Part shown: in pieces, positions 1 to 64,000 of the stretch
Layout of the letters: each line of letters opens with the position of its first letter
How positions within the stretch are numbered: the stretch's first letter is position 1
The notes under the pieces: generated by a model
The model's input: the letters and a program-made list of their open reading frames with translations, nothing else
Databases searched by the model: none
Told to the model about the DNA's origin: nothing
NCBI GenBank assembly: GCA_963662285.2
Contig: CAXXMV010000008.1
Location: forward strand, 512,001-576,000
Direction: 5' to 3'
Source: a bacterium
GTDB taxonomy: Bacteria; Hinthialibacterota; Hinthialibacteria; Hinthialibacterales; Hinthialibacteraceae
DNA length: 64,000 nucleotides
Position numbers and translations under genes: made by a program

Positions 1-1871
1 CCGGTGACATAGGCGTATTTGCCGTCAGGCGTTATAACCACATCGGTGGGATCGGCGAATCCGTTATCCAGTTCATCCAGGGGCAGTTGATCGACGCGGC
101 CGTCTTTCCAAAGAACGCCCAGAGTATTGGTCATAACCCATCCCTGGATAACGCGGGTCATGGGAACCAGGTTTTTGGTGCGCACCATAGTAACCAGAGC
201 GAACTCACCATCTGGAGAACAATCGACGCCCTGCACCAGATTAGCCTCGGGAATTACGATGCGCGTATCTATGAAATCGCGTTTGGTTTCGATAACGGTA
301 ACTTCGGAACGGCATGGTTCGCGGAATTTGACGAAATGAGAGAGGTTGTTGGTTACATAAACCGACTCACCATCCGATGAGCGCGAAACGCCCCAGGCGC
401 CCCGTGCGGCGGAAAGCCGTTTGGCCTCTTGGCCTTTTTGGATATCAACGATTGACACGTCATCAGAACCAGCGTTGGCGACGTATAAGCGCGTACCCTC
501 CAGGTTAGTGGTCATTTGGTGGGGTTCATCGCCAACCGGGATTGTTTTGATGATGGCAAAGGATTGAGAGTCAATCACCGACACAGTATCGGCGCCCCGG
601 TTGCTGACAAAAACCTGTGATTGATCAGGCGACAGGCAGACTCCATGAGGCAGGTTTTCAACCTGAATTTCCGCAATGCGTTGGCCGCTGGCAGCTTCTA
701 CAACAATTAGACTATCAGAGGCTTCGCAAGCAATATATAGCCGCTCCCCATCGCGGGACACGGCTATATTAAAAGGGGTTTTATATTCTATCCCCGCTGA
801 AGCAGTCTTATCCTTCTTCTTGAAATGCTCAATTTTCTTTACAGCTTTTTCATAGTCGAATGGTTTGCCATCAACCTCTTTGGGATGGCAGCGCAGACAA
901 GTTTCACGGTTCACTTTCCATAAACCTGATTCACGCGAGGCGATGGGATCAAGCATGACCGCTTCGAGCATATATTCACTGCCAGGACCATGACAACTCT
1001 CACATTGAACGCCTTGAGCAACATCGAAGGATTCAGTAAACCATCCCGCCTGCTCGCCATGTCCGGTGGAATGGCATTTCAAGCATTGTTCAGCTTGTTG
1101 GGGATTTCCCTCAATGCCTCTTTTCTTAGCGATTTCCTTGGCTTTTTGAGTCCCTAGCACAGCAAAGGCTTTGGAATGACTGGAGAGACGCCATTTACTG
1201 ACGGCGTAGCCCATCATCGCACCCCGGTGACACTCAGCGCATGACATGGCGCCGACATATTTAGGACCGTCAATTAATTTTTTGGGCTTTTTAGGTTCTT
1301 CAGGAATAGGACCGCCCTTGCCGCTGTGAGCAATCTCGCCCAGAGCCATCTTGTAATCGAATTTCTTGACTTTCAAAACCGCCAGATGCGAACCTTTATC
1401 TTTATGGCAGATCATACAATCCTGCTCGGTGGGCATCTTCAGACCAGCCATCATGGCGGCATTGGGATTTCGCATAACATCCAGTTCGGCGTACTCGCTG
1501 CCCGATCCATGACATAATTCGCATTGCACGCCATCCTGTATATGAAAGGTTTCATCCAGTTCCCAGTCTTCGACATTGGACGCAGTGGCATGGCAACCCA
1601 GGCAGACCGGACTATCAAATGGGTTGTCAGCAATACCCGATAGTTTGGCGATTTCTTGTGATTCCGGCATGGCTAAAACCGCATAGGCGTTGGCATGTTT
1701 GGTTAAACGCCACTTATTATACTGGTCGCGCTGACCTGCATTATGATGACAGGCGCGGCATTTCTGCTCGCCAATATAGACGCGATCCGCCGCCCATGAG
1801 TCCAGCGAAGCGCTGATAGATATCATGACTAAAAGCCCGGCAGCCAGAAGCCCCTTCTTGTATCCCAACAT
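1..1871 (-). CDS. Secreted octaheme cytochrome c (two tandem cytochrome c554-like tetraheme modules) fused to a YVTN/HzsB-like beta-propeller; 3' part runs off the window
   Basis: Manual translation from ATG 1871 (MLGYKKGLLAAGLLVMISISASLDSWAADRVYIGEQKCRACH...) is open to base 1. Eight CxxCH motifs: CRACH, CLGCH, CELCH, CMICH, CAECH, CLKCH, CESCH, CLRCH. These are followed by repeats such as LYVANAGSDDVSIVD and VFVSNRGADTVSVID. Absent from the ORF track because its stop lies outside the window. Confidence 0.92.
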   Translation of the reverse strand, partial: MLGYKKGLLAAGLLVMISISASLDSWAADRVYIGEQKCRACHHNAGQRDQYNKWRLTKHANAYAVLAMPESQEIAKLSGIADNPFDSPVCLGCHATASNVEDWELDETFHIQDGVQCELCHGSGSEYAELDVMRNPNAAMMAGLKMPTEQDCMICHKDKGSHLAVLKVKKFDYKMALGEIAHSGKGGPIPEEPKKPKKLIDGPKYVGAMSCAECHRGAMMGYAVSKWRLSSHSKAFAVLGTQKAKEIAKKRGIEGNPQQAEQCLKCHSTGHGEQAGWFTESFDVAQGVQCESCHGPGSEYMLEAVMLDPIASRESGLWKVNRETCLRCHPKEVDGKPFDYEKAVKKIEHFKKKDKTASAGIEYKTPFNIAVSRDGERLYIACEASDSLIVVEAASGQRIAEIQVENLPHGVCLSPDQSQVFVSNRGADTVSVIDSQSFAIIKTIPVGDEPHQMTTNLEGTRLYVANAGSDDVSIVDIQKGQEAKRLSAARGAWGVSRSSDGESVYVTNNLSHFVKFREPCRSEVTVIETKRDFIDTRIVIPEANLVQGVDCSPDGEFALVTMVRTKNLVPMTRVIQGWVMTNTLGVLWKDGRVDQLPLDELDNGFADPTDVVITPDGKYAYVT

Positions 1872-1887
1872 TACTTTTCCTCCAAAT

Positions 1888-3531
1888 TCAGGACTTAGGT
1901 TCTTTCACTTTTAATATCTGGTTGGCGGTGACGTCTGTCAAAGTCTGTTTTATACCGCCCGGCCAGGATATCTCGACTTTGTCGGCTTTTTTATGACTAC
2001 TCAATCCGAAATGGGCGCGGTAATCGCTTTGCGACAAATAACCCGAACTGCTCAAAATATCGCGCGTCTGGGTCAGATCGCCGATGGTCACGCGAATCCG
2101 GGCGCCGATGGCGTCGCGGTTGCATTGGGTTCCTTCCAGGGCGATCATCAACCAGTTATTCTTGTTCCCGCCGTCATTACGCAGCAAGCGGGGGCGGTTG
2201 TTGATATTTAGAATCAATGCGTCCAAATCTCCATCATTGTCAATATCACCGGTAGCCGAACCCCGGCTGACGAATTTCTCCTGGAAGTCCTTGCCGCATT
2301 TTGAGGAGATATCGATGAACTTACGGCCCTGATCATTCCAGAAGATGACGTCTTCCTCCGGTTCGAGATGATGGGCGTCGCCATTCACGATCAGTATATC
2401 GATATACTGGTCGCAATCATAATCAAAAAAGTTGCCCGACCAGCTGACATATTGTCCTAAAACCGAGGCCAAACCCATCTGGGCGCTCATTTCCTCGTAT
2501 AAACCATCACCAGTATTGAGGTATAAACAGCCATAACCCATATCCGGTACCAGTAGATCAAGCAGTCCGTCAAGGTTGAAATCGCCGAACTCCGGCCCCA
2601 TGGCTGAGGTGGCTTCGCCGCTCTGCCCGAATCCTGTAGCGGTTAACATGGCGATATTGGTGAAGGTTCCATCACCGTTATTCTGGTACATATAATTTTC
2701 CATGGCATCATTGGCCACGAAAATATCTATATCGCCATCATTATCAATGTCGCAGGTGGTCACTCCCATAGCCCGGCCTTCGGGATTAAGAACGCCTGCT
2801 TTTTCGGTAACTTCTTCAAAGGTTCCATCGCCCTTGTTGTGATACAGAATATCCGGCTGGCCTTTGTATGACAGCGGTCCGGGAAAAGCATCTGCGGCAT
2901 AGTAATATTTATATTCGGGATCGTATTCTACATAGTTGCCTACATAAAGATCAAGCAGGCCATCTTCGTCATAATCGAAGAATGAGGCGCCTAATCCCCA
3001 CAAGTCATTCTCGACGCCTGCCGCTTTGGTTTTATCGGTGAAGGTTCCATCGCCGTTGTTTTGATAGAGTACATTGGGGCCGTAATTGGTAACAAAGAGA
3101 TCAGCGTCGCCGTCATTGTCATAATCAGCGGAGACGCAGGCCATGCCATAACCTTTATGACCAACGCCGGCTGCTTCAGTCACATCGGTGAAGGTTCCAT
3201 CGCCGTTATTACGATATAGGGCATTTTGTAACTTGTCGGCCAGTTTCCGGCCTCTGGGGTGGCTGACAATTTTATTGTATTGTTCATTGATCAGGTAGAT
3301 ATCAAGATCGTCGTCTCCATCGTAATCGAAGAATGCGCAACCCGCTCCCGTCGATTCGACTATATTGCTCATGTCGGGATCGCCCATGTTGTGTTGAAAC
3401 GTGATGCCCGCTTTTTGGGTGATATCAACCATTTGGGGACAGAGGTCCGGTTGCCCGCCAATATTCACCGGCGAAATTAATGTAATAATGGAAATAGAAA
3501 AAACGGCGCAATAAAACAAATGCTGCTTCAT
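1888..3531 (-). CDS. CRTAC1 family protein (FG-GAP/VCBS repeats + ASPIC/UnbV domain)
   Basis: Signal peptide; repeated DYDxDGDxD Ca-binding motifs and NxLYxNNGDGTFTDVT; C-terminal NRDAIGARI...GYLSQ...AHFGL...VEISWPGG typical of ASPIC/UnbV. Confidence 0.92.
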   Translation of the reverse strand: MKQHLFYCAVFSISIITLISPVNIGGQPDLCPQMVDITQKAGITFQHNMGDPDMSNIVESTGAGCAFFDYDGDDDLDIYLINEQYNKIVSHPRGRKLADKLQNALYRNNGDGTFTDVTEAAGVGHKGYGMACVSADYDNDGDADLFVTNYGPNVLYQNNGDGTFTDKTKAAGVENDLWGLGASFFDYDEDGLLDLYVGNYVEYDPEYKYYYAADAFPGPLSYKGQPDILYHNKGDGTFEEVTEKAGVLNPEGRAMGVTTCDIDNDGDIDIFVANDAMENYMYQNNGDGTFTNIAMLTATGFGQSGEATSAMGPEFGDFNLDGLLDLLVPDMGYGCLYLNTGDGLYEEMSAQMGLASVLGQYVSWSGNFFDYDCDQYIDILIVNGDAHHLEPEEDVIFWNDQGRKFIDISSKCGKDFQEKFVSRGSATGDIDNDGDLDALILNINNRPRLLRNDGGNKNNWLMIALEGTQCNRDAIGARIRVTIGDLTQTRDILSSSGYLSQSDYRAHFGLSSHKKADKVEISWPGGIKQTLTDVTANQILKVKEPKS

Positions 3532-3585
3532 ATTTGCTCCCCGAAAGAAATGCTATAACTCAATGATAATAAGATTATCGCTATC

Positions 3586-3850
3586 AACCCTCTCCTAACC
3601 TCTCCCAGTCTTGGGAGAGGAATCCTTTGCCACCCAAGCGTAGGGTGGGTCGCGCTTCACTGACCCACCAAAGATGCACCTTGTTATCTCTCAAAATCCC
3701 TCTCTATAGAAATTTTTATACGTAATGGGATTCATTCTATCCTATTTGATACACCGGCTAGAAGCCGATGCTCCCCACTCTATGATTCTCCCCGTTTCAT
3801 TCTCCTCTCCTGAGTTGTGTCCGGAGAGGAAACCAGGGGGAGAGGGGATT
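3586..3850. repeat. Intergenic cluster of REP-like palindromes: C-rich hairpin 3586-3621, GTAG-type REP 3640-3670, ACCGGCTAGAAGCCGATGCTCCCC 3753-3776
   Basis: Each unit recurs elsewhere in the window (52216 and 47119; 13567 and 20020; 55782 and 56026). Segment 3700-3850 is a diverged reverse-complement copy of 55711-55860. Confidence 0.8.
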
Positions 3851-3892
3851 TGGTTGCCCGAAATTACCAGGTTGTCAGGTATAGATAAAATC

Positions 3893-5860
3893 TTAATTTT
3901 CATTTACAGCAGGCAATCCACCAATATCGTACAAAGCGCCCAGGTCAATCCACTCAATTAACAATGCCTTCTCCAGAGCAGTAAGAGATTGCTTGGGCGG
4001 CATTTGAATATCAGACGGATTAAGCGAATCATCTAAAAACGTGACATGCTCACCTATAACATACTTAATCAATGGACTCTTGCGGGCGCTGCCGGGAACT
4101 ACATAAGATAAATGATCTTCATCAGAGGCGTTCGACAGAAGACTCTCATAAACCGTAAGCATTGATTTTTTACTATTGGAAAATGATGAGAGTTTGTCAA
4201 CATCCAATTCAGGTTTAACGCCGCCTGCGGCATGGCAATCAGTTCCAGAACATCTGGCTTGCAGGATGGGCTTTATCTGATTGACGAAATCAACCGTTCT
4301 ACGGCGCTGTGGCGGCAGAGTGAGTTTCCTGGCTGTCTTGGCCAAGGCCTGCACCAGGCGGTTGGGCGGCGCCAGTTCGCGGTCTTCATGACACCCGATG
4401 CAGCCGCGCCATTCACGCGGCATTACATAGGTCCAGCTGCGCTGTTCAGCTACAGAAAGACCGTGCTCATCCAGCAACTGAAAGCGTACTGGAATATGAG
4501 AAGGAATTTCTATATGAAATGATCCATCCGCTTCGACTGGAACAACCCCCAGTATGCGCTGCGGAGTTGAAGCGTCTATCCGGGGGGGCGCCTGGTTATT
4601 ATCGTTTTCACTTAACAACGGCAAGCCTTCGATGACTCGCATCCGTTTAACTGTTCCCGGCGCAAGTTCTTTAATCTTTGGAAACTGGCTCTCATATACA
4701 TTCAAGCAGAAGAAGACTCCGGTATCCTTCTCTAGATTAACCACCGATGAACGGCCTTTGACTTTGGCGTGCGGCGCCAGAACCTGGGCGTCAACGCAAT
4801 GCCAGTTTTCGGCTGAATAGAGTTGCTTAATCCGCTGGCCGTTGCCGGGATTTATCTGATAAAGGCTGAAGCATTGCTGCGGATCATTTTTTCTGTATGA
4901 GGCGATCAATCCACCATCCGGCGTTGCGCATGGACTATGGAACAGGCCGCCATTTTCATGACTCAGCGTCTGATAAGAATGAAGCGGGCGACGCAATGTC
5001 ACATAAGCCAGGTCGCCGCCGCCCAGCCATAGCGTTGGATCAGATGCAATCATATAAGCGCGTCCGGCGCTGTCGGCGATATGAACCATATCCAGATAAA
5101 GGGTGGAGGAATGATCCACAAAATAGGGCAGCATATCGGCGCCATCATTATTTATCGCCATCAATCCGTAGCCGCTGGATTTCTTCCAACTGGAATATAC
5201 CAAACGCCCGTTGGGCAAGACGTCAGGGGAGAAATCTGAACTGAGGTTATAGGTAATCCGGGTGGAATGGCTGCCATCAAGTTGAGCGGAATATATTGAA
5301 AAGCATGATCCCGAACCGGATTCATTAATCCAACCTGATTCGGAACTGAGGTATGCAATCTGATCAGTAGGCAAAGCGTCGTTGAGATGAAAAAGAGAAC
5401 CGACGTATAAAGGCGACACGCAATCACCCTTAGAATGCGTCAGTCGGGTTTTTGCGCCGCCATCATGATTCATACGCCAAATCTGCCAGGCGTCGCCTTG
5501 ATTCTTCTTACCTGCAAACAGGATTTGTTGACCATCAAAGGAGACGGCAGGATCGCAGGCTGAGAAAAACTCAGGAGTGAGCACAACCAGTTTTTCCGGT
5601 GGATCAGTGGCTTGATGACAAACAATGCGCATACCATCCACATAGCGGTCGTCGGGTAAATAGAAAGATTTTTGATAAGGAGAAGATTGCGCTGGAATCT
5701 GAACAAAAATCAAATCAGAGCCTTGCGCCGAGTCAGCTATGCTGCAACCCCACACCAGGATCAAAACATAAACCAACCATAGAGGAAAAACCCGCCGTAC
5801 TATTCTATCCGCCCGATGATCCGGGATCAAATAGAGCGCATCAGTTAGCATCCTGTTCAT
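3893..5860 (-). CDS. Hydrazine synthase alpha-subunit-like protein (TolB-like propeller + HZS-alpha middle domain + c-type heme domains)
   Basis: DPAVSFDGQQILFAG propeller; RILGVVPVEADGSFHIEIP...FQLLDEHG...WTYVMPREWRGCIGCHE matches the HZS_alpha middle domain with CxxCH; C-terminal planctomycete-cytochrome-like FVNQIKPILQARCSGTDCH...MPP...EWIDLGA. Confidence 0.85.
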   Translation of the reverse strand: MNRMLTDALYLIPDHRADRIVRRVFPLWLVYVLILVWGCSIADSAQGSDLIFVQIPAQSSPYQKSFYLPDDRYVDGMRIVCHQATDPPEKLVVLTPEFFSACDPAVSFDGQQILFAGKKNQGDAWQIWRMNHDGGAKTRLTHSKGDCVSPLYVGSLFHLNDALPTDQIAYLSSESGWINESGSGSCFSIYSAQLDGSHSTRITYNLSSDFSPDVLPNGRLVYSSWKKSSGYGLMAINNDGADMLPYFVDHSSTLYLDMVHIADSAGRAYMIASDPTLWLGGGDLAYVTLRRPLHSYQTLSHENGGLFHSPCATPDGGLIASYRKNDPQQCFSLYQINPGNGQRIKQLYSAENWHCVDAQVLAPHAKVKGRSSVVNLEKDTGVFFCLNVYESQFPKIKELAPGTVKRMRVIEGLPLLSENDNNQAPPRIDASTPQRILGVVPVEADGSFHIEIPSHIPVRFQLLDEHGLSVAEQRSWTYVMPREWRGCIGCHEDRELAPPNRLVQALAKTARKLTLPPQRRRTVDFVNQIKPILQARCSGTDCHAAGGVKPELDVDKLSSFSNSKKSMLTVYESLLSNASDEDHLSYVVPGSARKSPLIKYVIGEHVTFLDDSLNPSDIQMPPKQSLTALEKALLIEWIDLGALYDIGGLPAVNEN

Positions 5861-5887
5861 AATTTATCAGTTATTCTAACAATACAA

Positions 5888-7021
5888 TTATTTAGATAAT
5901 ATTGCCGTTGCATCCAGTTCGTATAACAGTTCGTCGCGACATACATCAGCCAAAGTGCAAACCACAGGTATCTTATCCAAACCCATGCGGCTGGCGATAG
6001 AGTAGTACATCTCAACATCCTGAGGCCGTTTTACAAACGAAGTAGCCTGACATATATCATCGAGTCCAGCGCCGCCTACTTCTAAAAGGGCTTGTACATT
6101 TTCCAGAGTTCGCACCGTTTGCCGTTCAAAATCCCCTTCAAAAACGCTTACGCCCTTTTCATCAATAGCCGCAGTACCTGAAACAAATATATATTGACAA
6201 GAGTCAGTCTCCACCGATAAAGCGCGGGCGAAGGCTGAACCATATTCCGGCGCCTCGTTCTGCTTTGGGTTAATCAACCGCTTCGCTTCAAAGGTCTGAC
6301 CATCAATAGGCTTCATAGCCAACAGATCAAGAGTGCACCAACCGCCATCAGCATTTCGCCCCTGGATGCCAGTGCTGGCGGGAATGGAACTGAGGGGATT
6401 GCCATTAAACAGCCCCATTCGCTTGAAAGCATCATTACGGACTAGATTAAACTCATCATACCAGTCCAGAATATTATGCAGATAAAACCAGGTACGCCGG
6501 ACATCATTAAATTTCCATTTTTGTTTATCTAAAATATGCTCGATTAATTCAAAGGTTCTGCTGGTCTCTTCGCCAGGTGATTGCCCCCCGGTTTCACGCA
6601 CCAGGCGTCCGACATCAGACAGAGTCAAATAACGGGCGTCATTACCTGTAACAATGCGGCCGCAAGCCTCGCCTTGCCATTCCAGCAGAGTGGATTCCGG
6701 TTGGTTTTTACCTTGCAAAGCTACAGCATGAATCCCGGCTACGCCTGAACCGCTGAACGGCGTACCTTCAACAAAAGTCGGCGGGATATCTGATTTAACG
6801 CCTTTCTCATCAAAAATCCGTTTACGCTCTTGCAGGATAGTATAAGATGATTTGCTTTCACCATATATACGTTCATGCAACAATATAGTTTGCTGATATT
6901 GAAGATAATCCGCTATTTTTCCAAAGCCTTGAGCAACAATATCGTCTATCGAATGATCAGTCGAGTCAGGAATCCAGGAAAGAAAAATCAGATCGCCTGG
7001 ACCATCAGTTGAAAAGAACAT
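5888..7021 (-). CDS. Two-domain RidA/YjgF (Rid superfamily, FkbO/Hyg5-like) protein
   Basis: RTWFYL...FNLVR...PASTGI and FARA...IFVSGTAAID...QTVRTLENV...ADVCRDELLYELDA. AAGGAG RBS precedes ATG 7021; the ORF track starts at GTG 7033. Confidence 0.8.
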   Translation of the reverse strand: MFFSTDGPGDLIFLSWIPDSTDHSIDDIVAQGFGKIADYLQYQQTILLHERIYGESKSSYTILQERKRIFDEKGVKSDIPPTFVEGTPFSGSGVAGIHAVALQGKNQPESTLLEWQGEACGRIVTGNDARYLTLSDVGRLVRETGGQSPGEETSRTFELIEHILDKQKWKFNDVRRTWFYLHNILDWYDEFNLVRNDAFKRMGLFNGNPLSSIPASTGIQGRNADGGWCTLDLLAMKPIDGQTFEAKRLINPKQNEAPEYGSAFARALSVETDSCQYIFVSGTAAIDEKGVSVFEGDFERQTVRTLENVQALLEVGGAGLDDICQATSFVKRPQDVEMYYSIASRMGLDKIPVVCTLADVCRDELLYELDATAILSK

Positions 7022-7381
7022 AAAATACCCCACTCCTTAAATTCAAATAATTCAACCGATTACTGCCCAGTAACACCGGTTGAATCCTCCCAAAAAGTAC
7101 AAATAGCGATAGCGATCTTCGCATAACGCCGAACCAAATCAACTTATTTTATCGAATATCTTCAGCAGCTTCAAGAGAAGGGGGAACTAATCATAGTTAA
7201 GTGCATAATCGAAACAATGAAAGTATGCCTTTGGGTGATAGCGTAAAGGATGTCATAACAGGTAATTCGGGTAATTAACCGTTAATATAGCAATTTTTCC
7301 TTGAGATACACTTCAGATTACAGAAGTACCCTCTAGAATAGCCCTTGGATCACCTAATGAAGAATAAAAGGTTTGATAATC

Positions 7382-7819
7382 ATGAATCCAGCTAAAATTG
7401 GAGATACGGTCACCGTACACTATACGGGAACCCTAAAAGATGGATCCGTTTTTGATACATCAGAAAACCAGGAGCCCCTAAATTTCACTCTGGGCAACAA
7501 TGAAATGATCCCCGGCTTTGAAAATGCGATTATCGGATTATCCAAGGGAGAGAGCAAAACTTTCACCCTGACTCCAGATGAAGCCTATGGCGAACAAGAT
7601 GATGAATTGATCATTAACATGCCCCGGTCAGAATTCCCTCCCGAAATTGATCCGGAAGTGGGAATGGTGCTTAAAGTAACCAATGAGGACGACGAAGAAG
7701 AAGACACGCACCTGATGATTACTGAATTGACTGATGACGAAATCACGCTTGATGGCAATCATCCATTAGCTGGAGAAGAACTCACTTTTGAAATTAATAT
7801 AGTTGAGATCGTTGAATGA
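7382..7819 (+). CDS. FKBP-type peptidyl-prolyl cis-trans isomerase (SlyD/FkpB-like)
   Basis: VTVHYTGTLKDGSVFDTS, MIPGFE, PDEAYG, LDGNHPLAGEELTFEI. Confidence 0.93.
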   Translation: MNPAKIGDTVTVHYTGTLKDGSVFDTSENQEPLNFTLGNNEMIPGFENAIIGLSKGESKTFTLTPDEAYGEQDDELIINMPRSEFPPEIDPEVGMVLKVTNEDDEEEDTHLMITELTDDEITLDGNHPLAGEELTFEINIVEIVE

Positions 7820-9267
7820 ACCTATCACGTCGGCTTTTCTTACAGAAAACAGGCGCCGCTGCATTGCTCGCCGCAACTGGTTTGGAAAAAAGCGCACTGG
7901 CGCAAGAACGCCCTAATATCTTATGGATAATCGGAGAAGACCTGTGCCCCGATTTAGGATGCTATGGCAATAAATTAGTCCATACCCCAAATCTAGATCA
8001 ACTGGCCAGCCAAGGCGTCCGCTTCACCAATGCCTTCACCACAGCTCCAGTCTGTTCGGCGGTGCGGTCTGCATTTATGACGGGAATGTACCAGACATCC
8101 ATCGGCGCCCATAACCACCGCAGCCACCGTACAGATGGTTACCGGCTGCCATCAGGAGTCCGGCTAGTCACCGATTATTTCCGCGACGCCGGTTATTTTA
8201 CCTGTAATGTCAAAACCATTGCGCCCGGAGTTAAGGGAACCGCCAAAACCGATTTTAATTTTACGGTTGATAAACCTTTTGACGGGACGGACTGGAATCA
8301 ACGCCGGGAGGGCCAACCCTTCTTCGCCCAGATCAATCTGCAGGAAGCCCATCGGAAATTTAAACGCGCCAAGGATAATGCGGTTAATCCTGATGACGTC
8401 GAGATTCCACCTTACTATCCAGATCACCCCATCACGCGACGCGACTGGGCTGACTATCTCGATACCATAGGATATCTGGATAAAAATATTGGCGTAATTC
8501 TAGAACGATTGGAAAACGAGGGTCTGGCCGACAACACGGTCGTTCTCTTCATGGGAGATCATGGCCGATGCCATGTACGCGGTAAACAATGGCTCTACGA
8601 CGGCGGCATCCATATCCCGCTTATAGTGCGCTGGCCGGGCAGAATCAGGGCTGAACAGGTGCGAGATGAAATGGTCAGTTCAATAGACGTGACAGCTACT
8701 TTGCTCAAAACCGCTGGCATTGAACCTCCCCGCAATATGGAAGGCCAGGTCTTTCTTGGCCCCAATCGCGACCCGGAACGTGAGTATATTATCGCGGCGC
8801 GTGATCGCTGCGACGAAACAGTCGATTGCATCCGATGCGTTAGATCCAAGGATTTCAAGTACATACGCAATTACCTACCCGAACGTCCCTACTCGCAATT
8901 AAACCGTTATAAAGAATGCTCCTATCCCGTATTGCGCCTGATGCGCCGTCTTAATAAAGCAGGAGAACTGACGCCAGCGCAGGCCAGGTTCATGGCGCCA
9001 GTCAGGCCTAAAGAGGAACTTTATGATTTACGCAATGATCCCCATGAAATTCATAACCTGGCTGGTGATGCTAACAGCGCTGACACGCTGATAAAGATGC
9101 GCGGCATACTCGATAACTGGGTAAAGGATACCGGCGATCAAGGACAGACGCTCGAAGAACCTTCAATTCATGAATACCACCTGAAGGCTCTTAAGCAAAG
9201 TTACGATAAACGGCTGAAGAAACTTTATGACGATGAGGGAATGGGATTAGAGGATATAAACCTCTAA
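7816..9267 (+). CDS. Tat-exported sulfatase
   Basis: SRRLFL twin-arginine signal; PNILWIIGEDL; formylglycine-site variant CSAVR; GDHG, KQWLY and EELYDL motifs. Confidence 0.92.
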   Translation: MNLSRRLFLQKTGAAALLAATGLEKSALAQERPNILWIIGEDLCPDLGCYGNKLVHTPNLDQLASQGVRFTNAFTTAPVCSAVRSAFMTGMYQTSIGAHNHRSHRTDGYRLPSGVRLVTDYFRDAGYFTCNVKTIAPGVKGTAKTDFNFTVDKPFDGTDWNQRREGQPFFAQINLQEAHRKFKRAKDNAVNPDDVEIPPYYPDHPITRRDWADYLDTIGYLDKNIGVILERLENEGLADNTVVLFMGDHGRCHVRGKQWLYDGGIHIPLIVRWPGRIRAEQVRDEMVSSIDVTATLLKTAGIEPPRNMEGQVFLGPNRDPEREYIIAARDRCDETVDCIRCVRSKDFKYIRNYLPERPYSQLNRYKECSYPVLRLMRRLNKAGELTPAQARFMAPVRPKEELYDLRNDPHEIHNLAGDANSADTLIKMRGILDNWVKDTGDQGQTLEEPSIHEYHLKALKQSYDKRLKKLYDDEGMGLEDINL

Positions 9268-9290
9268 GACTAAGCAAAGATAAAGATAGA

Positions 9291-9321
9291 AAAAAGCCCA
9301 ATCAAATCTGATTGGGCTTTT
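9291..9321. terminator. Bidirectional intrinsic terminator
   Basis: AAAAGCCCAATCA-aatc-TGATTGGGCTTTT hairpin between convergent genes. Confidence 0.8.
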
Positions 9322-9359
9322 CGTTATGCATTTTCAAAAGGCTTTATTCCAACAAAGAC

Positions 9360-11852
9360 TTATCGGAACAATTCCCAATTTTCATAGGATGATGCAGGTA
9401 GATTATCCGAATATGTCAGTATTTCTTTACCTGTATAATAACCAAAGAGATACTCAGCATAGAATTTCCACTCCACTTCATCATCATCCGAAGATACCTG
9501 ATAAAAAGCAAAATTGCCATATTCACGGTCGCCATTTTCAGTCATCAATAGACTCGATAATAGACCGACTGTTTCCTCGGTTACGTTAAATAATGCTTCA
9601 ACCGACTGTTCTGCATCAGGAGCGGACGGCCAACCCATGTCTTCCATCATCAAGACATACATCCATAAGCATTCATAGGCTGCAACATCAAAGGCCCGCG
9701 GCTCATTATCAATGTGCGTAGCGATATCGTTGATAACAACACAGGGTGGAAGGCTTAAATGGTGCGTCTGGTCCACTCCAATTATGGAGGCGGTAAACCG
9801 TAGTTGACTGGCAATCTCCGCAGATTCCGGGTTTTCTAAAATACCGTTATTGAGCGCAGTGGAATCAGTCCCAAACCAGCGGAACTTATTCAAAGAAGAG
9901 TTATCGGGAATAGCAGAGAAAATGTCTGCTATTTCATCATAAGCAATAACAACAATAGCTGTTTTCATGATATTCTGGTTCTGGATGTTATTCTTGAGTT
10001 GATCTACAACGGGGGAGAAATCCGTCGTTCCGATATCATACGAGATGCTTTCGCCAAATTGTCCGCCTAGTTCTTCAAACGCCGTTTTCAAGTTGGAATA
10101 TAAACCTGATCCATAAGTATCATTGCGGTATAGCGCATTGATCTTTGAGTATCCCTGATCTTTAATCAACGCCGCAATCGCTGTGACCTGTTTGTAGTCG
10201 TTCATTACCAGGCGGAAAATGTTATCCTTTTTTGATAGCGTAGTGGCAGTACTGGAAGGAGAAAGAAGCATTATTCCATTTTCCTCAACAAAAGGAGCAA
10301 CTTTTTCCAAAGCGGAACTGGTTACAGGGCCAATGAAATAACGAATGCCCTGGGCGTACATTTCCTGCATCTTTTGCAAGGCCGTATCAGGATCAGTCGC
10401 AGTATCTTCAACCACCAGTTCAACGCTTGAACCGGGCGTATGAACGCGCTTAAAAATTTCGTTAACATGAAGGCTAGCCAATTCCAATGATTTATTGATC
10501 AATTGTCCACCTTCCGCATAATCACCGGATAGAGGCATCAAAGCGCCAATTTTAAGGTATTTATCCAGATTGTCTGGAATATATATCTCGCTGGAGAATT
10601 TCTCACGAACAATGTTGCCGCCAAATAGATAGCAAGAATAGGAACCGGCCGGGGTCCATTTTTGATCTTCTAAATATTGATAAAATCCATATATGGCATT
10701 TATAGAGTCGCCATTTTGATCGAAAAATGGATAACCTTTAAATCCCATAAAAATTGTGGATATTCGAATCAGTTCATTTTTCAAATCATAAGTTCCCTCG
10801 AACTGAGAAATCCCAGCCATCCAGAGTGCATCATAAGAAGCGGATTCGAGAGAAGTCATTTGATAATTAGTTTTTGATATGATCTTGGAATATAAGAGTT
10901 CATCGGTTAATGAATAATGAAAGAAGGGGTAAAACCGCGCGTCAGATGTAGACATTGAGGCCGTAAATTCGACCTGCGCGGCAAAAGCAGAAGCGATGTC
11001 ATCTTGACTAATGATTTCATTCCTGGCAGTTCCATCAGCTCCAAACCAACGAACAGCTTTGAGAATATCTTGGCTGGAAGCGGCTTTAAGTATTTCTGCT
11101 ACCTCATCAAATGAAACAACAACGATTCCTACCTTGGCTTCAGCATTTTCCTGTTGAATAGTATCAACTACATTTGTAAGTTGAGCAATCAAAGTTTGAT
11201 AATCAGTAGTTTGCACATCATAAAAAATCGGTTCTGATAGAGTACCTATTTCTGCGTAACTTGATTGAAACGCAGCGGCGAAGTCCTGACCATAATTATC
11301 ATTTCGCGAAATAAGGACGATATGATCGACATCTTCGGACTGAATAAACTTGGCTAAAGCAACTGACTGCAGGCTATCGTTTGTGCAAAGCCTGAAAATG
11401 TTATCATCCAGCGCCAGAGAGAGCGCCGTGCTGGTTGGTGATATCAAAACGCAGTTATTCTCATCCGCAAACGGTTTGACGCGCAACAGCGCTTCACTCG
11501 AAAAAGGACCTACAAATATTCGGAATCCTGCCTGATATAAAGATTGCAATTTGGTTAATGCAGTTTCCGGGTCTGTACCAGTATCTTCAATTACCAAATT
11601 AATGTGAACCTTTGGATACTCACGCTCAAAGTCTTCCAGTGCAACTTCCAATGTGGCTTTTGCAGCATTCCCTAAATTAACGAGAGAACCTGTTAATGGT
11701 ACTAAAGCGCCGATTGATAGCGTTGTTTCTCCTGGTGGAGCGGGAAAAACGACTTGAGAATTACTCGCGCCCGGTAATCCGATTAAAACGGTAAGCAGAA
11801 TCGGTAAAAAAAGCATACCCATTCTATTGTTCCATCTGCTGCATAAATTCAT
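9360..11852 (-). CDS. Secreted protein with two tandem LivJ-type (type I) solute-binding domains and C-terminal NWELFR motif
   Basis: Duplicated IGALxPL(T/S)G...EDTxTDPxTAL...GPxxS...SPxSTA...IFRLxxND...RNDxYG...RWFGxD units; signal peptide. Confidence 0.88.
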   Translation of the reverse strand: MNLCSRWNNRMGMLFLPILLTVLIGLPGASNSQVVFPAPPGETTLSIGALVPLTGSLVNLGNAAKATLEVALEDFEREYPKVHINLVIEDTGTDPETALTKLQSLYQAGFRIFVGPFSSEALLRVKPFADENNCVLISPTSTALSLALDDNIFRLCTNDSLQSVALAKFIQSEDVDHIVLISRNDNYGQDFAAAFQSSYAEIGTLSEPIFYDVQTTDYQTLIAQLTNVVDTIQQENAEAKVGIVVVSFDEVAEILKAASSQDILKAVRWFGADGTARNEIISQDDIASAFAAQVEFTASMSTSDARFYPFFHYSLTDELLYSKIISKTNYQMTSLESASYDALWMAGISQFEGTYDLKNELIRISTIFMGFKGYPFFDQNGDSINAIYGFYQYLEDQKWTPAGSYSCYLFGGNIVREKFSSEIYIPDNLDKYLKIGALMPLSGDYAEGGQLINKSLELASLHVNEIFKRVHTPGSSVELVVEDTATDPDTALQKMQEMYAQGIRYFIGPVTSSALEKVAPFVEENGIMLLSPSSTATTLSKKDNIFRLVMNDYKQVTAIAALIKDQGYSKINALYRNDTYGSGLYSNLKTAFEELGGQFGESISYDIGTTDFSPVVDQLKNNIQNQNIMKTAIVVIAYDEIADIFSAIPDNSSLNKFRWFGTDSTALNNGILENPESAEIASQLRFTASIIGVDQTHHLSLPPCVVINDIATHIDNEPRAFDVAAYECLWMYVLMMEDMGWPSAPDAEQSVEALFNVTEETVGLLSSLLMTENGDREYGNFAFYQVSSDDDEVEWKFYAEYLFGYYTGKEILTYSDNLPASSYENWELFR

Positions 11853-11918
11853 AAATCTTCTCCATCATTTTTTAATCATACGGTAGATATTCCCTAATAA
11901 TATAAGTATAACTCAAAA

Positions 11919-11970
11919 CTGCTCCTATTGTGAAAAATACTAATCACAGAATTTTTCACAATAGGAGCAG
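11919..11970. terminator. Perfect 20-bp inverted repeat, probable terminator of the cold-shock gene
   Basis: CTGCTCCTATTGTGAAAAAT ... ATTTTTCACAATAGGAGCAG, 60 bp past the csp stop. Confidence 0.6.
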
Positions 11971-12029
11971 AGATTAAAAAGTTAAAAGATTTGATATTAT
12001 TAAGATTCGTGGATGCTAAAAAACATAAA

Positions 12030-12230
12030 TCAGACTATCACTACATTAACCGCTTTGGGACCTTTGTCCCCATCGGTGACATCGTATTCGACTTGGTCGC
12101 CTTCTTGCAGATTTTTGAAACCGTCACCCTTTATTCCACTATAATGAACGAAGATATCTTTGCCCTCTTGTTGTTCAATAAAACCATACCCCTTCTGCTT
12201 GTTGAACCATTTGACTGTCCCGATTAGCAT
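12030..12230 (-). CDS. cspA: Cold-shock protein
   Basis: [13 protein letters not shown] (RNP1), DIFVHYS (RNP2), KGPKAVNV. Confidence 0.96.
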
Positions 12231-12374
12231 TATTACTCTGCTCCTTTTCTCTTATTATGCATTGCCTGAAGTGTTTCAACACAATAAACGGCAGCATTAT
12301 ACATAATATTTGATGAAGCGCTACAGCAGGCGCCGATTATGCAACATTATTACAGGCTATTCTCAGAGATTGGT

Positions 12375-12797
12375 TCAACCAAAAGAGAGACCGGTTAATT
12401 GTTGGCCTTTTTCTTCCCATGCCATTCCTTCTTTAGCCCAGTCCATGACCTGATCGTGAAAACCCGGATCGATAGATAACGCAGTTTGAATCGCATCAAT
12501 TGATTTCTGCTCTTCACTGGTTATTTCGTTATTGGCCAATAATAAAAGGACGCATTGCTGATAAATGAATTTTTTCTGCGCTTCATCCTCGAATAGTTCT
12601 AAACGTTTCTTGATAGATTCGAGCGACTCAAAATCTTCCGATAACGCTTCATCGATTTTGGCGGCGTGCAGATCCATCTTTAATCCGATCAGACGAATTC
12701 GCACGGCTTCCAGTAGATCAAAATTCCTATCGATAGAGGCCAGGTCCCGCAAGATGGTGATAATCTGATATTTTTGGTCTTCAGATAATTTCGACAT
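12375..12797 (-). CDS. TerB-like family protein
   Basis: LASIDRNFDLLE and LLANNEITSEE resemble the two A-D-G-x4-E half-motifs of the TerB fold; AAAGGAG RBS. Confidence 0.6.
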   Translation of the reverse strand: MSKLSEDQKYQIITILRDLASIDRNFDLLEAVRIRLIGLKMDLHAAKIDEALSEDFESLESIKKRLELFEDEAQKKFIYQQCVLLLLANNEITSEEQKSIDAIQTALSIDPGFHDQVMDWAKEGMAWEEKGQQLTGLSFG

Positions 12798-12949
12798 AAG
12801 ATAACTCCTTTGGTTTGAGTGATATAGTTTTTTTTTATCATATTATATAATTTTTACAACATTAATATTACGAATATAATAGAGGCTTTATTCTATAGAT
12901 TTGCTCAGATTAGAGTGGTTTGCATAATAACGCTCTTAGATAGACCACT

Positions 12950-13555
12950 CTATCGATACAATTCATTTTCTTTAATATATTCCTGCACTAGATCAGGAGT
13001 TAGATCAGTAACGGGAAGCCCGTCCTTAATACGTTGACGAATGAGGGAAGAAGAGATATCAAGCAGAGGCATTTCAACATACTGCACACGGGGATTGGGC
13101 ATATTTACTCCATCGGCGCCAATATTAGAACCGGGTCGGGAAAAAATAGCGATATCAAATTCTTGCAGAAGTTTATCGCCTTCTTTCCAAGAGGGAATCC
13201 GGCTTATCCAATCTCCCCCGGTCAACAGTATTATATCGCATCCCGCAAGCTCATTTTTCTGGAAATGACGCAGGGTATCAACCGTATACGAGAAATCCTC
13301 ACGCTCTGCTTCATAAGAGCTCAGTTCAAACCGGGGATTTGCGGTTATCGCCAGACGGAGCATCTCCAAGCGGTGCGCCGCGGGAGCGACTTCGCCTTCA
13401 TCTTTATAACACGTGCGTCCACCGGATGGAACGAATATCACCCTATCAAGCAATAACTTGTCTAACGCCGTTTGCGCCAGAACCATATGGGCTGTATGAA
13501 CCGGATTAAAGCGTCCCCCGTATATTCCAATGCGTTTCTTGTTGTAGTCGTTCAC
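12950..13555 (-). CDS. nadD: Nicotinate-nucleotide adenylyltransferase
   Basis: GIYGGRFNPVHTAH, SYTVDTL, ISSSLIR, YIKENELY. Confidence 0.95.
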   Translation of the reverse strand: MNDYNKKRIGIYGGRFNPVHTAHMVLAQTALDKLLLDRVIFVPSGGRTCYKDEGEVAPAAHRLEMLRLAITANPRFELSSYEAEREDFSYTVDTLRHFQKNELAGCDIILLTGGDWISRIPSWKEGDKLLQEFDIAIFSRPGSNIGADGVNMPNPRVQYVEMPLLDISSSLIRQRIKDGLPVTDLTPDLVQEYIKENELYR

Positions 13556-13566
13556 TCTTCCGCCAT

Positions 13567-13650
13567 GTAGGGTGGGTCACGCTTTACCGACCCACTATAT
13601 AAATAAATACGTAATTGATTCGGTGGATCATAAAACGCGACCCACCCTAC
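13567..13650. repeat. Inverted pair of GTAG-type REPs (REPIN-like doublet)
   Basis: GTAGGGTGGGTCACGCTTTACCGACCCAC ... GGTGGATCATAAAACGCGACCCACCCTAC; same family at 3640 and 20020. Confidence 0.8.
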
Positions 13651-13671
13651 AGGATTGTTATAAACATTATG

Positions 13672-14967
13672 CTATGTTCTGATATGCCCATCACCGTAGA
13701 CGATGAATTTCTGACATGTCAGTTCAACGATCCCCATCGGGCCGCGGGCGTGCATTTTGTCAGTCGAGATGCCCATTTCGGCGCCTAAGCCATACTCGCC
13801 GCCATCAGAAAAACGGGTGGAAGCGTTAATCATAACGGATGAAGAATCCACTTCTCTGAGGAAGCGTTGAGTGGAGGCGTAATCGTTGGATACGATAGAT
13901 TCAGTATGCCGCGATGAATATTTCTCTATATGCTCCAAGGCTTCGTCAAAACTATCGACTATTTTAAGCGCTACGATAAGATCGAGATATTCTTCGCTCC
14001 AATCCTCTTCAGTAGCCGCTTTTAGATCTGGATATAGTTCCAGAGTCTTGGCGCATCCACGAACTTCCACATTTTTCTCTTTGAGATCAGCCAGCAGTTT
14101 TTTGAGTAACTCGCCCGACTGCGCTTTATGCACCAGGAATGTTTCAGCGGCGTTACAGACGCCCGGACGTTGGATTTTGGCGTTCAAACATATATTACGA
14201 GCCATCTGCTCATCAGCGTATTGATCGACGTAAACATGACAGTTGCCGTCATAATGCTTCAAAACCGGAATGGTGGCATGTTCGACAACCGCCTCGATCA
14301 ACGACTTACCGCCTCGCGGGATAATCACATCAACCAATCCCCGCAGACGGCACATGGCTCTAACCGCCTGCCGGTCAGTAGTCTCGATAAACGAAACCGC
14401 CGCTTTGGGCAGACCATTATCAATCATGGCTTCCTGCAACAATTTGGCGAGAACCGTATTGGAATGGATGGCTTCAGAACCGCCGCGCAAAAGACAAGCA
14501 TTGCCCGATTTAAGGCATAAGGCCGCAGCATCAGCAGTTACGTTGGGGCGCGATTCATAGATCAAGCCGATGACGCCCAGGGGAACGCGCATCCGGCCTA
14601 CCCGCATTCCATTAGGGCGGACGCGCAAATCGGTCACTTCTCCGACGGGATCAGGCAGCGCGGCCACTTCTTCCAACATGGCCGCGACAGATTCCAGGCG
14701 GCTGTCAGTCAGTTCCAGGCGATCCAGCATGGCGGAACTGAGACCTTTCTCTTTTCCCGCTTCGAGATCAAACTGGTTTTGCTGCTGGATATCCGGCGCA
14801 CATCGGCGAACAAGCGCCGCCGCTTCACGTAAGGCGCGGTTTTTAACTTCCGTTGAAGTCCGGGCCAATTCGACCGAGGCTTTGCGGGCCTCTTCGGCAA
14901 TGCCTCTAACGTAGGCTTCGACGTCTTTTATGGTTCCATTGGTTGAATCAGACATAATGATCCTCAA
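13672..14967 (-). CDS. proA: Gamma-glutamyl phosphate reductase
   Basis: VPLGVIGLIYESRPNVT, LRGGSEA, PRGG, RPGVCNA, NASTRFSDGGEYGLGAEMGISTDKMHARGPMG. True start probably ATG 14955. Confidence 0.97.
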   Translation of the reverse strand: MRIIMSDSTNGTIKDVEAYVRGIAEEARKASVELARTSTEVKNRALREAAALVRRCAPDIQQQNQFDLEAGKEKGLSSAMLDRLELTDSRLESVAAMLEEVAALPDPVGEVTDLRVRPNGMRVGRMRVPLGVIGLIYESRPNVTADAAALCLKSGNACLLRGGSEAIHSNTVLAKLLQEAMIDNGLPKAAVSFIETTDRQAVRAMCRLRGLVDVIIPRGGKSLIEAVVEHATIPVLKHYDGNCHVYVDQYADEQMARNICLNAKIQRPGVCNAAETFLVHKAQSGELLKKLLADLKEKNVEVRGCAKTLELYPDLKAATEEDWSEEYLDLIVALKIVDSFDEALEHIEKYSSRHTESIVSNDYASTQRFLREVDSSSVMINASTRFSDGGEYGLGAEMGISTDKMHARGPMGIVELTCQKFIVYGDGHIRT

Positions 14968-15062
14968 AATCTGTATGTTTGTAATAAAACTTAAGTAAAG
15001 TGATACTCTGGCTTAGTAATGGTATTTCGTCAAGATAATTGGGTAAAAGTGCTAAAATCCAG

Positions 15063-15098
15063 CCGGGCGCCAAGGGCAGTGTATTTTCTGCCCTTGAT
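15063..15098 (+). repeat. GGCGCCAAGGGCAG-N-CTGCCCTTGAT palindromic repeat
   Basis: Related copies at 19953, 47003, 50682, 50768, 50892 (inverted), 44264 (inverted) and 62344. Confidence 0.75.
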
Positions 15099-15162
15099 TG
15101 AGTCCACCTCTTATTACCAGAATTCCCACCAGTAATCGACATCTTATATTAAGGTGAAAGCG

Positions 15163-16089
15163 CTAGAATCCGGTGAAAATACGCCGGGCGTATTCGCCGC
15201 TCAGTTTTAGCGCTGGTACGGTTGTCATGGTTTTAGGAGTTCCCTTCTCCACCGCCTGTTCCAGAACGATATGAGGTTTGATTCCCGCCTTTAAGAGAAA
15301 GTCGGCCAATGCAATGTAATCGATGTCGCCTTCAGCAAAAGTTTCTGACCATACCCCATCATTGGATTGCCGCAGATGCAACTCAACGATGCGGGATGCA
15401 TAGAGTTTCATGATATCAAACAGAGCAACCTCCGAGTCGCCCGAACCCCGGTATACCCAGTGAGAATCAAGACACAATTTGACGTATCGTGGATCGGTTC
15501 CGATCATCATGTGGTGGAATTCACGGGCGGCGTTTCGCAGTTCTACGTCGTGGTTATGGTATGCCAGAGTTAATCCCATATCCGCCAGTTTTTCGCCCAG
15601 CGTCTCCAGCGACGCCGCTTGAATTCTCAGTTGCCCATCATCTTTATTCTGAGGACCACTCCATTGGATCGGGCTGGGATTGGTGACGATGATTGTGGTT
15701 CCGGCGGATTTTGCTTTTTCTGCAATAGCCAGAACGCTGTCGATGCTCTCGGTCGCACTCTTCTGGTCATGAAGAACGCTGTTGACGTAAAGCGAGCGCA
15801 TTTCAAGACCATTCTTCCGTAATAATGGCGCATATAAATCAATTTGCTCTGGCTCGGTGATCGAAGGCTCCAGTCCATCCATTCCACTGGCGGCGATAGC
15901 TTCGAAACCTTCTTCCAACGACTTATTGAAATCGCGACCGTCTCTACTGAAGTAGACAGTCCAGGAATACTGGTTGGAAGCAATGTGCAGTTTTTTTTCA
16001 CGGGCTGCGCTTTCACCCGCTCCCGCCAAAAAAGCGCCTGCCGCCAGCCCGGTGTATTTAATCATTGTCCGGCGTGATATATAACTCAT
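15163..16089 (-). CDS. Tat-exported sugar phosphate isomerase/epimerase (IolE/xylose-isomerase-like TIM barrel)
   Basis: SRRTMI signal; LAYHNHDVE, LCLDSHW, ELHLRQ, GDIDY, VLEQ. Confidence 0.88.
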   Translation of the reverse strand: MSYISRRTMIKYTGLAAGAFLAGAGESAAREKKLHIASNQYSWTVYFSRDGRDFNKSLEEGFEAIAASGMDGLEPSITEPEQIDLYAPLLRKNGLEMRSLYVNSVLHDQKSATESIDSVLAIAEKAKSAGTTIIVTNPSPIQWSGPQNKDDGQLRIQAASLETLGEKLADMGLTLAYHNHDVELRNAAREFHHMMIGTDPRYVKLCLDSHWVYRGSGDSEVALFDIMKLYASRIVELHLRQSNDGVWSETFAEGDIDYIALADFLLKAGIKPHIVLEQAVEKGTPKTMTTVPALKLSGEYARRIFTGF

Positions 16090-16432
16090 TGTTTTGGTTC
16101 TCCCTTAGTTTCTATAAATTCCATTACATTGGCCTATTCAATCATATCACAATTGACTCGGAAAAGTTGAGTTCTAATGCCTTCAAATGCAAAATAGATA
16201 CGGCTTGTTAGAATAACCTAATTTATAAAAAATCTGTATCAGGTAAAAAAGGATACCTATCTCATCAAGACCTTGTTGTGCTTATTGATTTCTTTTAATA
16301 TAAATGGATCATTACGGTTCTATCCCAATCGTGTACGGATTAACACATTCTTATTAATAGGTGTTCAATTCGTATAAGCAGGTATATGAAAAAATCTCCT
16401 GCAAAAAAACATCTTCCAAAAAGGGGAGCATT

Positions 16433-17815
16433 ATGAGTGAATCAAAACTTTCCCGGCGTATTTTTTTAATGGGAAGCGCTGCGGCGACGATGGCCGGTTG
16501 CGCAACTACCAGTTCCATTCCGAGCCTGAAACGGTTGGGATACAAATCTCCTAACGAAAAATTGAATATGGCTGCTATCGGAGCAGGCGGCAAGGGCACG
16601 TCAGATATTGGCCAATGCGGCGATTTGGGCGAAAACGTTATTGCGCTAGCCGATCCAGATGCGAAAACAGCTAATACTTCGATCCAGAGATTCACTGGCG
16701 CTACTGTTTATCAGGATTTCCGCCAAATGCTGGACAAGGAAAAGAATATTGATGCCTGCACAATTTCTACTCCTGACCACGTTCACGCTGTGGCAGCCAT
16801 GGCATGTATGGAACGCGGCATCAATGTTTATGTACAGAAACCATTGACCCGTACCATCTGGGAAGCCCGCAAATTGACTCTGGCCGCCAGAAAATACGGC
16901 GTCGCCACTCAAATGGGCAACCAGGGACACTCCGGCGACGGCGTTCGCGATATGTGCGAATTGGTCTGGTCGGGCATTGCTGGCGATATCACTGAAGTTC
17001 ACGCCTGGACTAACCGTCCAGTATGGCCTCAGGGCATCGAGGGCGTCTTTGCTGATGGTAAACCTGGACTGCTTCCTGAAGAAGATATTCCAGATAATAT
17101 TGATTGGGATGCATGGATTGGACCTGCGAAATATCGTCCTTACAACTCAAAATACGCTCCATTCAACTGGCGTGGATGGTGGGACTTCGGCGGCGGCGCA
17201 CTAGCAGACATGGCCTGCCATATTCTCGATCCAGCCAACATGGCCTTATGTCTCGGCGCTCCAACAAGCGTTGAGTGTCTCTATGAAAAAGACAACAACG
17301 ACCAGACCTTCCCCAATGAAGCCAGAATTCGCTTTGAGTTCCCACGTCGTGGAAGCATGCCAGCTCTAAAACTATATTGGTACGACGGCAACCTGCATCC
17401 TCCGATACCTGAAGGCGTTAAAGACTTCAAAATCAGTGATGGCTCCAGTGGTTCAATCTTCATCGGCAGCAAAGGCGTTCTGGCGACAGGAACCTATGGC
17501 GGCGGCTCACGCTTGATTGCCGGCGAAAACATGAAAGATTTCCAAAAACCACAACAAATCCTCCCACGCTTACCAGGGAAGGAAGACGACTACAAACAGA
17601 AAATCGACTGGCTGCGCGCATGCAAGGGCGGCGCTCCCGCAGGCTCGAACTTTGAATATTCCGGCCCCTTCAGCGAATGGATTGTAATGGGCAACCTGTG
17701 CTTGAAATTCCCCGGCCAGAAACTGCTGTGGGATGCTCCCAACGCACGCTTCACTAATAACAGTGCAGCCAACAAATGGGTTAAACCAGATTACCGCAAA
17801 GGTTGGACATTGTAA
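16433..17815 (+). CDS. Tat-exported Gfo/Idh/MocA oxidoreductase
   Basis: SRRIFL signal after GGGAG RBS; IGAGGKG, STPDHVH, VYVQKPL, QMGNQG, WRGWWDFGGGALADMACH. Confidence 0.93.
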   Translation: MSESKLSRRIFLMGSAAATMAGCATTSSIPSLKRLGYKSPNEKLNMAAIGAGGKGTSDIGQCGDLGENVIALADPDAKTANTSIQRFTGATVYQDFRQMLDKEKNIDACTISTPDHVHAVAAMACMERGINVYVQKPLTRTIWEARKLTLAARKYGVATQMGNQGHSGDGVRDMCELVWSGIAGDITEVHAWTNRPVWPQGIEGVFADGKPGLLPEEDIPDNIDWDAWIGPAKYRPYNSKYAPFNWRGWWDFGGGALADMACHILDPANMALCLGAPTSVECLYEKDNNDQTFPNEARIRFEFPRRGSMPALKLYWYDGNLHPPIPEGVKDFKISDGSSGSIFIGSKGVLATGTYGGGSRLIAGENMKDFQKPQQILPRLPGKEDDYKQKIDWLRACKGGAPAGSNFEYSGPFSEWIVMGNLCLKFPGQKLLWDAPNARFTNNSAANKWVKPDYRKGWTL

Positions 17816-17845
17816 TTTCACCCAACTAGCTAACAACAATTATTC

Positions 17846-17877
17846 AAGCCGTTGCAGAAATGCAACGGCTTTTTTTT
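17846..17877 (+). terminator. Intrinsic terminator
   Basis: AAGCCGTTGCA-gaaa-TGCAACGGCTT followed by a T run. Confidence 0.9.
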
Positions 17878-17892
17878 ATAGGAATGTTTTTT

Positions 17893-17980
17893 TGTCTGAA
17901 TCATGATAACCAGGATGAAAGGATGCGCATGATGAAAAATCCTGAATATCCTGCTAATCCAGGGTATCCAGATTCAGACA
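17893..17980. repeat. 88-bp imperfect foldback element
   Basis: TGTCTGAATC ... GATTCAGACA ends with internal (CA)GGAT / ATCC(TG) submotifs. Confidence 0.55.
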
Positions 17981-18137
17981 TTTTATAACCAGTTCCCCGT
18001 TCTTTAAGAAAAAGCGTTTTATGCATTGAAAAAGGCGCTTTTCTTTTCTATCATAACTTTTCAAGAAAAAAACTTGATAAAGGTTGCTTTCTGATTCATG
18101 AACTGTTTGTAAAAATAAGCATAAGAAGATTTTTAAT

Positions 18138-19876
18138 ATGTTTCCTAAACGTGATTTAATTATTTTTTTTTTATTTCTTGCTTTTTATTATCTATAAGGT
18201 TTCTTCTTGTTCAGCCGGAAAAATTTCTCTGGGATATTTATTACACTCGAATGGCGCTAAATCCCTATTGGGGAGAGGGAGCGCCATGGGGTAGCAGAAT
18301 CTTAACTTCCTATCTTGTTTATTTATGTCCCATTAGCACCTCTCTTGCTTTCTATATTGTAAATCTTATATCCTTGCTTTTATCTACTATTGTATTAATG
18401 CTTCTTTGCAAAGATCTGGGGATGCGCAACGGATTACCGATTGCCGCAGCCGCATCATACTTATTTTCTTCCGGTGTGGAATGGCAAATTAAAGAGATAT
18501 GGTTTAATGATGCAATAAGTCATTTATTTTTAGTATTAATGATTTACTCTATGCTTAAAAAATATGATGCATGGGTGTGTCTTTTTTCTTTATTAGGAGC
18601 CTTAAATAGAACAACGGCGCTATATTTTCTCCCTGTTTGGTATATATACCGTTTTGGTTGGTCAATACACTTAAGAAATATTCGCTATCTTATCTTTGTT
18701 TGGAGTCCACCAGTTATCATAACAATATTGATACATGCTTTATGGTTTCCTCTTACTAGTTATTCATGTATCAAGAATATTGGCGGATTTGTGAGTAATT
18801 ACAATTTCTTTGAGTTTTATTTTGAGGATTTTTTTCTACATACTTCTTCATTCAACGATTTTGTAGATAGAATTTTCTCTCTTAATTTGGCCAATAACTT
18901 TTTTGGTATTTTGTTGCCACTGTTTTTAGTGGCAGTTTTTCGCCTTAAAAATCATTATAAAATCCTATCAATTTGGATAGTGATTGTATGGCTACAATTT
19001 TTTGTAGCTAGAGATGTCGGACGTTTGGAAACATATGCTTTCCCTGCAATGATCCCAATCTCGCTTCTTTATGTCGCTCAATCAATACAATCTGCAACCT
19101 ACCAAAAAATTACAGCGCTAGTGATAATTGTGCTTTCGATTTTTTTACCGATATCTTGTTTTTTCATAATGGGCTGCATAATATCTGCGTTTGTGTTCTA
19201 CATTGGAGAAAATAGGATTAACATATTAACTGTTTCTCTTGATATAGAAAAAGAACAAATAACCTCAAACCAGAACAATTATTTTTTGATACATATTCCA
19301 TGTATTTTGATGTTTCTGACTTTTGTTTGGTTTGGCGCTTTTTGTATGGAGACATACACATTGCGTCCAAGACCAATTTTTGGTTATCCACAATCATTGA
19401 TTAACCAGCAAAATAAAAGCATGACTCTTGGAGTTGCTGATTCAAAAGGAAATTTAAGGAGCATTCATAATTACTCCAACAAAAACACAAATGATTTATC
19501 GATGATTACTATCAGTGAATCTTATGAACAAATAATTATTCCTTTGGAGGATATGGAAAAAACAGATGCTAAACTTACTTTTCTACTAAAAATGTGGGGA
19601 ACAATTGAATTGGGGAACAGATTATATGTTGATCTAGGATTTGTGGATGGAAAAGAATTGATTCCCACCTTCAACCAATTCTCACAAATTTCTTCTAATT
19701 ATAGTATTAATCATTTCTCACAGTTATTCTTTCTTTATCGCTTAAAGAACGAGAATTGCTTAATAATCGGTCGCGATAACACTTGGAAAGGGAGATTTCA
19801 ATTTATGCTCTTTGATGTCACCCATATAACAAGAAAAACAAAAGAGTCTCCTATAAAAATCAAGGTAACGTTTTAG
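18138..19876 (+). pseudogene. AT-rich polytopic membrane protein (GT-C glycosyltransferase-like), frameshifted in a T10 run; alternatively translated from ATG 18251
   Basis: About 10 hydrophobic segments. The ATG 18138 frame stops at 18195-18197; the main frame is open from 18155. One extra T in 18163-18172 joins them and restores TM1 and a WDIYYTRMALNP loop. Confidence 0.6.
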
Positions 19877-19903
19877 TCTTCTGAAAAAATAAATTACACT
19901 GAG

Positions 19904-20204
19904 CCGGGCGCCAAGGACAAAACCCCCTTGCGTCCAGCCGGATGTTGATATTCCAGGCGCCAAGGTCAGTGTATTTTCAGCCCTTGATCAAGCCACCAAA
20001 GAAAACAATCCACCGCCGCGTAGGGTGGGTCGGCCTCATCGACCCACCAAAAATCCACCTCAACAAACAAACCATTCTCGACTAACCACTGAAAAAAAAC
20101 CTCGAATCATCACGACGCGCCTGATATTCCGAGCGCCCATAAAAAGCGCCCCTACAAAAAATCCACCTACAATAAAAAGTAGGGGCAATCCTTTATGGTT
20201 GCCC
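19904..20204. repeat. Intergenic mosaic of three REP-like families
   Basis: GGCGCCAAGG family at 19904 and 19953-19997; GTAGGGTGGGTC family at 20020-20049; GTAGGGGC-family inverted pair at 20131-20155 and 20179-20204. Confidence 0.75.
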
Positions 20205-20275
20205 GGTGATAATTTCCACTTGCGGTTTATGCATGGGTAAAGACCAATCTGGAGAAAGAGCGTCTCATCCAATAC

Positions 20276-21757
20276 CTAAGCATCCGAATGCAGCAGACGC
20301 TTTAAGTGGCGCCCCGCCAGGAATTTGAAGGTATGCCAGGTGTGTCTGGGGCGGAGAATTAGGCGTTTGAATTGGCGGAAATCCTTGAATGGGCGAATAG
20401 TTTTATGCCAGTCCCACTCGTTGTACGCCATGCGTAAAGCGCGTTCCAGGTCTTCGCCGCTGAGGGCGTCCGTCCTGACAACAGCGGTGGTTCCGCCATC
20501 GTATTTCGACCAGTCGTGAGTTAGCAACTTGCCTTCTTCCTCCAACATCCGGTAGAAAGTCGAACCGGGGAATGGAGTCATGATGGAGAATTGGATGGTT
20601 TCGGGATTAAGGCGTTTGGCGAAATCAATGGTTTGACGCACGGTTTCCCAGGTCTCGCCGGGAAGCCCGAAACTGAAGGTCAAATGCTGGTTGATGCCCA
20701 ACTCGCGGGTGGCGCAGACCATCTCTTCCACTATTTTGAGGTCAAGACCCTTCTTGGCGTTATCGACCAGTTGCTGCGAACCTGATTCAACGCCGTACTT
20801 GATGCCAACCAGACCAGCGTCCTTCATAGCCGCCAGGGTTTCACGGTCAGTGGTATCAGCGCGCGCCATGGCAGCCCAGGGCAGATTGAGGTTGCGCTTC
20901 TTGATCTCATCGCAAAGCGCCAGTAGACGTTTCTTGCCAATGTTGAATGTGTCATCATCAAAATAGAACGAACGGAAGCCGTATTTTTCCACCATGGCTT
21001 CGATCTCGTCGACTACGTCTTTAGGATCGCGGGTGCGGTAGCGGTTGTTGCCATACATTATCTGCGGCCATGCGCAAAAGATGCACTGGAACGGGCAGCC
21101 CCGCGAAGCCCACATCTGCAAACTCGGTTCGGGAATCCCGCCAGGTAAATCCCAATAGCTGTGCATGGGAAGCTGGTCGCGCGAAGGCCAGGGGATGGTA
21201 TCCAAATCATCAATCAGTTCGCCGCGCTCCGTCTGATGAGCGACGCCTTGATCATCGCGATAAACCAGGTTTGGTATTGTTGAATAATCGCTGTTGGATT
21301 CGATGGCTTGGATTAATTGATGTAGAACAAAATCATATTCACCCTTGAGGACAAAATCCACCAGGGGATTCTCGTCCAGAAACTGGGTACGATACATGTC
21401 GACATGGATGCCGCAAAATATGATACGCGTATCAGGGCAAGTGTCTTTGATTTTCTGCGCCTGACGTAGGTCCGTATCGAATGAAGCGGTAGAGATTTCC
21501 AAAACTGTAATGTCCGGCTTAAAATCAATAGCGCGTTGGATAAAATCAGCTTCGCATATTCTCTCGGCTATGCCATCTACTAAACAGCAATCATAACCGG
21601 ACTTCTCCAGAATTGCGGTTGCGTAAGCCAAATAGAAAGGAAATGGAAGATAACGGGCGCCCTCTTCTTCAAAATGCGGCCAGCGCGAACCTGCGCGTAC
21701 GCCATAGTAACCTTTTTTAAACCAAGGGCCATTGCCAAGAAAAATTTTAATAGACAT
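20276..21757 (-). CDS. B12-binding domain radical SAM protein (HpnJ-like)
   Basis: RAGSRWP N-terminus; SRGCPFQCIFC; FYFDDDTF; GVESGSQ; GLPGET; PFPGS. Confidence 0.88.
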   Translation of the reverse strand: MSIKIFLGNGPWFKKGYYGVRAGSRWPHFEEEGARYLPFPFYLAYATAILEKSGYDCCLVDGIAERICEADFIQRAIDFKPDITVLEISTASFDTDLRQAQKIKDTCPDTRIIFCGIHVDMYRTQFLDENPLVDFVLKGEYDFVLHQLIQAIESNSDYSTIPNLVYRDDQGVAHQTERGELIDDLDTIPWPSRDQLPMHSYWDLPGGIPEPSLQMWASRGCPFQCIFCAWPQIMYGNNRYRTRDPKDVVDEIEAMVEKYGFRSFYFDDDTFNIGKKRLLALCDEIKKRNLNLPWAAMARADTTDRETLAAMKDAGLVGIKYGVESGSQQLVDNAKKGLDLKIVEEMVCATRELGINQHLTFSFGLPGETWETVRQTIDFAKRLNPETIQFSIMTPFPGSTFYRMLEEEGKLLTHDWSKYDGGTTAVVRTDALSGEDLERALRMAYNEWDWHKTIRPFKDFRQFKRLILRPRHTWHTFKFLAGRHLKRLLHSDA

Positions 21758-21814
21758 CCGGTTGCATCCTCTGCTTTATTGCGGTGTAAATGATAAGAGA
21801 GTAATCCTCAAGAG

Positions 21815-22627
21815 TTATATTATTCCGAAAACGACCATAAAAGAAACCATCACTGGAACAACGGAAACGCAAAGCGCTTGCAAGAAAGTCAGTTTTTGTA
21901 CAATTTGAAATCCGCGCATACACATCATCACCGAGCCGATTTCCGCCATAAAAATACCGACAAACGGGATGATCAGCAGACATTGCGCTATCATCGAATA
22001 ACATCGAATCTGAAATGTAGCGTTAAATCCTTCCCTTCCCTTGAATAACAGAATTAAAACCTGCTGCATCATCGAAGCCAGAAATATATGAAATAATAAA
22101 TAGTTCAGCGGCATGGAAAGGATTTGCGAATTAGTAACCGATAAAAATCTCTGCTTGATCTCCTCTTGCATTTCAGCGGGAGATTGCTCTGCATCAGTTT
22201 GAAAAAGAACCATACCCTCAGGAGATATATTATCGAGAATTGATGGAAAAATGTATTTTATATAAATAATGTTCATCGGAAACCAGAAAACCATTATGCA
22301 GATTACGGCGAAAAGCAGCGGAGCAAGCATCTCTTTCTCTTTAGGAAGATTAGAGAAAAAGCGCACTGGTTGAAAAACGGCTTGCTTAGCGGTATCTAAA
22401 AATGCTCTTAGAGGCCCTAATTCACGCCAACTTTGCCAGGGGATGCTCTTGGCCGGTTTCGGTTTTTCTTCTTTAATATCCCTGACGCCAGCCGCATATC
22501 CATCCCAACATATTTGACAAAAAGGCTCGCCTTCCACTGTAATAGTGCAGGACTCACATATTTCGCGTTGACAATGGCGGCAAGTATGAACCGCTTCTTT
22601 ACTTGAATGATATTTACATTGACTCAT
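21815..22627 (-). CDS. B-box-like zinc-finger + YIP1-like membrane protein
   Basis: CKYH..CRHC..ICESC..FCQIC; PW...AFLDT...PVRFF followed by several TM helices. Confidence 0.75.
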   Translation of the reverse strand: MSQCKYHSSKEAVHTCRHCQREICESCTITVEGEPFCQICWDGYAAGVRDIKEEKPKPAKSIPWQSWRELGPLRAFLDTAKQAVFQPVRFFSNLPKEKEMLAPLLFAVICIMVFWFPMNIIYIKYIFPSILDNISPEGMVLFQTDAEQSPAEMQEEIKQRFLSVTNSQILSMPLNYLLFHIFLASMMQQVLILLFKGREGFNATFQIRCYSMIAQCLLIIPFVGIFMAEIGSVMMCMRGFQIVQKLTFLQALCVSVVPVMVSFMVVFGII

Positions 22628-23030
22628 AAGATTTCAGGTAACAATAATTTCCAATATTTCTAAATTTTATACAAAACAGCGCTTTGAATATGCATAAAGA
22701 TTTGCTAAACATAACAACAGCAGCCTCTATAGTATGATATCGCAATCAACCTGAATATGTAAGAAATCGGGTTAAATTCATTTGAATCGTAATTTCAGAG
22801 CGGTTTGCATAATCACATTTGGCCTCCCCAAAAAGCCATTTATGACAAGAAAAATCTTCAAAAAACGAACTTTGCACGGAAAATGACATTTACAAACCTA
22901 GTAATTACAAATACTTATACCGCACTTTTCAACTAAGATCAATCATTTGATCTTAACAAAATAATCCAGGGCGCATTGGATTTTACCCAACACGCCCCGG
23001 TTTTTTATGTATAACATAAACACGATGCAT

Positions 23031-23921
23031 CTATTCAAATAAAGCCCAATTATCCAGTCCGGCGTCTGCTAGTTTGGTCATTTCGTAGGTTCCTGAAAAG
23101 GTTTTGGATACCAGATTGGAAACGTCTACGGTGAATTCCCAGGTTCCTGCTATATGAGTATTATCATCATTGCCCTGCCCTGTACCACTCAGGGTGAAAG
23201 TTGTTTCACCAACTATGGGAAGTTCAACAGGTTCAGTAGTATAGGTAAAATCAAATTCTTTCTGTTGTGAATAAGAGAAAAGTCCGGCCAACGCCAGCAT
23301 TTGGGCATTAGAAGACCCGGTTGGAGCATAGTTGCCCATCAGGGTTCCATCGGGATTCATGGTCACTTCGCCGGTCCAGTCGATATTGGCGCCAGTTAGA
23401 GTAATTTCCCACACGCCAGCCAACGCTGCTCCGGGAGTTCCGGGATCAAAACCATCTCTGGTGAGGATGAATGATTTTCCATCTGAATCGCTAATGTTGC
23501 CATCTGGAGTAGTATAAGTTTCTAAATTCTTCCATACGCCGACCACCATATTAGCGTCATCTGATATCATGCCTGATCCAGTCACAACAAGTTTAACAGA
23601 TATGGCGCCATCTGCATCCAAGGCTGTTCCATTGCCAACTCCGGTATATAAAAGTTGTCCATCTGCCAGAGCGGTAAACTTACCAGTATGACCCACGTCA
23701 AAAATATACTCGGTTTCACCAATTATGTACGGATAGGTTTCCGAAAAAACAGTATTACCATTGTTACTAATAGTAACTATACTTTGTTCGCCTCCCTCGA
23801 TATCCGTCTCTAGATTCCAATCGCCCTCAAGTTGATCAACCTGAGCCCAAACAGGCGACAGAGAAATAAGAATCCCTGCGCAAACCATCATAAGAAAAGC
23901 ATTGCGTTTGTTCAGATACAT
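23031..23921 (-). CDS. Secreted beta-rich acidic protein with C-terminal DNWALFE motif
   Basis: GGAGG RBS before ATG 23921; signal peptide ending VWA-Q; internal GxW repeats (EGDWN, VGVWK, AGVWE, AGTWE). Confidence 0.8.
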   Translation of the reverse strand: MYLNKRNAFLMMVCAGILISLSPVWAQVDQLEGDWNLETDIEGGEQSIVTISNNGNTVFSETYPYIIGETEYIFDVGHTGKFTALADGQLLYTGVGNGTALDADGAISVKLVVTGSGMISDDANMVVGVWKNLETYTTPDGNISDSDGKSFILTRDGFDPGTPGAALAGVWEITLTGANIDWTGEVTMNPDGTLMGNYAPTGSSNAQMLALAGLFSYSQQKEFDFTYTTEPVELPIVGETTFTLSGTGQGNDDNTHIAGTWEFTVDVSNLVSKTFSGTYEMTKLADAGLDNWALFE

Positions 23922-24289
23922 AAAAAAACCTCCATTAATAATTTTGAGGTTAGTTAATAGCAAAAGATTTGCCATAATATATAAATAATAAAAATATCAC
24001 TTAATCGTATCAAATATACCATGAAATACATAAAATATTTACATGTTCAATAATACAAATAATAGATTAATTCATCTTTTGTACTACACTGTAATCCTGG
24101 GATTTGTGAATCTGAATTTAGAGTGATTTCTAGATGGATAACAATAAATAAATAAATATATTTATTGTTATAGGTATAAATCTATAAGGATAAGTTACTT
24201 AAAATCAATAAAAATGAGAATCAGAAGGCAAAATACTCCCTTTCATGTAAGAGAACAGTAATTCATGCCATAAATACCATTGCAACATA

Positions 24290-25402
24290 TCAATATGGAA
24301 AACGGTATTGCAGCGGCGAGTGAGTTTGGTTTCTAGAGATATTACTCAGACCTTCGGATAGATAATCCAATAGGCTGCTTTCTCGTTTTTTGCGTTCAAT
24401 AACGGTCGGTTCGCCGCTGATTCCAGACATTTCAGCTGCAAGTTTAATGGCGTCTTCCAGCGATCCCAGTTTATCCACCAAACCCACCTTCAAAGCCTGC
24501 CGTCCGGTGTAGACTTTTCCTTCAGATACGGCGCGGGTGAAAGCAAGCAGCGTTTCCTTATCCGGGGTTGGATCAATTTTCACAGCAGTAGTAGTATCAT
24601 CAATATCACTACTGGCCGATAAGACAGTATCAGAAACAACGAGACCAGTCATGTCGTCATCAGGAAGCGTCCGCTGATATTTTTCAACAATATTCACAAC
24701 ATCCTGGGAAAGCGGGTATTTCACTTCTGTAGCGTCATCCCACTTATTCATCAGATGGGAAAACGGTTCTTTACGTCCTTTCATGACGGCTTCGACGAAC
24801 TGCTCATAGGTATCATCGATCACGCCCTGCATCATCTCACGTTCTTTATAGGAGAGACCTCTTTCCATTGAACCGAAATCCTTGTATTCGCCTGCTTTAA
24901 CTGTGTCGTAGGTAAAACCGATTTTCTCCATCAGTTCTTTGGCTACGGGAAACTTGGCGTAAACGCCGATGCTTCCCGTCATCGAACCGGCGGCGGAAAC
25001 GATCTGATCGGCGTTGCATGCCACATAATACCCTCCTGACGCAGCCACAGATCCGAACGACGCCACTACAATTTTTCCGTATTCCTCTTGGGCTTTAACC
25101 AGCGCCTCATATAAATCCTGCGAAGGACCGACCGCGCCGCCGGGACTTTCCACGCGCAGCACAATTGCCTGGACGGATGAATCTTCCTGATAATCCTGCA
25201 CCTGATCAATCCAATCCTCTGCATCGTAGATAATGCCTTCAACCCGCACCAGGGCTATTCGTTTTGATCCAAGTAAATTAGGCGTCGTGCCTTGCAACAC
25301 AAAAACCATCATCGTTGCGAATAATCCAACCACCACAATTACTACAATCAAGAAGGTTAAAAGAAGCAATATTCCAGTGCTCTTTTTCATAATCGATTTC
25401 AA
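24290..25402 (-). CDS. sppA: Signal peptide peptidase SppA (36K type) with an internal insertion
   Basis: LRVESPGG, SVAASGGYYVA, TGSIGV, KAGEYKD, GKVYTGRQALKVGLVDKLG. Confidence 0.93.
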   Translation of the reverse strand: MKSIMKKSTGILLLLTFLIVVIVVVGLFATMMVFVLQGTTPNLLGSKRIALVRVEGIIYDAEDWIDQVQDYQEDSSVQAIVLRVESPGGAVGPSQDLYEALVKAQEEYGKIVVASFGSVAASGGYYVACNADQIVSAAGSMTGSIGVYAKFPVAKELMEKIGFTYDTVKAGEYKDFGSMERGLSYKEREMMQGVIDDTYEQFVEAVMKGRKEPFSHLMNKWDDATEVKYPLSQDVVNIVEKYQRTLPDDDMTGLVVSDTVLSASSDIDDTTTAVKIDPTPDKETLLAFTRAVSEGKVYTGRQALKVGLVDKLGSLEDAIKLAAEMSGISGEPTVIERKKRESSLLDYLSEGLSNISRNQTHSPLQYRFPY

Positions 25403-25588
25403 CCGTATCCTTAAGTATTGATTTTTATTTATAATACTATGTTCTTAATATTATTAGAACGATTCTTAAAATTAAGTGGATTAAAATCCCCAAATATGAG
25501 ACTTTACGCCGATACAACGCTTCTCATAAACTTTTGTGATCCGCTATAATCGAAATAATATAGTGATATCCTAAGTGTTAATTAAGAA

Positions 25589-26659
25589 TTGAGCAATAGC
25601 ATGCCGAATGAATATTTCATCGTTTTCATTATCAGTGCTTTAACATCGTTGGTCATGACTCCGCTCATGCGGCGGCTGGCCGCCGTATTGGATATCACCG
25701 ATCATCCATCAGAGCGGAAAATCCATACACGTCCCATACCATATTTAGGCGGCTTGGCCTTTCATTTCTCTATGACAGCGGCGCTGCTGTTTATTTTTAT
25801 TCGTGCGCCTTACATGCTTGGCATACAGATATCGCCCCGTCAATTACTGGCGCTTTATTTTACCGCAATGGGTTTCCAAGTATTGGGAATCTATGACGAT
25901 ATCCGGCCAGTGGCGCCCAGAGTCAAATTATTTTTTCAAGCCTTACTGGCGTTTATGCTGGTTCGTGAAGGTTTCCTGATAGATCAAATGACCAATCCAT
26001 TAGGCGGAACCATTCCTCTGGGCTGGCTGGGATGGGCGGTTTCAATTCTGTGGATTCTGACCATCGTCAACGCCATCAATTTCATTGACGGTCTTGACGG
26101 TTTGGCTGCGGGGATAGTCTTTTTCGCCGCTTTGGCCAATTTCGTTATTGCGCTGCACCCCTGGCAGAATTTCATCTGCATCATTTCGCTTATACTAATG
26201 GGCGCCACCCTGGGCTTTTTGCCCTATAATTTCTCCCCGGCCAGGATATTCATGGGCGACGCGGGCAGTCTTTATCTTGGAGTATTGATAGCCGGATCGT
26301 CGCTAGTCAGCAATACCAAAGGCGCCACAGTCATGTCTCTGTCGCTGCCGCTGGTTATTTTGTCCATCCCCTTACTGGATACCACATTGACGGTAATCCG
26401 CCGGGGTCAGAGAGGGCTGAAATTCTTCACCGCCGACCGGGAGCATATTCACCACCGGGTATTGCGGCTGGGTTTCACCGATCGGCAGGCGGTTCTGTCG
26501 ATCTATGGCTTATGTTTTCTACTGGCCATGTCGGCTATTCTGGCCGATCAGCTGCCGGAGCAATATAAACTGATTTTTATGTTTGTATTTTTAACCGCTA
26601 TCGCGTGGGGATTCTGGATATTCTCAGCGTTAGAAGAGAGAGTCATAACGAAAAAGTAA
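25589..26659 (+). CDS. wecA: MraY/WecA family undecaprenyl-phosphate GlcNAc-1-phosphate transferase
   Basis: RKIH..PIPYLGG, GIYDD, NAINFIDGLDGLAAG, IFMGDAGS, DREHIHH. Confidence 0.9.
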   Translation: MSNSMPNEYFIVFIISALTSLVMTPLMRRLAAVLDITDHPSERKIHTRPIPYLGGLAFHFSMTAALLFIFIRAPYMLGIQISPRQLLALYFTAMGFQVLGIYDDIRPVAPRVKLFFQALLAFMLVREGFLIDQMTNPLGGTIPLGWLGWAVSILWILTIVNAINFIDGLDGLAAGIVFFAALANFVIALHPWQNFICIISLILMGATLGFLPYNFSPARIFMGDAGSLYLGVLIAGSSLVSNTKGATVMSLSLPLVILSIPLLDTTLTVIRRGQRGLKFFTADREHIHHRVLRLGFTDRQAVLSIYGLCFLLAMSAILADQLPEQYKLIFMFVFLTAIAWGFWIFSALEERVITKK

Positions 26660-26731
26660 AAAACGGTTTTCATGGTCAGAATAATTTTGTGGTTTTTTGA
26701 TGGGTCGATAAGGCTAACTCATCAACATTGG

Positions 26732-27865
26732 CTAGTGCAAGTCCTCATAAAACGATGCGGCGGATTGAGTTGATTTGCTTTGTTGGAACAACCATTGATA
26801 TAACCCAGGATAGGTAAGTGCATGCATAACGCAATCATGACCAACATCGGGAAAAACAGTGTATTTAACATTGCCTCCCAGCGCCCGTAGATTATTAACG
26901 GTTTCAGCATCCCACGCTTCAGGGACAACACTGTCTTTGGCGCCATGAAAGGCCCAGACCGGGACGGATACCAGAGGTTCCAAATTAACCGCTGGTATCG
27001 AATAACCTGCATCAGTAGCCGCCACTCCGGCGCCGCAGATGGGAACCGCAGCGGCGATCAATTCTGGATAAGCGCTGGCAAAACTCCATGTGCCAAATCC
27101 TCCCATGCTGCCTCCAAATATATAAATCCGCTTTGTATTAATACTTAATTTCGATGTTAATTCAGTAACTGTTTCATTCAAGCGACGATCCGACCACACT
27201 GCACTATAACAATATGGAATCACAATAACGCATTCAAATAATTGAGGAAATTTTTCCCGATTTGATGGATTACTTACCAATTGCAGCGGCCCTCCATTTC
27301 TTAGAACATTCATTTCTTCTGATAGAGGGCCTCCATGCAACCATATAATTATAGGCCATTCTTTTTCTATGGTCTTGTAATCCTCAGGTACATATAACCA
27401 ATAGTTATATGATAATTCAGAATTAATCGGGACTTGTTCCCCTGGAGTAGGTTTGGGATATAACAAAATCTTGGTTCCAGTAATCTCTACTTCATCCACT
27501 TTGCCGGAAAAAACTCCATCCCGGTCGGCATTGGTCGGCGACTTAAGAAAATACTTAATGGTTTTTTCTCCAGTAAATTCGGTTAAATTCCATGTGATTT
27601 TTCCGTCAACTCTGGAGCCGTCATTCATTACTCGAGTGATCGTCCAACCTACCGGTGGTTGTTCTATTACGGTGATAGAACCTGGATCGCCTGATATAGT
27701 GATCGAGACGATAATGGGTTCTCCCTGGAGAAAATATTCATCGATCGCGCCTGACAATGTTCGCGTTGCTTGTACGTCGCCTTGGGCAGTAATTTCTACG
27801 AAAAAAAATGTCAGGAAAAATGTAATTACCAGAAAATGGATTCGCATCATAATATCCTTTTGCAT
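26732..27865 (-). CDS. Secreted esterase/peptidase (alpha/beta hydrolase) with N-terminal beta-sandwich domain
   Basis: Signal peptide; WPIIIWLHG, GGSMGG nucleophile, PVWAFHGAKDSVV, GH. Confidence 0.85.
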   Translation of the reverse strand: MQKDIMMRIHFLVITFFLTFFFVEITAQGDVQATRTLSGAIDEYFLQGEPIIVSITISGDPGSITVIEQPPVGWTITRVMNDGSRVDGKITWNLTEFTGEKTIKYFLKSPTNADRDGVFSGKVDEVEITGTKILLYPKPTPGEQVPINSELSYNYWLYVPEDYKTIEKEWPIIIWLHGGPLSEEMNVLRNGGPLQLVSNPSNREKFPQLFECVIVIPYCYSAVWSDRRLNETVTELTSKLSINTKRIYIFGGSMGGFGTWSFASAYPELIAAAVPICGAGVAATDAGYSIPAVNLEPLVSVPVWAFHGAKDSVVPEAWDAETVNNLRALGGNVKYTVFPDVGHDCVMHALTYPGLYQWLFQQSKSTQSAASFYEDLH

Positions 27866-27937
27866 TAATCGCGCAGATCAGATTTTTATAAACATCGTAA
27901 TCCTCTTACAAAGGGTGAGGCATAATCCTTCACCCGG

Positions 27938-28741
27938 TTATAGGCGATCCAGATCATTCTGAACCCGGCGACTCCTTAAATAGAGAACGCCAATAACAAC
28001 AATAAACACTATCAGGACAGCCCAGATAAACCGCACAATCTGAAGATCGCTATCCCAATAGAATTGCTCATACTCTTTCTTTTCGGGCATCTGAATTGAT
28101 GCAGCAACTTTTTGAACGCCGGATTGCGGCAAGTTAATTTCGATGTTAATCGATTCAGTAGCGGGGAAATATCCTTTATCCGCCATAGCGGGAAAGTCGA
28201 ATTTAGTCACATCCTTATAAGGAATATGCCCACTATATTTCACTCCACCTTGGGTGGAGAATCCCACTTGCTTCCAACCGGGAATAACCAACAGGCTATC
28301 ATCTTTATAATTTAGCGGCACAGTGGCTTGCCGGGGTATATCAGCAGGAATGGAACATTTGTAGGCGATATCTATCTTAATGACGCTCATGCCATTATGT
28401 CCATACGACTCATAAGCGTCTCCCTGGACGAATTGCAATTCAAGTTTCGTCTGACCGATAACAAGCGTTTGATTGTTGGCATATTTCTGCGCCGCAGTAT
28501 TAACATACTCATCACGCTCTTGATCGGTAATAGTTCCATCTTTATCAGCATCAAGCATACGAACCGCTAAAGCAGTAGGATTCTTACCAAGCAATAATTC
28601 ATAAATAATCACCAGATTATCGGGAGTTAAGGTTATATGGGCGTAACGATCAATGCTGTCCGGGTGTAAAGCATGGCTACAGACGTTAAGCGTTGGCAGC
28701 AGAAGGGGGAACAATAACAGAAGTAATTTATGTATTTTCAT
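27938..28741 (-). CDS. Exported protein with EF-hand-like loop and C-terminal membrane anchor
   Basis: Signal peptide, then HALHP (possible metal site); DADKDGTITDQE; C-terminal TM helix followed by RSRR. Confidence 0.7.
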   Translation of the reverse strand: MKIHKLLLLLFPLLLPTLNVCSHALHPDSIDRYAHITLTPDNLVIIYELLLGKNPTALAVRMLDADKDGTITDQERDEYVNTAAQKYANNQTLVIGQTKLELQFVQGDAYESYGHNGMSVIKIDIAYKCSIPADIPRQATVPLNYKDDSLLVIPGWKQVGFSTQGGVKYSGHIPYKDVTKFDFPAMADKGYFPATESINIEINLPQSGVQKVAASIQMPEKKEYEQFYWDSDLQIVRFIWAVLIVFIVVIGVLYLRSRRVQNDLDRL

Positions 28742-28788
28742 TCTATCCCAAGATTAAACAACATTTTAATTTGGATTATCAAAACGCA

Positions 28789-30099
28789 TTATTCAGACTC
28801 AACAGACCGGAAAAGCAGTCCAGTAGGTATTTTTGGATAAAAATCGGTGGATTTCTGCGGCATGCGTACATTATACTGCGACACATCATAAACGGTTTGA
28901 GGAGAAAGCCCGCCAAGCAGAAAGGCCGCTTGAGCTTCACCCGATTTCACCAGGGATATTGCGTTTTCCTCACCCCGGACATATTTGGTAATTGATTGCA
29001 AATCCTCGGCTGCAAGCCCTAAACACGACTCAAATATAAAATTATGCAAAATAGAGACATTCAAACGCCTTAAAGGCGCTTCCAAAGCCTGTAAAGAGGA
29101 AGGTTCCGCATCAGGCTTGAATTTGATCAATAAACTCCGGTCATCGCCAATCACGGCAATGGTCTGTTGATGTTCAGGTTGCGCTAACATATCGCGCAGT
29201 GCAGAACCATTACAATCGGTTAGTTCTTCAATATCACAATAGGGAGCGGCTTTTGACTTTATCTGCTCCATCCAGCCATCCGGCGCTTTTTTCAACACCC
29301 GGTGCGTCGGGAGTACCAATAATCCAGGGCTGTTCATGGGGACAATCAATGCCATTACGCTGCCCCAAGGTTGATTATCAGGATTTAGACCAGTTTGCTC
29401 CATCATCTGGCGCTTATAATTCTGAGAGGTTTCATATCGATGATGCCCATCTGCAATAACCAGGATCAAACTGTTGATATATTGCTGGACGGCTTGAACT
29501 GCATCAGCATCTGAAATGGGTAATAATTCATGCTTCTGACCATCCAGACCATTAAACGAAACCAATGGTTCACCTGTTTGAGTTAGAATACCATTCCATG
29601 AGTCATACTCGCCATCAGCTATTAAGAAAATAGGTGAAAGATTTGAATGCGAGGCGTTAATCAAGCGTAAACGATCCGCTTTGGGGCCTTCAAAAGTTCT
29701 TTCATGCGACAAAGGAGCATCATTATCATCCAACTTAAGTGATACAAACAATCCGGTTCGCGTATAAGGTTGATCCATATAAGTATATGTCTGACGATAT
29801 ACGTAAAATTGGCAGGGATCAGTTTGCAATACTCCATTCTCTCGCCAGGCGCGATATTGGGCGGCGGCTGACTGATACCAGTCTCCAGATTCAGATTCGG
29901 TAGATTGAGTGGCTACATCAACATCAGAATCACCAGGCGGTGGAAGAATCAGGCGCACAACATTTTTATCATGCTGATTCCATAATATCTTACGATCTTC
30001 CGCCGAGATATTATCATAGGGCTGTGAAATAACCGAAGCCAAATTATCGAAGCAATCCAGGTTATACCGAATTCCGGGAAAAGGTGATACATTAGCCAT
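28789..30099 (-). CDS. DUF1015 family protein
   Basis: PFPGIRY, PYD, HERT, IADGHHRYET, MPQKSTDFYPK. Confidence 0.9.
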   Translation of the reverse strand: MANVSPFPGIRYNLDCFDNLASVISQPYDNISAEDRKILWNQHDKNVVRLILPPPGDSDVDVATQSTESESGDWYQSAAAQYRAWRENGVLQTDPCQFYVYRQTYTYMDQPYTRTGLFVSLKLDDNDAPLSHERTFEGPKADRLRLINASHSNLSPIFLIADGEYDSWNGILTQTGEPLVSFNGLDGQKHELLPISDADAVQAVQQYINSLILVIADGHHRYETSQNYKRQMMEQTGLNPDNQPWGSVMALIVPMNSPGLLVLPTHRVLKKAPDGWMEQIKSKAAPYCDIEELTDCNGSALRDMLAQPEHQQTIAVIGDDRSLLIKFKPDAEPSSLQALEAPLRRLNVSILHNFIFESCLGLAAEDLQSITKYVRGEENAISLVKSGEAQAAFLLGGLSPQTVYDVSQYNVRMPQKSTDFYPKIPTGLLFRSVESE

Positions 30100-30103
30100 G
30101 ATT

Positions 30104-32758
30104 TTAATCCAAGTTCGTAAACAACAGTTCGTTTCTGGAAGGTTGCTGATCAAACAAAATAAACCGGTTTATCTCATTCCGGTATGGTCGTAGTGAATCT
30201 TGACCGTGGATAGGGCAATGGTCAAGCGGTTCAGTTCCGATTGCAAATGGAAGTTGCTTGGTAAACGCGCATTCGGGCGAGGCGATGGCGCCGCTTTTTG
30301 TGCAAATTGTGTGAAATTTTATATTAGAGGGAGGTTCAATTTCACCGAATAATTCTGGACGAACCTCATAGGCCTGCTTCATAAAATCGATCCAGACCGG
30401 TAAGGCTACTTTCGATCCGGTCATAGTTTTACCCAGAGAAAACTGGGGATCATCGTAGCCCAGATAAACTATACATAAAATATCTTTGGAATAACCCGCA
30501 AACCAGGCATATTTGCAATCATCTGTAGTTCCGGTTTTACCTACGCAGTAAAATGGTAAATCTTTAGCAGGCTTGCCGGTTCCCTCTAACACCACATTGC
30601 GCATCATGTAAGTGACCAGATAGGCCGTTTCCGGAGTTATTCGTTGTTGAGAAGCATCATGCGGATCAAACTCATAGAGTAGATTATTAAATTCCTGACG
30701 TCCATCGCGCCGCTGATAGACTTTATCCACCATGTGCAGCCGGACAAAATTTCCGTGATTAGCCAGTACGCTATATGCTTGAGCCAGTTGAAATGGCGTT
30801 GTCCCTGATGATCCCAGAGCAATAGTTAAATCGGGTTGTTCAACATACAGGTCAAAAACATGACGGCAAAAATTACGGAAATCACGGATGCCGGATTCAC
30901 GGGAATCTTTATAATTATCCAATAGCCAGATAGTGGCGGCATTGAGTGATTCCACCAGGGTGAAATTCATAGTCACCGGGCCAAAATACTCGTCCTTATA
31001 ATTTCTCGGCGTCCAACCTTTCCAATACTCTTTCTTTTCATCCTGAAGGATGGAAGCGATATTCCATTTTTTATCAGCATCAGATAATACAGCAGCCATC
31101 AACAAAGGCTTAAACGCGCTTCCTGGTTGGATGCCGCTTGCCTGGGTGGTGCGGATAAAATTGCCTGCATTAGATTTGTCGTTAAAATCATATCCGCCAA
31201 CATCAGCCAGAATCTCTCCGGTTGAAGGGCGTACGGCAATCAATGCGCCTTGTACATGCTTGTCATTGGCTAACTGAAAAACAACTTGATCATCCTGCTT
31301 GACCGCTTTGACGCTGATGTAGTTTTTTTCCTTAAACAGGTCGAACTCATCATACCAGGTCTTATCCTGCTCGATTTCAACATGAAAAGGCCCCTTCCCT
31401 CCCCGCACGTTAGGAATGGAAACATCCACCACATCGGCCATGGGACTGCAATCGGCTACAATTCTTGCATCATATTCAGCGCCGACTTTAATAACCGAAG
31501 GTCCGTTTTGGTTCGCTCCCTTATATCCAGGAGCGCCCCAACCTTTACCCCCGCCGGGGCGCTTACGCTGCTCTTGATCGACAATCCCTTTTCGTAACGC
31601 AGATTCAGCAATCTCCTGCATGGCCACATTCAAGGTTGATTCGATATCAACACCCTGCTCGAAAATATCGATGGGGATGCCGCCGGGCGTCTCAATCTGC
31701 TTGTTGAAGAACTTGCGCCGCACTGCCTCGGAAAAATAGGGGTACAAGGCTAGTTGCTTCCTACGGGCGCCTTGGGTATTTAAGTTGAATTTTTCGTTTT
31801 TAGCCTGCTGATACTCTTCTTCAGTTATATAGCCCCGCCTGAGCATTACCTGTAAAACTATATTGGTGCGTCTTTGAGCAGATTCGGGATTTCGAGTGGG
31901 TGAATAAGCATTGGGGCCTTGCAGCATGCCGGCAAATAAGGCGCACTCTTTCAAATTGAGTTCTGAGGTATCTTTACCGAAATAATAATCCGCCGCCGCC
32001 GCGACGCCCCAGATATTGCCGCCTAAAAAAACCTGATTCAAAAAAAATTCTAATATTTCATCCTTAGTGAAGCGTTTTTCAATCTTCAGGGCCAGAATAA
32101 TTTCATAGATTTTCTGTTTAAATGATTTCAAATCCTCTTCGGAAAAATTATACCCTTCAGGAAGATGTTTGTTGGTGATAAGGTCTTCGGCCAGCTGGAT
32201 GGTTATGGTGCTGCCCCCCTGCCTACGGTTCCAGTTTTTAATATCGTAATAGGCCGCCCGGATAAAACCTTTGGGACTTATACCGGGATGGCGGTAAAAA
32301 TCAAAATCCTCCAAACCGAGTAAGGCATTGATTAAATTATCGGGAATTTCAGATAGTGGAACCAGTTTGCGGTTTTGTTGATCACTGAAAAAATCAGCAA
32401 TTAATTTTTTTGACTCATCCCCGGAAAAAAGGCGTGACGGTCTGGAGGGATTATAATCCTCCAGATAGGGAATCTCGTTCAACTGATCCAGGTATTGATT
32501 AAAAAGTCCAACTCCAATTCCAACCAACGCTCCTATAAAAATCATCATTACGCCAAGCGCCATAAAAAAGATGGAACGGAATCTATGGGATTTTTTTATT
32601 TTATTCCGACCGGGATGCGACGAAGAATTTCGCCCATCTGAAGCAGATTTCCGGGCTGTACCAGAACGGGAGTCCACCTCTGGTACAGAAGCAACAGAAT
32701 GCTGAGATGAAACTGGTTTACGGCTGGAAGATGAGTTGATAGCATCAATTCTTTTCAT
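30104..32758 (-). CDS. mrcA: Class A penicillin-binding protein 1A
   Basis: Transglycosylase EDFDFYRHPG and QGGSTITIQL; transpeptidase QPGSAFKP, SLN and GKTGT. Confidence 0.92.
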   Translation of the reverse strand: MKRIDAINSSSSRKPVSSQHSVASVPEVDSRSGTARKSASDGRNSSSHPGRNKIKKSHRFRSIFFMALGVMMIFIGALVGIGVGLFNQYLDQLNEIPYLEDYNPSRPSRLFSGDESKKLIADFFSDQQNRKLVPLSEIPDNLINALLGLEDFDFYRHPGISPKGFIRAAYYDIKNWNRRQGGSTITIQLAEDLITNKHLPEGYNFSEEDLKSFKQKIYEIILALKIEKRFTKDEILEFFLNQVFLGGNIWGVAAAADYYFGKDTSELNLKECALFAGMLQGPNAYSPTRNPESAQRRTNIVLQVMLRRGYITEEEYQQAKNEKFNLNTQGARRKQLALYPYFSEAVRRKFFNKQIETPGGIPIDIFEQGVDIESTLNVAMQEIAESALRKGIVDQEQRKRPGGGKGWGAPGYKGANQNGPSVIKVGAEYDARIVADCSPMADVVDVSIPNVRGGKGPFHVEIEQDKTWYDEFDLFKEKNYISVKAVKQDDQVVFQLANDKHVQGALIAVRPSTGEILADVGGYDFNDKSNAGNFIRTTQASGIQPGSAFKPLLMAAVLSDADKKWNIASILQDEKKEYWKGWTPRNYKDEYFGPVTMNFTLVESLNAATIWLLDNYKDSRESGIRDFRNFCRHVFDLYVEQPDLTIALGSSGTTPFQLAQAYSVLANHGNFVRLHMVDKVYQRRDGRQEFNNLLYEFDPHDASQQRITPETAYLVTYMMRNVVLEGTGKPAKDLPFYCVGKTGTTDDCKYAWFAGYSKDILCIVYLGYDDPQFSLGKTMTGSKVALPVWIDFMKQAYEVRPELFGEIEPPSNIKFHTICTKSGAIASPECAFTKQLPFAIGTEPLDHCPIHGQDSLRPYRNEINRFILFDQQPSRNELLFTNLD

Positions 32759-32807
32759 ACTAGTAATTATAGACCATATAATATAAATATTTATTAATAA
32801 ATCAAAT

Positions 32808-33773
32808 TCATGTAATTTGAAGCAATACTTTACCCGCGCCGGGACGTGAAGCGCATTGCCACGCTTCTAATGCTTTATCGATAGGATAAGTTGCTTCAAT
32901 AATTCTATCGAGCCACAGCACGTCTTTTTCCAGCAATGAAAGCGCTGGAGCGAATAATCCGCAACGCGATCCGACAACGGTGATTTCATCTATCACTATA
33001 GGCGTTAAGTCTAACGCATCTGACCGGGCCATAGTACTTTTCAGAACAATAGTCCCTCTTGGACGCGCCAAACGCATGGCCATTTCCAATCCGGATGATC
33101 TGCCGGTAGCTTCGACGACCACATCCCAGCTTTTATGCGATTTTTCAGGTAAATCTTTCTCTAAACAGGTTGAAATGCGATCACTTACGACAGCCAGGTT
33201 TTCTTCATGATGCCCCACCAGCAGGATTTCTCCCTCATGGCGGCATGCAAAGATCATCGCGGTCAAAAGCCCTAGTTTACCGTCGCCCAGAATACAAACG
33301 CGGCTGGAAGGAGTTATCAGAATTTGCTCAAAAATCTCTAAAACAGCCGCTATAGGTTCAGTAAAAACAGCCCACCGGTCAGGAACCGGGTTTGGAACCT
33401 TATAAAGATTGGCAATTGGCAAGGTCATCCATTCAGCCATACAGCCGTTACGGTTAAAAATCCCTAATACAGAACGGTGAAAACAATGCCTCTCCATCCC
33501 TTTGCGGCACCATTCACAATCTCCGCAACCAGCATTGATTTCTCCAACTACCCGCTCACCAGCCTTCCAATGGTCAATATTATGAGCGATCTCTCCAACG
33601 AATTCATGCCCTGGAATCCCTTCAAATCCCATATATCCCTTAGCCAATTCTAAATCAGTCCGGCAAATTCCTGCCATTCGTATGCGAATCAGAGCTTCAC
33701 CTTCGGGCAATACTGGTTTAGGATAGTCGTTAATAATTTCAATTTGATTTAATTTTAGAATAATTGTCTTCAT
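32808..33773 (-). CDS. Zinc-dependent MDR alcohol dehydrogenase
   Basis: GICRTD, GHEFVG, CGDCEWC...HC, GDGKLG. Confidence 0.92.
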   Translation of the reverse strand: MKTIILKLNQIEIINDYPKPVLPEGEALIRIRMAGICRTDLELAKGYMGFEGIPGHEFVGEIAHNIDHWKAGERVVGEINAGCGDCEWCRKGMERHCFHRSVLGIFNRNGCMAEWMTLPIANLYKVPNPVPDRWAVFTEPIAAVLEIFEQILITPSSRVCILGDGKLGLLTAMIFACRHEGEILLVGHHEENLAVVSDRISTCLEKDLPEKSHKSWDVVVEATGRSSGLEMAMRLARPRGTIVLKSTMARSDALDLTPIVIDEITVVGSRCGLFAPALSLLEKDVLWLDRIIEATYPIDKALEAWQCASRPGAGKVLLQIT

Positions 33774-33938
33774 GCTATTTCACTTTATCACTTACTTGAT
33801 AGAATCATATATTATAAACATATATGAATTATTGAGTTAATTATACTATATCGGTTAACAAAAGTTTATATGTATTAAATACGCTGGATTTTATAAGTAC
33901 AACTCGAGTTATTTCAAATATCCTTTTGCGGAGTATTT

Positions 33939-34271
33939 ATGTTGATAAGTTGGAACTATTTAAACTCGATTACTATCGTTTCTTTCGAAATGGATGAGTT
34001 GCGTGATCCTGAACCATTACGCAATATCGTTGCCTCGCATATTAAAGAGGGGCGCAAGGACTTTTTGATCAACCTTGAGAATGTGATCTATATCAGCAGT
34101 TCTGTATTGGGATTATTCATAACTTTTCACAAGGAACTTAAAGAAATTGACGGATGCGTCAAACTGGTCAACGCCCAGCCCAGCGTATCCAGTTTATTGG
34201 AAATGACCCGACTTGATAAAATTCTGGAATTATTCAACGATATAAAAATCGCTATTAAATCCTTTGAATGA
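33939..34271 (+). CDS. STAS-domain anti-sigma factor antagonist
   Basis: INLENVIYISSSVLGLFI, LLEMTRLDKI. Confidence 0.9.
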   Translation: MLISWNYLNSITIVSFEMDELRDPEPLRNIVASHIKEGRKDFLINLENVIYISSSVLGLFITFHKELKEIDGCVKLVNAQPSVSSLLEMTRLDKILELFNDIKIAIKSFE

Positions 34272-34327
34272 TTTTTTGCCTCTTCTACACTATTAACCTA
34301 ATCCATTATAATAGCATAACAAAAGAA

Positions 34328-34355
34328 GAGGTCTTCATGTTTCCACGAAGACCTC
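34328..34355. terminator. Hairpin between convergent STAS and sigma genes
   Basis: GAGGTCTTC ... GAAGACCTC. Confidence 0.65.
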
Positions 34356-34395
34356 GTCGTTATTTTTATTATTTTCAAGGTATTTATAGATTGCT

Positions 34396-35844
34396 CTAAT
34401 TAAGAAAATCTCTAATTTCTCTAGCGCGTATCGGATGACGCAATTTGCGGATAGCCCGCTGCTCGATTTGACGAACCCGTTCACGAGTGATGCCGAAACG
34501 TTTGCCAATGTCACCTAATTTCCATACTTTTCTGTCAGGCATCAATCCATAACGTAGACGTAAAATAGTCTCTTCACGCTCGGATAACTGGCCAAGAATA
34601 CCTTCAATGCGGTTGCTTAATACCTGTCCTGAAAATTCGGATTCTGCCGAAACAGAATTTACATCGGTAATCATTTCACCAATCGTCGTTTCCCGGTCGT
34701 CTCTAATAGGAGTTTCAAGAGAAAGCGGATCTTGTTGCCAACCCATCAGATCAGAGATTCTGTTCTCTTCCATATCCAGATGTCTGGCCAATTCACCCAC
34801 TGACGGTTCCCGCCCAAGATCATGGGTCAATTTAGTATTTGCGCGATCAACAATGGCAATTTCATCGGTGACTCCGGTTGGGAGGCGAATTGTACGCCGT
34901 TGTTGCTTAACCGCACGGGAAATGCTCTGCCGAATCCACCAGACAGAATATGTACTGAATTTTGTTCCGCGTTGATAATCGAATTTATCAACAGCTCGCG
35001 TCAGTCCCAAGTTGCCTTCTTGAATCAGGTCTAACATCGGAACTCCGCAATGTTTATATCTTTTGGCGACCGATACGACCAATCGCAAATTACCCCGGAT
35101 CATATCCTGCCGGGCCTGGCGAATCAATTCTGAACCTTTTTGCACTGATTCATGGCAAATATTAACTCGCTCGAAATCATCGCCATACTCTTCTATCAAT
35201 TGATCGTGTTCTTTGACCGGGGTTTCTTGATAACGGAAATATACAAAATTCAAGCGTTTAGCCATTACCCATAATACGCTTACATCAAGATCCATCTCAC
35301 AAAACAATTTGAACCATTTCTGATATCGGTTTTCAAGTTGTCTTTTACTTAATCCACCTTGATCCTCTTCATTGAATCCATTGTGGAACTGACGGATTTT
35401 ACGCTTCATCTCTACAATTTCTTTGGCCAATTCTGTTTTGCGTCGCGTTCTTCCAGCATCAGGATTCCGAAATGTGTTATGGGGAGCGCGAGTTCCTTTT
35501 TCCAAATCTGATACAATATCTTCTATCGCATTGATAACTGCTCGTGAACGTGATAATCCTTTAGCGAGAAGATACCGTCCATTTTCCATTTTCTCGTATA
35601 TCGACGATTCCTCTTCACGAGTCAGGAGAGAGTAGTGGCCAATCTCTCGTAAATACTCTTTGACAGGATTATAAGTATTACGTTCGGTGGTTCGTGAACG
35701 TCGGGCTTGATTGGATGATTTTGGATTACTCTTCTGCTGATCAACATCCACAGGCTTCTCTTCTAAAGCTACACCACCTGCATTATCAACAAAATCCATT
35801 AAGTCCACAGGATTATGCGTCTCGTTTAAGTTTACAGTATACAT
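34396..35844 (-). CDS. RpoD/SigA-family sigma-70 factor lacking a clear region 1.1
   Basis: [66 protein letters not shown]. Confidence 0.92.
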
Positions 35845-36313
35845 GATAGTCGCCTCGGGTTACCGGGATGATCATTCAGTTGATCTATTCAAAGAGCAAT
35901 TGGTATACCACTTTTTCTATTCATGATAATATGACAATATTTGTAAGGTTTAATTCACAAATAATTACCACAAAGCAATTTTTCACAATAATTCTGTTCC
36001 ATTTTGACACAATCAATTTAAAACTCGTCTCATTTCCTGGAAATTATCTCATTATTGTTCTTAAAAAAAATGAAGAACTTATATTGATAAATATAAATAT
36101 TTATCAATATTTATTAATTTAGTTTTAATTTTGATTATTTTTTGTATCATCATTTGTAACTATGTATCCGAAACGGTTACATATAGAGTGGCACATAGGG
36201 GGTTTGTATTATAGCCTTTTTAAAAAATAATGTTCTTCTGAAAACAAACATAATTCAGAGAAGCATATACAATCAATAGATTTTTCAATTCTAATAGAAT
36301 AATATAAGGATGA

Positions 36314-37912
36314 ATGAAGATGTGGAATATCACCAAATACGCTTGGTTTAAAAACGCTAAACCTATGTTAAATTTCAATATGATATGTATTAATAGATAT
36401 TATAACTTCATAAATTTAATTATTTTCCTCTGTTTTTTTAGTGGTTGCAGTTCTCCCTCTTCCAGAGACCTATTACAACTTGCTAAAGATGATTTGCTTA
36501 AACGAAATTGCATGCAAGTTCTCAAGCGTCTTGAAAAACCATTTAACCTCCATGACGATAACCAGAGTCGTTTGATAATACGCGCCATGGCTCTTGCCTG
36601 GATGGAGCAATATGAAGAAGCGGCAAAAGAACTCAATATTTTTATTAATAGTCTGCCTCCCCAAACACAGATTAAATATATATATCCACGTCATTTGGCC
36701 AACACTAAAGAGAGTCCCATTCGTGAAGAATTTGATAGGAAAACGTTTTCAGCAGATGACATGAGATATCTATGGCGAGTTTTGTGGCAGTATCGTATAG
36801 CGAATCGAGTAACAAATGAATGCAAAAGCGATATGGAAAAGACGACGGCGCTTCTAGATTTCGTTTATCGTCATACTCGTTTTGACACGGTTGAACAACA
36901 CCATATTAAATGCAAGCCGTTTCATACATTGATACTAGGACAGGGATTATGCGATGATCTTTCTTGGACGTTAAATATGTTATTACGATCCGTATCGGTG
37001 CCTACGCTTCGGCTTATTCTGCATAAAGATCCCAATAAGATAGAAAGTTCGCATACTCTAAGCGCAGTTAATATTGATAATCATTGGATTCCCGTTGATG
37101 CATCATACGGCATAATTGTTCAGGATCCGGAGAGCGCCGAACTGAATGGTATCCCAAAGTATTTCAAACTTAATCCATCCCAGGAATCTCTAGAAAAGTT
37201 AGACATGCCTTTGCCTGAGTGGGAACCGTATTTAAATGAACTCGAAAATTATGGAAAACTGAAAGAATTGAAAACTGATATTAGCAATTATCATCCATTT
37301 ATTGATTATGAAGGAGAAGCATGCATGCCTCGTTTTTTGATACTCGCCAATCGAACAAAGAGAATCTTCTCTCTTCCTACGCTTGGAAGTATTTATCCAT
37401 TCATAGTAATTCCCAAATTTGATCCAAAAAGTAGGGTGATTTCTAATTGGAGAGCTGTTAATATACAATATATTTTCAATTTAAGCAGGGAAATAAATGA
37501 AGCACAGCGTACCCTGGCGAAAATTTCATTCGGTCATTTAAAATTCCTCCAGCATGGACGAATGCTGCTCTTGGATGGGAAACCTGATCAAGCGGAAACT
37601 GAATTTCTTAAGATTCTCGATCTGAATAAAGATCTGCCGCCTGACGCGAAAATAGACCTGGATTATTATCTTGCTCTTTGCGCTTATGAAAAAGAAGATT
37701 ACGCCAAAGCTTACCGTGAGTATGAAGAATTTATCCAAAAACATCCACGATCAAGCTGGGTAAATCGAGTCCAATATCAGATGGCTTTAATTGCACATGC
37801 GCAGAATCGCGAAGATGATTGGAAATCACTAATCAATGAATGCAATCAAAATAATATGGGCGCCTTATTCCAATGGAGCGTTAAATATAAGATCGGCCCG
37901 ACCATCTATTAA
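36314..37912 (+). CDS. Putative lipoprotein with transglutaminase-like core and TPR repeats
   Basis: FFSGC lipobox-like; GLCDD...SHTL...WIPVD Cys-His-Asp triad pattern; C-terminal TPR (YYLALCAY..., HPRS). Start uncertain. Confidence 0.7.
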   Translation: MKMWNITKYAWFKNAKPMLNFNMICINRYYNFINLIIFLCFFSGCSSPSSRDLLQLAKDDLLKRNCMQVLKRLEKPFNLHDDNQSRLIIRAMALAWMEQYEEAAKELNIFINSLPPQTQIKYIYPRHLANTKESPIREEFDRKTFSADDMRYLWRVLWQYRIANRVTNECKSDMEKTTALLDFVYRHTRFDTVEQHHIKCKPFHTLILGQGLCDDLSWTLNMLLRSVSVPTLRLILHKDPNKIESSHTLSAVNIDNHWIPVDASYGIIVQDPESAELNGIPKYFKLNPSQESLEKLDMPLPEWEPYLNELENYGKLKELKTDISNYHPFIDYEGEACMPRFLILANRTKRIFSLPTLGSIYPFIVIPKFDPKSRVISNWRAVNIQYIFNLSREINEAQRTLAKISFGHLKFLQHGRMLLLDGKPDQAETEFLKILDLNKDLPPDAKIDLDYYLALCAYEKEDYAKAYREYEEFIQKHPRSSWVNRVQYQMALIAHAQNREDDWKSLINECNQNNMGALFQWSVKYKIGPTIY

Positions 37913-37918
37913 TCTCTA

Positions 37919-39016
37919 TCAGGGCGTTAAAGCCAGATGGCAGTTGGCGCAAGTGGGGATTTCGTCGATCCGTCCACTGGCATGCAAGTCACGCAGTTTT
38001 TGATATTCCGGGCCAGTCCAGATTTCTTCAACCGACTTGCCGTGAATATTGCCCACCGTCAATGTTCGAGCGGAATCAACGCAACATACCGTCACCACGC
38101 CATCGGGATGCACAAACATACGCTGCCATAATTGAGGACAACAGAATTTCTTTTTATTATTATTCTCTGTTTCATCCTTAGCTGTATTGATCGAATCAGC
38201 TGATTTATCTTCGGCGCCGGCCTGGCTGTTGTGTTCAATATAATCGACCCATGCTACTGCATCGACAATTGGTTCGAAGAGTTGTTTGAAATCTTCCCAC
38301 TCCTGATCATTCTCTTTCATGCGCACCATTGAGATGCGGGTAAATGGTTTGTTGGTTCCCATTTCGTCGCGGATTTCATGGAAACGCTTGATGTTTCTAA
38401 GGACTTTATCGTAATTGGCGTTGACCCGGATTTTGTTGTAATGATCCCTATAGGGAGAATCAAAAGAAAAGAAGAGTTTATCCAAACCTGCTTCAATTAA
38501 CTTACGTGAACTTTTTTCGGTTAACAGGGTGGCGTTGGTATTGAACATTACATCTACCAAGCCTTTTTCTTTAGCGTAACGGATCATATCAATAAGTAGT
38601 GGATTCATCATTGGTTCGCCGAGATAATTGAATTTAAGCGAACAAAGTCCGTTTTCCGCCCCTTCATCTATCAAGCGCTTGAATAATATAAAGTTAGTGT
38701 TTTTAACTTCCCAGAATTTCCCGTCATTTAACATGTCGGTACGCGGGCACATGGTGCAACGCAGGTTGCAATTGGATGTGGCTTCGACATCAAGATGCAC
38801 CGGGAACTTGCCTACATGATGAGTTATGGGATTATTTTCCCATTTTTCACGGTATTCCCAGTACTCTGGAGGTAGACTCTCTTCCCATTGCTTGGTTTTA
38901 TCGCTTTTTATCTGATGATAATTATGATCAACTTTGGTTTCCACGTTCGGAGTTTGAGCAGCGTCTTGTTCTAAGGTATTTGAATCTGTCATTAACTTTC
39001 CTCGCAATCGTCTCAT
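37919..39016 (-). CDS. Radical SAM/SPASM domain protein
   Basis: CNLRCTMC, GEP, NTNA; SPASM/twitch CPQLW...DGVVTVCC...GNI...CANC. Confidence 0.92.
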   Translation of the reverse strand: MRRLRGKLMTDSNTLEQDAAQTPNVETKVDHNYHQIKSDKTKQWEESLPPEYWEYREKWENNPITHHVGKFPVHLDVEATSNCNLRCTMCPRTDMLNDGKFWEVKNTNFILFKRLIDEGAENGLCSLKFNYLGEPMMNPLLIDMIRYAKEKGLVDVMFNTNATLLTEKSSRKLIEAGLDKLFFSFDSPYRDHYNKIRVNANYDKVLRNIKRFHEIRDEMGTNKPFTRISMVRMKENDQEWEDFKQLFEPIVDAVAWVDYIEHNSQAGAEDKSADSINTAKDETENNNKKKFCCPQLWQRMFVHPDGVVTVCCVDSARTLTVGNIHGKSVEEIWTGPEYQKLRDLHASGRIDEIPTCANCHLALTP

Positions 39017-39208
39017 TTATTATGACTTGAATTATTAAGAATATTACTATCCAAGTGAGTTATAATTTTACTAGTATGGCTTTCATTAATATTATCGACT
39101 ACAACTATTGAACCTTTATTTTCGCCATAATAATGATGAAGCATTAAAGTCAGCACAGATTTCAAGTAAATTATTGTAAAATCTAAAAAATAACAATAAA
39201 CCACATAA

Positions 39209-40015
39209 ATGGAAGATATTATGACCTTAGCATTTTCAAGCAATAGTTCAGCAGAAACGCCGCCTCTGGTTCTAATTCATGCATTTCCTCTAAATAGAGA
39301 AATGTGGAAGCATCAGCTCAGTGGATTAGAAGATACGATACAGGTGATTGCTCCAGATATGCCGGGATTTGGAGAATCAGAACCACTTACCGAATCTCCC
39401 GGTATGAGCGCCTATGTCAGGTCATTATTATCATGGCTTGATGAGCAAGACATTAAGCAGGCGATTTTCGCCGGGTGTTCGATGGGGGGGTATATTCTTT
39501 TTGAACTGTGGCGCATAGCGCCTGAACGGGTAAAAGGTCTTATATTGTGCGATACGCGAGCTGAAGCGGATGCTCCTGAAATGCGCGAAAACCGTTTACT
39601 AACGATCCAACAGGTTCTTGAAGATGGTCCCATAGCGCTGGCGAACGCCATGCCGCCCAAACTGGTCAGTTCAGCAACGCTGAAAAAACAACCTGAATTG
39701 ATGGAGAAACTTAAGCAGGCTATTTTGAATAATCCAACCAAGGGAATAGCGAATGCCTTGCAAGCGCTGGCTGACCGACCTGATTCAACCAATGACCTGT
39801 CTTCAATTAACATACCGGTTCAGATACTTGTCGGCGAGGATGACCAATTGACTCCGCCCGACCTGGCTAAATCAATGCACGGGAAGATTCCCAATTCTCA
39901 CCTGGGAATTATTAAAGACGCCGGACATTTATCGCCATTGGAACAGCCGGAACAAGCCAATACTATTATTCGTACTTTCCTGTTGGAATCGGGTTTGATT
40001 TTGGGGGACGAGTGA
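39209..40015 (+). CDS. Alpha/beta fold hydrolase (PcaD-like)
   Basis: LIHAFP, PDMPGFGES, GCSMGG, GEDD, AGHLS. Confidence 0.9.
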   Translation: MEDIMTLAFSSNSSAETPPLVLIHAFPLNREMWKHQLSGLEDTIQVIAPDMPGFGESEPLTESPGMSAYVRSLLSWLDEQDIKQAIFAGCSMGGYILFELWRIAPERVKGLILCDTRAEADAPEMRENRLLTIQQVLEDGPIALANAMPPKLVSSATLKKQPELMEKLKQAILNNPTKGIANALQALADRPDSTNDLSSINIPVQILVGEDDQLTPPDLAKSMHGKIPNSHLGIIKDAGHLSPLEQPEQANTIIRTFLLESGLILGDE

Positions 40016-40111
40016 ATTTGAGATGGCGAATTATCCATTAGTTAAAAGAGGAAAGGGGGAACGAAGCAAAAGCCTCATCCCCCCTAAAAGACCAATTTTA
40101 TCATCTAAGTA

Positions 40112-40885
40112 TTAAAACAGAGACCAATCCGAAACTGAGGTCGTTTCGGGTCCGTAAACGAGAAAATTATCGATAATCATCGTATTGCCTAGCGTCCCGG
40201 CGACAGCGTTATCCCAAATGACCAGAGCATTTATACCATCAGTTTCCTCGGTTGGGAGACGTCGGTAACCATATTCCTCGGCGATCATTGTTTCCTCAGC
40301 ATCACCTTCTTTTTGGAAATAGACATCGAATATCCATTCTACAGGATTGATTTCCATACGAATATGAATATTCTTGCCATCCTGGTAATTCAATTCGGCG
40401 AGAGCCTTATACTCTCCTCCGCCTGCCCAATCTCCATCGCGAACATCAATCAGGCCCTCTGCATAGGTGCGAATCATGGTGCCCTGTTCGTTGTAATTGG
40501 GTACAGGATTACCATCAATCAACTCGAAATTAAGGCTGTCGCTGAGGCAGATGCCAACGTCCATAGTACCTGCGGCGTCACCGACGAACTTCCAGTCAAA
40601 AGAAACTGAAAAATTTTCTTGCAGGGTTGGAATCTCCAAAGTGACCCACCGACCTCCGGCGCTGACATCGCTGATAACGAGTTGCTCGTTTTCAATGACA
40701 ATGTCATCAGTCAAAACATTTGGATTAGCGTTGATCCACTGAGCAGTTGCACCTGCTGGTTGCCCGACTACCGGACCATTCACATAACCTTCCGCCGCAG
40801 AAAAGTCAGCGGAATAATACACCTGAGCTTGAACGCCTGTTGCGCCAAGCAATAAAGCAATTACTACTACAAAGACTTTCTTCAT
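40112..40885 (-). CDS. Secreted acidic beta-sandwich (lectin/LamG-like) protein with C-terminal DWSLF motif
   Basis: MKKVFVVVIALLLGATGVQA signal peptide; beta-strand pattern; ends TTSVSDWSLF. Confidence 0.8.
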   Translation of the reverse strand: MKKVFVVVIALLLGATGVQAQVYYSADFSAAEGYVNGPVVGQPAGATAQWINANPNVLTDDIVIENEQLVISDVSAGGRWVTLEIPTLQENFSVSFDWKFVGDAAGTMDVGICLSDSLNFELIDGNPVPNYNEQGTMIRTYAEGLIDVRDGDWAGGGEYKALAELNYQDGKNIHIRMEINPVEWIFDVYFQKEGDAEETMIAEEYGYRRLPTEETDGINALVIWDNAVAGTLGNTMIIDNFLVYGPETTSVSDWSLF

Positions 40886-40991
40886 TGATTAACCTCCAAA
40901 ATATAAATATAAAACACAGAGATAACATATATCTCTATATTCCATAATAATGCAAAAGTTAACGTTAATGCAATGCTTAGGTAATGTAATT

Positions 40992-41984
40992 TTAGATATT
41001 TCCTATAGTAAAAGCGTCGCGTGGATTGTTGATTAACAGTTGATTTATCTCATTTTGCGAGAAGCCGCTGTTTTTTAGAGCGGGTATAAAGGTTGTGAAT
41101 ATTGTATCATAGGAGCCATTCATTTCGCCTTTTAACCAATATGCGTCATGCGATATGAGTACTCGATTAAGATAGCCCGCCTGTTTCATGGATATAACTT
41201 TTTGCAGATTTTCGGCAATGTTATTTGCTCTGATAGCGTCGATGGATATCCATGCTCCCATGGCGGCCGCTTTGATGCGCGACTCCAATTTCCAATCACC
41301 ATGAGAATGAACCAGGATAAATGATTTGGGATTGGCGCCTTGTTGAATAATGAGTTCTAACATCGCCATTCCAGAGATTGAATCTCCTTTATGGGCGGCG
41401 ATAGTTAACCCAGTCGCTTTAGATGTTTTTGCAGCGGCTTCCCCTATCTTACGGGCGATTGGTTTGAGCGGCCCTGCATCAATACCGATTTTGATGAATC
41501 CCGGTCGTATTCCTGTTCCATCGATTCCGTCGTTCCATTCCTTTATCCATCGTGCGGCAATTTGATCTGAGGTTTCCTGGTAGGCGCTTTGGGGGATGAA
41601 TTTCTCTTTCATGGCAGCGTAATACCCGGTGTTAGTGAGGATGTGCAAACCGGTTGCTTGAGAAAAACGGCGCAGCAACATCGGATCGCGTCCAATGTAG
41701 GCCGGGGTGCATTCAACTAATGTCTGGCACCCCAGACCTTTAAGTTGCTGAAGATGCGGTAATATAAGTTTAAAGGTATCTTCAGGATTGGCGCGATCAG
41801 GATTCTCTACTCCAGCGCCTGTGAAATCGCATAAAGCATGTTCGTGGGACAGGGTGAGGCCCATTTTTTCCGGAGAAATGGCGCCGTTGACGGTCATTAT
41901 GACGCCGTTTTGAGCGAATGAAGATTGAGCGCTCATACCTAAAAGCAGGGCGCCGCTTGATTTTATAAATATTCTTCGTTTCAT
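40992..41984 (-). CDS. Phosphotriesterase family metallohydrolase
   Basis: TLSHEH, GIRPGFIKIG, AAH, VH, LISHD; RR signal peptide. Confidence 0.9.
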   Translation of the reverse strand: MKRRIFIKSSGALLLGMSAQSSFAQNGVIMTVNGAISPEKMGLTLSHEHALCDFTGAGVENPDRANPEDTFKLILPHLQQLKGLGCQTLVECTPAYIGRDPMLLRRFSQATGLHILTNTGYYAAMKEKFIPQSAYQETSDQIAARWIKEWNDGIDGTGIRPGFIKIGIDAGPLKPIARKIGEAAAKTSKATGLTIAAHKGDSISGMAMLELIIQQGANPKSFILVHSHGDWKLESRIKAAAMGAWISIDAIRANNIAENLQKVISMKQAGYLNRVLISHDAYWLKGEMNGSYDTIFTTFIPALKNSGFSQNEINQLLINNPRDAFTIGNI

Positions 41985-41997
41985 GGTTTGTTCTCCA

Positions 41998-42786
41998 TTA
42001 TTTAATCAAAGACATGCTACGTAGAATGTTTTTGGTTATTTCCCGCGCCGCGCCTCCAGAAGCGCCTTTTTCCGCTTCTATGTTGGTTGCAAATATATAT
42101 GCATTATTATCGCGCGTTACATATCCGACAAACCAGCCCCAGGATGTCTTGTCGGGAACCATGCCCGATCCTGTTTTTCCCCTGAAGGTATATTCGTTGT
42201 TCTGTTCCAGTATCAGGATTTCCTTGGTGATATCAATGGAGCGCTTGGCAAACGGAAGATCGTTTTTATAGAAGCGTTTGAGAAATTCGATCTGTTCATG
42301 GGCGGATATCTTGAGTGAACCGCCCAGCCAGAATGTTGTTAGACCACTGGAAATATCCTGGTTGCCGTATTGCAATTTTTTGACGTATTCTGACATGCGC
42401 TTTTCGCCGACCTGCTCAGCCAGTTTTTGATAGTACCAGACTACTGAATGAGCGATAGCGCTTTTCAGGGTATGATCCTTGTTCCATGAATCCAACCAAC
42501 GCTTCTTTCCATCCCACTTATAAAGATGGTTTTGGTCGCTTATAACTCCGGTTTCCAAACCGATCATGGAGTTGGGGATTTTGAAAGTTGAGCAAGGTGA
42601 AAGGCGCACATCGCAGCGTTTTGGATTAAACCTTGTATAAGAATCATTATTAAGGTCATATAGAACATAGCATCCATCGTAACCTTTGAATATTGGAGCA
42701 AAATCAATATGTTCTTTTGCATAACAATGCGGGATAATGGCGGTGGATATCAGTAGGCAAGCGATGATGAGAATTTGTTTTTTCAT
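41998..42786 (-). CDS. Class D beta-lactamase (OXA/YbxI-like)
   Basis: Signal peptide; PCSTFKI, SVVW, YGNQD, FWL, GKTGS, GWFVG. Confidence 0.9.
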   Translation of the reverse strand: MKKQILIIACLLISTAIIPHCYAKEHIDFAPIFKGYDGCYVLYDLNNDSYTRFNPKRCDVRLSPCSTFKIPNSMIGLETGVISDQNHLYKWDGKKRWLDSWNKDHTLKSAIAHSVVWYYQKLAEQVGEKRMSEYVKKLQYGNQDISSGLTTFWLGGSLKISAHEQIEFLKRFYKNDLPFAKRSIDITKEILILEQNNEYTFRGKTGSGMVPDKTSWGWFVGYVTRDNNAYIFATNIEAEKGASGGAAREITKNILRSMSLIK

Positions 42787-42812
42787 TAAGTTCTATCCTT
42801 ATTATTCTTATA

Positions 42813-43268
42813 TTATTCTTCTTTGGTTGAAATGTTATCATCATTTTGCGCTGCAAAAGGTTCCTGCGTGACGCCGCAGGCACAACATCGCTTTACTGAA
42901 CTATAATACCCCATGAATACGCCAAGAACTATCATTATCCAGGTGATTGATTTAAGTAAATGAAGATGCGACAGGAAATAGATTAAACTCTTATCTAATG
43001 AGAATGGGAAAAAATACCATTCGCAAAACAATCCCATTATCAGCGCCAATAAGACGCATAGCACCTCGACAACCTTTGATCTTCTACGCAAGAAGGCGCC
43101 AGCAAGGAATCCTACAAAGAATCCCGGCAACGCGATGGCGTAGAATCCCTGGCTCCATAGCCATCGAAAAACCAGGAATCCGACTATCGATCCCAGGCAG
43201 GCGCCAATGATCCCCAAGACTGTATTAACCGTATTCGACACGCCGCCGCCGCTTTGTTGAATATTCAT
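42813..43268 (-). CDS. Small integral membrane protein
   Basis: Four Gly-rich hydrophobic segments; AAAGGA RBS. Confidence 0.75.
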   Translation of the reverse strand: MNIQQSGGGVSNTVNTVLGIIGACLGSIVGFLVFRWLWSQGFYAIALPGFFVGFLAGAFLRRRSKVVEVLCVLLALIMGLFCEWYFFPFSLDKSLIYFLSHLHLLKSITWIMIVLGVFMGYYSSVKRCCACGVTQEPFAAQNDDNISTKEE

Positions 43269-43433
43269 AATTATCCTTTGATTTATCAGGATACAAAGAT
43301 TGCAAACGTTATAATATCAGAAGTTTGACAATATTTTAGTATTTATTATTCAAAAATTATCAACTATTATGATGTATAATGATTTTTGGATTGATGATTA
43401 GGTATCCTTGGCGTTGGAGGTTTTGGAATACCT

Positions 43434-43459
43434 GGCGCCCACGAGGGGCGCACCCTACA
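43434..43459 (-). repeat. GTAG-type REP, left flank of the TA cassette
   Basis: GGCGCCCACGAGGGGCGCACCCTACA; direct copy at 44195-44220 with one mismatch. Confidence 0.8.
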
Positions 43460-43524
43460 TTTGGTTGCGGTAGGGGACGTTAAACCGGGGGTAGTTTAAT
43501 CGATATAACAGAAGGACTGTTTTT

Positions 43525-43818
43525 ATGATGGATCATCAAAAAGTCAACCACATAATCCAAAAGCATCGTTCCGAATTGAATGAACTTGGTATTTGTTCGT
43601 TGGCAGTATTCGGCTCCACTGCTAGAGGGGAAGCTGATGAAGACAGCGATATTGATATTCTTGTTGAATTCAATCGCCCAATCGGGCTGCTTCATTTTTC
43701 TAAAGTTCGATTGCGACTCGAAACGTTGCTAGATCATCCTGTAGACCTTGTTTCTCGTAATGCTCTTATTGATGAACTCAAAGATGATATTCTTGCTGAG
43801 GCGGTCAATGTGTTTTAA
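43525..43818 (+). CDS. mntA: Minimal nucleotidyltransferase (MntA-type antitoxin)
   Basis: VFGSTARGEADEDSDIDILVEF (GS-x10-DxD), VDLV. Confidence 0.92.
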   Translation: MMDHQKVNHIIQKHRSELNELGICSLAVFGSTARGEADEDSDIDILVEFNRPIGLLHFSKVRLRLETLLDHPVDLVSRNALIDELKDDILAEAVNVF

Positions 43819-44161
43819 GAAACGTAAATGGAAATTCCGTATTTTACATATTCTACAAGCCATTGAGAAAATTCAGCGCTATACCTTTGGGCTTTCAATC
43901 GAAGCGTTTAAGGATGATTGGATTGTTGTAGACGCCGTTCAGATGAATCTGCTTGTCATAGGCGAAGCAGCCCGCCACATACCCGATAATATATTAAAAT
44001 CTTTTCCCGAAATTCCATAGAGAGAAATGCGGGATTTACGTAATGTTCTAGCCCACGAATATGATCGAGTCGATTTTGATATCATTTGGCAGGTTAGCCA
44101 AAAGGAACTACCTCCTCTTATTCCTAAACTACGGCAGGTTTACGAAAAGGGTGAAGAATAG
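43808..44161 (+). pseudogene. hepT: HepT/DUF86 HEPN ribonuclease toxin with in-frame amber stop
   Basis: IGEAARHIP...FPEIP*REMRDLRNVLAHEY...IIWQV. TAG at 44018-44020 replaces the usually conserved Trp; the R-x4-H-x-Y motif lies after the stop. Confidence 0.88.
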
Positions 44162-44194
44162 ATTGCCCTTTGAGCCTACGGTCTTGAAATGCCG

Positions 44195-44220
44195 GGCGCC
44201 CACGAGAGGCGCACCCTACA
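44195..44220 (-). repeat. GTAG-type REP, right flank of the TA cassette
   Basis: GGCGCCCACGAGAGGCGCACCCTACA. Confidence 0.8.
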
Positions 44221-44426
44221 TGTTGTTGCAGGAGGGGATATTAAAGCAAAGGTGGTTTAATCAAGCGCTGACCGCATTGCGGTCTTGCACTTGGCACCCG
44301 TTCTTGGCGCCCATTTTTGGCAGCCGATATGCGCTCTTTTTATTCAGGATTGATTCTTATATCTGTCATTTTCTCTTATTATATGCGACAATAGTTTTAA
44401 CATAATATAATTATAGGGGAAACACG

Positions 44427-45839
44427 ATGTCATCATCCAATATAAATCGTCGAGCATTTCTTCATGCCTCATCATTATTAGCAGCGGGACTGGCGGCGGG
44501 GAGTTCCCTGCCCCAAAGCGCGTCTGCTGCATCACAGGATCAGCCTAATATTATCTGGTTAATTGCTGATGATATCGGGTGGCGCGAGCTGGGATGCTAT
44601 GGTCATCCGACTATCCGCACTCCCAATATCGATAAACTGGCGCAGAACGGCATCCGTTTTACATCGGCGTTCGTCAATGCATCTTCTTGCAGCCCAAGCC
44701 GTTGCAGTATGTTCACTGGCAAGCATCCCCATTCGACCGGCGCCGAAAACCTGCATGATTCTCTGCCCGCCGATCAGGCTATTGTTCCCGAACTGCTGGC
44801 GCCCATGAATTATTACTCAGGCAATGCAGGAAAATTCCACATGGGAGACTCAGCGGCTCAGCGGTTTGACGTCTTATACAATGATGTTAACCAATGGGGA
44901 AAATTCTTCGATAACCGCCCCAAGAATAAACCCTTTTTCCTTTATATGGGTTTCCATGATGCGCACCGTCCCTTTGACCGTGGATGCATCGACGAGCCGT
45001 ATACTCATGATGATATAGTCGTGCCGCCTTATCTGCCGGATATACCGGAGGCGCGGGAAGAGTTGGCCGGGTTCTATGACGAAATAACCCGCATGGACAG
45101 TGTGATTGGTGATATTTTGGCGCGGTTGGAGAAAGATGGAGAATTGGATAATACCATCATCCTGTTTTGCGGAGATAATGGAATGCCTTTTCCACGGGCT
45201 AAATGCTCGGTTTATGACAGCGGCATCGAAACTCCGTTGATTATGCAATGGCCTAAGAAAATCAAACCCGGCCAAGTTAATGATAACCTGGTCAGTCTGA
45301 TCGACGCGGCGCCGACTACTCTTGAATATGCTGGAGTCAGCATACCCTCAGATATGCAAGGGCATAGTCTGGTCACGGAAATCGATGACCCTTCCCTGCC
45401 CGGCGCTCCATACATATATGCGGAAAAGAACTGGCATGATCTTGATGACCATAGCCGGGCGGTGCGCGATCATCGTTATAAGTATATCCGTAATGCTTTC
45501 CCGGAGATTCCGTTGGAGAATTCCGCCGATAGTTCGGTGGCGCCGTTGTTTCAAAAGATGCGGCAAATGCGGGATGAGGGGACGCTTTCTAAGGAGGCGA
45601 TGTTATTGTTCCGCGGGCGCCGCGCTCCAGAAGAACTTTACGATTTAAGCCGCGACCCCTGGGAATTCAAAAACCTGGTTAATCAACCGGCTTATCAAAC
45701 AGTACTTAAGCGGATGCGTCAGACGCTGGATCAATGGATCAAGGAAACCAAAGATATCCCCCCATCCAAAGCATTGCCTAATGAATTTCACCCCGAAACC
45801 GGAGAAAGAATAGCGCCGCCTCATCAGAATATGAAATAG
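44427..45839 (+). CDS. Tat-exported sulfatase (sulfamidase-like)
   Basis: NRRAFL; IADD; CSPSR; GKFH; DAHRPF; GDNG..FPRAK. Confidence 0.93.
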   Translation: MSSSNINRRAFLHASSLLAAGLAAGSSLPQSASAASQDQPNIIWLIADDIGWRELGCYGHPTIRTPNIDKLAQNGIRFTSAFVNASSCSPSRCSMFTGKHPHSTGAENLHDSLPADQAIVPELLAPMNYYSGNAGKFHMGDSAAQRFDVLYNDVNQWGKFFDNRPKNKPFFLYMGFHDAHRPFDRGCIDEPYTHDDIVVPPYLPDIPEAREELAGFYDEITRMDSVIGDILARLEKDGELDNTIILFCGDNGMPFPRAKCSVYDSGIETPLIMQWPKKIKPGQVNDNLVSLIDAAPTTLEYAGVSIPSDMQGHSLVTEIDDPSLPGAPYIYAEKNWHDLDDHSRAVRDHRYKYIRNAFPEIPLENSADSSVAPLFQKMRQMRDEGTLSKEAMLLFRGRRAPEELYDLSRDPWEFKNLVNQPAYQTVLKRMRQTLDQWIKETKDIPPSKALPNEFHPETGERIAPPHQNMK

Positions 45840-45858
45840 AATTTTCTGTATAAAATGC

Positions 45859-45890
45859 TGGAGCGTGAAGACTTGTATCTTCACGCTCCA
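45859..45890. terminator. Hairpin between convergent genes
   Basis: TGGAGCGTGAAGA-cttgta-TCTTCACGCTCCA. Confidence 0.75.
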
Positions 45891-45947
45891 ATGATTTATA
45901 TCGTGATTTGGACATGAATACGAATCACAATGATAGTATCTTCATCA

Positions 45948-46910
45948 CTACAGGGTGCAATCCAATCCAATCCATTCCCCGGTTACAGGATCGAACTCGA
46001 AAACTAATTCGTAACCCTTTTGCAATAAGATTTTGTTTGGATTGTCTGGAAAATATGTATGTTCTTTTGCGTTATATACAATTCGCCAAAGTAAAAGCGT
46101 CTCAAACCTAGACTCAGAAAGACAATTCATTGTTTTTGGATTAAGAGTTAGATCTTTGTTTTTAACCCGTAATTCAGCACTACTTAGATCAAATTCCGGA
46201 ACAATATCAGTTCTTTTCATTACATCCGGTCGTATTTTTCGGAAGGAATCATCAAGTAATGCAGCAGCGCTGCTTATGGCTTCCTTCTTACTGATTTTGA
46301 CATCCAATGACGGTGGATGATTGCTGGTAACACCCATTGCGATATAGAAAGGAACACCGTCTCCAGTAAGACAAATATATATTCCATCCGTCTCATAAAT
46401 GAACTTTTCATGAATGATCCGTGGAATGAATATTCTCCATGTAGGAATAGCTACTACATCATCGTAACTCAGATTAACACAACCTGTACCTTGATCGATT
46501 ATGGGAGAGGCGAATCTCTCAGGTTGACCTTGGCTAATCACCCTGAATAAACCATCGACTATCTCTTTTATCTTATCCCGTGATTCATAAGTTTTGGGCA
46601 GATTTTTCCGACTTGCCAATAAATTATCCCCATCGATAAAAATATGCCTTAGATCCTCATCAAAAGAAATATAACATTTCTGATTTAATTTCGTAATATA
46701 ACCTGATTCTTCCTTGATTCCTCGAGCATTTATCTTTGATTCAATTTCTTCCTGGCTGTATTCACTTGGATTAATACCAAGCAAAGATATGATTCGCTGC
46801 ACAGTTTCCGGTATACGATCCTCAGCAAAGGCTGAATTTGAATACCCAGCAGCAAGAATTAAATACAATAATGTATATAGAACGTAATCTTTCATCATTT
46901 TTCCTTTCAT
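45948..46910 (-). CDS. Hypothetical secreted protein
   Basis: 320-aa ORF with signal peptide; C-terminal FDPVTGE resembles a PepSY-like D-x-x-T-G-E end. Confidence 0.65.
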   Translation of the reverse strand: MKGKMMKDYVLYTLLYLILAAGYSNSAFAEDRIPETVQRIISLLGINPSEYSQEEIESKINARGIKEESGYITKLNQKCYISFDEDLRHIFIDGDNLLASRKNLPKTYESRDKIKEIVDGLFRVISQGQPERFASPIIDQGTGCVNLSYDDVVAIPTWRIFIPRIIHEKFIYETDGIYICLTGDGVPFYIAMGVTSNHPPSLDVKISKKEAISSAAALLDDSFRKIRPDVMKRTDIVPEFDLSSAELRVKNKDLTLNPKTMNCLSESRFETLLLWRIVYNAKEHTYFPDNPNKILLQKGYELVFEFDPVTGEWIGLDCTL

Positions 46911-47002
46911 CTTTTAACATTGAAATCAACAATTCACATAGTGAATTCCTTGATAATACGATAAGTATTAATTAGATTTATCAGAATCAACTACGATTGG
47001 CT

Positions 47003-47087
47003 GGGTGGCAAGGGCAAGAGCGCATTGCGCTCAGCCCTTGATCAAGCCACCACTGATAGGATGAAATTCCTTAACTTAATGACATTG
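47003..47087 (+). repeat. About 85-bp repeat (CAAGGGCAAG..CGCATTGCG..CAGCCCTTGAT hairpin + CTTAACTTAATGACATTG tail)
   Basis: Near-identical copy at 50682-50766. Confidence 0.8.
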
Positions 47088-47145
47088 GAGTTAGAGGGGG
47101 GTTGCGTTTCAAAGAATCAACCCCCACCTAACCTCCCCCAGGCTT

Positions 47146-48652
47146 TGTAAAGGCCTGGGACATGGGTAACAGGTGTTCGGGGACATAGGTAACACATTCC
47201 CTGAGTGTATTCTAGCCTTGAAAGGAGGCGAAGAATATGCCCTGGAACGAGGTGGACCTTATGTCTCTGAGAAAAGAATTCGTATTGTTGAGCCAGCAAG
47301 AAGAAAGCAACATCAGCCAATTATGTAAACGGTTTGATATCAGCCGTAAGACGGGTTACAAATGGATCAAACGGTACAAAGAAGGAGGAGGCGAAAATCT
47401 CCAAGACCGTTCCAAAAAACCCAATACTTGCCCTCATCAAACAGATAAGTCTATCGAGCAAGCCATTACAGAAAATCGCGAAAAAGGATGGGGAGGACGC
47501 AAAATTCGCTCTCGTCTGATTCAATTGGGATACGAAAATGTTCCTAGCGCCAGCACTATTACTGCCGTGTTACGCCGACTGGGATTGCTGGATGAAAAGG
47601 AAAGTCACAAGCACAAAGCCTATAAGCGTTTTGAAAAAGATACGCCCAACGAATTGTGGCAAATGGATTTCAAAGGAGATTTTCCCACGCTCAAAGCACG
47701 CTGTTATCCGCTCAGCATTCTGGATGATTGCACGCGCTTTGTTCCCGGATTATTTTCGTGCGCCAATCAGCAAAGGGAAACCGTGCAAGACTCCCTGGAA
47801 AGCGTGTTCAGGATGTATGGTATGCCTCGGGCGATGTTGATGGATAACGGAAGTCCGTGGGGAGGATGCAAAACCTGCGAATACACCAGATTGACAATAT
47901 GGCTGATACGATTGGGTATTCGCGTGTATCACGGTCGCCCCTACCATCCGCAAACCCAAGGCAAGGTCGAGCGATTTCACCGGACCTTTAAGCAAGAATT
48001 GCTGATAAGGGAATCGTTTGTGGATTTGGAATATTGCCAAAGGCGGTTTGATGAGTGGCGTTATGAATACAATTTTGAGCGTCCTCACGAAGCCCTGGAT
48101 ATGGATGTCCCGGCTAACCATTATACGTCCAGTCCTTTTGTTTATCCGGGAAGTTTGCCGGATATCGAGTACGCGCCGGGCAGCATTATCAGGAAGGTGC
48201 AACAAGGAGGTCGGGTGGCGTACCGTGGTGAAGATTACCGGGTGAGCCGCGCCCTGGTAGGATGCCCGGTTGCCTTGAAACCCGCTATGACCGATGGGAT
48301 GATGGACGTATATTTTTGCCGACAAAAAATCAAGACGCTCGATCTGCGTTTGAATGAAATCAAAGAAGATAACTTGGCAATCCAGAAAAAGGCGTCACAA
48401 TAGAAATTGGTTGGGCGAAACGGAAGCGGGCGCTGCAGGAGTGCAACCCGCCAGGGATAGCCGATCCGAGGTGCGAGGGATAATGCAGGAGGTGAAATAT
48501 TCACCTCCTCCCTCTAAGCCAACCAATTATCCTGAGCATCTCTAGATGCCTAAAAAAAAACTCAAACAATAACCTGGGATAAATCCCGGTTTTGATAAAA
48601 AACTGTAACCCATGTCCCCGAACATGTGTTACCCATCTACCCGGTCTGTACA
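47146..48652 (+). mobile_element. IS481-family insertion sequence, copy 1 (1507 bp)
   Basis: TGT...ACA ends; subterminal GGGACAT(G/A)GGTAACA repeats inverted at the right end; 5-bp target duplication GGCTT (47141-47145 and 48653-48657). Confidence 0.95.
47237..48403 (+). CDS. IS481-family DDE transposase
   Basis: MPW N-terminus, HTH ISRKTGYKW, LWQMDFKG, DNGSPW, PQTQGKVERFHRT, YNFERPHEAL. Confidence 0.96.
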   Translation: MPWNEVDLMSLRKEFVLLSQQEESNISQLCKRFDISRKTGYKWIKRYKEGGGENLQDRSKKPNTCPHQTDKSIEQAITENREKGWGGRKIRSRLIQLGYENVPSASTITAVLRRLGLLDEKESHKHKAYKRFEKDTPNELWQMDFKGDFPTLKARCYPLSILDDCTRFVPGLFSCANQQRETVQDSLESVFRMYGMPRAMLMDNGSPWGGCKTCEYTRLTIWLIRLGIRVYHGRPYHPQTQGKVERFHRTFKQELLIRESFVDLEYCQRRFDEWRYEYNFERPHEALDMDVPANHYTSSPFVYPGSLPDIEYAPGSIIRKVQQGGRVAYRGEDYRVSRALVGCPVALKPAMTDGMMDVYFCRQKIKTLDLRLNEIKEDNLAIQKKASQ

Positions 48653-49291
48653 GGCTTGGGGGAGGGATAACGCACTTCAATTGGCTGACCTGTTACATCA
48701 TTAGTATATTCAAGCGCAAATATCCGGTCGTAAGACCCGGTTTGCCACGCTTGATTTATGTGTTGAAAATCCTTTATGCTATATTTGTCCGTTATGCAAT
48801 ATCCGTAAAGAAAGAGTATAAATGCAATGATAATGCTTAAATGGGCGCAACGTTGTATGATTCCAAAAATTGGTTGATCATAACAACATTGCTTAATGTG
48901 GGATAATTTGTGGTTTGCGGCTTTCAAGTATTTTACTATGAAATTTTGGCTGCTAGTGGTCAACATCAAATCTCCCATGTTAAAATTTGATTCTATCTCC
49001 ATTATTATATAATGTGCTCCGGATGTCAGAATAATAAACAAAGATATGCACTATAGATAAGTTACGTCTTGCCTGTTCAATAGTAACACTTTTTGCTCTC
49101 ACGCACTGTATTTTATTCATAATCAGGCATTCTCCAGCAAAAATCGTTATAATTATGTAGATATTTTTGTTCTATTAAGGATATACAAGACTCCCTTTCA
49201 TCTGTCATAATGGAATTAAAGCGGATTGCTCAATAAAGGATGTTAAGAGAACCGGTCTGACAAATATTATATATAAATCAGGAGATGGGCG

Positions 49292-50638
49292 ATGAATCTT
49301 GAAAATAGAAGGCTATTCCTGAAGCGATGCAGTAAGAGTGCAGTCGGCATGTGGTCCGGGGCGATGGTGGTGGCTCAAGGGCGCAAAGCGGTTTCGGCGA
49401 ATGATAAGGTGATCCTCGGCGCCATCGGTTTGGGGGGTAGAGGTCAATCGTTGATTCGTGGATTCGCCCGGCGCGACGATGTGCAAGTGGCTACGCTATG
49501 CGATCCAAACTTGGGGCGTCCCAAGCAATTATTCAATATGCTGAAGGATGATCATAATCCTAAGTTGCAATTGATCCAGGATTTCCGCCGTGTTATTGAA
49601 GACAAAGATATTGATGCAGTGGTCGTGGCGACCCCGGATCATTGGCACGCTTTGCCCACTGTTTTTGCCTGTCAGGCTGGTAAAGACGTTTATGTAGAAA
49701 AACCAGCATCGCATAACATTTGGGAAGGCCGCAAGATGGTGGAAGCGGCGCGTAAGTATAAGCGGGTAGTGCAGGTGGGAACCCAAAGCCGTAGCGCGCC
49801 TTACAGCCACAAGGCTCGGGAATATATCCAAAGCGGTAAACTGGGCAAAATACATTTCTGCAAGATTTATAACTTGAAACCGGGATCGCCATATAAAGAG
49901 AGTCCAACCAGCGACATTCCCAAAGACGTCAATTGGGACTTATGGTTGGGGCCAGCCAAGATGCGGGACTTCCGCCCCAGCATCCTGAGCGGCTGGCTGT
50001 ATTATTGGGATTATTGCAATGGCGATTTCGGCAATGACAGCATCCATCAAATCGATCTGGCGCGTATGTTGATAGGCAAGGATTACGCCAAGAGCGTCCA
50101 TTGCACCGGCGGCAATCTGGCGTTTGATGATGACCGGGACGTGCCTGATACTCAGACGGCTACCTTTGAGTATGATGATATGATCGTCAACTTTGAACTG
50201 ACTCAATGGACTAACTATATGGCCAAAACTCCCATGGCCATGCGCGACAAGGATGAGTTCCCCTACTGGCTGCAAAATGCAACGCGCATCGAGATTTATG
50301 GAACCAAAGGTTTGATGATCGTCGGTCGTCACGGCGGTGGATGGCAGGTCTTCACCAATGACGGTAAAGTGATGGCGCAGGAGCATGGGCGTTTTCCAGA
50401 AGATCCGCATAAGGCGAACTTCATTAATTGCATCCGCAGCAGAGAACTGCCTTACGCCGATATCGAAGAGGGGCATCTCAGCGCGGTTATGGTGCACATG
50501 GGCAACATCGCATACCGCACCGGCAAACGAAAATTGGACTTCGATTCAAAAACCGAAAGTTTCATCGGAGACGATCTAGCCAATAGCCTGTTAAAAAGAG
50601 AATACCGCAAACCTTATGTGATACCAGAAGTGGTTTAG
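49292..50638 (+). CDS. Tat-exported Gfo/Idh/MocA oxidoreductase
   Basis: NRRLFL; IGLGGRG; ATPDHWH; GKDVYVEKP; QVGTQSRS. Confidence 0.93.
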   Translation: MNLENRRLFLKRCSKSAVGMWSGAMVVAQGRKAVSANDKVILGAIGLGGRGQSLIRGFARRDDVQVATLCDPNLGRPKQLFNMLKDDHNPKLQLIQDFRRVIEDKDIDAVVVATPDHWHALPTVFACQAGKDVYVEKPASHNIWEGRKMVEAARKYKRVVQVGTQSRSAPYSHKAREYIQSGKLGKIHFCKIYNLKPGSPYKESPTSDIPKDVNWDLWLGPAKMRDFRPSILSGWLYYWDYCNGDFGNDSIHQIDLARMLIGKDYAKSVHCTGGNLAFDDDRDVPDTQTATFEYDDMIVNFELTQWTNYMAKTPMAMRDKDEFPYWLQNATRIEIYGTKGLMIVGRHGGGWQVFTNDGKVMAQEHGRFPEDPHKANFINCIRSRELPYADIEEGHLSAVMVHMGNIAYRTGKRKLDFDSKTESFIGDDLANSLLKREYRKPYVIPEVV

Positions 50639-50681
50639 CGCCATTTTGAAAATAGTATTAGTATTTTGTCTAGCAAATAGC

Positions 50682-50921
50682 GGGTGCCAAGGGCAAGACC
50701 GCATTGCGGTCAGCCCTTGATCAAACCACTAACGATAGGATGTAATTACTTAACTTAATGACATTGACAGGTGCCAAGGGCAGTGTCCTTTCTGCCCTTG
50801 ATCGAATACCAAAACTATAAAGTAAATCATAATTTTGTTTATTGAGTTAAACGTTTATAAAATCATCAAAATATATGAGGTGAACTGAATTAAGGGCAGG
50901 AAATACATTGCCCTTGGCGCC
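50682..50921. repeat. Three CAAGGGCA-family palindromes, the last inverted
   Basis: 50682-50766, 50768-50803, 50892-50921. Confidence 0.75.
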
Positions 50922-50969
50922 ATGTTTCGCCTTGCTCTTGGAGTCAAACTGTAATATCAGGAGAAGATT

Positions 50970-52193
50970 ATGAAGTCGAGAGAACGAGTTCTTGCCGCGC
51001 TTAACCACCAGGAGACCGACCGGATTCCATTGGATTTCTCCGGCCACAGGTCTTCGGGCATCAGCGCTATAGCCTACGCCAAACTGCGCCAACATTTAGG
51101 ATTACCGCAAAAGCCGGTGCGGGTATATGACCCCATCCAGCAACTGGCCATCATCGATGAAGATATCCTGGATCGTTTCGGGGTGGATACCATAGAAATG
51201 GGACGCGGTTTCGCTTTGCTGGATGAGCACTGGGCGGACTGGACTTTGCCGGATGGATCGCCCTGTCAATTACCGGCATGGGTTAATCCTGAGCGCCTCG
51301 AAGACCAGTGGGTAATTCGCTCGAAGAATGGCCAGATCATAGCGCGTATGCCGGATGGGGCGCTTTATTTTGAGCAGTGCTACTATCCCTTTGCTGAGAA
51401 TGCAGAGATAGAAAAAACCCGGGAAGCGCTTGATGAATGCATGTGGACATCTATTGCATCGCCACCAGGGCCATTAGTGGCTGGCGCCGATGGTAAAGAG
51501 GTGTTGCGTAATGGCGCCAAGGCTTTATATGAAAAAACTGACTGGGCCGTCATCGGTTTGTTCGGCGGCAATCTGCTGGAGACGGGGCAGTTCTTATTTC
51601 GTAATGACAACTTTCTAATGCTGCTGGCGGCTGATCCTCCCAAGGCGCACCGCTTTCTAGATATTATTGTGGAAATGCATCTTAAGAATCTGGAAGCATT
51701 TCTTGGAGCAGTTGGCCCGTATATCGATATCATTGTGTTCGGCGATGATCTGGGTATGCAGAAAGGCCCGCAGATTTCACCCAAAATGTACCGCGAATTA
51801 TTCAAGCCGCGTCATGCCATGATGTGGAAGAGGGCTAAGGAACTGGCTGACGTCAAAGTGATGCTGCATTGCTGCGGCGGAGTGCGTCCCCTGTTGGGCG
51901 ACTTGATTGACGCTGGTCTTGACGCCATCAATCCAGTGCAGATCAATTGCGCCAGGATGGACCCCCAGGAACTCAAAGACGAGTTCGGCGAAGACCTCAC
52001 TTTCTGGGGAGGCGGCTGCGATACCCAACGCATTCTGCCGGATGGCAGTCCGGAGCAGATTCAAAAACACGTTCGGGAAATGATTGAGATATTTAAACCA
52101 AACGGCGGCTTCGTATTCCAGCAGGTTCATAATATCCTGGCTAATGTACCGCCGGAGAATGTCGTGGCTATGCTTGATGCTGTTAATGGATAA
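50970..52193 (+). CDS. Uroporphyrinogen decarboxylase / MtaA-CmuA methyltransferase family protein
   Basis: SRERVLAALNHQETDRIP, GDDLG.Q, HCCG, NPVQ, FWGGGCDTQ, VHNI..VPPEN. Confidence 0.9.
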   Translation: MKSRERVLAALNHQETDRIPLDFSGHRSSGISAIAYAKLRQHLGLPQKPVRVYDPIQQLAIIDEDILDRFGVDTIEMGRGFALLDEHWADWTLPDGSPCQLPAWVNPERLEDQWVIRSKNGQIIARMPDGALYFEQCYYPFAENAEIEKTREALDECMWTSIASPPGPLVAGADGKEVLRNGAKALYEKTDWAVIGLFGGNLLETGQFLFRNDNFLMLLAADPPKAHRFLDIIVEMHLKNLEAFLGAVGPYIDIIVFGDDLGMQKGPQISPKMYRELFKPRHAMMWKRAKELADVKVMLHCCGGVRPLLGDLIDAGLDAINPVQINCARMDPQELKDEFGEDLTFWGGGCDTQRILPDGSPEQIQKHVREMIEIFKPNGGFVFQQVHNILANVPPENVVAMLDAVNG

Positions 52194-52215
52194 TGGGGTT
52201 GATGGGTCGAAGCGC

Positions 52216-52250
52216 AACCCCCCTCTAACTCCCCCCAGGCTTGGGGGGAG
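52216..52250 (+). repeat. Intact C-rich hairpin repeat (matches the reconstructed IS481 target)
   Basis: AACCCCCCTCTAACTCCCCCCAGGCTTGGGGGGAG. Confidence 0.8.
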
Positions 52251-52321
52251 AATTCTGGTATCAGCAGTTAATTAATTGACTGTGATGGAGCAGTTACTAT
52301 ATTTCTATTAAGAGGTCAACC

Positions 52322-54154
52322 ATGAAAACAAGAAGAATTGTCTCATCCGTAAAATGGTTCATCATACTTTTTGCTTTCACCAGTCTGCTTATCCAGCCAG
52401 TCGATATATTCGCCGGGAAACTGGAACCGAAGATTGATTTACGTGACGTGAAAACCGATGGCGAGATTGGCCGACGCATTGATATAACCATTAACAATAA
52501 TCTTTTGAAAATAGATGCTGACAAGGATTTTCTTAAACCATTTCAAGAGAGAAAAAGCAGTGGCGGTTATATTGGATTGGGTAAATTTATCGATAGCATG
52601 GTGCGTATGGCGGCGTATTCCAATGATGAGAAATTGCTTACGCTCAAAAACCATGTAGTGAGCGAAACCATCAAGACGCAAGAGGAAGATGGCTATATCG
52701 GCATCATGGCGCCGCAGCATCGGATGTGGAAACTGTGGGATATCCACGAGATGAACTATGTGGCGAATGGCCTGATTACGGACTACCATTTCTACCAAGA
52801 TGAAAAGTCGCTCAACGCGGCAGTTAAGTTGATTGATTACATCATCAAAAACTGGACTGAGAATCCAGACGGGATGAAGGGAACCAGCATAACTGTCTTC
52901 ATGGCCGTAACCGGTTTGGAAGAGACCCTGTTGATGATGTATGATGAGACTGGTTACCAACGCTATCTGGATTTCTGCGTTGATTTTAGACGACTGCCTC
53001 AGTGGGATTACCCCTTAGATTTGGGCCGTTGGGGAAAAATCGGCGGACATGCTTATGCATATATGCATCGCTGTCTGGCGCAATTGCGCTTGCATCAGAT
53101 TGAACCTGACGACGCTCTATTATCGCAAACCCAAAAGACGATCTCGTTCCTGACGCAGAAGGATGGTCTGTTGATTAACGGCGTATGCAGTCAGCATGAA
53201 TGTTGGCATGACACCCAGGATGGTACTGAAGGCCTGGGTGAGACCTGCGCCACGGCATACCTGATCCGGGTGTTGGATGAACTGATTCGCATGGAGCAAA
53301 ATTCGTTTTACGGCGACATGATGGAGCGCTCCATCTATAACGGCCTGTTCGCCGCCCAGTCGCCTGATGGCAGACGGTTGCGTTATTACGTCCCATTTGA
53401 CGGCGAGAGGGTTTACTTCGACGGCGACACCTATTGCTGCCCGTGCAATTACCGGCGCATCATCGCTGAACTGCCTTCGATGATTTATTACCGTATGGAT
53501 GGAGGAATTGCGGTCAATCTTTATTCTCCATCAAGTGCGTCTATTAAGTTAAGCAATGGAAACAAGGTGGAGATTAGTCAGGAGACGGATTACCCCAATA
53601 GCGGCAAGGTCAACATATCCATCAATCCCGATAAGCCCGCCTCATTTCCATTACGGCTGCGCATCCCCAGTTGGTGCAACGATGCCGAAGTAACAGTCAA
53701 TAATGATATGGTCAATATTCAGGCGGCCAGCGGTGAATTCCTGGTATTGAACCGAACCTGGAAAAATGGCGATAGCGTCACCTTGGATTTAGCCATGCCA
53801 TTGCGACTGGTTAAAGGACGCAAAGCTCAAGCGGGGCGCATGGCAATCATGCGCGGCCCTCAGTTGTTCTGCGTGAATCCAAAAGTTAACCAAGGTCTTG
53901 AAAACGTTGATCTTCATCAAGTTTTGATTGATCCCGATACATTGGAAGGACCATTTGAAGATGATACGGTTAGAAAGAATGGATTAGCCTGCACCATTAA
54001 GGGATGGAAGAGTATGGGTTTCACTCAAGGCGGTAATCATAATCTAGACTTGCGCCTGACCGAGTTCCCCGATCCAGATGGAACCGCCGCTTATTTCCGC
54101 GTCCGCCAAATGGGTTTAGTTGGCGTTGATGATGAACTGTTGGTTAAGGAGTAA
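52322..54154 (+). CDS. GH127/GH146 beta-L-arabinofuranosidase-like glycoside hydrolase
   Basis: HE, GHAY, ETCAT, MERSIYN, CCPCN, QETDYP, LRLRIPSW, RGP; signal peptide. Confidence 0.9.
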   Translation: MKTRRIVSSVKWFIILFAFTSLLIQPVDIFAGKLEPKIDLRDVKTDGEIGRRIDITINNNLLKIDADKDFLKPFQERKSSGGYIGLGKFIDSMVRMAAYSNDEKLLTLKNHVVSETIKTQEEDGYIGIMAPQHRMWKLWDIHEMNYVANGLITDYHFYQDEKSLNAAVKLIDYIIKNWTENPDGMKGTSITVFMAVTGLEETLLMMYDETGYQRYLDFCVDFRRLPQWDYPLDLGRWGKIGGHAYAYMHRCLAQLRLHQIEPDDALLSQTQKTISFLTQKDGLLINGVCSQHECWHDTQDGTEGLGETCATAYLIRVLDELIRMEQNSFYGDMMERSIYNGLFAAQSPDGRRLRYYVPFDGERVYFDGDTYCCPCNYRRIIAELPSMIYYRMDGGIAVNLYSPSSASIKLSNGNKVEISQETDYPNSGKVNISINPDKPASFPLRLRIPSWCNDAEVTVNNDMVNIQAASGEFLVLNRTWKNGDSVTLDLAMPLRLVKGRKAQAGRMAIMRGPQLFCVNPKVNQGLENVDLHQVLIDPDTLEGPFEDDTVRKNGLACTIKGWKSMGFTQGGNHNLDLRLTEFPDPDGTAAYFRVRQMGLVGVDDELLVKE

Positions 54155-54203
54155 TAATGAGTGAGGGCGGAGGCTTTTGGTTACTCCCCCTCACCCTTTC
54201 CCT

Positions 54204-55710
54204 TGTAAAGGCCTGGGACATGGGTAACAGGTGTTCGGGGACATAGGTAACACATTTTCTGAGTGTATTCTAGCCTTGAAAGGAGGCGAAGAATATGCCC
54301 TGGAACGAGGTGGACCTTATGTCTCTGAGAAAAGAATTCGTATTGTTGAGCCAGCAAGAAGAAAGCAACATCAGCCAATTATGTAAACGGTTTGATATCA
54401 GCCGTAAGACGGGTTACAAATGGATCAAACGGTACAAAGAAGGAGGAGTCGAAAATCTCCAAGACCGTTCCAAAAAACCCAATACTTGCCCTCATCAAAC
54501 AGATAAGTCTATCGAGCAAGCCATTACAGAAAATCGCGAAAAAGGATGGGGAGGACGCAAAATTCGCTCTCGTCTGATTCAATTGGGATACGAAAATGTT
54601 CCTAGCGCCAGCACTATTACTGCCGTGTTACGCCGACTGGGATTGCTGGATGAAAAGGAAAGTCACAAGCACAAAGCCTATAAGCGTTTTGAAAAAGATA
54701 CGCCCAACGAATTGTGGCAAATGGATTTCAAAGGAGATTTTCCCACGCTCAAAGCACGCTGTTATCCGCTCAGCATTCTGGATGATTGCACGCGCTTTGT
54801 TCCCGGATTATTTTCGTGCGCCAATCAGCAAAGGGAAACCGTGCAAGACTCCCTGGAAAGCGTGTTCAGGATGTATGGTATGCCTCGGGCGATGTTGATG
54901 GATAACGGAAGTCCGTGGGGAGGATGCAAAACCTGCGAATACACCAGATTGACAATATGGCTGATACGATTGGGTATTCGCGTGTATCACGGTCGCCCCT
55001 ACCATCCGCAAACCCAAGGCAAGGTCGAGCGATTTCACCGGACCTTTAAGCAAGAATTGCTGATAAGGGAATCGTTTGTGGATTTGGAATATTGCCAAAG
55101 GCGGTTTGATGAGTGGCGTTATGAATACAATTTTGAGCGTCCTCACGAAGCCCTGGATATGGATGTCCCGGCTAACCATTATACGTCCAGTCCTTTTGTT
55201 TATCCGGGAAGTTTGCCGGATATCGAGTACGCGCCGGGCAGCATTATCAGGAAGGTGCAACAAGGAGGTCGGGTGGCGTACCGTGGTGAAGATTACCGGG
55301 TGAGCCGCGCCCTGGTAGGATGCCCGGTTGCCTTGAAACCCGCTATGACCGATGGGATGATGGACGTATATTTTTGCCGACAAAAAATCAAGACGCTCGA
55401 TCTGCGTTTGAATGAAATCAAAGAAGATAACTTGGCAATCCAGAAAAAGGCGTCACAATAGAAATTGGTTGGGCGAAACGGAAGCGGGCGCTGCAGGAGT
55501 GCAACCCGCCAGGGATAGCCGATCCGAGGTGCGAGGGATAATGCAGGAGGTGAAATATTCACCTCCTCCCTCTAAGCCAACCAATTATCCTGAGCATCTC
55601 TAGATGCCTAAAAAAAAACTCAAACAATAACCTGGGATAAATCCCGGTTTTGATAAAAAACTGTAACCCATGTCCCCGAACATGTGTTACCCATCTACCC
55701 GGTCTGTACA
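54204..55710 (+). mobile_element. IS481-family insertion sequence, copy 2 (1507 bp)
   Basis: Same ends as copy 1; 5-bp target duplication TCCCT (54199-54203 and 55711-55715). Confidence 0.95.
54295..55461 (+). CDS. IS481-family DDE transposase
   Basis: Identical to copy 1 except G>V in KEGG(G/V)EN. Confidence 0.96.
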   Translation: MPWNEVDLMSLRKEFVLLSQQEESNISQLCKRFDISRKTGYKWIKRYKEGGVENLQDRSKKPNTCPHQTDKSIEQAITENREKGWGGRKIRSRLIQLGYENVPSASTITAVLRRLGLLDEKESHKHKAYKRFEKDTPNELWQMDFKGDFPTLKARCYPLSILDDCTRFVPGLFSCANQQRETVQDSLESVFRMYGMPRAMLMDNGSPWGGCKTCEYTRLTIWLIRLGIRVYHGRPYHPQTQGKVERFHRTFKQELLIRESFVDLEYCQRRFDEWRYEYNFERPHEALDMDVPANHYTSSPFVYPGSLPDIEYAPGSIIRKVQQGGRVAYRGEDYRVSRALVGCPVALKPAMTDGMMDVYFCRQKIKTLDLRLNEIKEDNLAIQKKASQ

Positions 55711-55781
55711 TCCCTCTCCCGGTAGGCTACTCTCCATACACAAATCAAAAGAGGAGAATGAAACGGGGAGCATCATAAAAT

Positions 55782-56049
55782 GGGGAGCATCGGCTTCTAG
55801 CCGGTGTGTCAAATAGAATAGAATGAGCTCCATTACGCATAATCATTTCCATGGAGATAGGGGGATGAAAAATGAATAACCGATTTGTGTTGTGATGCCG
55901 GATCACGTGCATATCCTCCTTACGCTATTGGAAATTCCAAACCTTGGATATCATTCGATCACAACAATACTTCATAGCATTAAAAGTTATTCATCAATAG
56001 AAGCAAAGCAGTTAGGGATTGGCGTACCGGCTAGAAGCCGATGCTCCCC
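55782..56049. repeat. Perfect 24-bp inverted REP pair bracketing the RAYT relic
   Basis: GGGGAGCATCGGCTTCTAGCCGGT (55782-55805) and ACCGGCTAGAAGCCGATGCTCCCC (56026-56049). Confidence 0.88.
55880..56000 (+). pseudogene. Fragment of REP-associated tyrosine transposase (RAYT, HUH/Y1)
   Basis: Frame from 55883 reads ICVVMPDHVHILLTLLEIPNLGYHSITTILHSIKSYSS, with the HUH motif MPDHVH and downstream K-S-Y-S; no N- or C-terminal parts. Confidence 0.8.
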
Positions 56050-56091
56050 TTTTTGATGTTCCCCTTTTTGATGTTCCCCTTTTTGATGCTC
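56040..56091 (+). repeat. 15-bp tandem repeat, about 3.5 units
   Basis: GATG(C/T)TCCCCTTTTT repeated, derived from the REP end. Confidence 0.85.
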
Positions 56092-56296
56092 TTTGGTTAT
56101 TGATAGAGTGTTTTTTCAGTTTATAAGAGGTAGGTGTATTGCCACTGCTTCAATTTCACAACAATGTGTACGGAGAGTAACCCGGTAGGAGAGGGGATAT
56201 TAAGCCATAAGTGATAGAATCAAGGGCTAAACGCATTGAAGATAAAAGATGGGATGCGCTTTCGCTTTATCCCATCTTACGTTGATTAGTCATATC

Positions 56297-57856
56297 CTAC
56301 TTAGTGGTTTTAAGCATATCACCAGGGATTAAATCGCGTCCCGCAAAGCCTGAAAAATCGCGGGAATAGCGGTGTATGGTTAATATTCCCACCCGATATC
56401 CAAACGTTGTAGAATCAAGTGATTCTTGATCACTGATGGGAACAATATAACTCCACACTATTTCCTGTTTATCATAAGTTACTTCGAAAATGATTCCGCT
56501 CATACCATCGCAAATCAGAGTATTCCCATTGGGTAAGCGTTGCGTTCCGGAAAGATACGAAACATAGAAATCCGTCGGGGTTGGCGCCGTATACATCCAA
56601 TCCGCCTTCTCCGGTTTGAAGACCTGTCCGATTTCTTTGAGGTAATTGCCTTCAGGGTCTAACGGCAATTGGATTTCATCAATGGAAGAATAATTCCCCA
56701 TGCGCCTGCCGCGGCCATTATTAAAGATTAACAGGTTGCCCTCGCCCTTCGTTCCAGGTTCAATCCAACGCACATCATGTTGGGCGAAGAGCTGCTGGTC
56801 TTTCATTGTTCCGGCGTCATACGCCATAGGGTTGCCCCACCGATAAAGTAGGTCGCCGCCCTTGCCTCGCCTACCACCAGAATGACCTGCGGCTTCCCAG
56901 GTGGATGTACTATGATCGATGATCCAGATTTCATTAAATTCCCGCACGCTGATTGCGATTTGATCAAGTTGAGGATTGTAGGATATAGCATTGATATGCG
57001 TCCAATCCGGTTCAGCTGAAAGGGATCTGGAATTACTTGATCCACTAATATAACCCAACGATCTTAGATGTTCGAGATCCGCCGAACTTGTTTCATTATT
57101 GCCATTGATATAGTTGAGATTAATGAGTTCCGGATGGTCAATCATATCGCCGTAATTCGGTTGAATCGAATTGTAATCCTGGATTAGGTGATCCCAAACA
57201 TGCCATTCCCAAACGATTTCTCCGGATGTAGGTCCGGTTGGCTTTACCTCAATTATCTTGTCAGACCATACATCAGTCTCTTCATGTATTTTCTGCACCC
57301 GGCCTGCTTGGATGGCTTCTTCCGCTGTTTTTCGCTCCCAGGCGATCATCAATATATTACCATTAGGCAAGGGAGCAATTCCATGATGAAGAAGATAATC
57401 ACTGCTTGCATACTCGAAGTCCCATATCAAAGAACCATCCCATGTAAACTCCTGAACCCGCCCACTTTCACCGCCGCTGTGAAATGGAAGATCATGATTG
57501 TTATCCGAGGTTCCCGTGCGAAGAAGATGACCATTATCCAGCAAATACGCGGAAAGTCCCGGCGCATCAGTGATCCATTGGTTCACAATCCGGCTTTGAT
57601 TATCAATTAAATAGGTTGATTTGGAATTGATGCTGTTTATTAACGTAAGGCCATCGAATGCTTGTGCAGAATTCCGGACTACTCCAACTTTCACTTCTTG
57701 AGAATTATCGGATAAAGCAAAAAATAGTTGAGGCGCCTTGTCATGTTTGAATTTTGCATCAAAAAGAGAATGAGGTTTAATCACAATCAATACAGCAACC
57801 AGGATTAAACAAAACGCAAAACACAACAACATAAAATTTATTGTTCTTCTTACCAT
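56297..57856 (-). CDS. Arylsulfotransferase (ASST) family protein
   Basis: LLDNGHLLR, HH..PLPNGN, DWTHINAI, LYRWGNP, QHD, FNNG, QRLPNGNTLI. Confidence 0.88.
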   Translation of the reverse strand: MVRRTINFMLLCFAFCLILVAVLIVIKPHSLFDAKFKHDKAPQLFFALSDNSQEVKVGVVRNSAQAFDGLTLINSINSKSTYLIDNQSRIVNQWITDAPGLSAYLLDNGHLLRTGTSDNNHDLPFHSGGESGRVQEFTWDGSLIWDFEYASSDYLLHHGIAPLPNGNILMIAWERKTAEEAIQAGRVQKIHEETDVWSDKIIEVKPTGPTSGEIVWEWHVWDHLIQDYNSIQPNYGDMIDHPELINLNYINGNNETSSADLEHLRSLGYISGSSNSRSLSAEPDWTHINAISYNPQLDQIAISVREFNEIWIIDHSTSTWEAAGHSGGRRGKGGDLLYRWGNPMAYDAGTMKDQQLFAQHDVRWIEPGTKGEGNLLIFNNGRGRRMGNYSSIDEIQLPLDPEGNYLKEIGQVFKPEKADWMYTAPTPTDFYVSYLSGTQRLPNGNTLICDGMSGIIFEVTYDKQEIVWSYIVPISDQESLDSTTFGYRVGILTIHRYSRDFSGFAGRDLIPGDMLKTTK

Positions 57857-58428
57857 GATACCCTATGCCTCGTTAGAAAAATCAACTGGTGAATTCGGGT
57901 GCTTGTAAATCGGCAAGCGTGCGACATAATGCTCAGGCGCTTAGGGCAATGTAAAGTTACATATTAAAGTGTACGTAAAATCTTAAGTAATCGCATCATG
58001 GGGCTAACCGCGTTGCAGGCTTTCCCTTGGCGTATATATTTGTTATTGTCTTAACCTCCCGTAGTAGATTCTCAAGAGTTATATATACAAGGAGTATCAT
58101 GATTTTCGTCAAGCGTCCACTTTTTGAACTAATCATTTATTTTTGTGAAATGCCTCAATCATGCGTATTTACTTGTTTATGTAAGATATTACTTGCTGAT
58201 TACAGTCTTTATTATGTATTAAGAAAGATGAATTAGGTTTATCGGTTGTAATATTGTTAAATATGAATTGATTACTGTGTAAGGGATTTTGCGTGTTGTG
58301 CTTTATTTCTGGAGGACGCCAAGTGTTTAACCACAATGCGGTCAGCGATTCAGGCTATTGCTAACGATTCGAGTATTGCTTCTCCTTGCCATTACTCCCC
58401 GCTTTAGCCCACTATACCAAAACGGCTC

Positions 58429-59751
58429 TCATTCTGTTTCTGGAAGGCGGGCGCCTAGAATCACTCCTGTAAGGCTGAATATTGAGAATAATAATAACAT
58501 ACCGGATGCACCGAGCCAGGGAGTCAACAAGCCCAGCGAACTGCTTACTAACAGGATGGCGCCTATTACAGTGTTGCTGACCGCTACGTAATCGGTGCGC
58601 TTGGTACCTCCTGCCAGATCAAGGATATAGGTCTTCCGGCCGATTCGTACGCCGCTATGGGCGATAGATAACGCAAAGAACGCGATGGGAATAATCCAGG
58701 CGAATCCCGCTTGCAGCACGCCGCAGAAATCCAGCGTAAACAGAATAAATCCCAGCGCGGCGGCGATTGATGAAGCGATCATAAGCACCGTCCGGCTGGA
58801 ACGATCCGCATAGCGACCCCAGAAAGCGCTGCTCAACGCTGAGGCGAAACCGCTGGCCAGCACAAAAAAGCCTAATAGTTCCCCGCCCCCACCGGATTGA
58901 TAAGCCAACATCATATAGTATGGACCGGAGAGAGCTGTTGATATCAATAAAGCCCGCACAATAACAAAACGCCGGAATGGCGCATCGGTGCGCAGAATAT
59001 CCAACCGCTTGAGCGCTTCGGTCAAGGCGTTTCCTCCGCCTTCAGTCGATCCGGGAACTTCAGCGATCCGGGAGAAAATCCCCCCGGCGATTAACCAAAG
59101 CGCCGCGCCAAAACCGAGCAGGACGGCAAACAATAATGGAGAAGCGTCCTGCCCCACCCATCCCACAAGCGCAAACCCCATAATCAAAGTAAGGACGCCG
59201 GATACCGCCGCCGAATAACCCGTCAGCCGCCCACGACGCGTTTTGGGAATGGTCTTTCCGGTTACATCCTTCGAAGCCACCGAACACAAACCCCGCGCTA
59301 AACTGAAAAACAGCATAACGCCAATGATAGCCGCTCCGGTTCCCGGCCCGCGCATAAACAGCGCAATACAGGCCAACGCCGCCATAGCCAGACTTTGCAG
59401 AATCGCGCTCAGCAATAAAGCGTTTTTACGTAAAGAAAAACTCCGCACGTATTTCGCAATAATCAGCTGCGGAAGCATGGAGAATGACTCGCGGATCGGA
59501 ACTAAAAAGCCGACCCAGAACGAAGAAGCCCCGACCGCCTCCAGCAACCAGGGCATCACGGTCTTGGCGTTAGATATTTCATCCGCCAGTTTAGTTAAAG
59601 TCTGCGCCGCTCCCAGACGAAAGAAATTCTGCGGGACATCCGAGCAGGACTCTTCAGGAATATCTTTACAAACCCGCGCATCCTCATCATCAAAGAGGAA
59701 TTGATAAAATTTTTCAGTACGTGGTTTTGATTTAATGTTATGATTGGTCAT
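58429..59751 (-). CDS. MFS transporter
   Basis: About 12 TM helices; LVPIRES..LPQ, DVTGKTIPKTRRG, GRYADRSSR. Confidence 0.88.
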   Translation of the reverse strand: MTNHNIKSKPRTEKFYQFLFDDEDARVCKDIPEESCSDVPQNFFRLGAAQTLTKLADEISNAKTVMPWLLEAVGASSFWVGFLVPIRESFSMLPQLIIAKYVRSFSLRKNALLLSAILQSLAMAALACIALFMRGPGTGAAIIGVMLFFSLARGLCSVASKDVTGKTIPKTRRGRLTGYSAAVSGVLTLIMGFALVGWVGQDASPLLFAVLLGFGAALWLIAGGIFSRIAEVPGSTEGGGNALTEALKRLDILRTDAPFRRFVIVRALLISTALSGPYYMMLAYQSGGGGELLGFFVLASGFASALSSAFWGRYADRSSRTVLMIASSIAAALGFILFTLDFCGVLQAGFAWIIPIAFFALSIAHSGVRIGRKTYILDLAGGTKRTDYVAVSNTVIGAILLVSSSLGLLTPWLGASGMLLLFSIFSLTGVILGARLPETE

Positions 59752-59908
59752 AGTGTTGGGCTTTCGTTTGGTCTTTCATACACTTTTTGCTTACTCATCA
59801 TTAATGATATCAAAACCATAGAAGACTTAAAACTGATGGGACACGCTTTCGCTTTATCTCATCCTACTTTTTTGACCTTGGGCGCGCATTCCGGCGTAAT
59901 ATCAATCC

Positions 59909-61321
59909 TCATCCCGGAAAATTCGGATTGTCTGGACACATGGTTGCATCAACCGATTTGAGCCACTTATGCAACTGCTTCTGCATGACTTTGGTTTTAC
60001 GGAGATTCTGCATAGCGATATTTCTCTTCTCGCTGATATCTTCTTTCAAGTTATATAGTTCCAATGTTCCATCTTCATAACGTTCAATCAGCTTAAAATC
60101 TCCCTGACGGATAACGCCGCCCAGTCGTCCCTTCTGGTTGGCGTAATGGGGATAGTGCCAATAAATTGCATCCCGTTTCAGTTTGCCTTTTTGGCTTAAG
60201 AGAGGGTAGATATTCTCTCCATCAATAGCGCCATTGGTTTCGGGTTTATCCACTCCAGCGGCGTGAAGCAGGGTTGGGAACAGGTCAACCGTACTGACCG
60301 CTTCGTTGCATACCACTCCGGGTTTGACTACTCCAGGCCATTTCACAACCCAGGGAACCCGGATGCCCCCTTCATACAAATGTCCCTTTCCGCCGCGCAG
60401 GGGAGTATTGCAGGTAGCCGGAGTATTGCTGCCTTCCTCAACCGAAAGGCCGCCATTGTCGGATGTGAATACCACAATGGTATTATCATCAACGCCGTTT
60501 TTCTTCAGCGCCTGTATCACTTTGCCAACGCTTTTATCTATGCTTTCAACCATAGCTGCATAGATGGGATTATTCTGCCCGTTCCATGCTGGTTTATCCT
60601 TGTATTTATCAATCATGGCCTGTTTGGCTTCTAGGGGAATATGGACTGCGTAATGGGCTAAATACAGGAAAAATGGATTATCATGGTTGGCGTCAATAAA
60701 AGCCGCCGCTTCGTCTCCCAAACGGTCAGGCAGATATTCGTTCTCCTTGCGTCCTTCTATCGGTGGATTCTTACCCCACTTGGGCCAGAAGAAACTGCGC
60801 GGCATACCCGAATAACAACCGCCGATGTTGACGTCAAAGCCCTGGTCTTCTGGGAAGTACCCCTTCCCTCCCAAGTGCCATTTGCCGATATGGCAGGTCT
60901 TGTATCCCGCTGATTTTAATCCTTCGGCCAGAGTGACTTCTTCCAAAGGCAGTTGGCGCTCATAATCCACTGGTAGTACAGGCGAATCATTTCTCTTTCT
61001 CGTACCATAGAGGAAATTGGTCAGATGCAGACGCGCAGGATATTTCCCTGTCATGATGCTGGCCCGCGTTGGCGAGCAGACCGGACAGGCCGCATAGCCG
61101 TCAGTGAACCGCATTCCCTCAGCCGCCAGTTGATCAACATTGGGCGTCTCGTAATATTGGCTGCCATTGCATGAGACGTCGTTCCAGCCCATATCATCGA
61201 TGACGACGACCACGATATTGGGTTTCTTATCCGACGCCAAAGCCAATGAAGGCAGACCCGCGCAAGCCGCCGCTGATAATGAAGCGCGAAGCATATCTCT
61301 ACGCGTAATTTTTTTATCCAT
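59909..61321 (-). CDS. Tat-exported sulfatase (arylsulfatase-like)
   Basis: TRRDML; IDDMGW; CSPTRASIMTG; GKWHLG; SDNGG; KGHLYEGGIRVP. Confidence 0.95.
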   Translation of the reverse strand: MDKKITRRDMLRASLSAAACAGLPSLALASDKKPNIVVVVIDDMGWNDVSCNGSQYYETPNVDQLAAEGMRFTDGYAACPVCSPTRASIMTGKYPARLHLTNFLYGTRKRNDSPVLPVDYERQLPLEEVTLAEGLKSAGYKTCHIGKWHLGGKGYFPEDQGFDVNIGGCYSGMPRSFFWPKWGKNPPIEGRKENEYLPDRLGDEAAAFIDANHDNPFFLYLAHYAVHIPLEAKQAMIDKYKDKPAWNGQNNPIYAAMVESIDKSVGKVIQALKKNGVDDNTIVVFTSDNGGLSVEEGSNTPATCNTPLRGGKGHLYEGGIRVPWVVKWPGVVKPGVVCNEAVSTVDLFPTLLHAAGVDKPETNGAIDGENIYPLLSQKGKLKRDAIYWHYPHYANQKGRLGGVIRQGDFKLIERYEDGTLELYNLKEDISEKRNIAMQNLRKTKVMQKQLHKWLKSVDATMCPDNPNFPG

Positions 61322-61520
61322 TATTTTCCCCGATGTAAGTAGATGATATTTCCATTCTACTATATTGATTACATAAGAATCCAGAGAGATAGTACGTATA
61401 ATGTTTATTTCTTATAATGCAATTGTCTTTAGAGAATTTCTATAATTCATATTCGTCATATTTCCCAGACGCTTTAATGGACATTTTCGCAAATAAAAGA
61501 TACCTTCTCATTTATAATGT

Positions 61521-62405
61521 ATGATGAAGGAGAAGATTATGCTGTGGCGCATTGTAGTTCTGGCACTCGTTGTGCTGGCTATTTTTTCCGGGATTAAACA
61601 CCAGTCGAATATACAGCATACTCAAACTGCTGTAACTACAGCACAACCTACGCCTCTACCGTCCCCAACTCCACAGACGCCGCAGTTTTCGCGTAGCGTG
61701 GTTGAAGGAAAAAGTATATATAAATATCTTTGTTTCCTGCCTGAAGGTTATGGTAAAGAACCGAAGTTCTGGCCATGCATCATCTTCTTACATGGTCAAT
61801 GCTCTAATGATGATTTAGAAAAGCTCAAAGGTTTTGGTCCAGTTAAATATGCCTTGAACCATGATGATTTCCCATTCATTGCGGTTGCTCCCGCAACGGC
61901 TAATGGCTGGAACGTCACTATGGTAAACCTATTTTTAACTGAGATGTCGGGGCTTTACCGCATTGATCAGGATCGCATCTATTTAACCGGGCACAGCATG
62001 GGAGCGCATGCTACATGGAAAATAGCCGCCGCATATCCTCATCGTTTCGCCGCCATTGCGCCAGTTTCAGGCGCGGGTAATCCTCGGCAGGCCATCAGAA
62101 AACACCTGCACCTGCCAACATGGGTATTTCATGGCGCCAGGGATACCGTTGTCCCGGTTGAACGCGGCTTGCAAATGGCCGGAGCATTAAAAGGCGCCGG
62201 AGGCAATGTAAAATCTACCATATATATTGAACAAGGACATGATATATGGGATGAGGCGTATAATGATCAGCAATTATATGATTGGTTGTTACAGCATAAA
62301 AGACCATCCCCGAAAATCAAGAAAGAGAATCTTCAAAGCAATACGGGCGCCAAGGGCAGCGTTCTTACTGGTCCTGGCGCCCAACTAACTGATAGCGGAT
62401 CATGA
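61521..62405 (+). CDS. Exported esterase/peptidase (alpha/beta hydrolase), paralog of 26732-27865
   Basis: WPCIIFLHG, RIYLTGHSMG, PTWVFHGARDTVV, GHDIW; PT-rich linker. Confidence 0.88.
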   Translation: MMKEKIMLWRIVVLALVVLAIFSGIKHQSNIQHTQTAVTTAQPTPLPSPTPQTPQFSRSVVEGKSIYKYLCFLPEGYGKEPKFWPCIIFLHGQCSNDDLEKLKGFGPVKYALNHDDFPFIAVAPATANGWNVTMVNLFLTEMSGLYRIDQDRIYLTGHSMGAHATWKIAAAYPHRFAAIAPVSGAGNPRQAIRKHLHLPTWVFHGARDTVVPVERGLQMAGALKGAGGNVKSTIYIEQGHDIWDEAYNDQQLYDWLLQHKRPSPKIKKENLQSNTGAKGSVLTGPGAQLTDSGS

Positions 62406-62412
62406 AACTTTA

Positions 62413-63999
62413 TCACACCAGCCCTTCAATAACCCTGCTCCCCAATCCGGGAATCGTCACTTCACGCTGAGCGTCTTTATACAACAATGTCATAGATTTA
62501 CTCTCCTCGCTCAGGTTCCATAAAAGCACTGATTGCGCCGTGGGATACCAGGCGCAGACTACGGGAAGATTTTCCTTCACATAGGGGATGTTTTTTAACA
62601 GATGTATGTTGCGTTGCTTAAAGGCGAATAGAGCATCCAGTGATTCATCTATCGATTCAGCGCCAGCTATAGTATCAGAAACATCAGAACGATGGACGAA
62701 TACAGTTCCATTTGAAATGAGTTTTTTATCCTGTACAGCCTTGGCGTCATAATTGGACAGGAATGTCCAACCATCCTGCGCCGGTTTATCGGTAACCTCG
62801 AACGGAACGCCCGACGCTAAGAACAGGCTGTTCGGTTTATCATCGCCGACCTTACGGCTGTATTCCCCCCAGTAATGCTTGAATAGACCGCGTGGTATGT
62901 GACCAGCTAACTTTTGATGAATATCTGATTGTATTTTCATAGCCGGGCCAATTGTTTCCCAGTGAGAACTTGGAAATGGCGTCAGGCCGCTCATGAACAT
63001 GGTATTGCGCACATCGGCGATGGTTGAAACAACCAGTTTAGCTGCAATATTAAGCGCCGAAAGCGAGTTGGCCGGATAGGCGGTGGTTTCGCTATAAGCC
63101 AGTTCCGGACTAGTGAAGCGGCGGTGCATCAGAGCGCTGAAGAGTTCGTCAGTTTTGCCTTTTACCCGACCAAAAGATTTATCATCAAACATTAACTCGC
63201 CCACGCGGAACAGCGCATCGGAGTAATCCGTCAAACGAATGCCTGCTTTTTCCGCGCCTAGATACATTACCATAATCCCCAGTTTTCCATCGCCCATCAT
63301 TTTTTGCTGAGCTCGGAAAGAACTGGTTAACTCATCACAGGTAAAATTGATCCAATCATTTAGCAGAGCAGTTAAACTACGCTGGCGAACATTACCTAGC
63401 AACTCTTCCCATTTAGGCTCTTTGTATCCATATTTTTGCAGGAAGCGCTTGGCATGATCCTGACAATAACAGCCGCCGATTTGACCCGGACCGATGGCCA
63501 GCCGGAAATCATCATCCAGAAAAATTTCAGAAAAGCCTTCTTTATACAACTTACCAACAGCTTCAGCATTTTCGCTGGTCGCCGGTTTATGCAGCGAGGT
63601 TCCAACATACTGCGAGCCATCAGATTTCATCGCCGCACGCCAGTGCGCTGGCGGCGTCAATGGAAAATCTCCATCCTTGGAACCAAGCGAATCTCCCGGA
63701 TGCCCCAAGGGAATAGTGGCCATGCCCACCGCCATGCCAGCCTGCTCAATCTTACGTCGCGCGGCTTGAATTTTCGCCATTGGATAGGGCCAGTATCCAT
63801 AAAAAAATCCCGGCAGCCAAACAGTATCAATGCCAGCCTTTTTAACGATCTGGATCAAGTCAGGCTCTTGTTCCAATACGTCTGAGTTCAAGCAGACATG
63901 AAAACGGCGTTTTCTAATATCCGACGCTTGCGAACTAGCTGGTAAAAATAATCCAAGACTGGCGGCGCTGGTACATCCAATAAACTGGCGGCGATCCAT
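62413..63999 (-). CDS. Tat-exported protein, possible glycoside-hydrolase-like TIM barrel
   Basis: DRRQFI signal; IFLDDDFRL and CYCQDH motifs. Confidence 0.65.
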   Translation of the reverse strand: MDRRQFIGCTSAASLGLFLPASSQASDIRKRRFHVCLNSDVLEQEPDLIQIVKKAGIDTVWLPGFFYGYWPYPMAKIQAARRKIEQAGMAVGMATIPLGHPGDSLGSKDGDFPLTPPAHWRAAMKSDGSQYVGTSLHKPATSENAEAVGKLYKEGFSEIFLDDDFRLAIGPGQIGGCYCQDHAKRFLQKYGYKEPKWEELLGNVRQRSLTALLNDWINFTCDELTSSFRAQQKMMGDGKLGIMVMYLGAEKAGIRLTDYSDALFRVGELMFDDKSFGRVKGKTDELFSALMHRRFTSPELAYSETTAYPANSLSALNIAAKLVVSTIADVRNTMFMSGLTPFPSSHWETIGPAMKIQSDIHQKLAGHIPRGLFKHYWGEYSRKVGDDKPNSLFLASGVPFEVTDKPAQDGWTFLSNYDAKAVQDKKLISNGTVFVHRSDVSDTIAGAESIDESLDALFAFKQRNIHLLKNIPYVKENLPVVCAWYPTAQSVLLWNLSEESKSMTLLYKDAQREVTIPGLGSRVIEGLV

Positions 64000-64000
64000 A

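Follow-up and report, generated by a model that had tools for sequence, protein, structure and literature searches.

A putative periplasmic twelve-haem enzyme related to anammox hydrazine synthase in an Omnitrophota/Hinthialibacterota-like heterotroph

The window, a stretch of 64,000 nucleotides of bacterial DNA, has four co-oriented genes at 1-7033, all placed on the minus strand by ORF calling. Three of them encode secreted proteins: an alpha-like dihaem protein, a CRTAC1-like calcium propeller and a decahaem protein of 951 aa. The features of the locus are as follows.

7034-7372, no strand: divergent intergenic region shared with a plus-strand FKBP-type isomerase gene (ORF layout)
5888-7033, minus strand: gene 1, chorismatase-fold (triple YjgF/RidA-like) protein, 381 aa (Ribonuc_L-PSP and fold match)
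3893-5860, minus strand: gene 2, HzsA-like dihaem protein, 655 aa (Pfam HZS_alpha)
3532-3892, minus strand: unusually long spacer of 361 nt with three palindromic hairpins, REP-like (folding, palindromes)
1888-3531, minus strand: gene 3, secreted CRTAC1/ASPIC-like protein, 547 aa (FG-GAP_3, UnbV_ASPIC)
3-1871, minus strand: gene 4, 623 aa encoded in the window, running off its left edge (ORF calling)
822-1871, minus strand: signal peptide and octahaem module of gene 4, residues 1-350 (eight CXXCH, Cytochrome_C554)
1-821, minus strand: first ~270 residues (351-623) of the HzsB-like seven-bladed propeller of gene 4 (HzsB match)

The genes are separated by 27 bp (5861-5887), 361 bp (3532-3892) and 16 bp (1872-1887), and this layout agrees with a preliminary description of the DNA, which reported four co-oriented genes and the 27-bp and 16-bp gaps. 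Gene 1 starts with a GTG at 7033; the end at 7021 given earlier is an in-frame ATG at residue 5. The operon promoter presumably lies within 7034-7372. Promoter-like matches in this region are no commoner than in shuffled sequence, the promoter and terminator scans were uninformative, and an Rfam scan of the window gave no match. The 361-nt spacer folds more stably than its shuffled versions (z = -3.55), and one of its three palindromes, GGTGGGTC..GACCCACC, is found again with the same CGTAG lead at 20020-20048. The spacer had been described as REP-filled; the palindromes, the folding and the single recurrence bear this out in part; a genome-wide REP family is putative. In related loci, the tblastn matches to the genes flanking the spacer are mostly ~30-190 nt apart.

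Gene 1 scores 60 bits against Pfam Ribonuc_L-PSP and shows a weak match of 46.7 bits to NCBIfam FkbO/Hyg5 (TIGR04444), below the cut-off of 325. The best folds for its AF2 model (pLDDT 88.3) are the chorismatases Hyg5 (5A3K/5AG3) and FkbO (4BPS), with E values of 1e-18 to 5e-17 and TMt of 0.69-0.74, and single RidA domains reach only E ~4e-8. The three-lobed YjgF-like fold of these enzymes is common to gene 1 over its full length, but the identity is just 18-20% and any chorismate activity is putative. No signal peptide was seen by eye and the protein is probably cytoplasmic.

Gene 2 encodes an N-terminal hydrophobic anchor or signal, a TolB-like propeller, an HZS_alpha middle domain and a C-terminal domain. 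This is the three-domain alpha architecture of hydrazine synthase (HZS), with a propeller, an alpha-I middle domain and an alpha-II C-terminal domain. The protein scores 85.5 bits against Pfam HZS_alpha (PF18582; cut-off 26.6) and 164.2 bits against NCBIfam hydrazine_alpha, short of the cut-off of 800. The sole sequence match in the PDB is HzsA (5c2v_A), with E values of 6e-40 for the single protein and 5.6e-87 for the family profile, and four collinear stretches of gene 2 cover its residues 29-769. The best fold for the AF2 model is also 5C2V_A (E 1.3e-36, TMq 0.71), followed by TolB at 2e-9. The alpha homologue of Syntrophobacter fumaroxidans is 46% identical to the gene 2 protein.

The haem motif of the middle domain is CIGCH (nt 4388-4402). 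The alignment to HzsA ends at the His of this alpha-I CXXCH, beyond which HzsA has 75 residues and the family profile has 21 positions; therefore, an equivalent of Tyr591 cannot be placed. Opposite Cys303, gene 2 and 20 of 28 homologues have His. A check of the Tyr ligand and Zn site of the alpha haem had been proposed, and the Tyr591 ligand and Zn site (His587, Cys303) of haem alpha-I are not found in gene 2. Residue numbers for HzsA and HzsC follow alignment chain offsets and the text of PMC12758564. The C-terminal domain aligns with 5c2v_A 636-769 and contains the motif CSGTDCH (nt 4232-4252, residues 537-543). The Cys, Cys and His of this alpha-II motif are invariant (28/28 homologues), and it takes the form CX4CH in gene 2 and in 35 of 66 family ORFs. 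An 'MPP' motif weakly suggests His/Met ligation of haem alpha-II. The Met is present in only 21/28 homologues, and 7/28 have a His at the column aligned with His772.

Gene 3 matches FG-GAP_3 (183 bits, seven stretches) and UnbV_ASPIC (78.5 bits), and contains seven FG-GAP repeats of the calcium-binding type. Its sole match among PDB sequences is cartilage acidic protein 1 (9etn_A, E 1.8e-21). In 67 of 67 related loci the alpha-like gene is followed immediately by a CRTAC1-like gene.

The full-length gene 4 protein is a database entry of 951 aa that is 100% identical over the 623 residues encoded in the window. To the left of base 1, residues 624-951 complete the propeller and add an HzsC-like dihaem domain; this part is taken from the database protein. 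The window part matches Cytochrome_C554 in two stretches (119 bits) and also has YVTN-type propeller matches. The octahaem module has eight CXXCH motifs in translation, arranged as two cytochrome c554-like tetrahaem units (1bvb_A, E 2.7e-9). All eight are invariant in 26/26 aligned homologues, and all ten haem motifs of the beta-gamma-like protein are invariant in the homologue alignment. Exactly 10 CXXCH occur in 51 of 63 beta-gamma ORFs from the loci and the window, and the mean column identity of the decahaem protein is 68% across phyla.

Full-length gene 4 matches both 5c2v_B (E 2.7e-43) and 5c2v_C (E 2.5e-18) in the PDB. In NCBIfam, hydrazine_BC ranks first with 230.6 bits (cut-off 1250), and the beta (193.9 of 560) and gamma (71.2 of 625) models also stay below their cut-offs. 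The family profile matches HzsB from end to end (361-700 on 11-348 of 352; 191 bits, E 1.6e-55), including the helical insertion of blade 6. Two propeller segments had been called HzsB-like in the preliminary description, and both align to 5c2v_B in one 94-bit stretch. A grouping of the propeller with generic YVTN proteins would have counted against that description, but the end-to-end match is to HzsB. The generic YVTN surface-layer protein 1L0Q owes its score to a few blades that are matched three times over in overlapping repeats. When the query is restricted to the residues encoded in the window, 1L0Q scores 147 bits and HzsB 95 bits; therefore, the HzsB assignment depends on the C-terminus outside the window.

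The gamma-like domain that had been predicted beyond base 1 is present in the same protein, fused after the HzsB-like propeller. For residues 716-951 the best PDB match is HzsC (5c2v_C) with 74.8 bits, compared to 34.9 bits for the best ordinary peroxidase. The Cys of 'LSRQCGP', outside the window, aligns with Cys126 of the HzsC chain (= Cys165) and is invariant in 26/26 homologues. By this alignment the domain has the third thioether Cys of HzsC, a position ('RQCG') that is Ala in the three peroxidases compared (1IQC, 9QDT, 3O5C). The gamma-His144 falls in an alignment gap against HzsC, and the Trp of 'FKWTG', also invariant (26/26), aligns with the FWDG Trp of dihaem peroxidases. This Trp is equally compatible with peroxide or MauG-like chemistry. 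The dihaem cytochrome c peroxidases, MauG and MbnH have two c-haems, the inter-haem Trp and a C-terminal 'PYMHDG' in common with gene 4. They differ in having Glu/Asp-Gln-Ala past the Trp segment, where gene 4 has Arg-Gln-Cys, and only the gene 4 domain is fused to a propeller and an octahaem module. The match of gene 4 to Pfam CCP_MauG (PF03150) is 22.1 bits, below the cut-off of 25.6.

The synteny survey used the best 80 related loci; the window's own genome was not in the set and the closest relative has 55% identity. All 61 loci with enough DNA (61/61) have the order alpha-like, CRTAC1-like, decahaem beta-gamma-like, and the conservation of the neighbourhood, which had been singled out for checking, extends to this core. 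In 38 of 68 related loci, a co-oriented RidA-like gene is encoded no more than 2 kb upstream. The best 80 loci share no conserved nitrite reductase, nor or hao gene in the vicinity of the cluster, and 9 of them have a DAHP synthase gene nearby. A Reg_prop propeller and two orphan substrate-binding proteins encoded downstream are possible additions to the system. An 830-aa double binding protein in the window (9360-11852) was considered as a relocated form of this operon-linked pair; the idea was dropped because it has no BLASTP match to the pair at E < 1e-8. In a one-genome-per-species collection, 539 of 596 candidate stretches encode a relative. The record titles of the carriers name Omnitrophota, Acidobacteriota, Planctomycetota, Gemmatimonadota, Verrucomicrobiota, Calditrichia and others.

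Elsewhere the window encodes three sulfatases, a GH127, two GFO/IDH/MocA oxidoreductases and an arylsulfotransferase. The scan of 39 further window ORFs showed no N-cycle gene, hydrazine dehydrogenase included. This is compatible with the earlier view of a sugar and sulfate-ester heterotroph. The window's sigma-70 protein shares 72-62% identity with proteins of Omnitrophica/Omnitrophota and 61% with that of Candidatus Hinthialibacter. Judging from these proteins, the host is an Omnitrophota/Hinthialibacterota-like heterotroph, rich in sulfatases and not anammox.

Hydrazine synthase was long believed to have no relatives. The structure of the Kuenenia stuttgartiensis enzyme (5C2V/5C2W) was reportedly described by Dietl and co-workers in 2015. 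Like the window cluster, the anammox HzsABC has an alpha subunit of three domains, with one catalytic haem and one for electron transfer. Gene 4 has in common with HzsB the seven-bladed propeller with the blade-6 insertion and with HzsC the dihaem peroxidase-fold gamma domain with its third thioether Cys, and it is a beta-gamma fusion like that of the Scalindua hydrazine synthase. In the AF2 fold comparison the identity to anammox HZS is 23-24%. The window cluster differs in lacking the Tyr591/Zn site, in having Trp in place of gamma-His144, and in its extra CRTAC1-like gene, reversed gene order and non-anammox host. Its octahaem wire is built in, whereas anammox HZS has a separate electron-transfer module.

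This architecture is already in print for 'clade I' hydrazine-synthase homologues (Hagglund et al. 2025, Genome Biol Evol, PMC12758564). According to the text of that paper, in clade I the alpha gene comes first, CRTAC1 second and the beta-gamma gene last, an order reversed relative to hzsCBA; the fused beta-gamma protein carries two c554 domains that add eight haem motifs. The examples given there are Syntrophobacter fumaroxidans, Paludibaculum fermentans, Aquisphaera giovannonii, Thermogutta terrifontis and Novipirellula artificiosorum. The window cluster has the same gene order (alpha-like, CRTAC1/FG-GAP, beta-gamma fusion) and the same eight N-terminal and two C-terminal haem motifs. As in the published account of clade I, gene 2 keeps both haem sites and the C-terminal ~100 residues. 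Hydrazine-forming residues are described as missing in clade I; in both clade I and the window cluster the Tyr591 region is missing, Cys303 is not kept, gamma-Cys165 is kept and Trp stands for gamma-His144. The main text of PMC12758564 does not name the phylum of the Omnitrophota/Hinthialibacterota-like window host. A further difference is the CX4CH form of the alpha-II haem motif in gene 2. The window cluster has a chorismatase-fold gene 27 bp upstream; the terms 'RidA', 'FkbO' and 'chorismatase' do not occur in that main text, nor do 'RidA', 'L-PSP' and 'chorismatase' in the text, figures aside, of one supplement file. The family is therefore already known and widespread, and what is new here is a member from an Omnitrophota/Hinthialibacterota-like host.

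The cluster encodes a putative periplasmic twelve-haem enzyme related to anammox hydrazine synthase. The best explanation, with a probability of roughly three in four, is that it belongs to the clade I operons of hydrazine-synthase homologues, encoding a periplasmic redox complex whose product is very probably not hydrazine. Homology extends to all HZS domains, the genes are strictly co-linear across phyla, and the HzsC-type third thioether Cys and HzsB-type blade-6 insertion are retained. The cautious wording of the preliminary description, an uncharacterised periplasmic redox complex, is supported, and the same position is taken in the text of Hagglund et al. 2025 (PMC12758564). A literature search found no biochemical data on any family member.

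Homology and synteny suggest a periplasmic assembly of the hydrazine-synthase type, in which two haems would be catalytic. The octahaem wire would pass electrons to haem gamma-II and on to the catalytic haem gamma-I, and a small intermediate may then move past the beta-propeller insertion to haem alpha-I, which would be served by haem alpha-II. Since haem alpha-I lacks Tyr591 and the Zn site and the gamma domain has a peroxidase-type Trp, the product is very probably not hydrazine. If the clade I reading is correct, its likeliest chemistry is a stepwise reduction of small N-oxides, with gamma-I reducing NO to hydroxylamine and alpha-I taking the hydroxylamine on to ammonium, although this assignment is tentative. 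The lack of a conserved nitrite reductase, nor or hao gene beside the cluster in the best 80 loci speaks against an N-oxide substrate. This NO-reductase model has no role for the chorismatase-fold gene, the CRTAC1-like protein, the Reg_prop propeller or the two substrate-binding proteins.

It is also conceivable, though unlikely, that the cluster is a peroxidase or MauG-like oxidative system, in which the gamma-like dihaem domain uses H2O2 (or O2 and electrons from the octahaem module) to form high-valent haem. Such a system would detoxify peroxide or oxidatively modify a partner, which could be the CRTAC1-like protein, the alpha-like protein, or a small molecule derived from chorismate or delivered by the binding proteins. 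The Trp of 'FKWTG', found in 26/26 homologues where HzsC has His144, points this way, as do weak matches to Pfam CCP_MauG and NCBIfam MbnH/MauG-type models. The linkage of the chorismatase-fold gene in 38 of 68 loci and of DAHP synthase in 9 hints at an aromatic small molecule. However, the domain scores 74.8 bits against HzsC and 34.9 against the best peroxidase, its third thioether Cys is common to HzsC and absent from the three peroxidases compared, and a peroxidase would need neither an HzsA-like second catalytic subunit nor an HzsB-type propeller, both of which are strictly kept.

A true hydrazine synthase, indicating a cryptic anammox-type or hydrazine-producing metabolism outside Brocadiia, might be suspected from an operon with homologues of all three HZS subunits that retains the thioether Cys of gamma-I and the blade-6 insertion of beta. 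The proposed HMM comparison with hydrazine synthase confirmed homology of every HZS domain, but the cut-offs of the NCBIfam equivalogs (NF052339-NF052342), used here to define the enzyme, are missed by a wide margin (alpha 164/800, beta 194/560, gamma 71/625, BC fusion 231/1250). The Tyr591 segment past the alpha-I CXXCH is not alignable, His stands at the position of Cys303 in the window protein and 20/28 homologues, and many heterotrophic phyla are among the carriers. The text of Hagglund et al. (PMC12758564) concludes against this function and notes the gene order reversed relative to hzsCBA, and we consider it very improbable. It is even harder to credit that a TolB-like propeller, an FG-GAP protein and a YVTN/cytochrome protein are chance neighbours that resemble HZS only in general fold. 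Many proteins have propeller and dihaem folds, and the window-only fragment does score the generic YVTN protein above HzsB, but 61/61 co-linear loci across many phyla contradict this, the alpha-like protein has, along its full length, HzsA as its one significant match in the PDB, and gaps of 16 and 27 bp make up two of the three intergenic distances.

The synteny survey leaves an invariant, strongly conserved three-gene core with recurrent accessory genes to be explained. As a speculative extension that is improbable as it stands, the core, the chorismatase-fold enzyme, the Reg_prop propeller and the two orphan periplasmic binding proteins could form a single system that carries out a novel two-site haem reaction on nitrogen compounds in more than 500 heterotroph species. 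An example would be the formation or cleavage of an N-N or N-O bond, with hydroxylamine and an amine delivered by the binding proteins. If true, a branch of nitrogen chemistry outside anammox has so far been missed. The substrate of the complex, once found, would reveal the evolutionary origin of hydrazine synthase and could expose an unrecognised periplasmic nitrogen or peroxide reaction that is common in soils and sediments.

The cluster at the left end of the window contains homologues of every module of anammox hydrazine synthase (HZS, PDB 5C2V), a strictly conserved operon and a fused octahaem wire. The cluster is real, and the interpretation in the preliminary description was essentially right, its anticipated gamma-like domain past the window edge included. 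The left 7 kb has four ORFs, all on the minus strand and separated by 27, 361 and 16 bp; the 27-bp and 16-bp gaps are those reported previously.

5888-7033, minus strand: gene 1, RidA/L-PSP domain and a weak FkbO/Hyg5 match (Pfam, NCBIfam)
3893-5860, minus strand: gene 2, encoding the alpha-like protein P0002, HZS_alpha middle domain at 85.5 bits against a cut-off of 26.6 (Pfam)
1888-3531, minus strand: gene 3, seven FG-GAP repeats and UnbV_ASPIC (Pfam/NCBIfam)
3-1871, minus strand, running past the window edge: gene 4, two cytochrome c554-like modules and then a YVTN-type propeller

In translation, the products of genes 2, 3 and 4 open with hydrophobic signal-like segments, and the window part of gene 4 contains eight CXXCH motifs. 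Three palindromes lie in the 361-nt spacer, which scores better in folding than its shuffled versions do (z = -3.55). One palindrome (CGTAGGGTGGGTC, loop, GACCCACC) occurs at 3640-3669 and again at 20020-20048, both intergenic, which suggests that it belongs to a REP-like family. The palindromes, folding score and recurrence make the earlier term "REP-filled" reasonable for this spacer, yet they prove it only in part.

The sole significant PDB sequence match of P0002 is the HZS alpha subunit 5c2v_A (E 6e-40 with the protein alone, 5.6e-87 with a family profile of 28 sequences). Four collinear stretches make up this match, which covers the propeller, middle and C-terminal domains. An AlphaFold2 model of P0002 (mean pLDDT 75.7) has 5C2V_A as its top fold match (E 1.3e-36, TMq 0.71); the next is TolB at 2e-9, which covers the propeller only. 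CIGCH, the first haem motif, lines up with that of haem alpha-I in HzsA. The second, CSGTDCH, is a CX4CH variant whose two Cys and His are unchanged in all 28 of the homologues aligned; among 66 family ORFs from the loci and the window, this motif is CX4CH in 35 and a second CXXCH in 28. The profile alignment ends at the alpha-I His, beyond which HzsA has 75 residues versus 21 profile positions in the family. The Cys303 column holds His in P0002 and in 20 of the 28 homologues. The His772 column holds Lys in P0002 and His in 7 of 28, and a Met lies three residues ahead of it in 21 of 28.

Gene 4 is represented in the protein database by P0005, a 951-aa protein encoded on a contig of 1,642,991 bp and 100% identical across the 623 window-encoded residues. 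The best PDB match of P0005 is HzsB (E 2.7e-43), that of residues 716-951 is HzsC (E 2.5e-18), and the top NCBIfam model is the Scalindua-type beta-gamma fusion (230.6 bits). A profile built from 26 sequences aligns with HzsB in a single stretch (HzsB residues 11 to 348 of 352, 191 bits) that includes the helical insertion of blade 6, whereas the generic YVTN protein 1L0Q reaches its 181 bits only because a few blades are matched in three overlapping repeats. When the comparison is limited to the window fragment, 1L0Q scores above HzsB (147 versus 95 bits); therefore, the HzsB assignment depends on off-window sequence. The gamma-like domain that had been predicted beyond the window edge is present at residues 716-951, which score 74.8 bits with HzsC compared to 34.9 with the best ordinary dihaem peroxidase. 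The Cys of its "RQCG" is common to HzsC, where it forms the third thioether to haem gamma-I, and the three peroxidases compared have Ala at this position. The inter-haem Trp ("FKWTG" versus FWDG) is common to the peroxidases, and the corresponding residue of HzsC is His144. None of the ten haem motifs varies across the 26 homologues compared, nor does this Cys or this Trp, and the mean column identity is 68%.

Hagglund et al. 2025 (PMC12758564) split hydrazine-synthase homologues into four clades, and score ranking together with architecture provisionally places the window protein in clade I. In the text of that paper, the clade I alpha gene lies upstream of a CRTAC1/FG-GAP gene and then a fused beta-gamma gene, which matches the window, and two c554 domains give the beta-gamma protein eight additional haem motifs. 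Among cultured organisms, the paper lists Syntrophobacter fumaroxidans, Paludibaculum fermentans and Thermogutta terrifontis as carriers. The clade I alpha protein is described as having a two-residue gap at Ser590/Tyr591, with Cys303 not conserved and His772 absent; gamma-Cys165 is retained, Trp replaces gamma-His144 and the beta-loop Glu is lost. The alignments of the window proteins and their homologues agree with this account. An earlier paper, PMC10732223, reports "hzs-like" genes from genomes of Phycisphaerae and KSB1 and suggests that the enzyme family is wider and includes members acting on different substrates. The cluster adds a member to a family described in December 2025 and is not a new kind of system.

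For P0002, and likewise for the octahaem-propeller protein, the database contains more than 1,400 relatives (E < 1e-3, among 8,000 scored candidates), and relatives of the two often share a contig. Scanning a single genome for each species gave at least 596 candidate stretches, at least 539 of them encoding a relative. Titles of the related records include Omnitrophota, Acidobacteriota (many Bryobacterales), Planctomycetota, Gemmatimonadota, Verrucomicrobiota, Calditrichia, Thermodesulfobacteriota and others. Synteny was counted in the best 80 of the at least 539 relatives (31-55% identical to the query), and the counts describe the closest relatives, not the whole family. Among these 80, every locus that extends at least 2 kb downstream (67 of 67) has the CRTAC1-like gene directly after the alpha-like gene, and every locus that extends at least 5.5 kb (61 of 61) has alpha-like, CRTAC1-like, octahaem, propeller and dihaem domain in co-linear order. 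The CRTAC1-like protein is linked to the cluster as tightly as the catalytic subunits.

In 48 loci at least 4.2 kb of sequence lies downstream of the decahaem gene, and 34 of them have a Reg_prop propeller gene of roughly 380 aa. Of the 48, 42 have one or more genes for a Peripla_BP_6 binding protein and 31 have two; two downstream binding-protein genes are also reported in PMC12758564. The operon-linked Peripla_BP_6 proteins bear signal peptides, and no permease is among the gene families common to these 48 loci. Left of base 1 in the present genome, the last 328 codons of the decahaem gene would be expected, followed by a Reg_prop propeller gene and two Peripla_BP_6 genes, since 31-42 of the 48 loci have them. 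Accessory genes around the core are found, for example, at:

L001, 12006-15870
L058, 16765-20561
L003, 3543-4442

The window also encodes a protein of 830 aa in which two Peripla_BP_6 domains stand in tandem (9360-11852, minus strand); its gene lies just upstream of the operon past a divergent FKBP-sulfatase pair. The protein has no BLASTP match at E < 1e-8 to the operon-linked binding proteins of related loci.

On the upstream side, a same-strand RidA-like gene lies within 2 kb in 38 of the 68 loci (best 80) with at least 1.5 kb upstream, and in 16 of those 38 the match exceeds 250 of the 381 residues of the window protein. A DAHP synthase gene separates the RidA-like and alpha-like genes in nine of the best 80 loci. 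The AlphaFold2 model of the gene 1 product (pLDDT 88.3, pTM 0.90) matches the chorismatases Hyg5 (5A3K, 5AG3) and FkbO (4BPS) over the full length (E 1e-18 to 5e-17, TMt 0.69-0.74), and single-domain RidA proteins match one lobe only (about 4e-8). The sequence score against the chorismatase model is 46.7, far under the cut-off of 325. The protein is modeled as having a chorismatase fold, with putative enzyme activity. Since no signal peptide is seen in the translation, it is presumably cytoplasmic. The main text of PMC12758564 does not mention RidA, FkbO, chorismatase or Omnitrophota, though the upstream gene may be drawn in its figures; one text supplement does not mention RidA, L-PSP, chorismatase, Omnitrophota or substrate-binding.

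The window sigma-70 factor is 72-62% identical to Omnitrophica/Omnitrophota-labelled proteins and 61% to Candidatus Hinthialibacter. Scanning the 39 other window ORFs identified three sulfatases, a GH127 glycosidase, sugar-type oxidoreductases and an arylsulfotransferase, but no N-cycle gene. Therefore, the earlier view of a non-anammox heterotroph is supported as far as 64 kb allows. Two directly oriented IS481-family transposase genes (388 aa each, 47145-48403 and 54203-55461) have starts 7058 bp apart and are 99% identical over the first 300 nt. They flank a GFO/IDH/MocA oxidoreductase, a URO-D-like gene and the GH127 gene in a composite-transposon-like arrangement. The region 18001-20000 is AT-rich (GC 0.33 versus about 0.45 elsewhere) and contains a 541-aa ORF (18251-19876) that matches nothing in Pfam or NCBIfam. 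Two radical SAM proteins are encoded on the minus strand: a B12-binding, HpnJ-like protein (20276-21757; 293 bits, below cut-off) and a SPASM maturase-like protein (37919-39016; no model at its cut-off), which could be a sulfatase or metalloenzyme maturase.

The proteins may form a periplasmic complex in which two catalytic haems would be linked through the propeller as in HZS, and the octahaem module would feed or drain it. The gamma-I thioether Cys and the beta blade-6 insertion are kept, the alpha-I Tyr/Zn site is lost and a peroxidase-type Trp is present. True hydrazine synthesis would suit the module-by-module homology, but it is unlikely: the scores fall about three- to ninefold short of the NCBIfam equivalog cut-offs for all HZS subunits, and Hagglund et al. 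conclude that these proteins cannot make hydrazine, leaving their function open (PMC12758564). The main rival is a peroxidase or MauG-like oxidative role, with which the Trp is consistent; the thioether Cys and the higher HzsC score point away from it. The single likeliest chemistry is, tentatively, the reduction of small N-oxides, from NO to hydroxylamine to ammonium (probability about 0.3).

This is a widespread family with high conservation, and its recurrent accessory genes provide concrete handles for experiments.

What the first reader, a model, noticed from the sequence alone, without database searches (positions are those of the whole stretch)
9360..40885. Shared C-terminal [DN]-W-x-L-F motif on unrelated secreted proteins: candidate protein-sorting signal
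Seen: three non-homologous proteins with Sec-type signal peptides end almost identically: ASSYENWELFR* (9360), DAGLDNWALFE* (23031) and TTSVSDWSLF* (40112). The consensus is small-small-hydrophobic-x-[DN]-W-x-L-F-(x)-COOH after a short linker. None of the cytoplasmic or Tat proteins in the window end this way. The motif has no TM helix or basic tail (unlike LPXTG, PEP-CTERM, GlyGly-CTERM) and is far shorter than a T9SS CTD. Inference: a short terminal tag for outer-membrane export or surface anchoring by an unknown machinery. I recall similar tails in Sumerlaeota/OLB16-like genomes but cannot verify that here.
Basis: partly seen in the sequence, partly recalled or inferred. Interest (0 to 1): 0.85.

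Follow-up and report, generated by a model that had tools for sequence, protein, structure and literature searches.

The report
Conserved tryptophan tail on secreted proteins
Unrelated exported proteins of an uncultured bacterial lineage all end in the same nine-residue tryptophan-containing tail, which looks like an undescribed address label, though what reads the label is still unknown.

Summary
Three unrelated signal-peptide proteins end in ...ENWELFR...DNWALFE and ...SDWSLF. The core [DN]W.LF occurs three times in all six reading frames of the window, each time at one of these C-termini. Shuffling predicts 0.0004 such ends per 44 proteins.

The tail is conserved in each protein's family, with an invariant Trp. 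It also sits on two further folds in a related contig. From 51 distinct tails the consensus is [TAS]-x-[VIL]-x-[DNE]-W-x-[LIVM]-[YFH]-x(0-1)-COOH.

AlphaFold2 places the tail outside the folded domain, at pLDDT below 50. Out-lineage homologues of the binding protein end about 15 residues earlier. Distant relatives of the lectin-like domain carry a T9SS sorting domain at their own C-terminus. No Pfam or NCBIfam model covers the tail, and eight text searches found no description.

My best reading is a new short C-terminal sorting or docking tag for Sec-exported proteins (confidence 0.5). The receptor, the destination and the genome-wide enrichment remain untested. The named relatives are labelled Candidatus Omnitrophota, not Sumerlaeota or OLB16.

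The parts
9360..11852 (-). Cargo 1 (P0001, 830 aa): secreted tandem type-I periplasmic-binding-protein fold carrying the tail.
   Evidence: Pfam Peripla_BP_6 at 1.7e-63 and ANF_receptor at 5.8e-56, two stretches each. 5 of 27 relatives keep a W-tail.
9363..9392 (-). Tail of cargo 1: SSYENWELFR.
   Evidence: It is a roughly 15-residue extension beyond the end of the tail-less homologues P0039-P0044.
11757..11852 (-). Signal peptide of cargo 1, about residues 1-32 (cleavage site not predicted by a tool).
   Evidence: Arg-containing n-region followed by the hydrophobic run MLFLPILLTVLIGLPG.
23031..23921 (-). Cargo 2 (P0002/P0020, 296 aa counted from Met19): two avidin/streptavidin-like beta-barrels, no Pfam family.
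   Evidence: AF2 model with mean pLDDT 72.7. Foldseek hits to single-chain dimeric streptavidin at E 1e-6 and to single avidin barrels at TMt about 0.58. Family of 11 proteins.
23034..23063 (-). Tail of cargo 2: AGLDNWALFE.
   Evidence: W292 is invariant in 11 of 11 family members. Residues 288-296 have pLDDT below 50 and no secondary structure.
23844..23921 (-). Signal peptide of cargo 2 (MYLNKRNAFLMMVCAGILISLSPVWA, then QV).
   Evidence: The position is read by eye.
40112..40885 (-). Cargo 3 (P0003, 257 aa): lectin / Sialidase-like-CBM-type beta-sandwich.
   Evidence: AF2 mean pLDDT 86.4. Foldseek hits to calreticulin lectin domain, legume lectins and sialidase BT_1020. Distant relatives carry PF22585.
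40115..40144 (-). Tail of cargo 3: TTSVSDWSLF.
   Evidence: W254 is invariant in 17 of 17 family members. Residues 249-257 have pLDDT below 50 and no secondary structure.
40826..40885 (-). Signal peptide of cargo 3 (MKKVFVVVIALLLGATGVQA, then QV).
   Evidence: The position is read by eye.

Best explanation
The tail is a short, linear C-terminal sorting or docking tag for Sec-exported proteins of an uncultured lineage whose named relatives are labelled Candidatus Omnitrophota. Its consensus is [TAS]-x-[VIL]-x-[DNE]-W-x-[LIVM]-[YFH]-x(0-1)-COOH, placed after a Pro/Gly/Ser/Thr-rich linker.

Shown:
- The tag sits at the extreme C-terminus of at least five unrelated folds.
- It is kept under selection, with an invariant Trp.
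- It lies outside the folded domain.
- It is found only on signal-peptide proteins.
- It is missing from homologues in other lineages.

Inferred:
- After Sec export and signal-peptide removal, the folded cargo exposes the flexible tail in the periplasm.
- A lineage-specific receptor at or near the outer membrane binds the nine residues, probably as an added beta-strand or in a hydrophobic groove that takes Trp, Leu and the last aromatic residue.
- The receptor then passes the cargo to, or holds it at, the cell surface. This would be the job that the T9SS C-terminal domain does for related glycan-binding modules in other phyla.

Whether the tail is cut off afterwards is unknown.
For: 1. Position and chance. 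All 3 occurrences of the core in six frames are C-terminal, against 0.0004 expected per 44 proteins.

2. Conservation. Trp is invariant in 17 of 17 relatives of P0003 (41-84% identity) and in 11 of 11 relatives of P0002. It is kept in 5 of 27 relatives of P0001, down to 36% identity. Over 51 distinct tails:
- position -5 is T, A or S in 50;
- position -3 is V, I or L in 42;
- position -1 is D, N or E in 37;
- position +2 is L, I, V or M in 50;
- position +3 is Y, F or H in 48.

3. Modularity. The tail is on five unrelated folds: tandem PBP, double avidin-like barrel, lectin/CBM sandwich, a beta-helix protein (L002 7904-9571) and a CBM9-like protein (L002 6399-7502).

4. The tail is not part of the fold. 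pLDDT is below 50 with no secondary structure for the last 9 residues in both AF2 models. In the PBP family it is an extension of about 15 residues that out-lineage homologues lack.

5. Link to export. It is on 3 of 14 Sec-type proteins against 0 of 30 other proteins in the window. Of 52 tail-bearing sequences, 43 pass a hydrophobic N-terminus threshold. Of the other 9, five are N-terminal fragments, one has an over-long start, and three show a visible signal peptide just under the threshold.

6. Same place as a known sorting domain. Among the 150 best of 1540 profile hits to the lectin-like domain, 15 carry the W-tail, and all of these are close single-domain relatives. I picked 19 distant relatives by eye for T9SS-like ends; all 19 match the T9SS sorting domain PF18962 at E <= 0.001, 18 of them at or above the gathering score.

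7. It marks a subset. Five or more other Sec-signal proteins in the window (an FG-GAP protein, an esterase, a class-D-like transpeptidase fold, GH127, and an unknown) lack the tail, as a discriminating signal would require.
Against: - No receptor, protease or translocon was identified. No shared neighbour gene links the three window loci.
- Location and processing of the cargo are untested.
- The Sec-versus-rest contrast within the window is only P = 0.027, and Sec versus Tat alone (3 of 14 against 0 of 8) is not significant.
- A tandem solute-binding protein is an odd cargo for outer-membrane export and would fit a periplasmic docking role just as well.
- The 51 tails are dominated by one family (33 of 51), so the consensus leans on it.
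- Three PBP relatives (P0034-P0036) keep the extension but have lost the Trp, so the motif is not indispensable to that family.
- The T9SS comparison rests on relatives I picked by eye (19 of 150).
- Genome-wide enrichment could not be computed.
Confidence: 0.5

Rival explanations
1. The tail is a docking peptide with no transport role. It tethers ligand-binding proteins non-covalently to a common periplasmic or envelope partner, such as a scaffold, a transporter or peptidoglycan. It would hold them in place or assemble capture complexes, in a dockerin-like manner but as a linear motif.
For: All five cargo folds are binding modules or glycan-directed (PBP, avidin-like barrels, lectin/CBM, CBM9-like, beta-helix). 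A solute-binding protein normally works in the periplasm. The tail is exposed and disordered. Three tailed genes lie side by side in L002.
Against: No scaffold or partner was seen. Nothing here separates this reading from the sorting reading. Distant relatives of the lectin-like domain are T9SS cargo, that is, surface or extracellular proteins.
Confidence: 0.22
2. The tail is a recognition tag for a C-terminal processing or quality-control protease (Prc/Tsp/Ctp or HtrA type, read by a PDZ domain). It would set turnover or maturation rather than location.
For: The C-terminus is hydrophobic and aromatic and lies on an unstructured end. From general knowledge, PDZ proteases read non-polar C-termini.
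Against: 20 of 51 tails carry one or two further residues, often charged, after the aromatic position, so a free carboxylate on the aromatic residue is not required. Conservation reaches nine residues inward, with an invariant Trp and a near-invariant small residue at -5. From recall, that is more specific than known degrons of this type. Keeping a degron on five unrelated families for this long is hard to explain.
Confidence: 0.1
3. The tail serves the cargo itself, either as a fold-back lid or ligand mimic, or as a swapped strand that makes oligomers.
For: All the cargoes are binding proteins, and an aromatic peptide could occupy a binding site. AF2 run on a monomer cannot show strand swapping.
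Against: Five unrelated folds would each need a matching pocket for the same nine residues. AF2 gives no packing at all (pLDDT mean 37 and 25 in the last blocks). Out-lineage homologues work without the tail.
Confidence: 0.07
4. Chance, or a by-product of a shared DNA element (a repeat, a terminator or an insertion site) that overlaps the gene ends.
For: None found.
Against: Codons and stop codons differ and the downstream DNA is unrelated. Substitutions within the families follow amino-acid classes. Shuffling predicts 0.0004 hits against 3 observed.
Confidence: 0.01

Closest known systems
T9SS C-terminal sorting domain (Por_Secre_tail, PF18962)
   Same: It sits at the C-terminus of Sec-exported, soluble periplasmic intermediates and has no membrane helix. 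It is used on glycan-binding and glycan-degrading cargo. Distant relatives of cargo 3's domain carry it at their own C-terminus.
   Different: The CTD is a folded seven-stranded immunoglobulin-like sandwich (PMC11285876, abstract and passages seen; Pfam model of 75 positions). The tail here is about 9 conserved residues, is predicted to be disordered, and has no Pfam match.
Tripartite C-terminal sorting signals (LPXTG/sortase, PEP-CTERM/exosortase, GlyGly-CTERM/rhombosortase, MYXO-CTERM and others)
   Same: A short signature motif at the C-terminus of many unrelated signal-peptide proteins, restricted to a lineage. Homologues elsewhere lack it or carry another tag.
   Different: Those signals are defined as motif plus transmembrane segment plus Arg-rich cluster (bioRxiv 10.1101/2023.06.07.544157, passages seen). 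Here the protein ends 0-2 residues after the motif, and no NCBIfam model matches.
C-terminal beta-signal of outer-membrane beta-barrel proteins (read by BAM)
   Same: An aromatic residue at or next to the C-terminus, with hydrophobic residues just upstream, and it acts in the periplasm (recalled knowledge).
   Different: The beta-signal is the last strand of a membrane barrel and has alternating hydrophobic positions. Here the cargoes are soluble folds, hydrophobic positions are at -3, 0, +2 and +3 relative to Trp, and the tail lies outside the fold.
WxL domain of Firmicutes surface proteins
   Same: C-terminal, contains Trp-x-Leu, found on signal-peptide proteins, and thought to hold proteins at the cell surface.
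   Different: The WxL domain is a folded domain of 160-190 residues with two WxL motifs buried in the fold, and over 91% of known examples are in Firmicutes (PMC9772566, passages seen). Here there is one W-x-L in an unstructured tail, and no Pfam WxL match at E <= 0.1.
PTS1 peroxisomal targeting signal (eukaryotes)
   Same: A very short linear signal at the extreme C-terminus of folded, unrelated proteins, with no membrane segment, read by a soluble receptor (recalled knowledge). In architecture this is the nearest analogue.
   Different: A different domain of life, compartment and sequence, three residues rather than nine. No homology is implied and nothing was tested.

Membership tests
T9SS C-terminal domain (PF18962 / type A CTD) | A folded C-terminal beta-sandwich of about 70-100 residues that matches the family model. 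| tested here: not met
   No PF18962 hit in P0001-P0003 at E <= 0.1. No NCBIfam hit on six 40-residue C-terminal pieces at E <= 10. The last 9 residues are disordered in AF2, and the folded domain ends 4-8 residues before them.
Tripartite sorting signals (LPXTG, PEP-CTERM, GlyGly-CTERM, MYXO-CTERM and the like) | [quoted passage not shown] | tested here: not met
   The protein ends 0 residues (31 tails), 1 residue (19) or 2 residues (1) after the motif, out of 51 tails.
Tripartite sorting signals (LPXTG, PEP-CTERM, GlyGly-CTERM, MYXO-CTERM and the like) | A cluster of basic residues at the C-terminus. | tested here: not met
   At most one residue follows in 50 of 51 tails, and it is E, R, Q, P, D, H or N.
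Tripartite sorting signals (LPXTG, PEP-CTERM, GlyGly-CTERM, MYXO-CTERM and the like) | A cognate sortase-like enzyme that is co-distributed with the signal. | not testable with these tools
   The source genome was not retrievable. None is seen among the window genes.
WxL domain | A 160-190-residue C-terminal domain with two WxL motifs. | tested here: not met
   One W-x-L only. No Pfam WxL hit. The definition is taken from PMC9772566 (passages).
OMP beta-signal / BAM substrate | The signal is the last strand of an outer-membrane beta-barrel. | tested here: not met
   The cargoes are a soluble PBP fold, avidin-like barrels and a lectin sandwich, and the tail is outside the fold.
OMP beta-signal / BAM substrate | A terminal aromatic residue with alternating hydrophobic residues upstream. 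| tested here: inconclusive
   Y, F or H at +3 in 48 of 51 tails, but it is the last residue in only 31 of 51. Hydrophobic positions do not alternate. The rule itself is recalled.
PDZ / tail-specific protease substrate | A free non-polar C-terminal residue is what is recognised. | tested here: inconclusive
   31 of 51 tails end on the aromatic residue, and 20 of 51 carry one or two more residues, often charged. Binding was not tested.
T1SS C-terminal secretion signal | The substrate has no N-terminal signal peptide. | tested here: not met
   All three window proteins and all N-terminally complete relatives have a signal-peptide-like N-terminus.

The most novel reading that the evidence does not exclude
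The tail is the address label of a so-far unknown envelope pathway in Omnitrophota-like diderm bacteria. A nine-residue linear C-terminal signal, with no membrane anchor and no folded domain, would be read by a dedicated outer-membrane translocon or anchoring factor. That factor would put a sizeable share of the secretome on the cell surface (3 of 44 proteins in this window, and 3 adjacent genes in a relative). This would be a new class of bacterial sorting signal with new machinery.
Probability: 0.35. Interest if true: 0.88.

Novelty: new variant of a known kind. Interest (0 to 1): 0.72.

Why it matters
C-terminal sorting tags have repeatedly led to new envelope machinery: sortase, exosortase, rhombosortase and the T9SS. 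Every described bacterial tag is either a motif plus a membrane helix or a folded domain. A nine-residue linear tag on soluble, Sec-exported proteins would be a different design.

It would give a direct handle for finding its reader, by phylogenetic profiling or by peptide pull-down. That is valuable in a phylum with almost no cultured members and a poorly understood envelope.

It would also improve annotation. The tail flags likely surface or docked proteins among many hypothetical proteins in metagenomes, and a small HMM for it could be added to the family libraries.

Tried and rejected
- Tail-only search of the 5.8-billion-protein set. I built an 11-column alignment of 23 tails (A3). I did not pursue it. 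Family-independent enrichment therefore stays untested.
With the 7 closest (A2) it found 46 pattern matches but only 2 confirmed loci, and not the window's own genome. A proteome-wide test was therefore impossible.
- The listing of cluster members, which I wanted for organism names of relatives, was switched off.
- ESM Atlas on P0002 gave scores of 0.85 or lower and no named family, so it was uninformative. On the transglutaminase-TPR lipoprotein P0208 the family is common in Omnitrophota and Planctomycetota and is therefore not specific to the tail.
- Candidate readers in the window are P0208 (lipobox, Transglut_core, TPR with a sub-threshold BamD-like match) and SppA next to P0002. The only arguments are neighbourhood and a generic TPR, so I sent no complex-prediction job and claim no binding.
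- Shared neighbours between the window and L001/L002: only the lectin-like family itself and a GT4 glycosyltransferase (30% identity) recur. I found no conserved operon.
- The DNA-repeat or terminator explanation is rejected. T9SS CTD, the PEP-CTERM class and the WxL domain are rejected as memberships (see Membership tests).
- Literature: searches found no description of this tail. Term look-ups in PMC9324843 and PMC8542988 found nothing on it. Subscription papers and bioRxiv supplements were not searchable.

Full report
**Observation.** The three minus-strand ORFs are as described. They are 9360-11852 (830 aa), 23031-23975 (homologues start at Met19, giving 296 aa) and 40112-40885 (257 aa). 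They end in ...PASSYENWELFR...DAGLDNWALFE and ...TTSVSDWSLF, and each begins with a Sec-type signal peptide.

The core [DN]W.LF occurs exactly three times in the six-frame translation of the whole window, each time at one of these ends. Of 440 stop-to-stop ORFs of at least 50 aa, only these three end in the looser pattern. Random 12-residue ends drawn from the 44 complete proteins give 0.0004 strict matches per 44 proteins over 20,000 rounds, against 3 observed.

The DNA behind the three tails uses different Leu and Phe codons and different stop codons, and it is followed by unrelated sequence. The likeness is therefore selected at the protein level and is not a repeat or terminator artefact.

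**The cargo proteins are unrelated.**
- P0001 is a tandem type-I periplasmic-binding-protein fold (Peripla_BP_6 at 1.7e-63, ANF_receptor at 5.8e-56, two stretches each).
- P0002 has no Pfam family. Its AF2 model (mean pLDDT 72.7) shows two eight-stranded barrels that match single-chain dimeric streptavidin and single avidin barrels.
- P0003 has no Pfam family. Its AF2 model (mean pLDDT 86.4) is a lectin-type sandwich that matches calreticulin, legume lectins and the CBM of sialidase BT_1020. Its distant relatives carry Pfam Sialidase-like_CBM.

**The tail is conserved within each family.**
- P0003 family: the tail ...G-P-x-x-V-x-[DEN]-W-x-[LIV]-[FYH] is present in 17 of 17 proteins (41-84% identity), and W254 is invariant.
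- P0002 family: W292 is invariant in 11 of 11 proteins.
- P0001 relatives: of 27, five keep a W-tail (...NWELYR...QWELYP...GWELYP...DWSLYQ...EWSLYR; 36-73% identity). Three keep the extension but have lost the Trp. Nineteen have no tail, including proteins named from Firmicutes and an archaeon.

An alignment shows that the tail-less homologues end about 15 residues earlier.

Two loci fetched through the P0003 family add further tailed genes, all with signal peptides:
- a paralogue (L001 1090-1881, 44% identity);
- a beta-helix protein (L002 7904-9571, ...AVQEWSLY);
- a CBM9-like protein (L002 6399-7502, ...AIPLWEIFK).

The last two lie next to the P0003 relative at L002 10001-10774. That makes five unrelated folds.

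**Consensus.** I anchored 51 distinct tails on the Trp (33 of them from the lectin-like family, so the counts lean on it). The counts are:
- position -5: T, A or S in 50;
- position -3: V, I or L in 42;
- position -1: D, N or E in 37;
- position +2: L, I, V or M in 50;
- position +3: Y, F or H in 48;
- residues after +3: 0 in 31 tails, 1 in 19 tails, 2 in 1 tail.

The linker in front of the motif is rich in Pro, Gly, Ser, Thr and Ala.

**The tail is an appendage, not part of a fold.** In both AF2 models the last nine residues have pLDDT below 50 and no secondary structure, while the preceding strands are confident.

**Link to export.** In the window the tail is on 3 of 14 proteins with a Sec-type hydrophobic N-terminus. 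It is on 0 of 8 Tat-type proteins and 0 of 22 cytoplasmic or polytopic proteins (Fisher P = 0.027).

Of 52 tail-bearing sequences in hand, 43 pass a hydrophobic N-terminus threshold. Five of the rest are N-terminal fragments, one has an over-long predicted start, and three have a visible signal peptide just under the threshold.

Several other Sec-signal proteins in the window lack the tail. It therefore marks a subset of exported proteins.

**Lineage and comparison with other lineages.** A profile of the lectin-like family found 1540 proteins at E <= 0.001 among 1.84 billion representatives. Among the 150 best, 14 match the tail pattern and one more (P0066...DSWELMD) matches by eye. All 15 are close single-domain relatives or fragments of them, and none of the other 135 ends this way.

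I chose 19 distant multidomain relatives by eye for T9SS-like ends and length under 1000 aa. All 19 match Por_Secre_tail at E <= 0.001, 18 of them at or above the gathering score (P0095 is at 26.4 bits against 27). Eighteen of the 19 also carry Sialidase-like_CBM.

So in other lineages this domain is cargo of a C-terminal sorting system, and the W-tail likewise ends its protein.

The only named relatives are labelled Candidatus Omnitrophota: the L002 record title and the P0032 source name. As a weak lead, the nearest ESM Atlas cluster of a neighbouring gene points the same way. The window's own genome was not in the genome collection.

**Known models and literature.** No Pfam family (E <= 0.1) or NCBIfam family (E <= 1) covers the tail in the whole proteins. 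Six 40-residue C-terminal pieces give 0 NCBIfam hits at E <= 10.

Text searches for the motif, for sorting signals and for Omnitrophota or OLB16 found nothing that describes it. Term look-ups in PMC9324843 and PMC8542988 found no mention either.

The tripartite sorting signals are defined as motif, transmembrane segment and Arg cluster (bioRxiv 10.1101/2023.06.07.544157, passages). The T9SS CTD is a seven-stranded Ig-like sandwich (PMC11285876, abstract and passages). The WxL domain is a 160-190-residue fold with two buried WxL motifs (PMC9772566, passages). The tail fails each of these definitions.

**Mechanism.**

Shown: a selected, exposed, linear nine-residue C-terminal motif on signal-peptide proteins of unrelated folds, restricted to one lineage.

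Inferred: after Sec export the tail is read in the periplasm by a lineage-specific receptor that sorts or docks the cargo at the outer envelope.
- If the tail forms a strand, conserved residues fall on both faces (-5, -3, -1 and +3 on one face, 0 and +2 on the other). That suggests insertion into a groove or a sheet edge rather than surface contact. This is inference only.
- The free carboxylate does not seem essential, because 20 of 51 tails have extra residues.

I put 0.5 on a sorting or anchoring tag. The rivals are:
- 0.10 on a protease or degradation tag;
- 0.07 on a cargo-intrinsic role;
- 0.01 on artefact.

**Limits.**
- I found no reader protein.
- I could not compute genome-wide enrichment.
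- The phyletic range rests on two record names and one weak lead.
- The consensus is dominated by one family.
- The T9SS comparison used hand-picked rows.

**Verdict.** This is a real and robust feature. It is most likely an undescribed short C-terminal sorting or docking tag. I class it as a new variant of a known kind of signal, and it could point to new machinery.

Noticed in passing
window 47146-48652 and 54204-55710: Two copies of a roughly 1.5 kb insertion sequence in direct orientation. Their 388-aa rve/HTH transposase ORFs are identical, and each copy has terminal inverted repeats of about 50 nt. They bracket a Tat-signal Gfo/Idh/MocA oxidoreductase, a URO-D-like protein and a GH127 enzyme, a layout like a composite transposon.
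   Followed up: partly
proteins P0072, P0096, P0100, P0117, P0162: These close relatives of the P0003 lectin-like domain carry, in place of the W-tail, a longer C-terminal extension ending ...AKFYRxxx or ...LFGRIKK. It has no Pfam family. It may be another unnamed C-terminal module placed at the same position.
   Followed up: no
proteins P0034-P0036: These relatives of the tandem binding protein (37-38% identity) keep the C-terminal extension, but the Trp is replaced (...TSNVLSAPELK...SAPYLR...PFAEQFK). This is either a decayed tail or a re-specified one.
   Followed up: no
L002 6399-10774: Three tailed genes (CBM9-like, beta-helix, lectin-like) lie side by side, followed by a prepilin-type N-methylation-motif gene at 10794-11465. 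Such pilin-like genes may simply be common in these genomes, so the adjacency may mean nothing.
   Followed up: no
window 36314-37912 (+): A lipoprotein-like protein (FFSGC lipobox) with a transglutaminase-like core and C-terminal TPR repeats. The TPR region gives a sub-threshold match to BamD. The family is common in Omnitrophota and Planctomycetota. I noted it as a possible peptide-reading envelope protein but did not test it.
   Followed up: partly
window 47003-47087 and 50682-50766: An 85-nt intergenic direct repeat at 89% identity, with one copy just upstream of the first IS copy. Unexplained.
   Followed up: no
window 7816-9267, 44427-45839, 59909-61321 and others: The window is rich in Tat-signal enzymes: three sulfatases, two Gfo/Idh/MocA oxidoreductases, a xylose-isomerase-like TIM barrel and a phosphotriesterase-family protein. 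It also holds a multihaem cytochrome fused to a beta-propeller (3-1871) and a hydrazine-synthase-alpha-like propeller protein (3893-5860). None of the complete ones carries the tail; the C-terminus of the cytochrome fusion lies outside the window.
   Followed up: partly
proteins P0067, P0070: The lectin-like domain appears fused to a serine recombinase or resolvase C-terminal part in two database proteins. These are probably gene-call or assembly chimeras.
   Followed up: no
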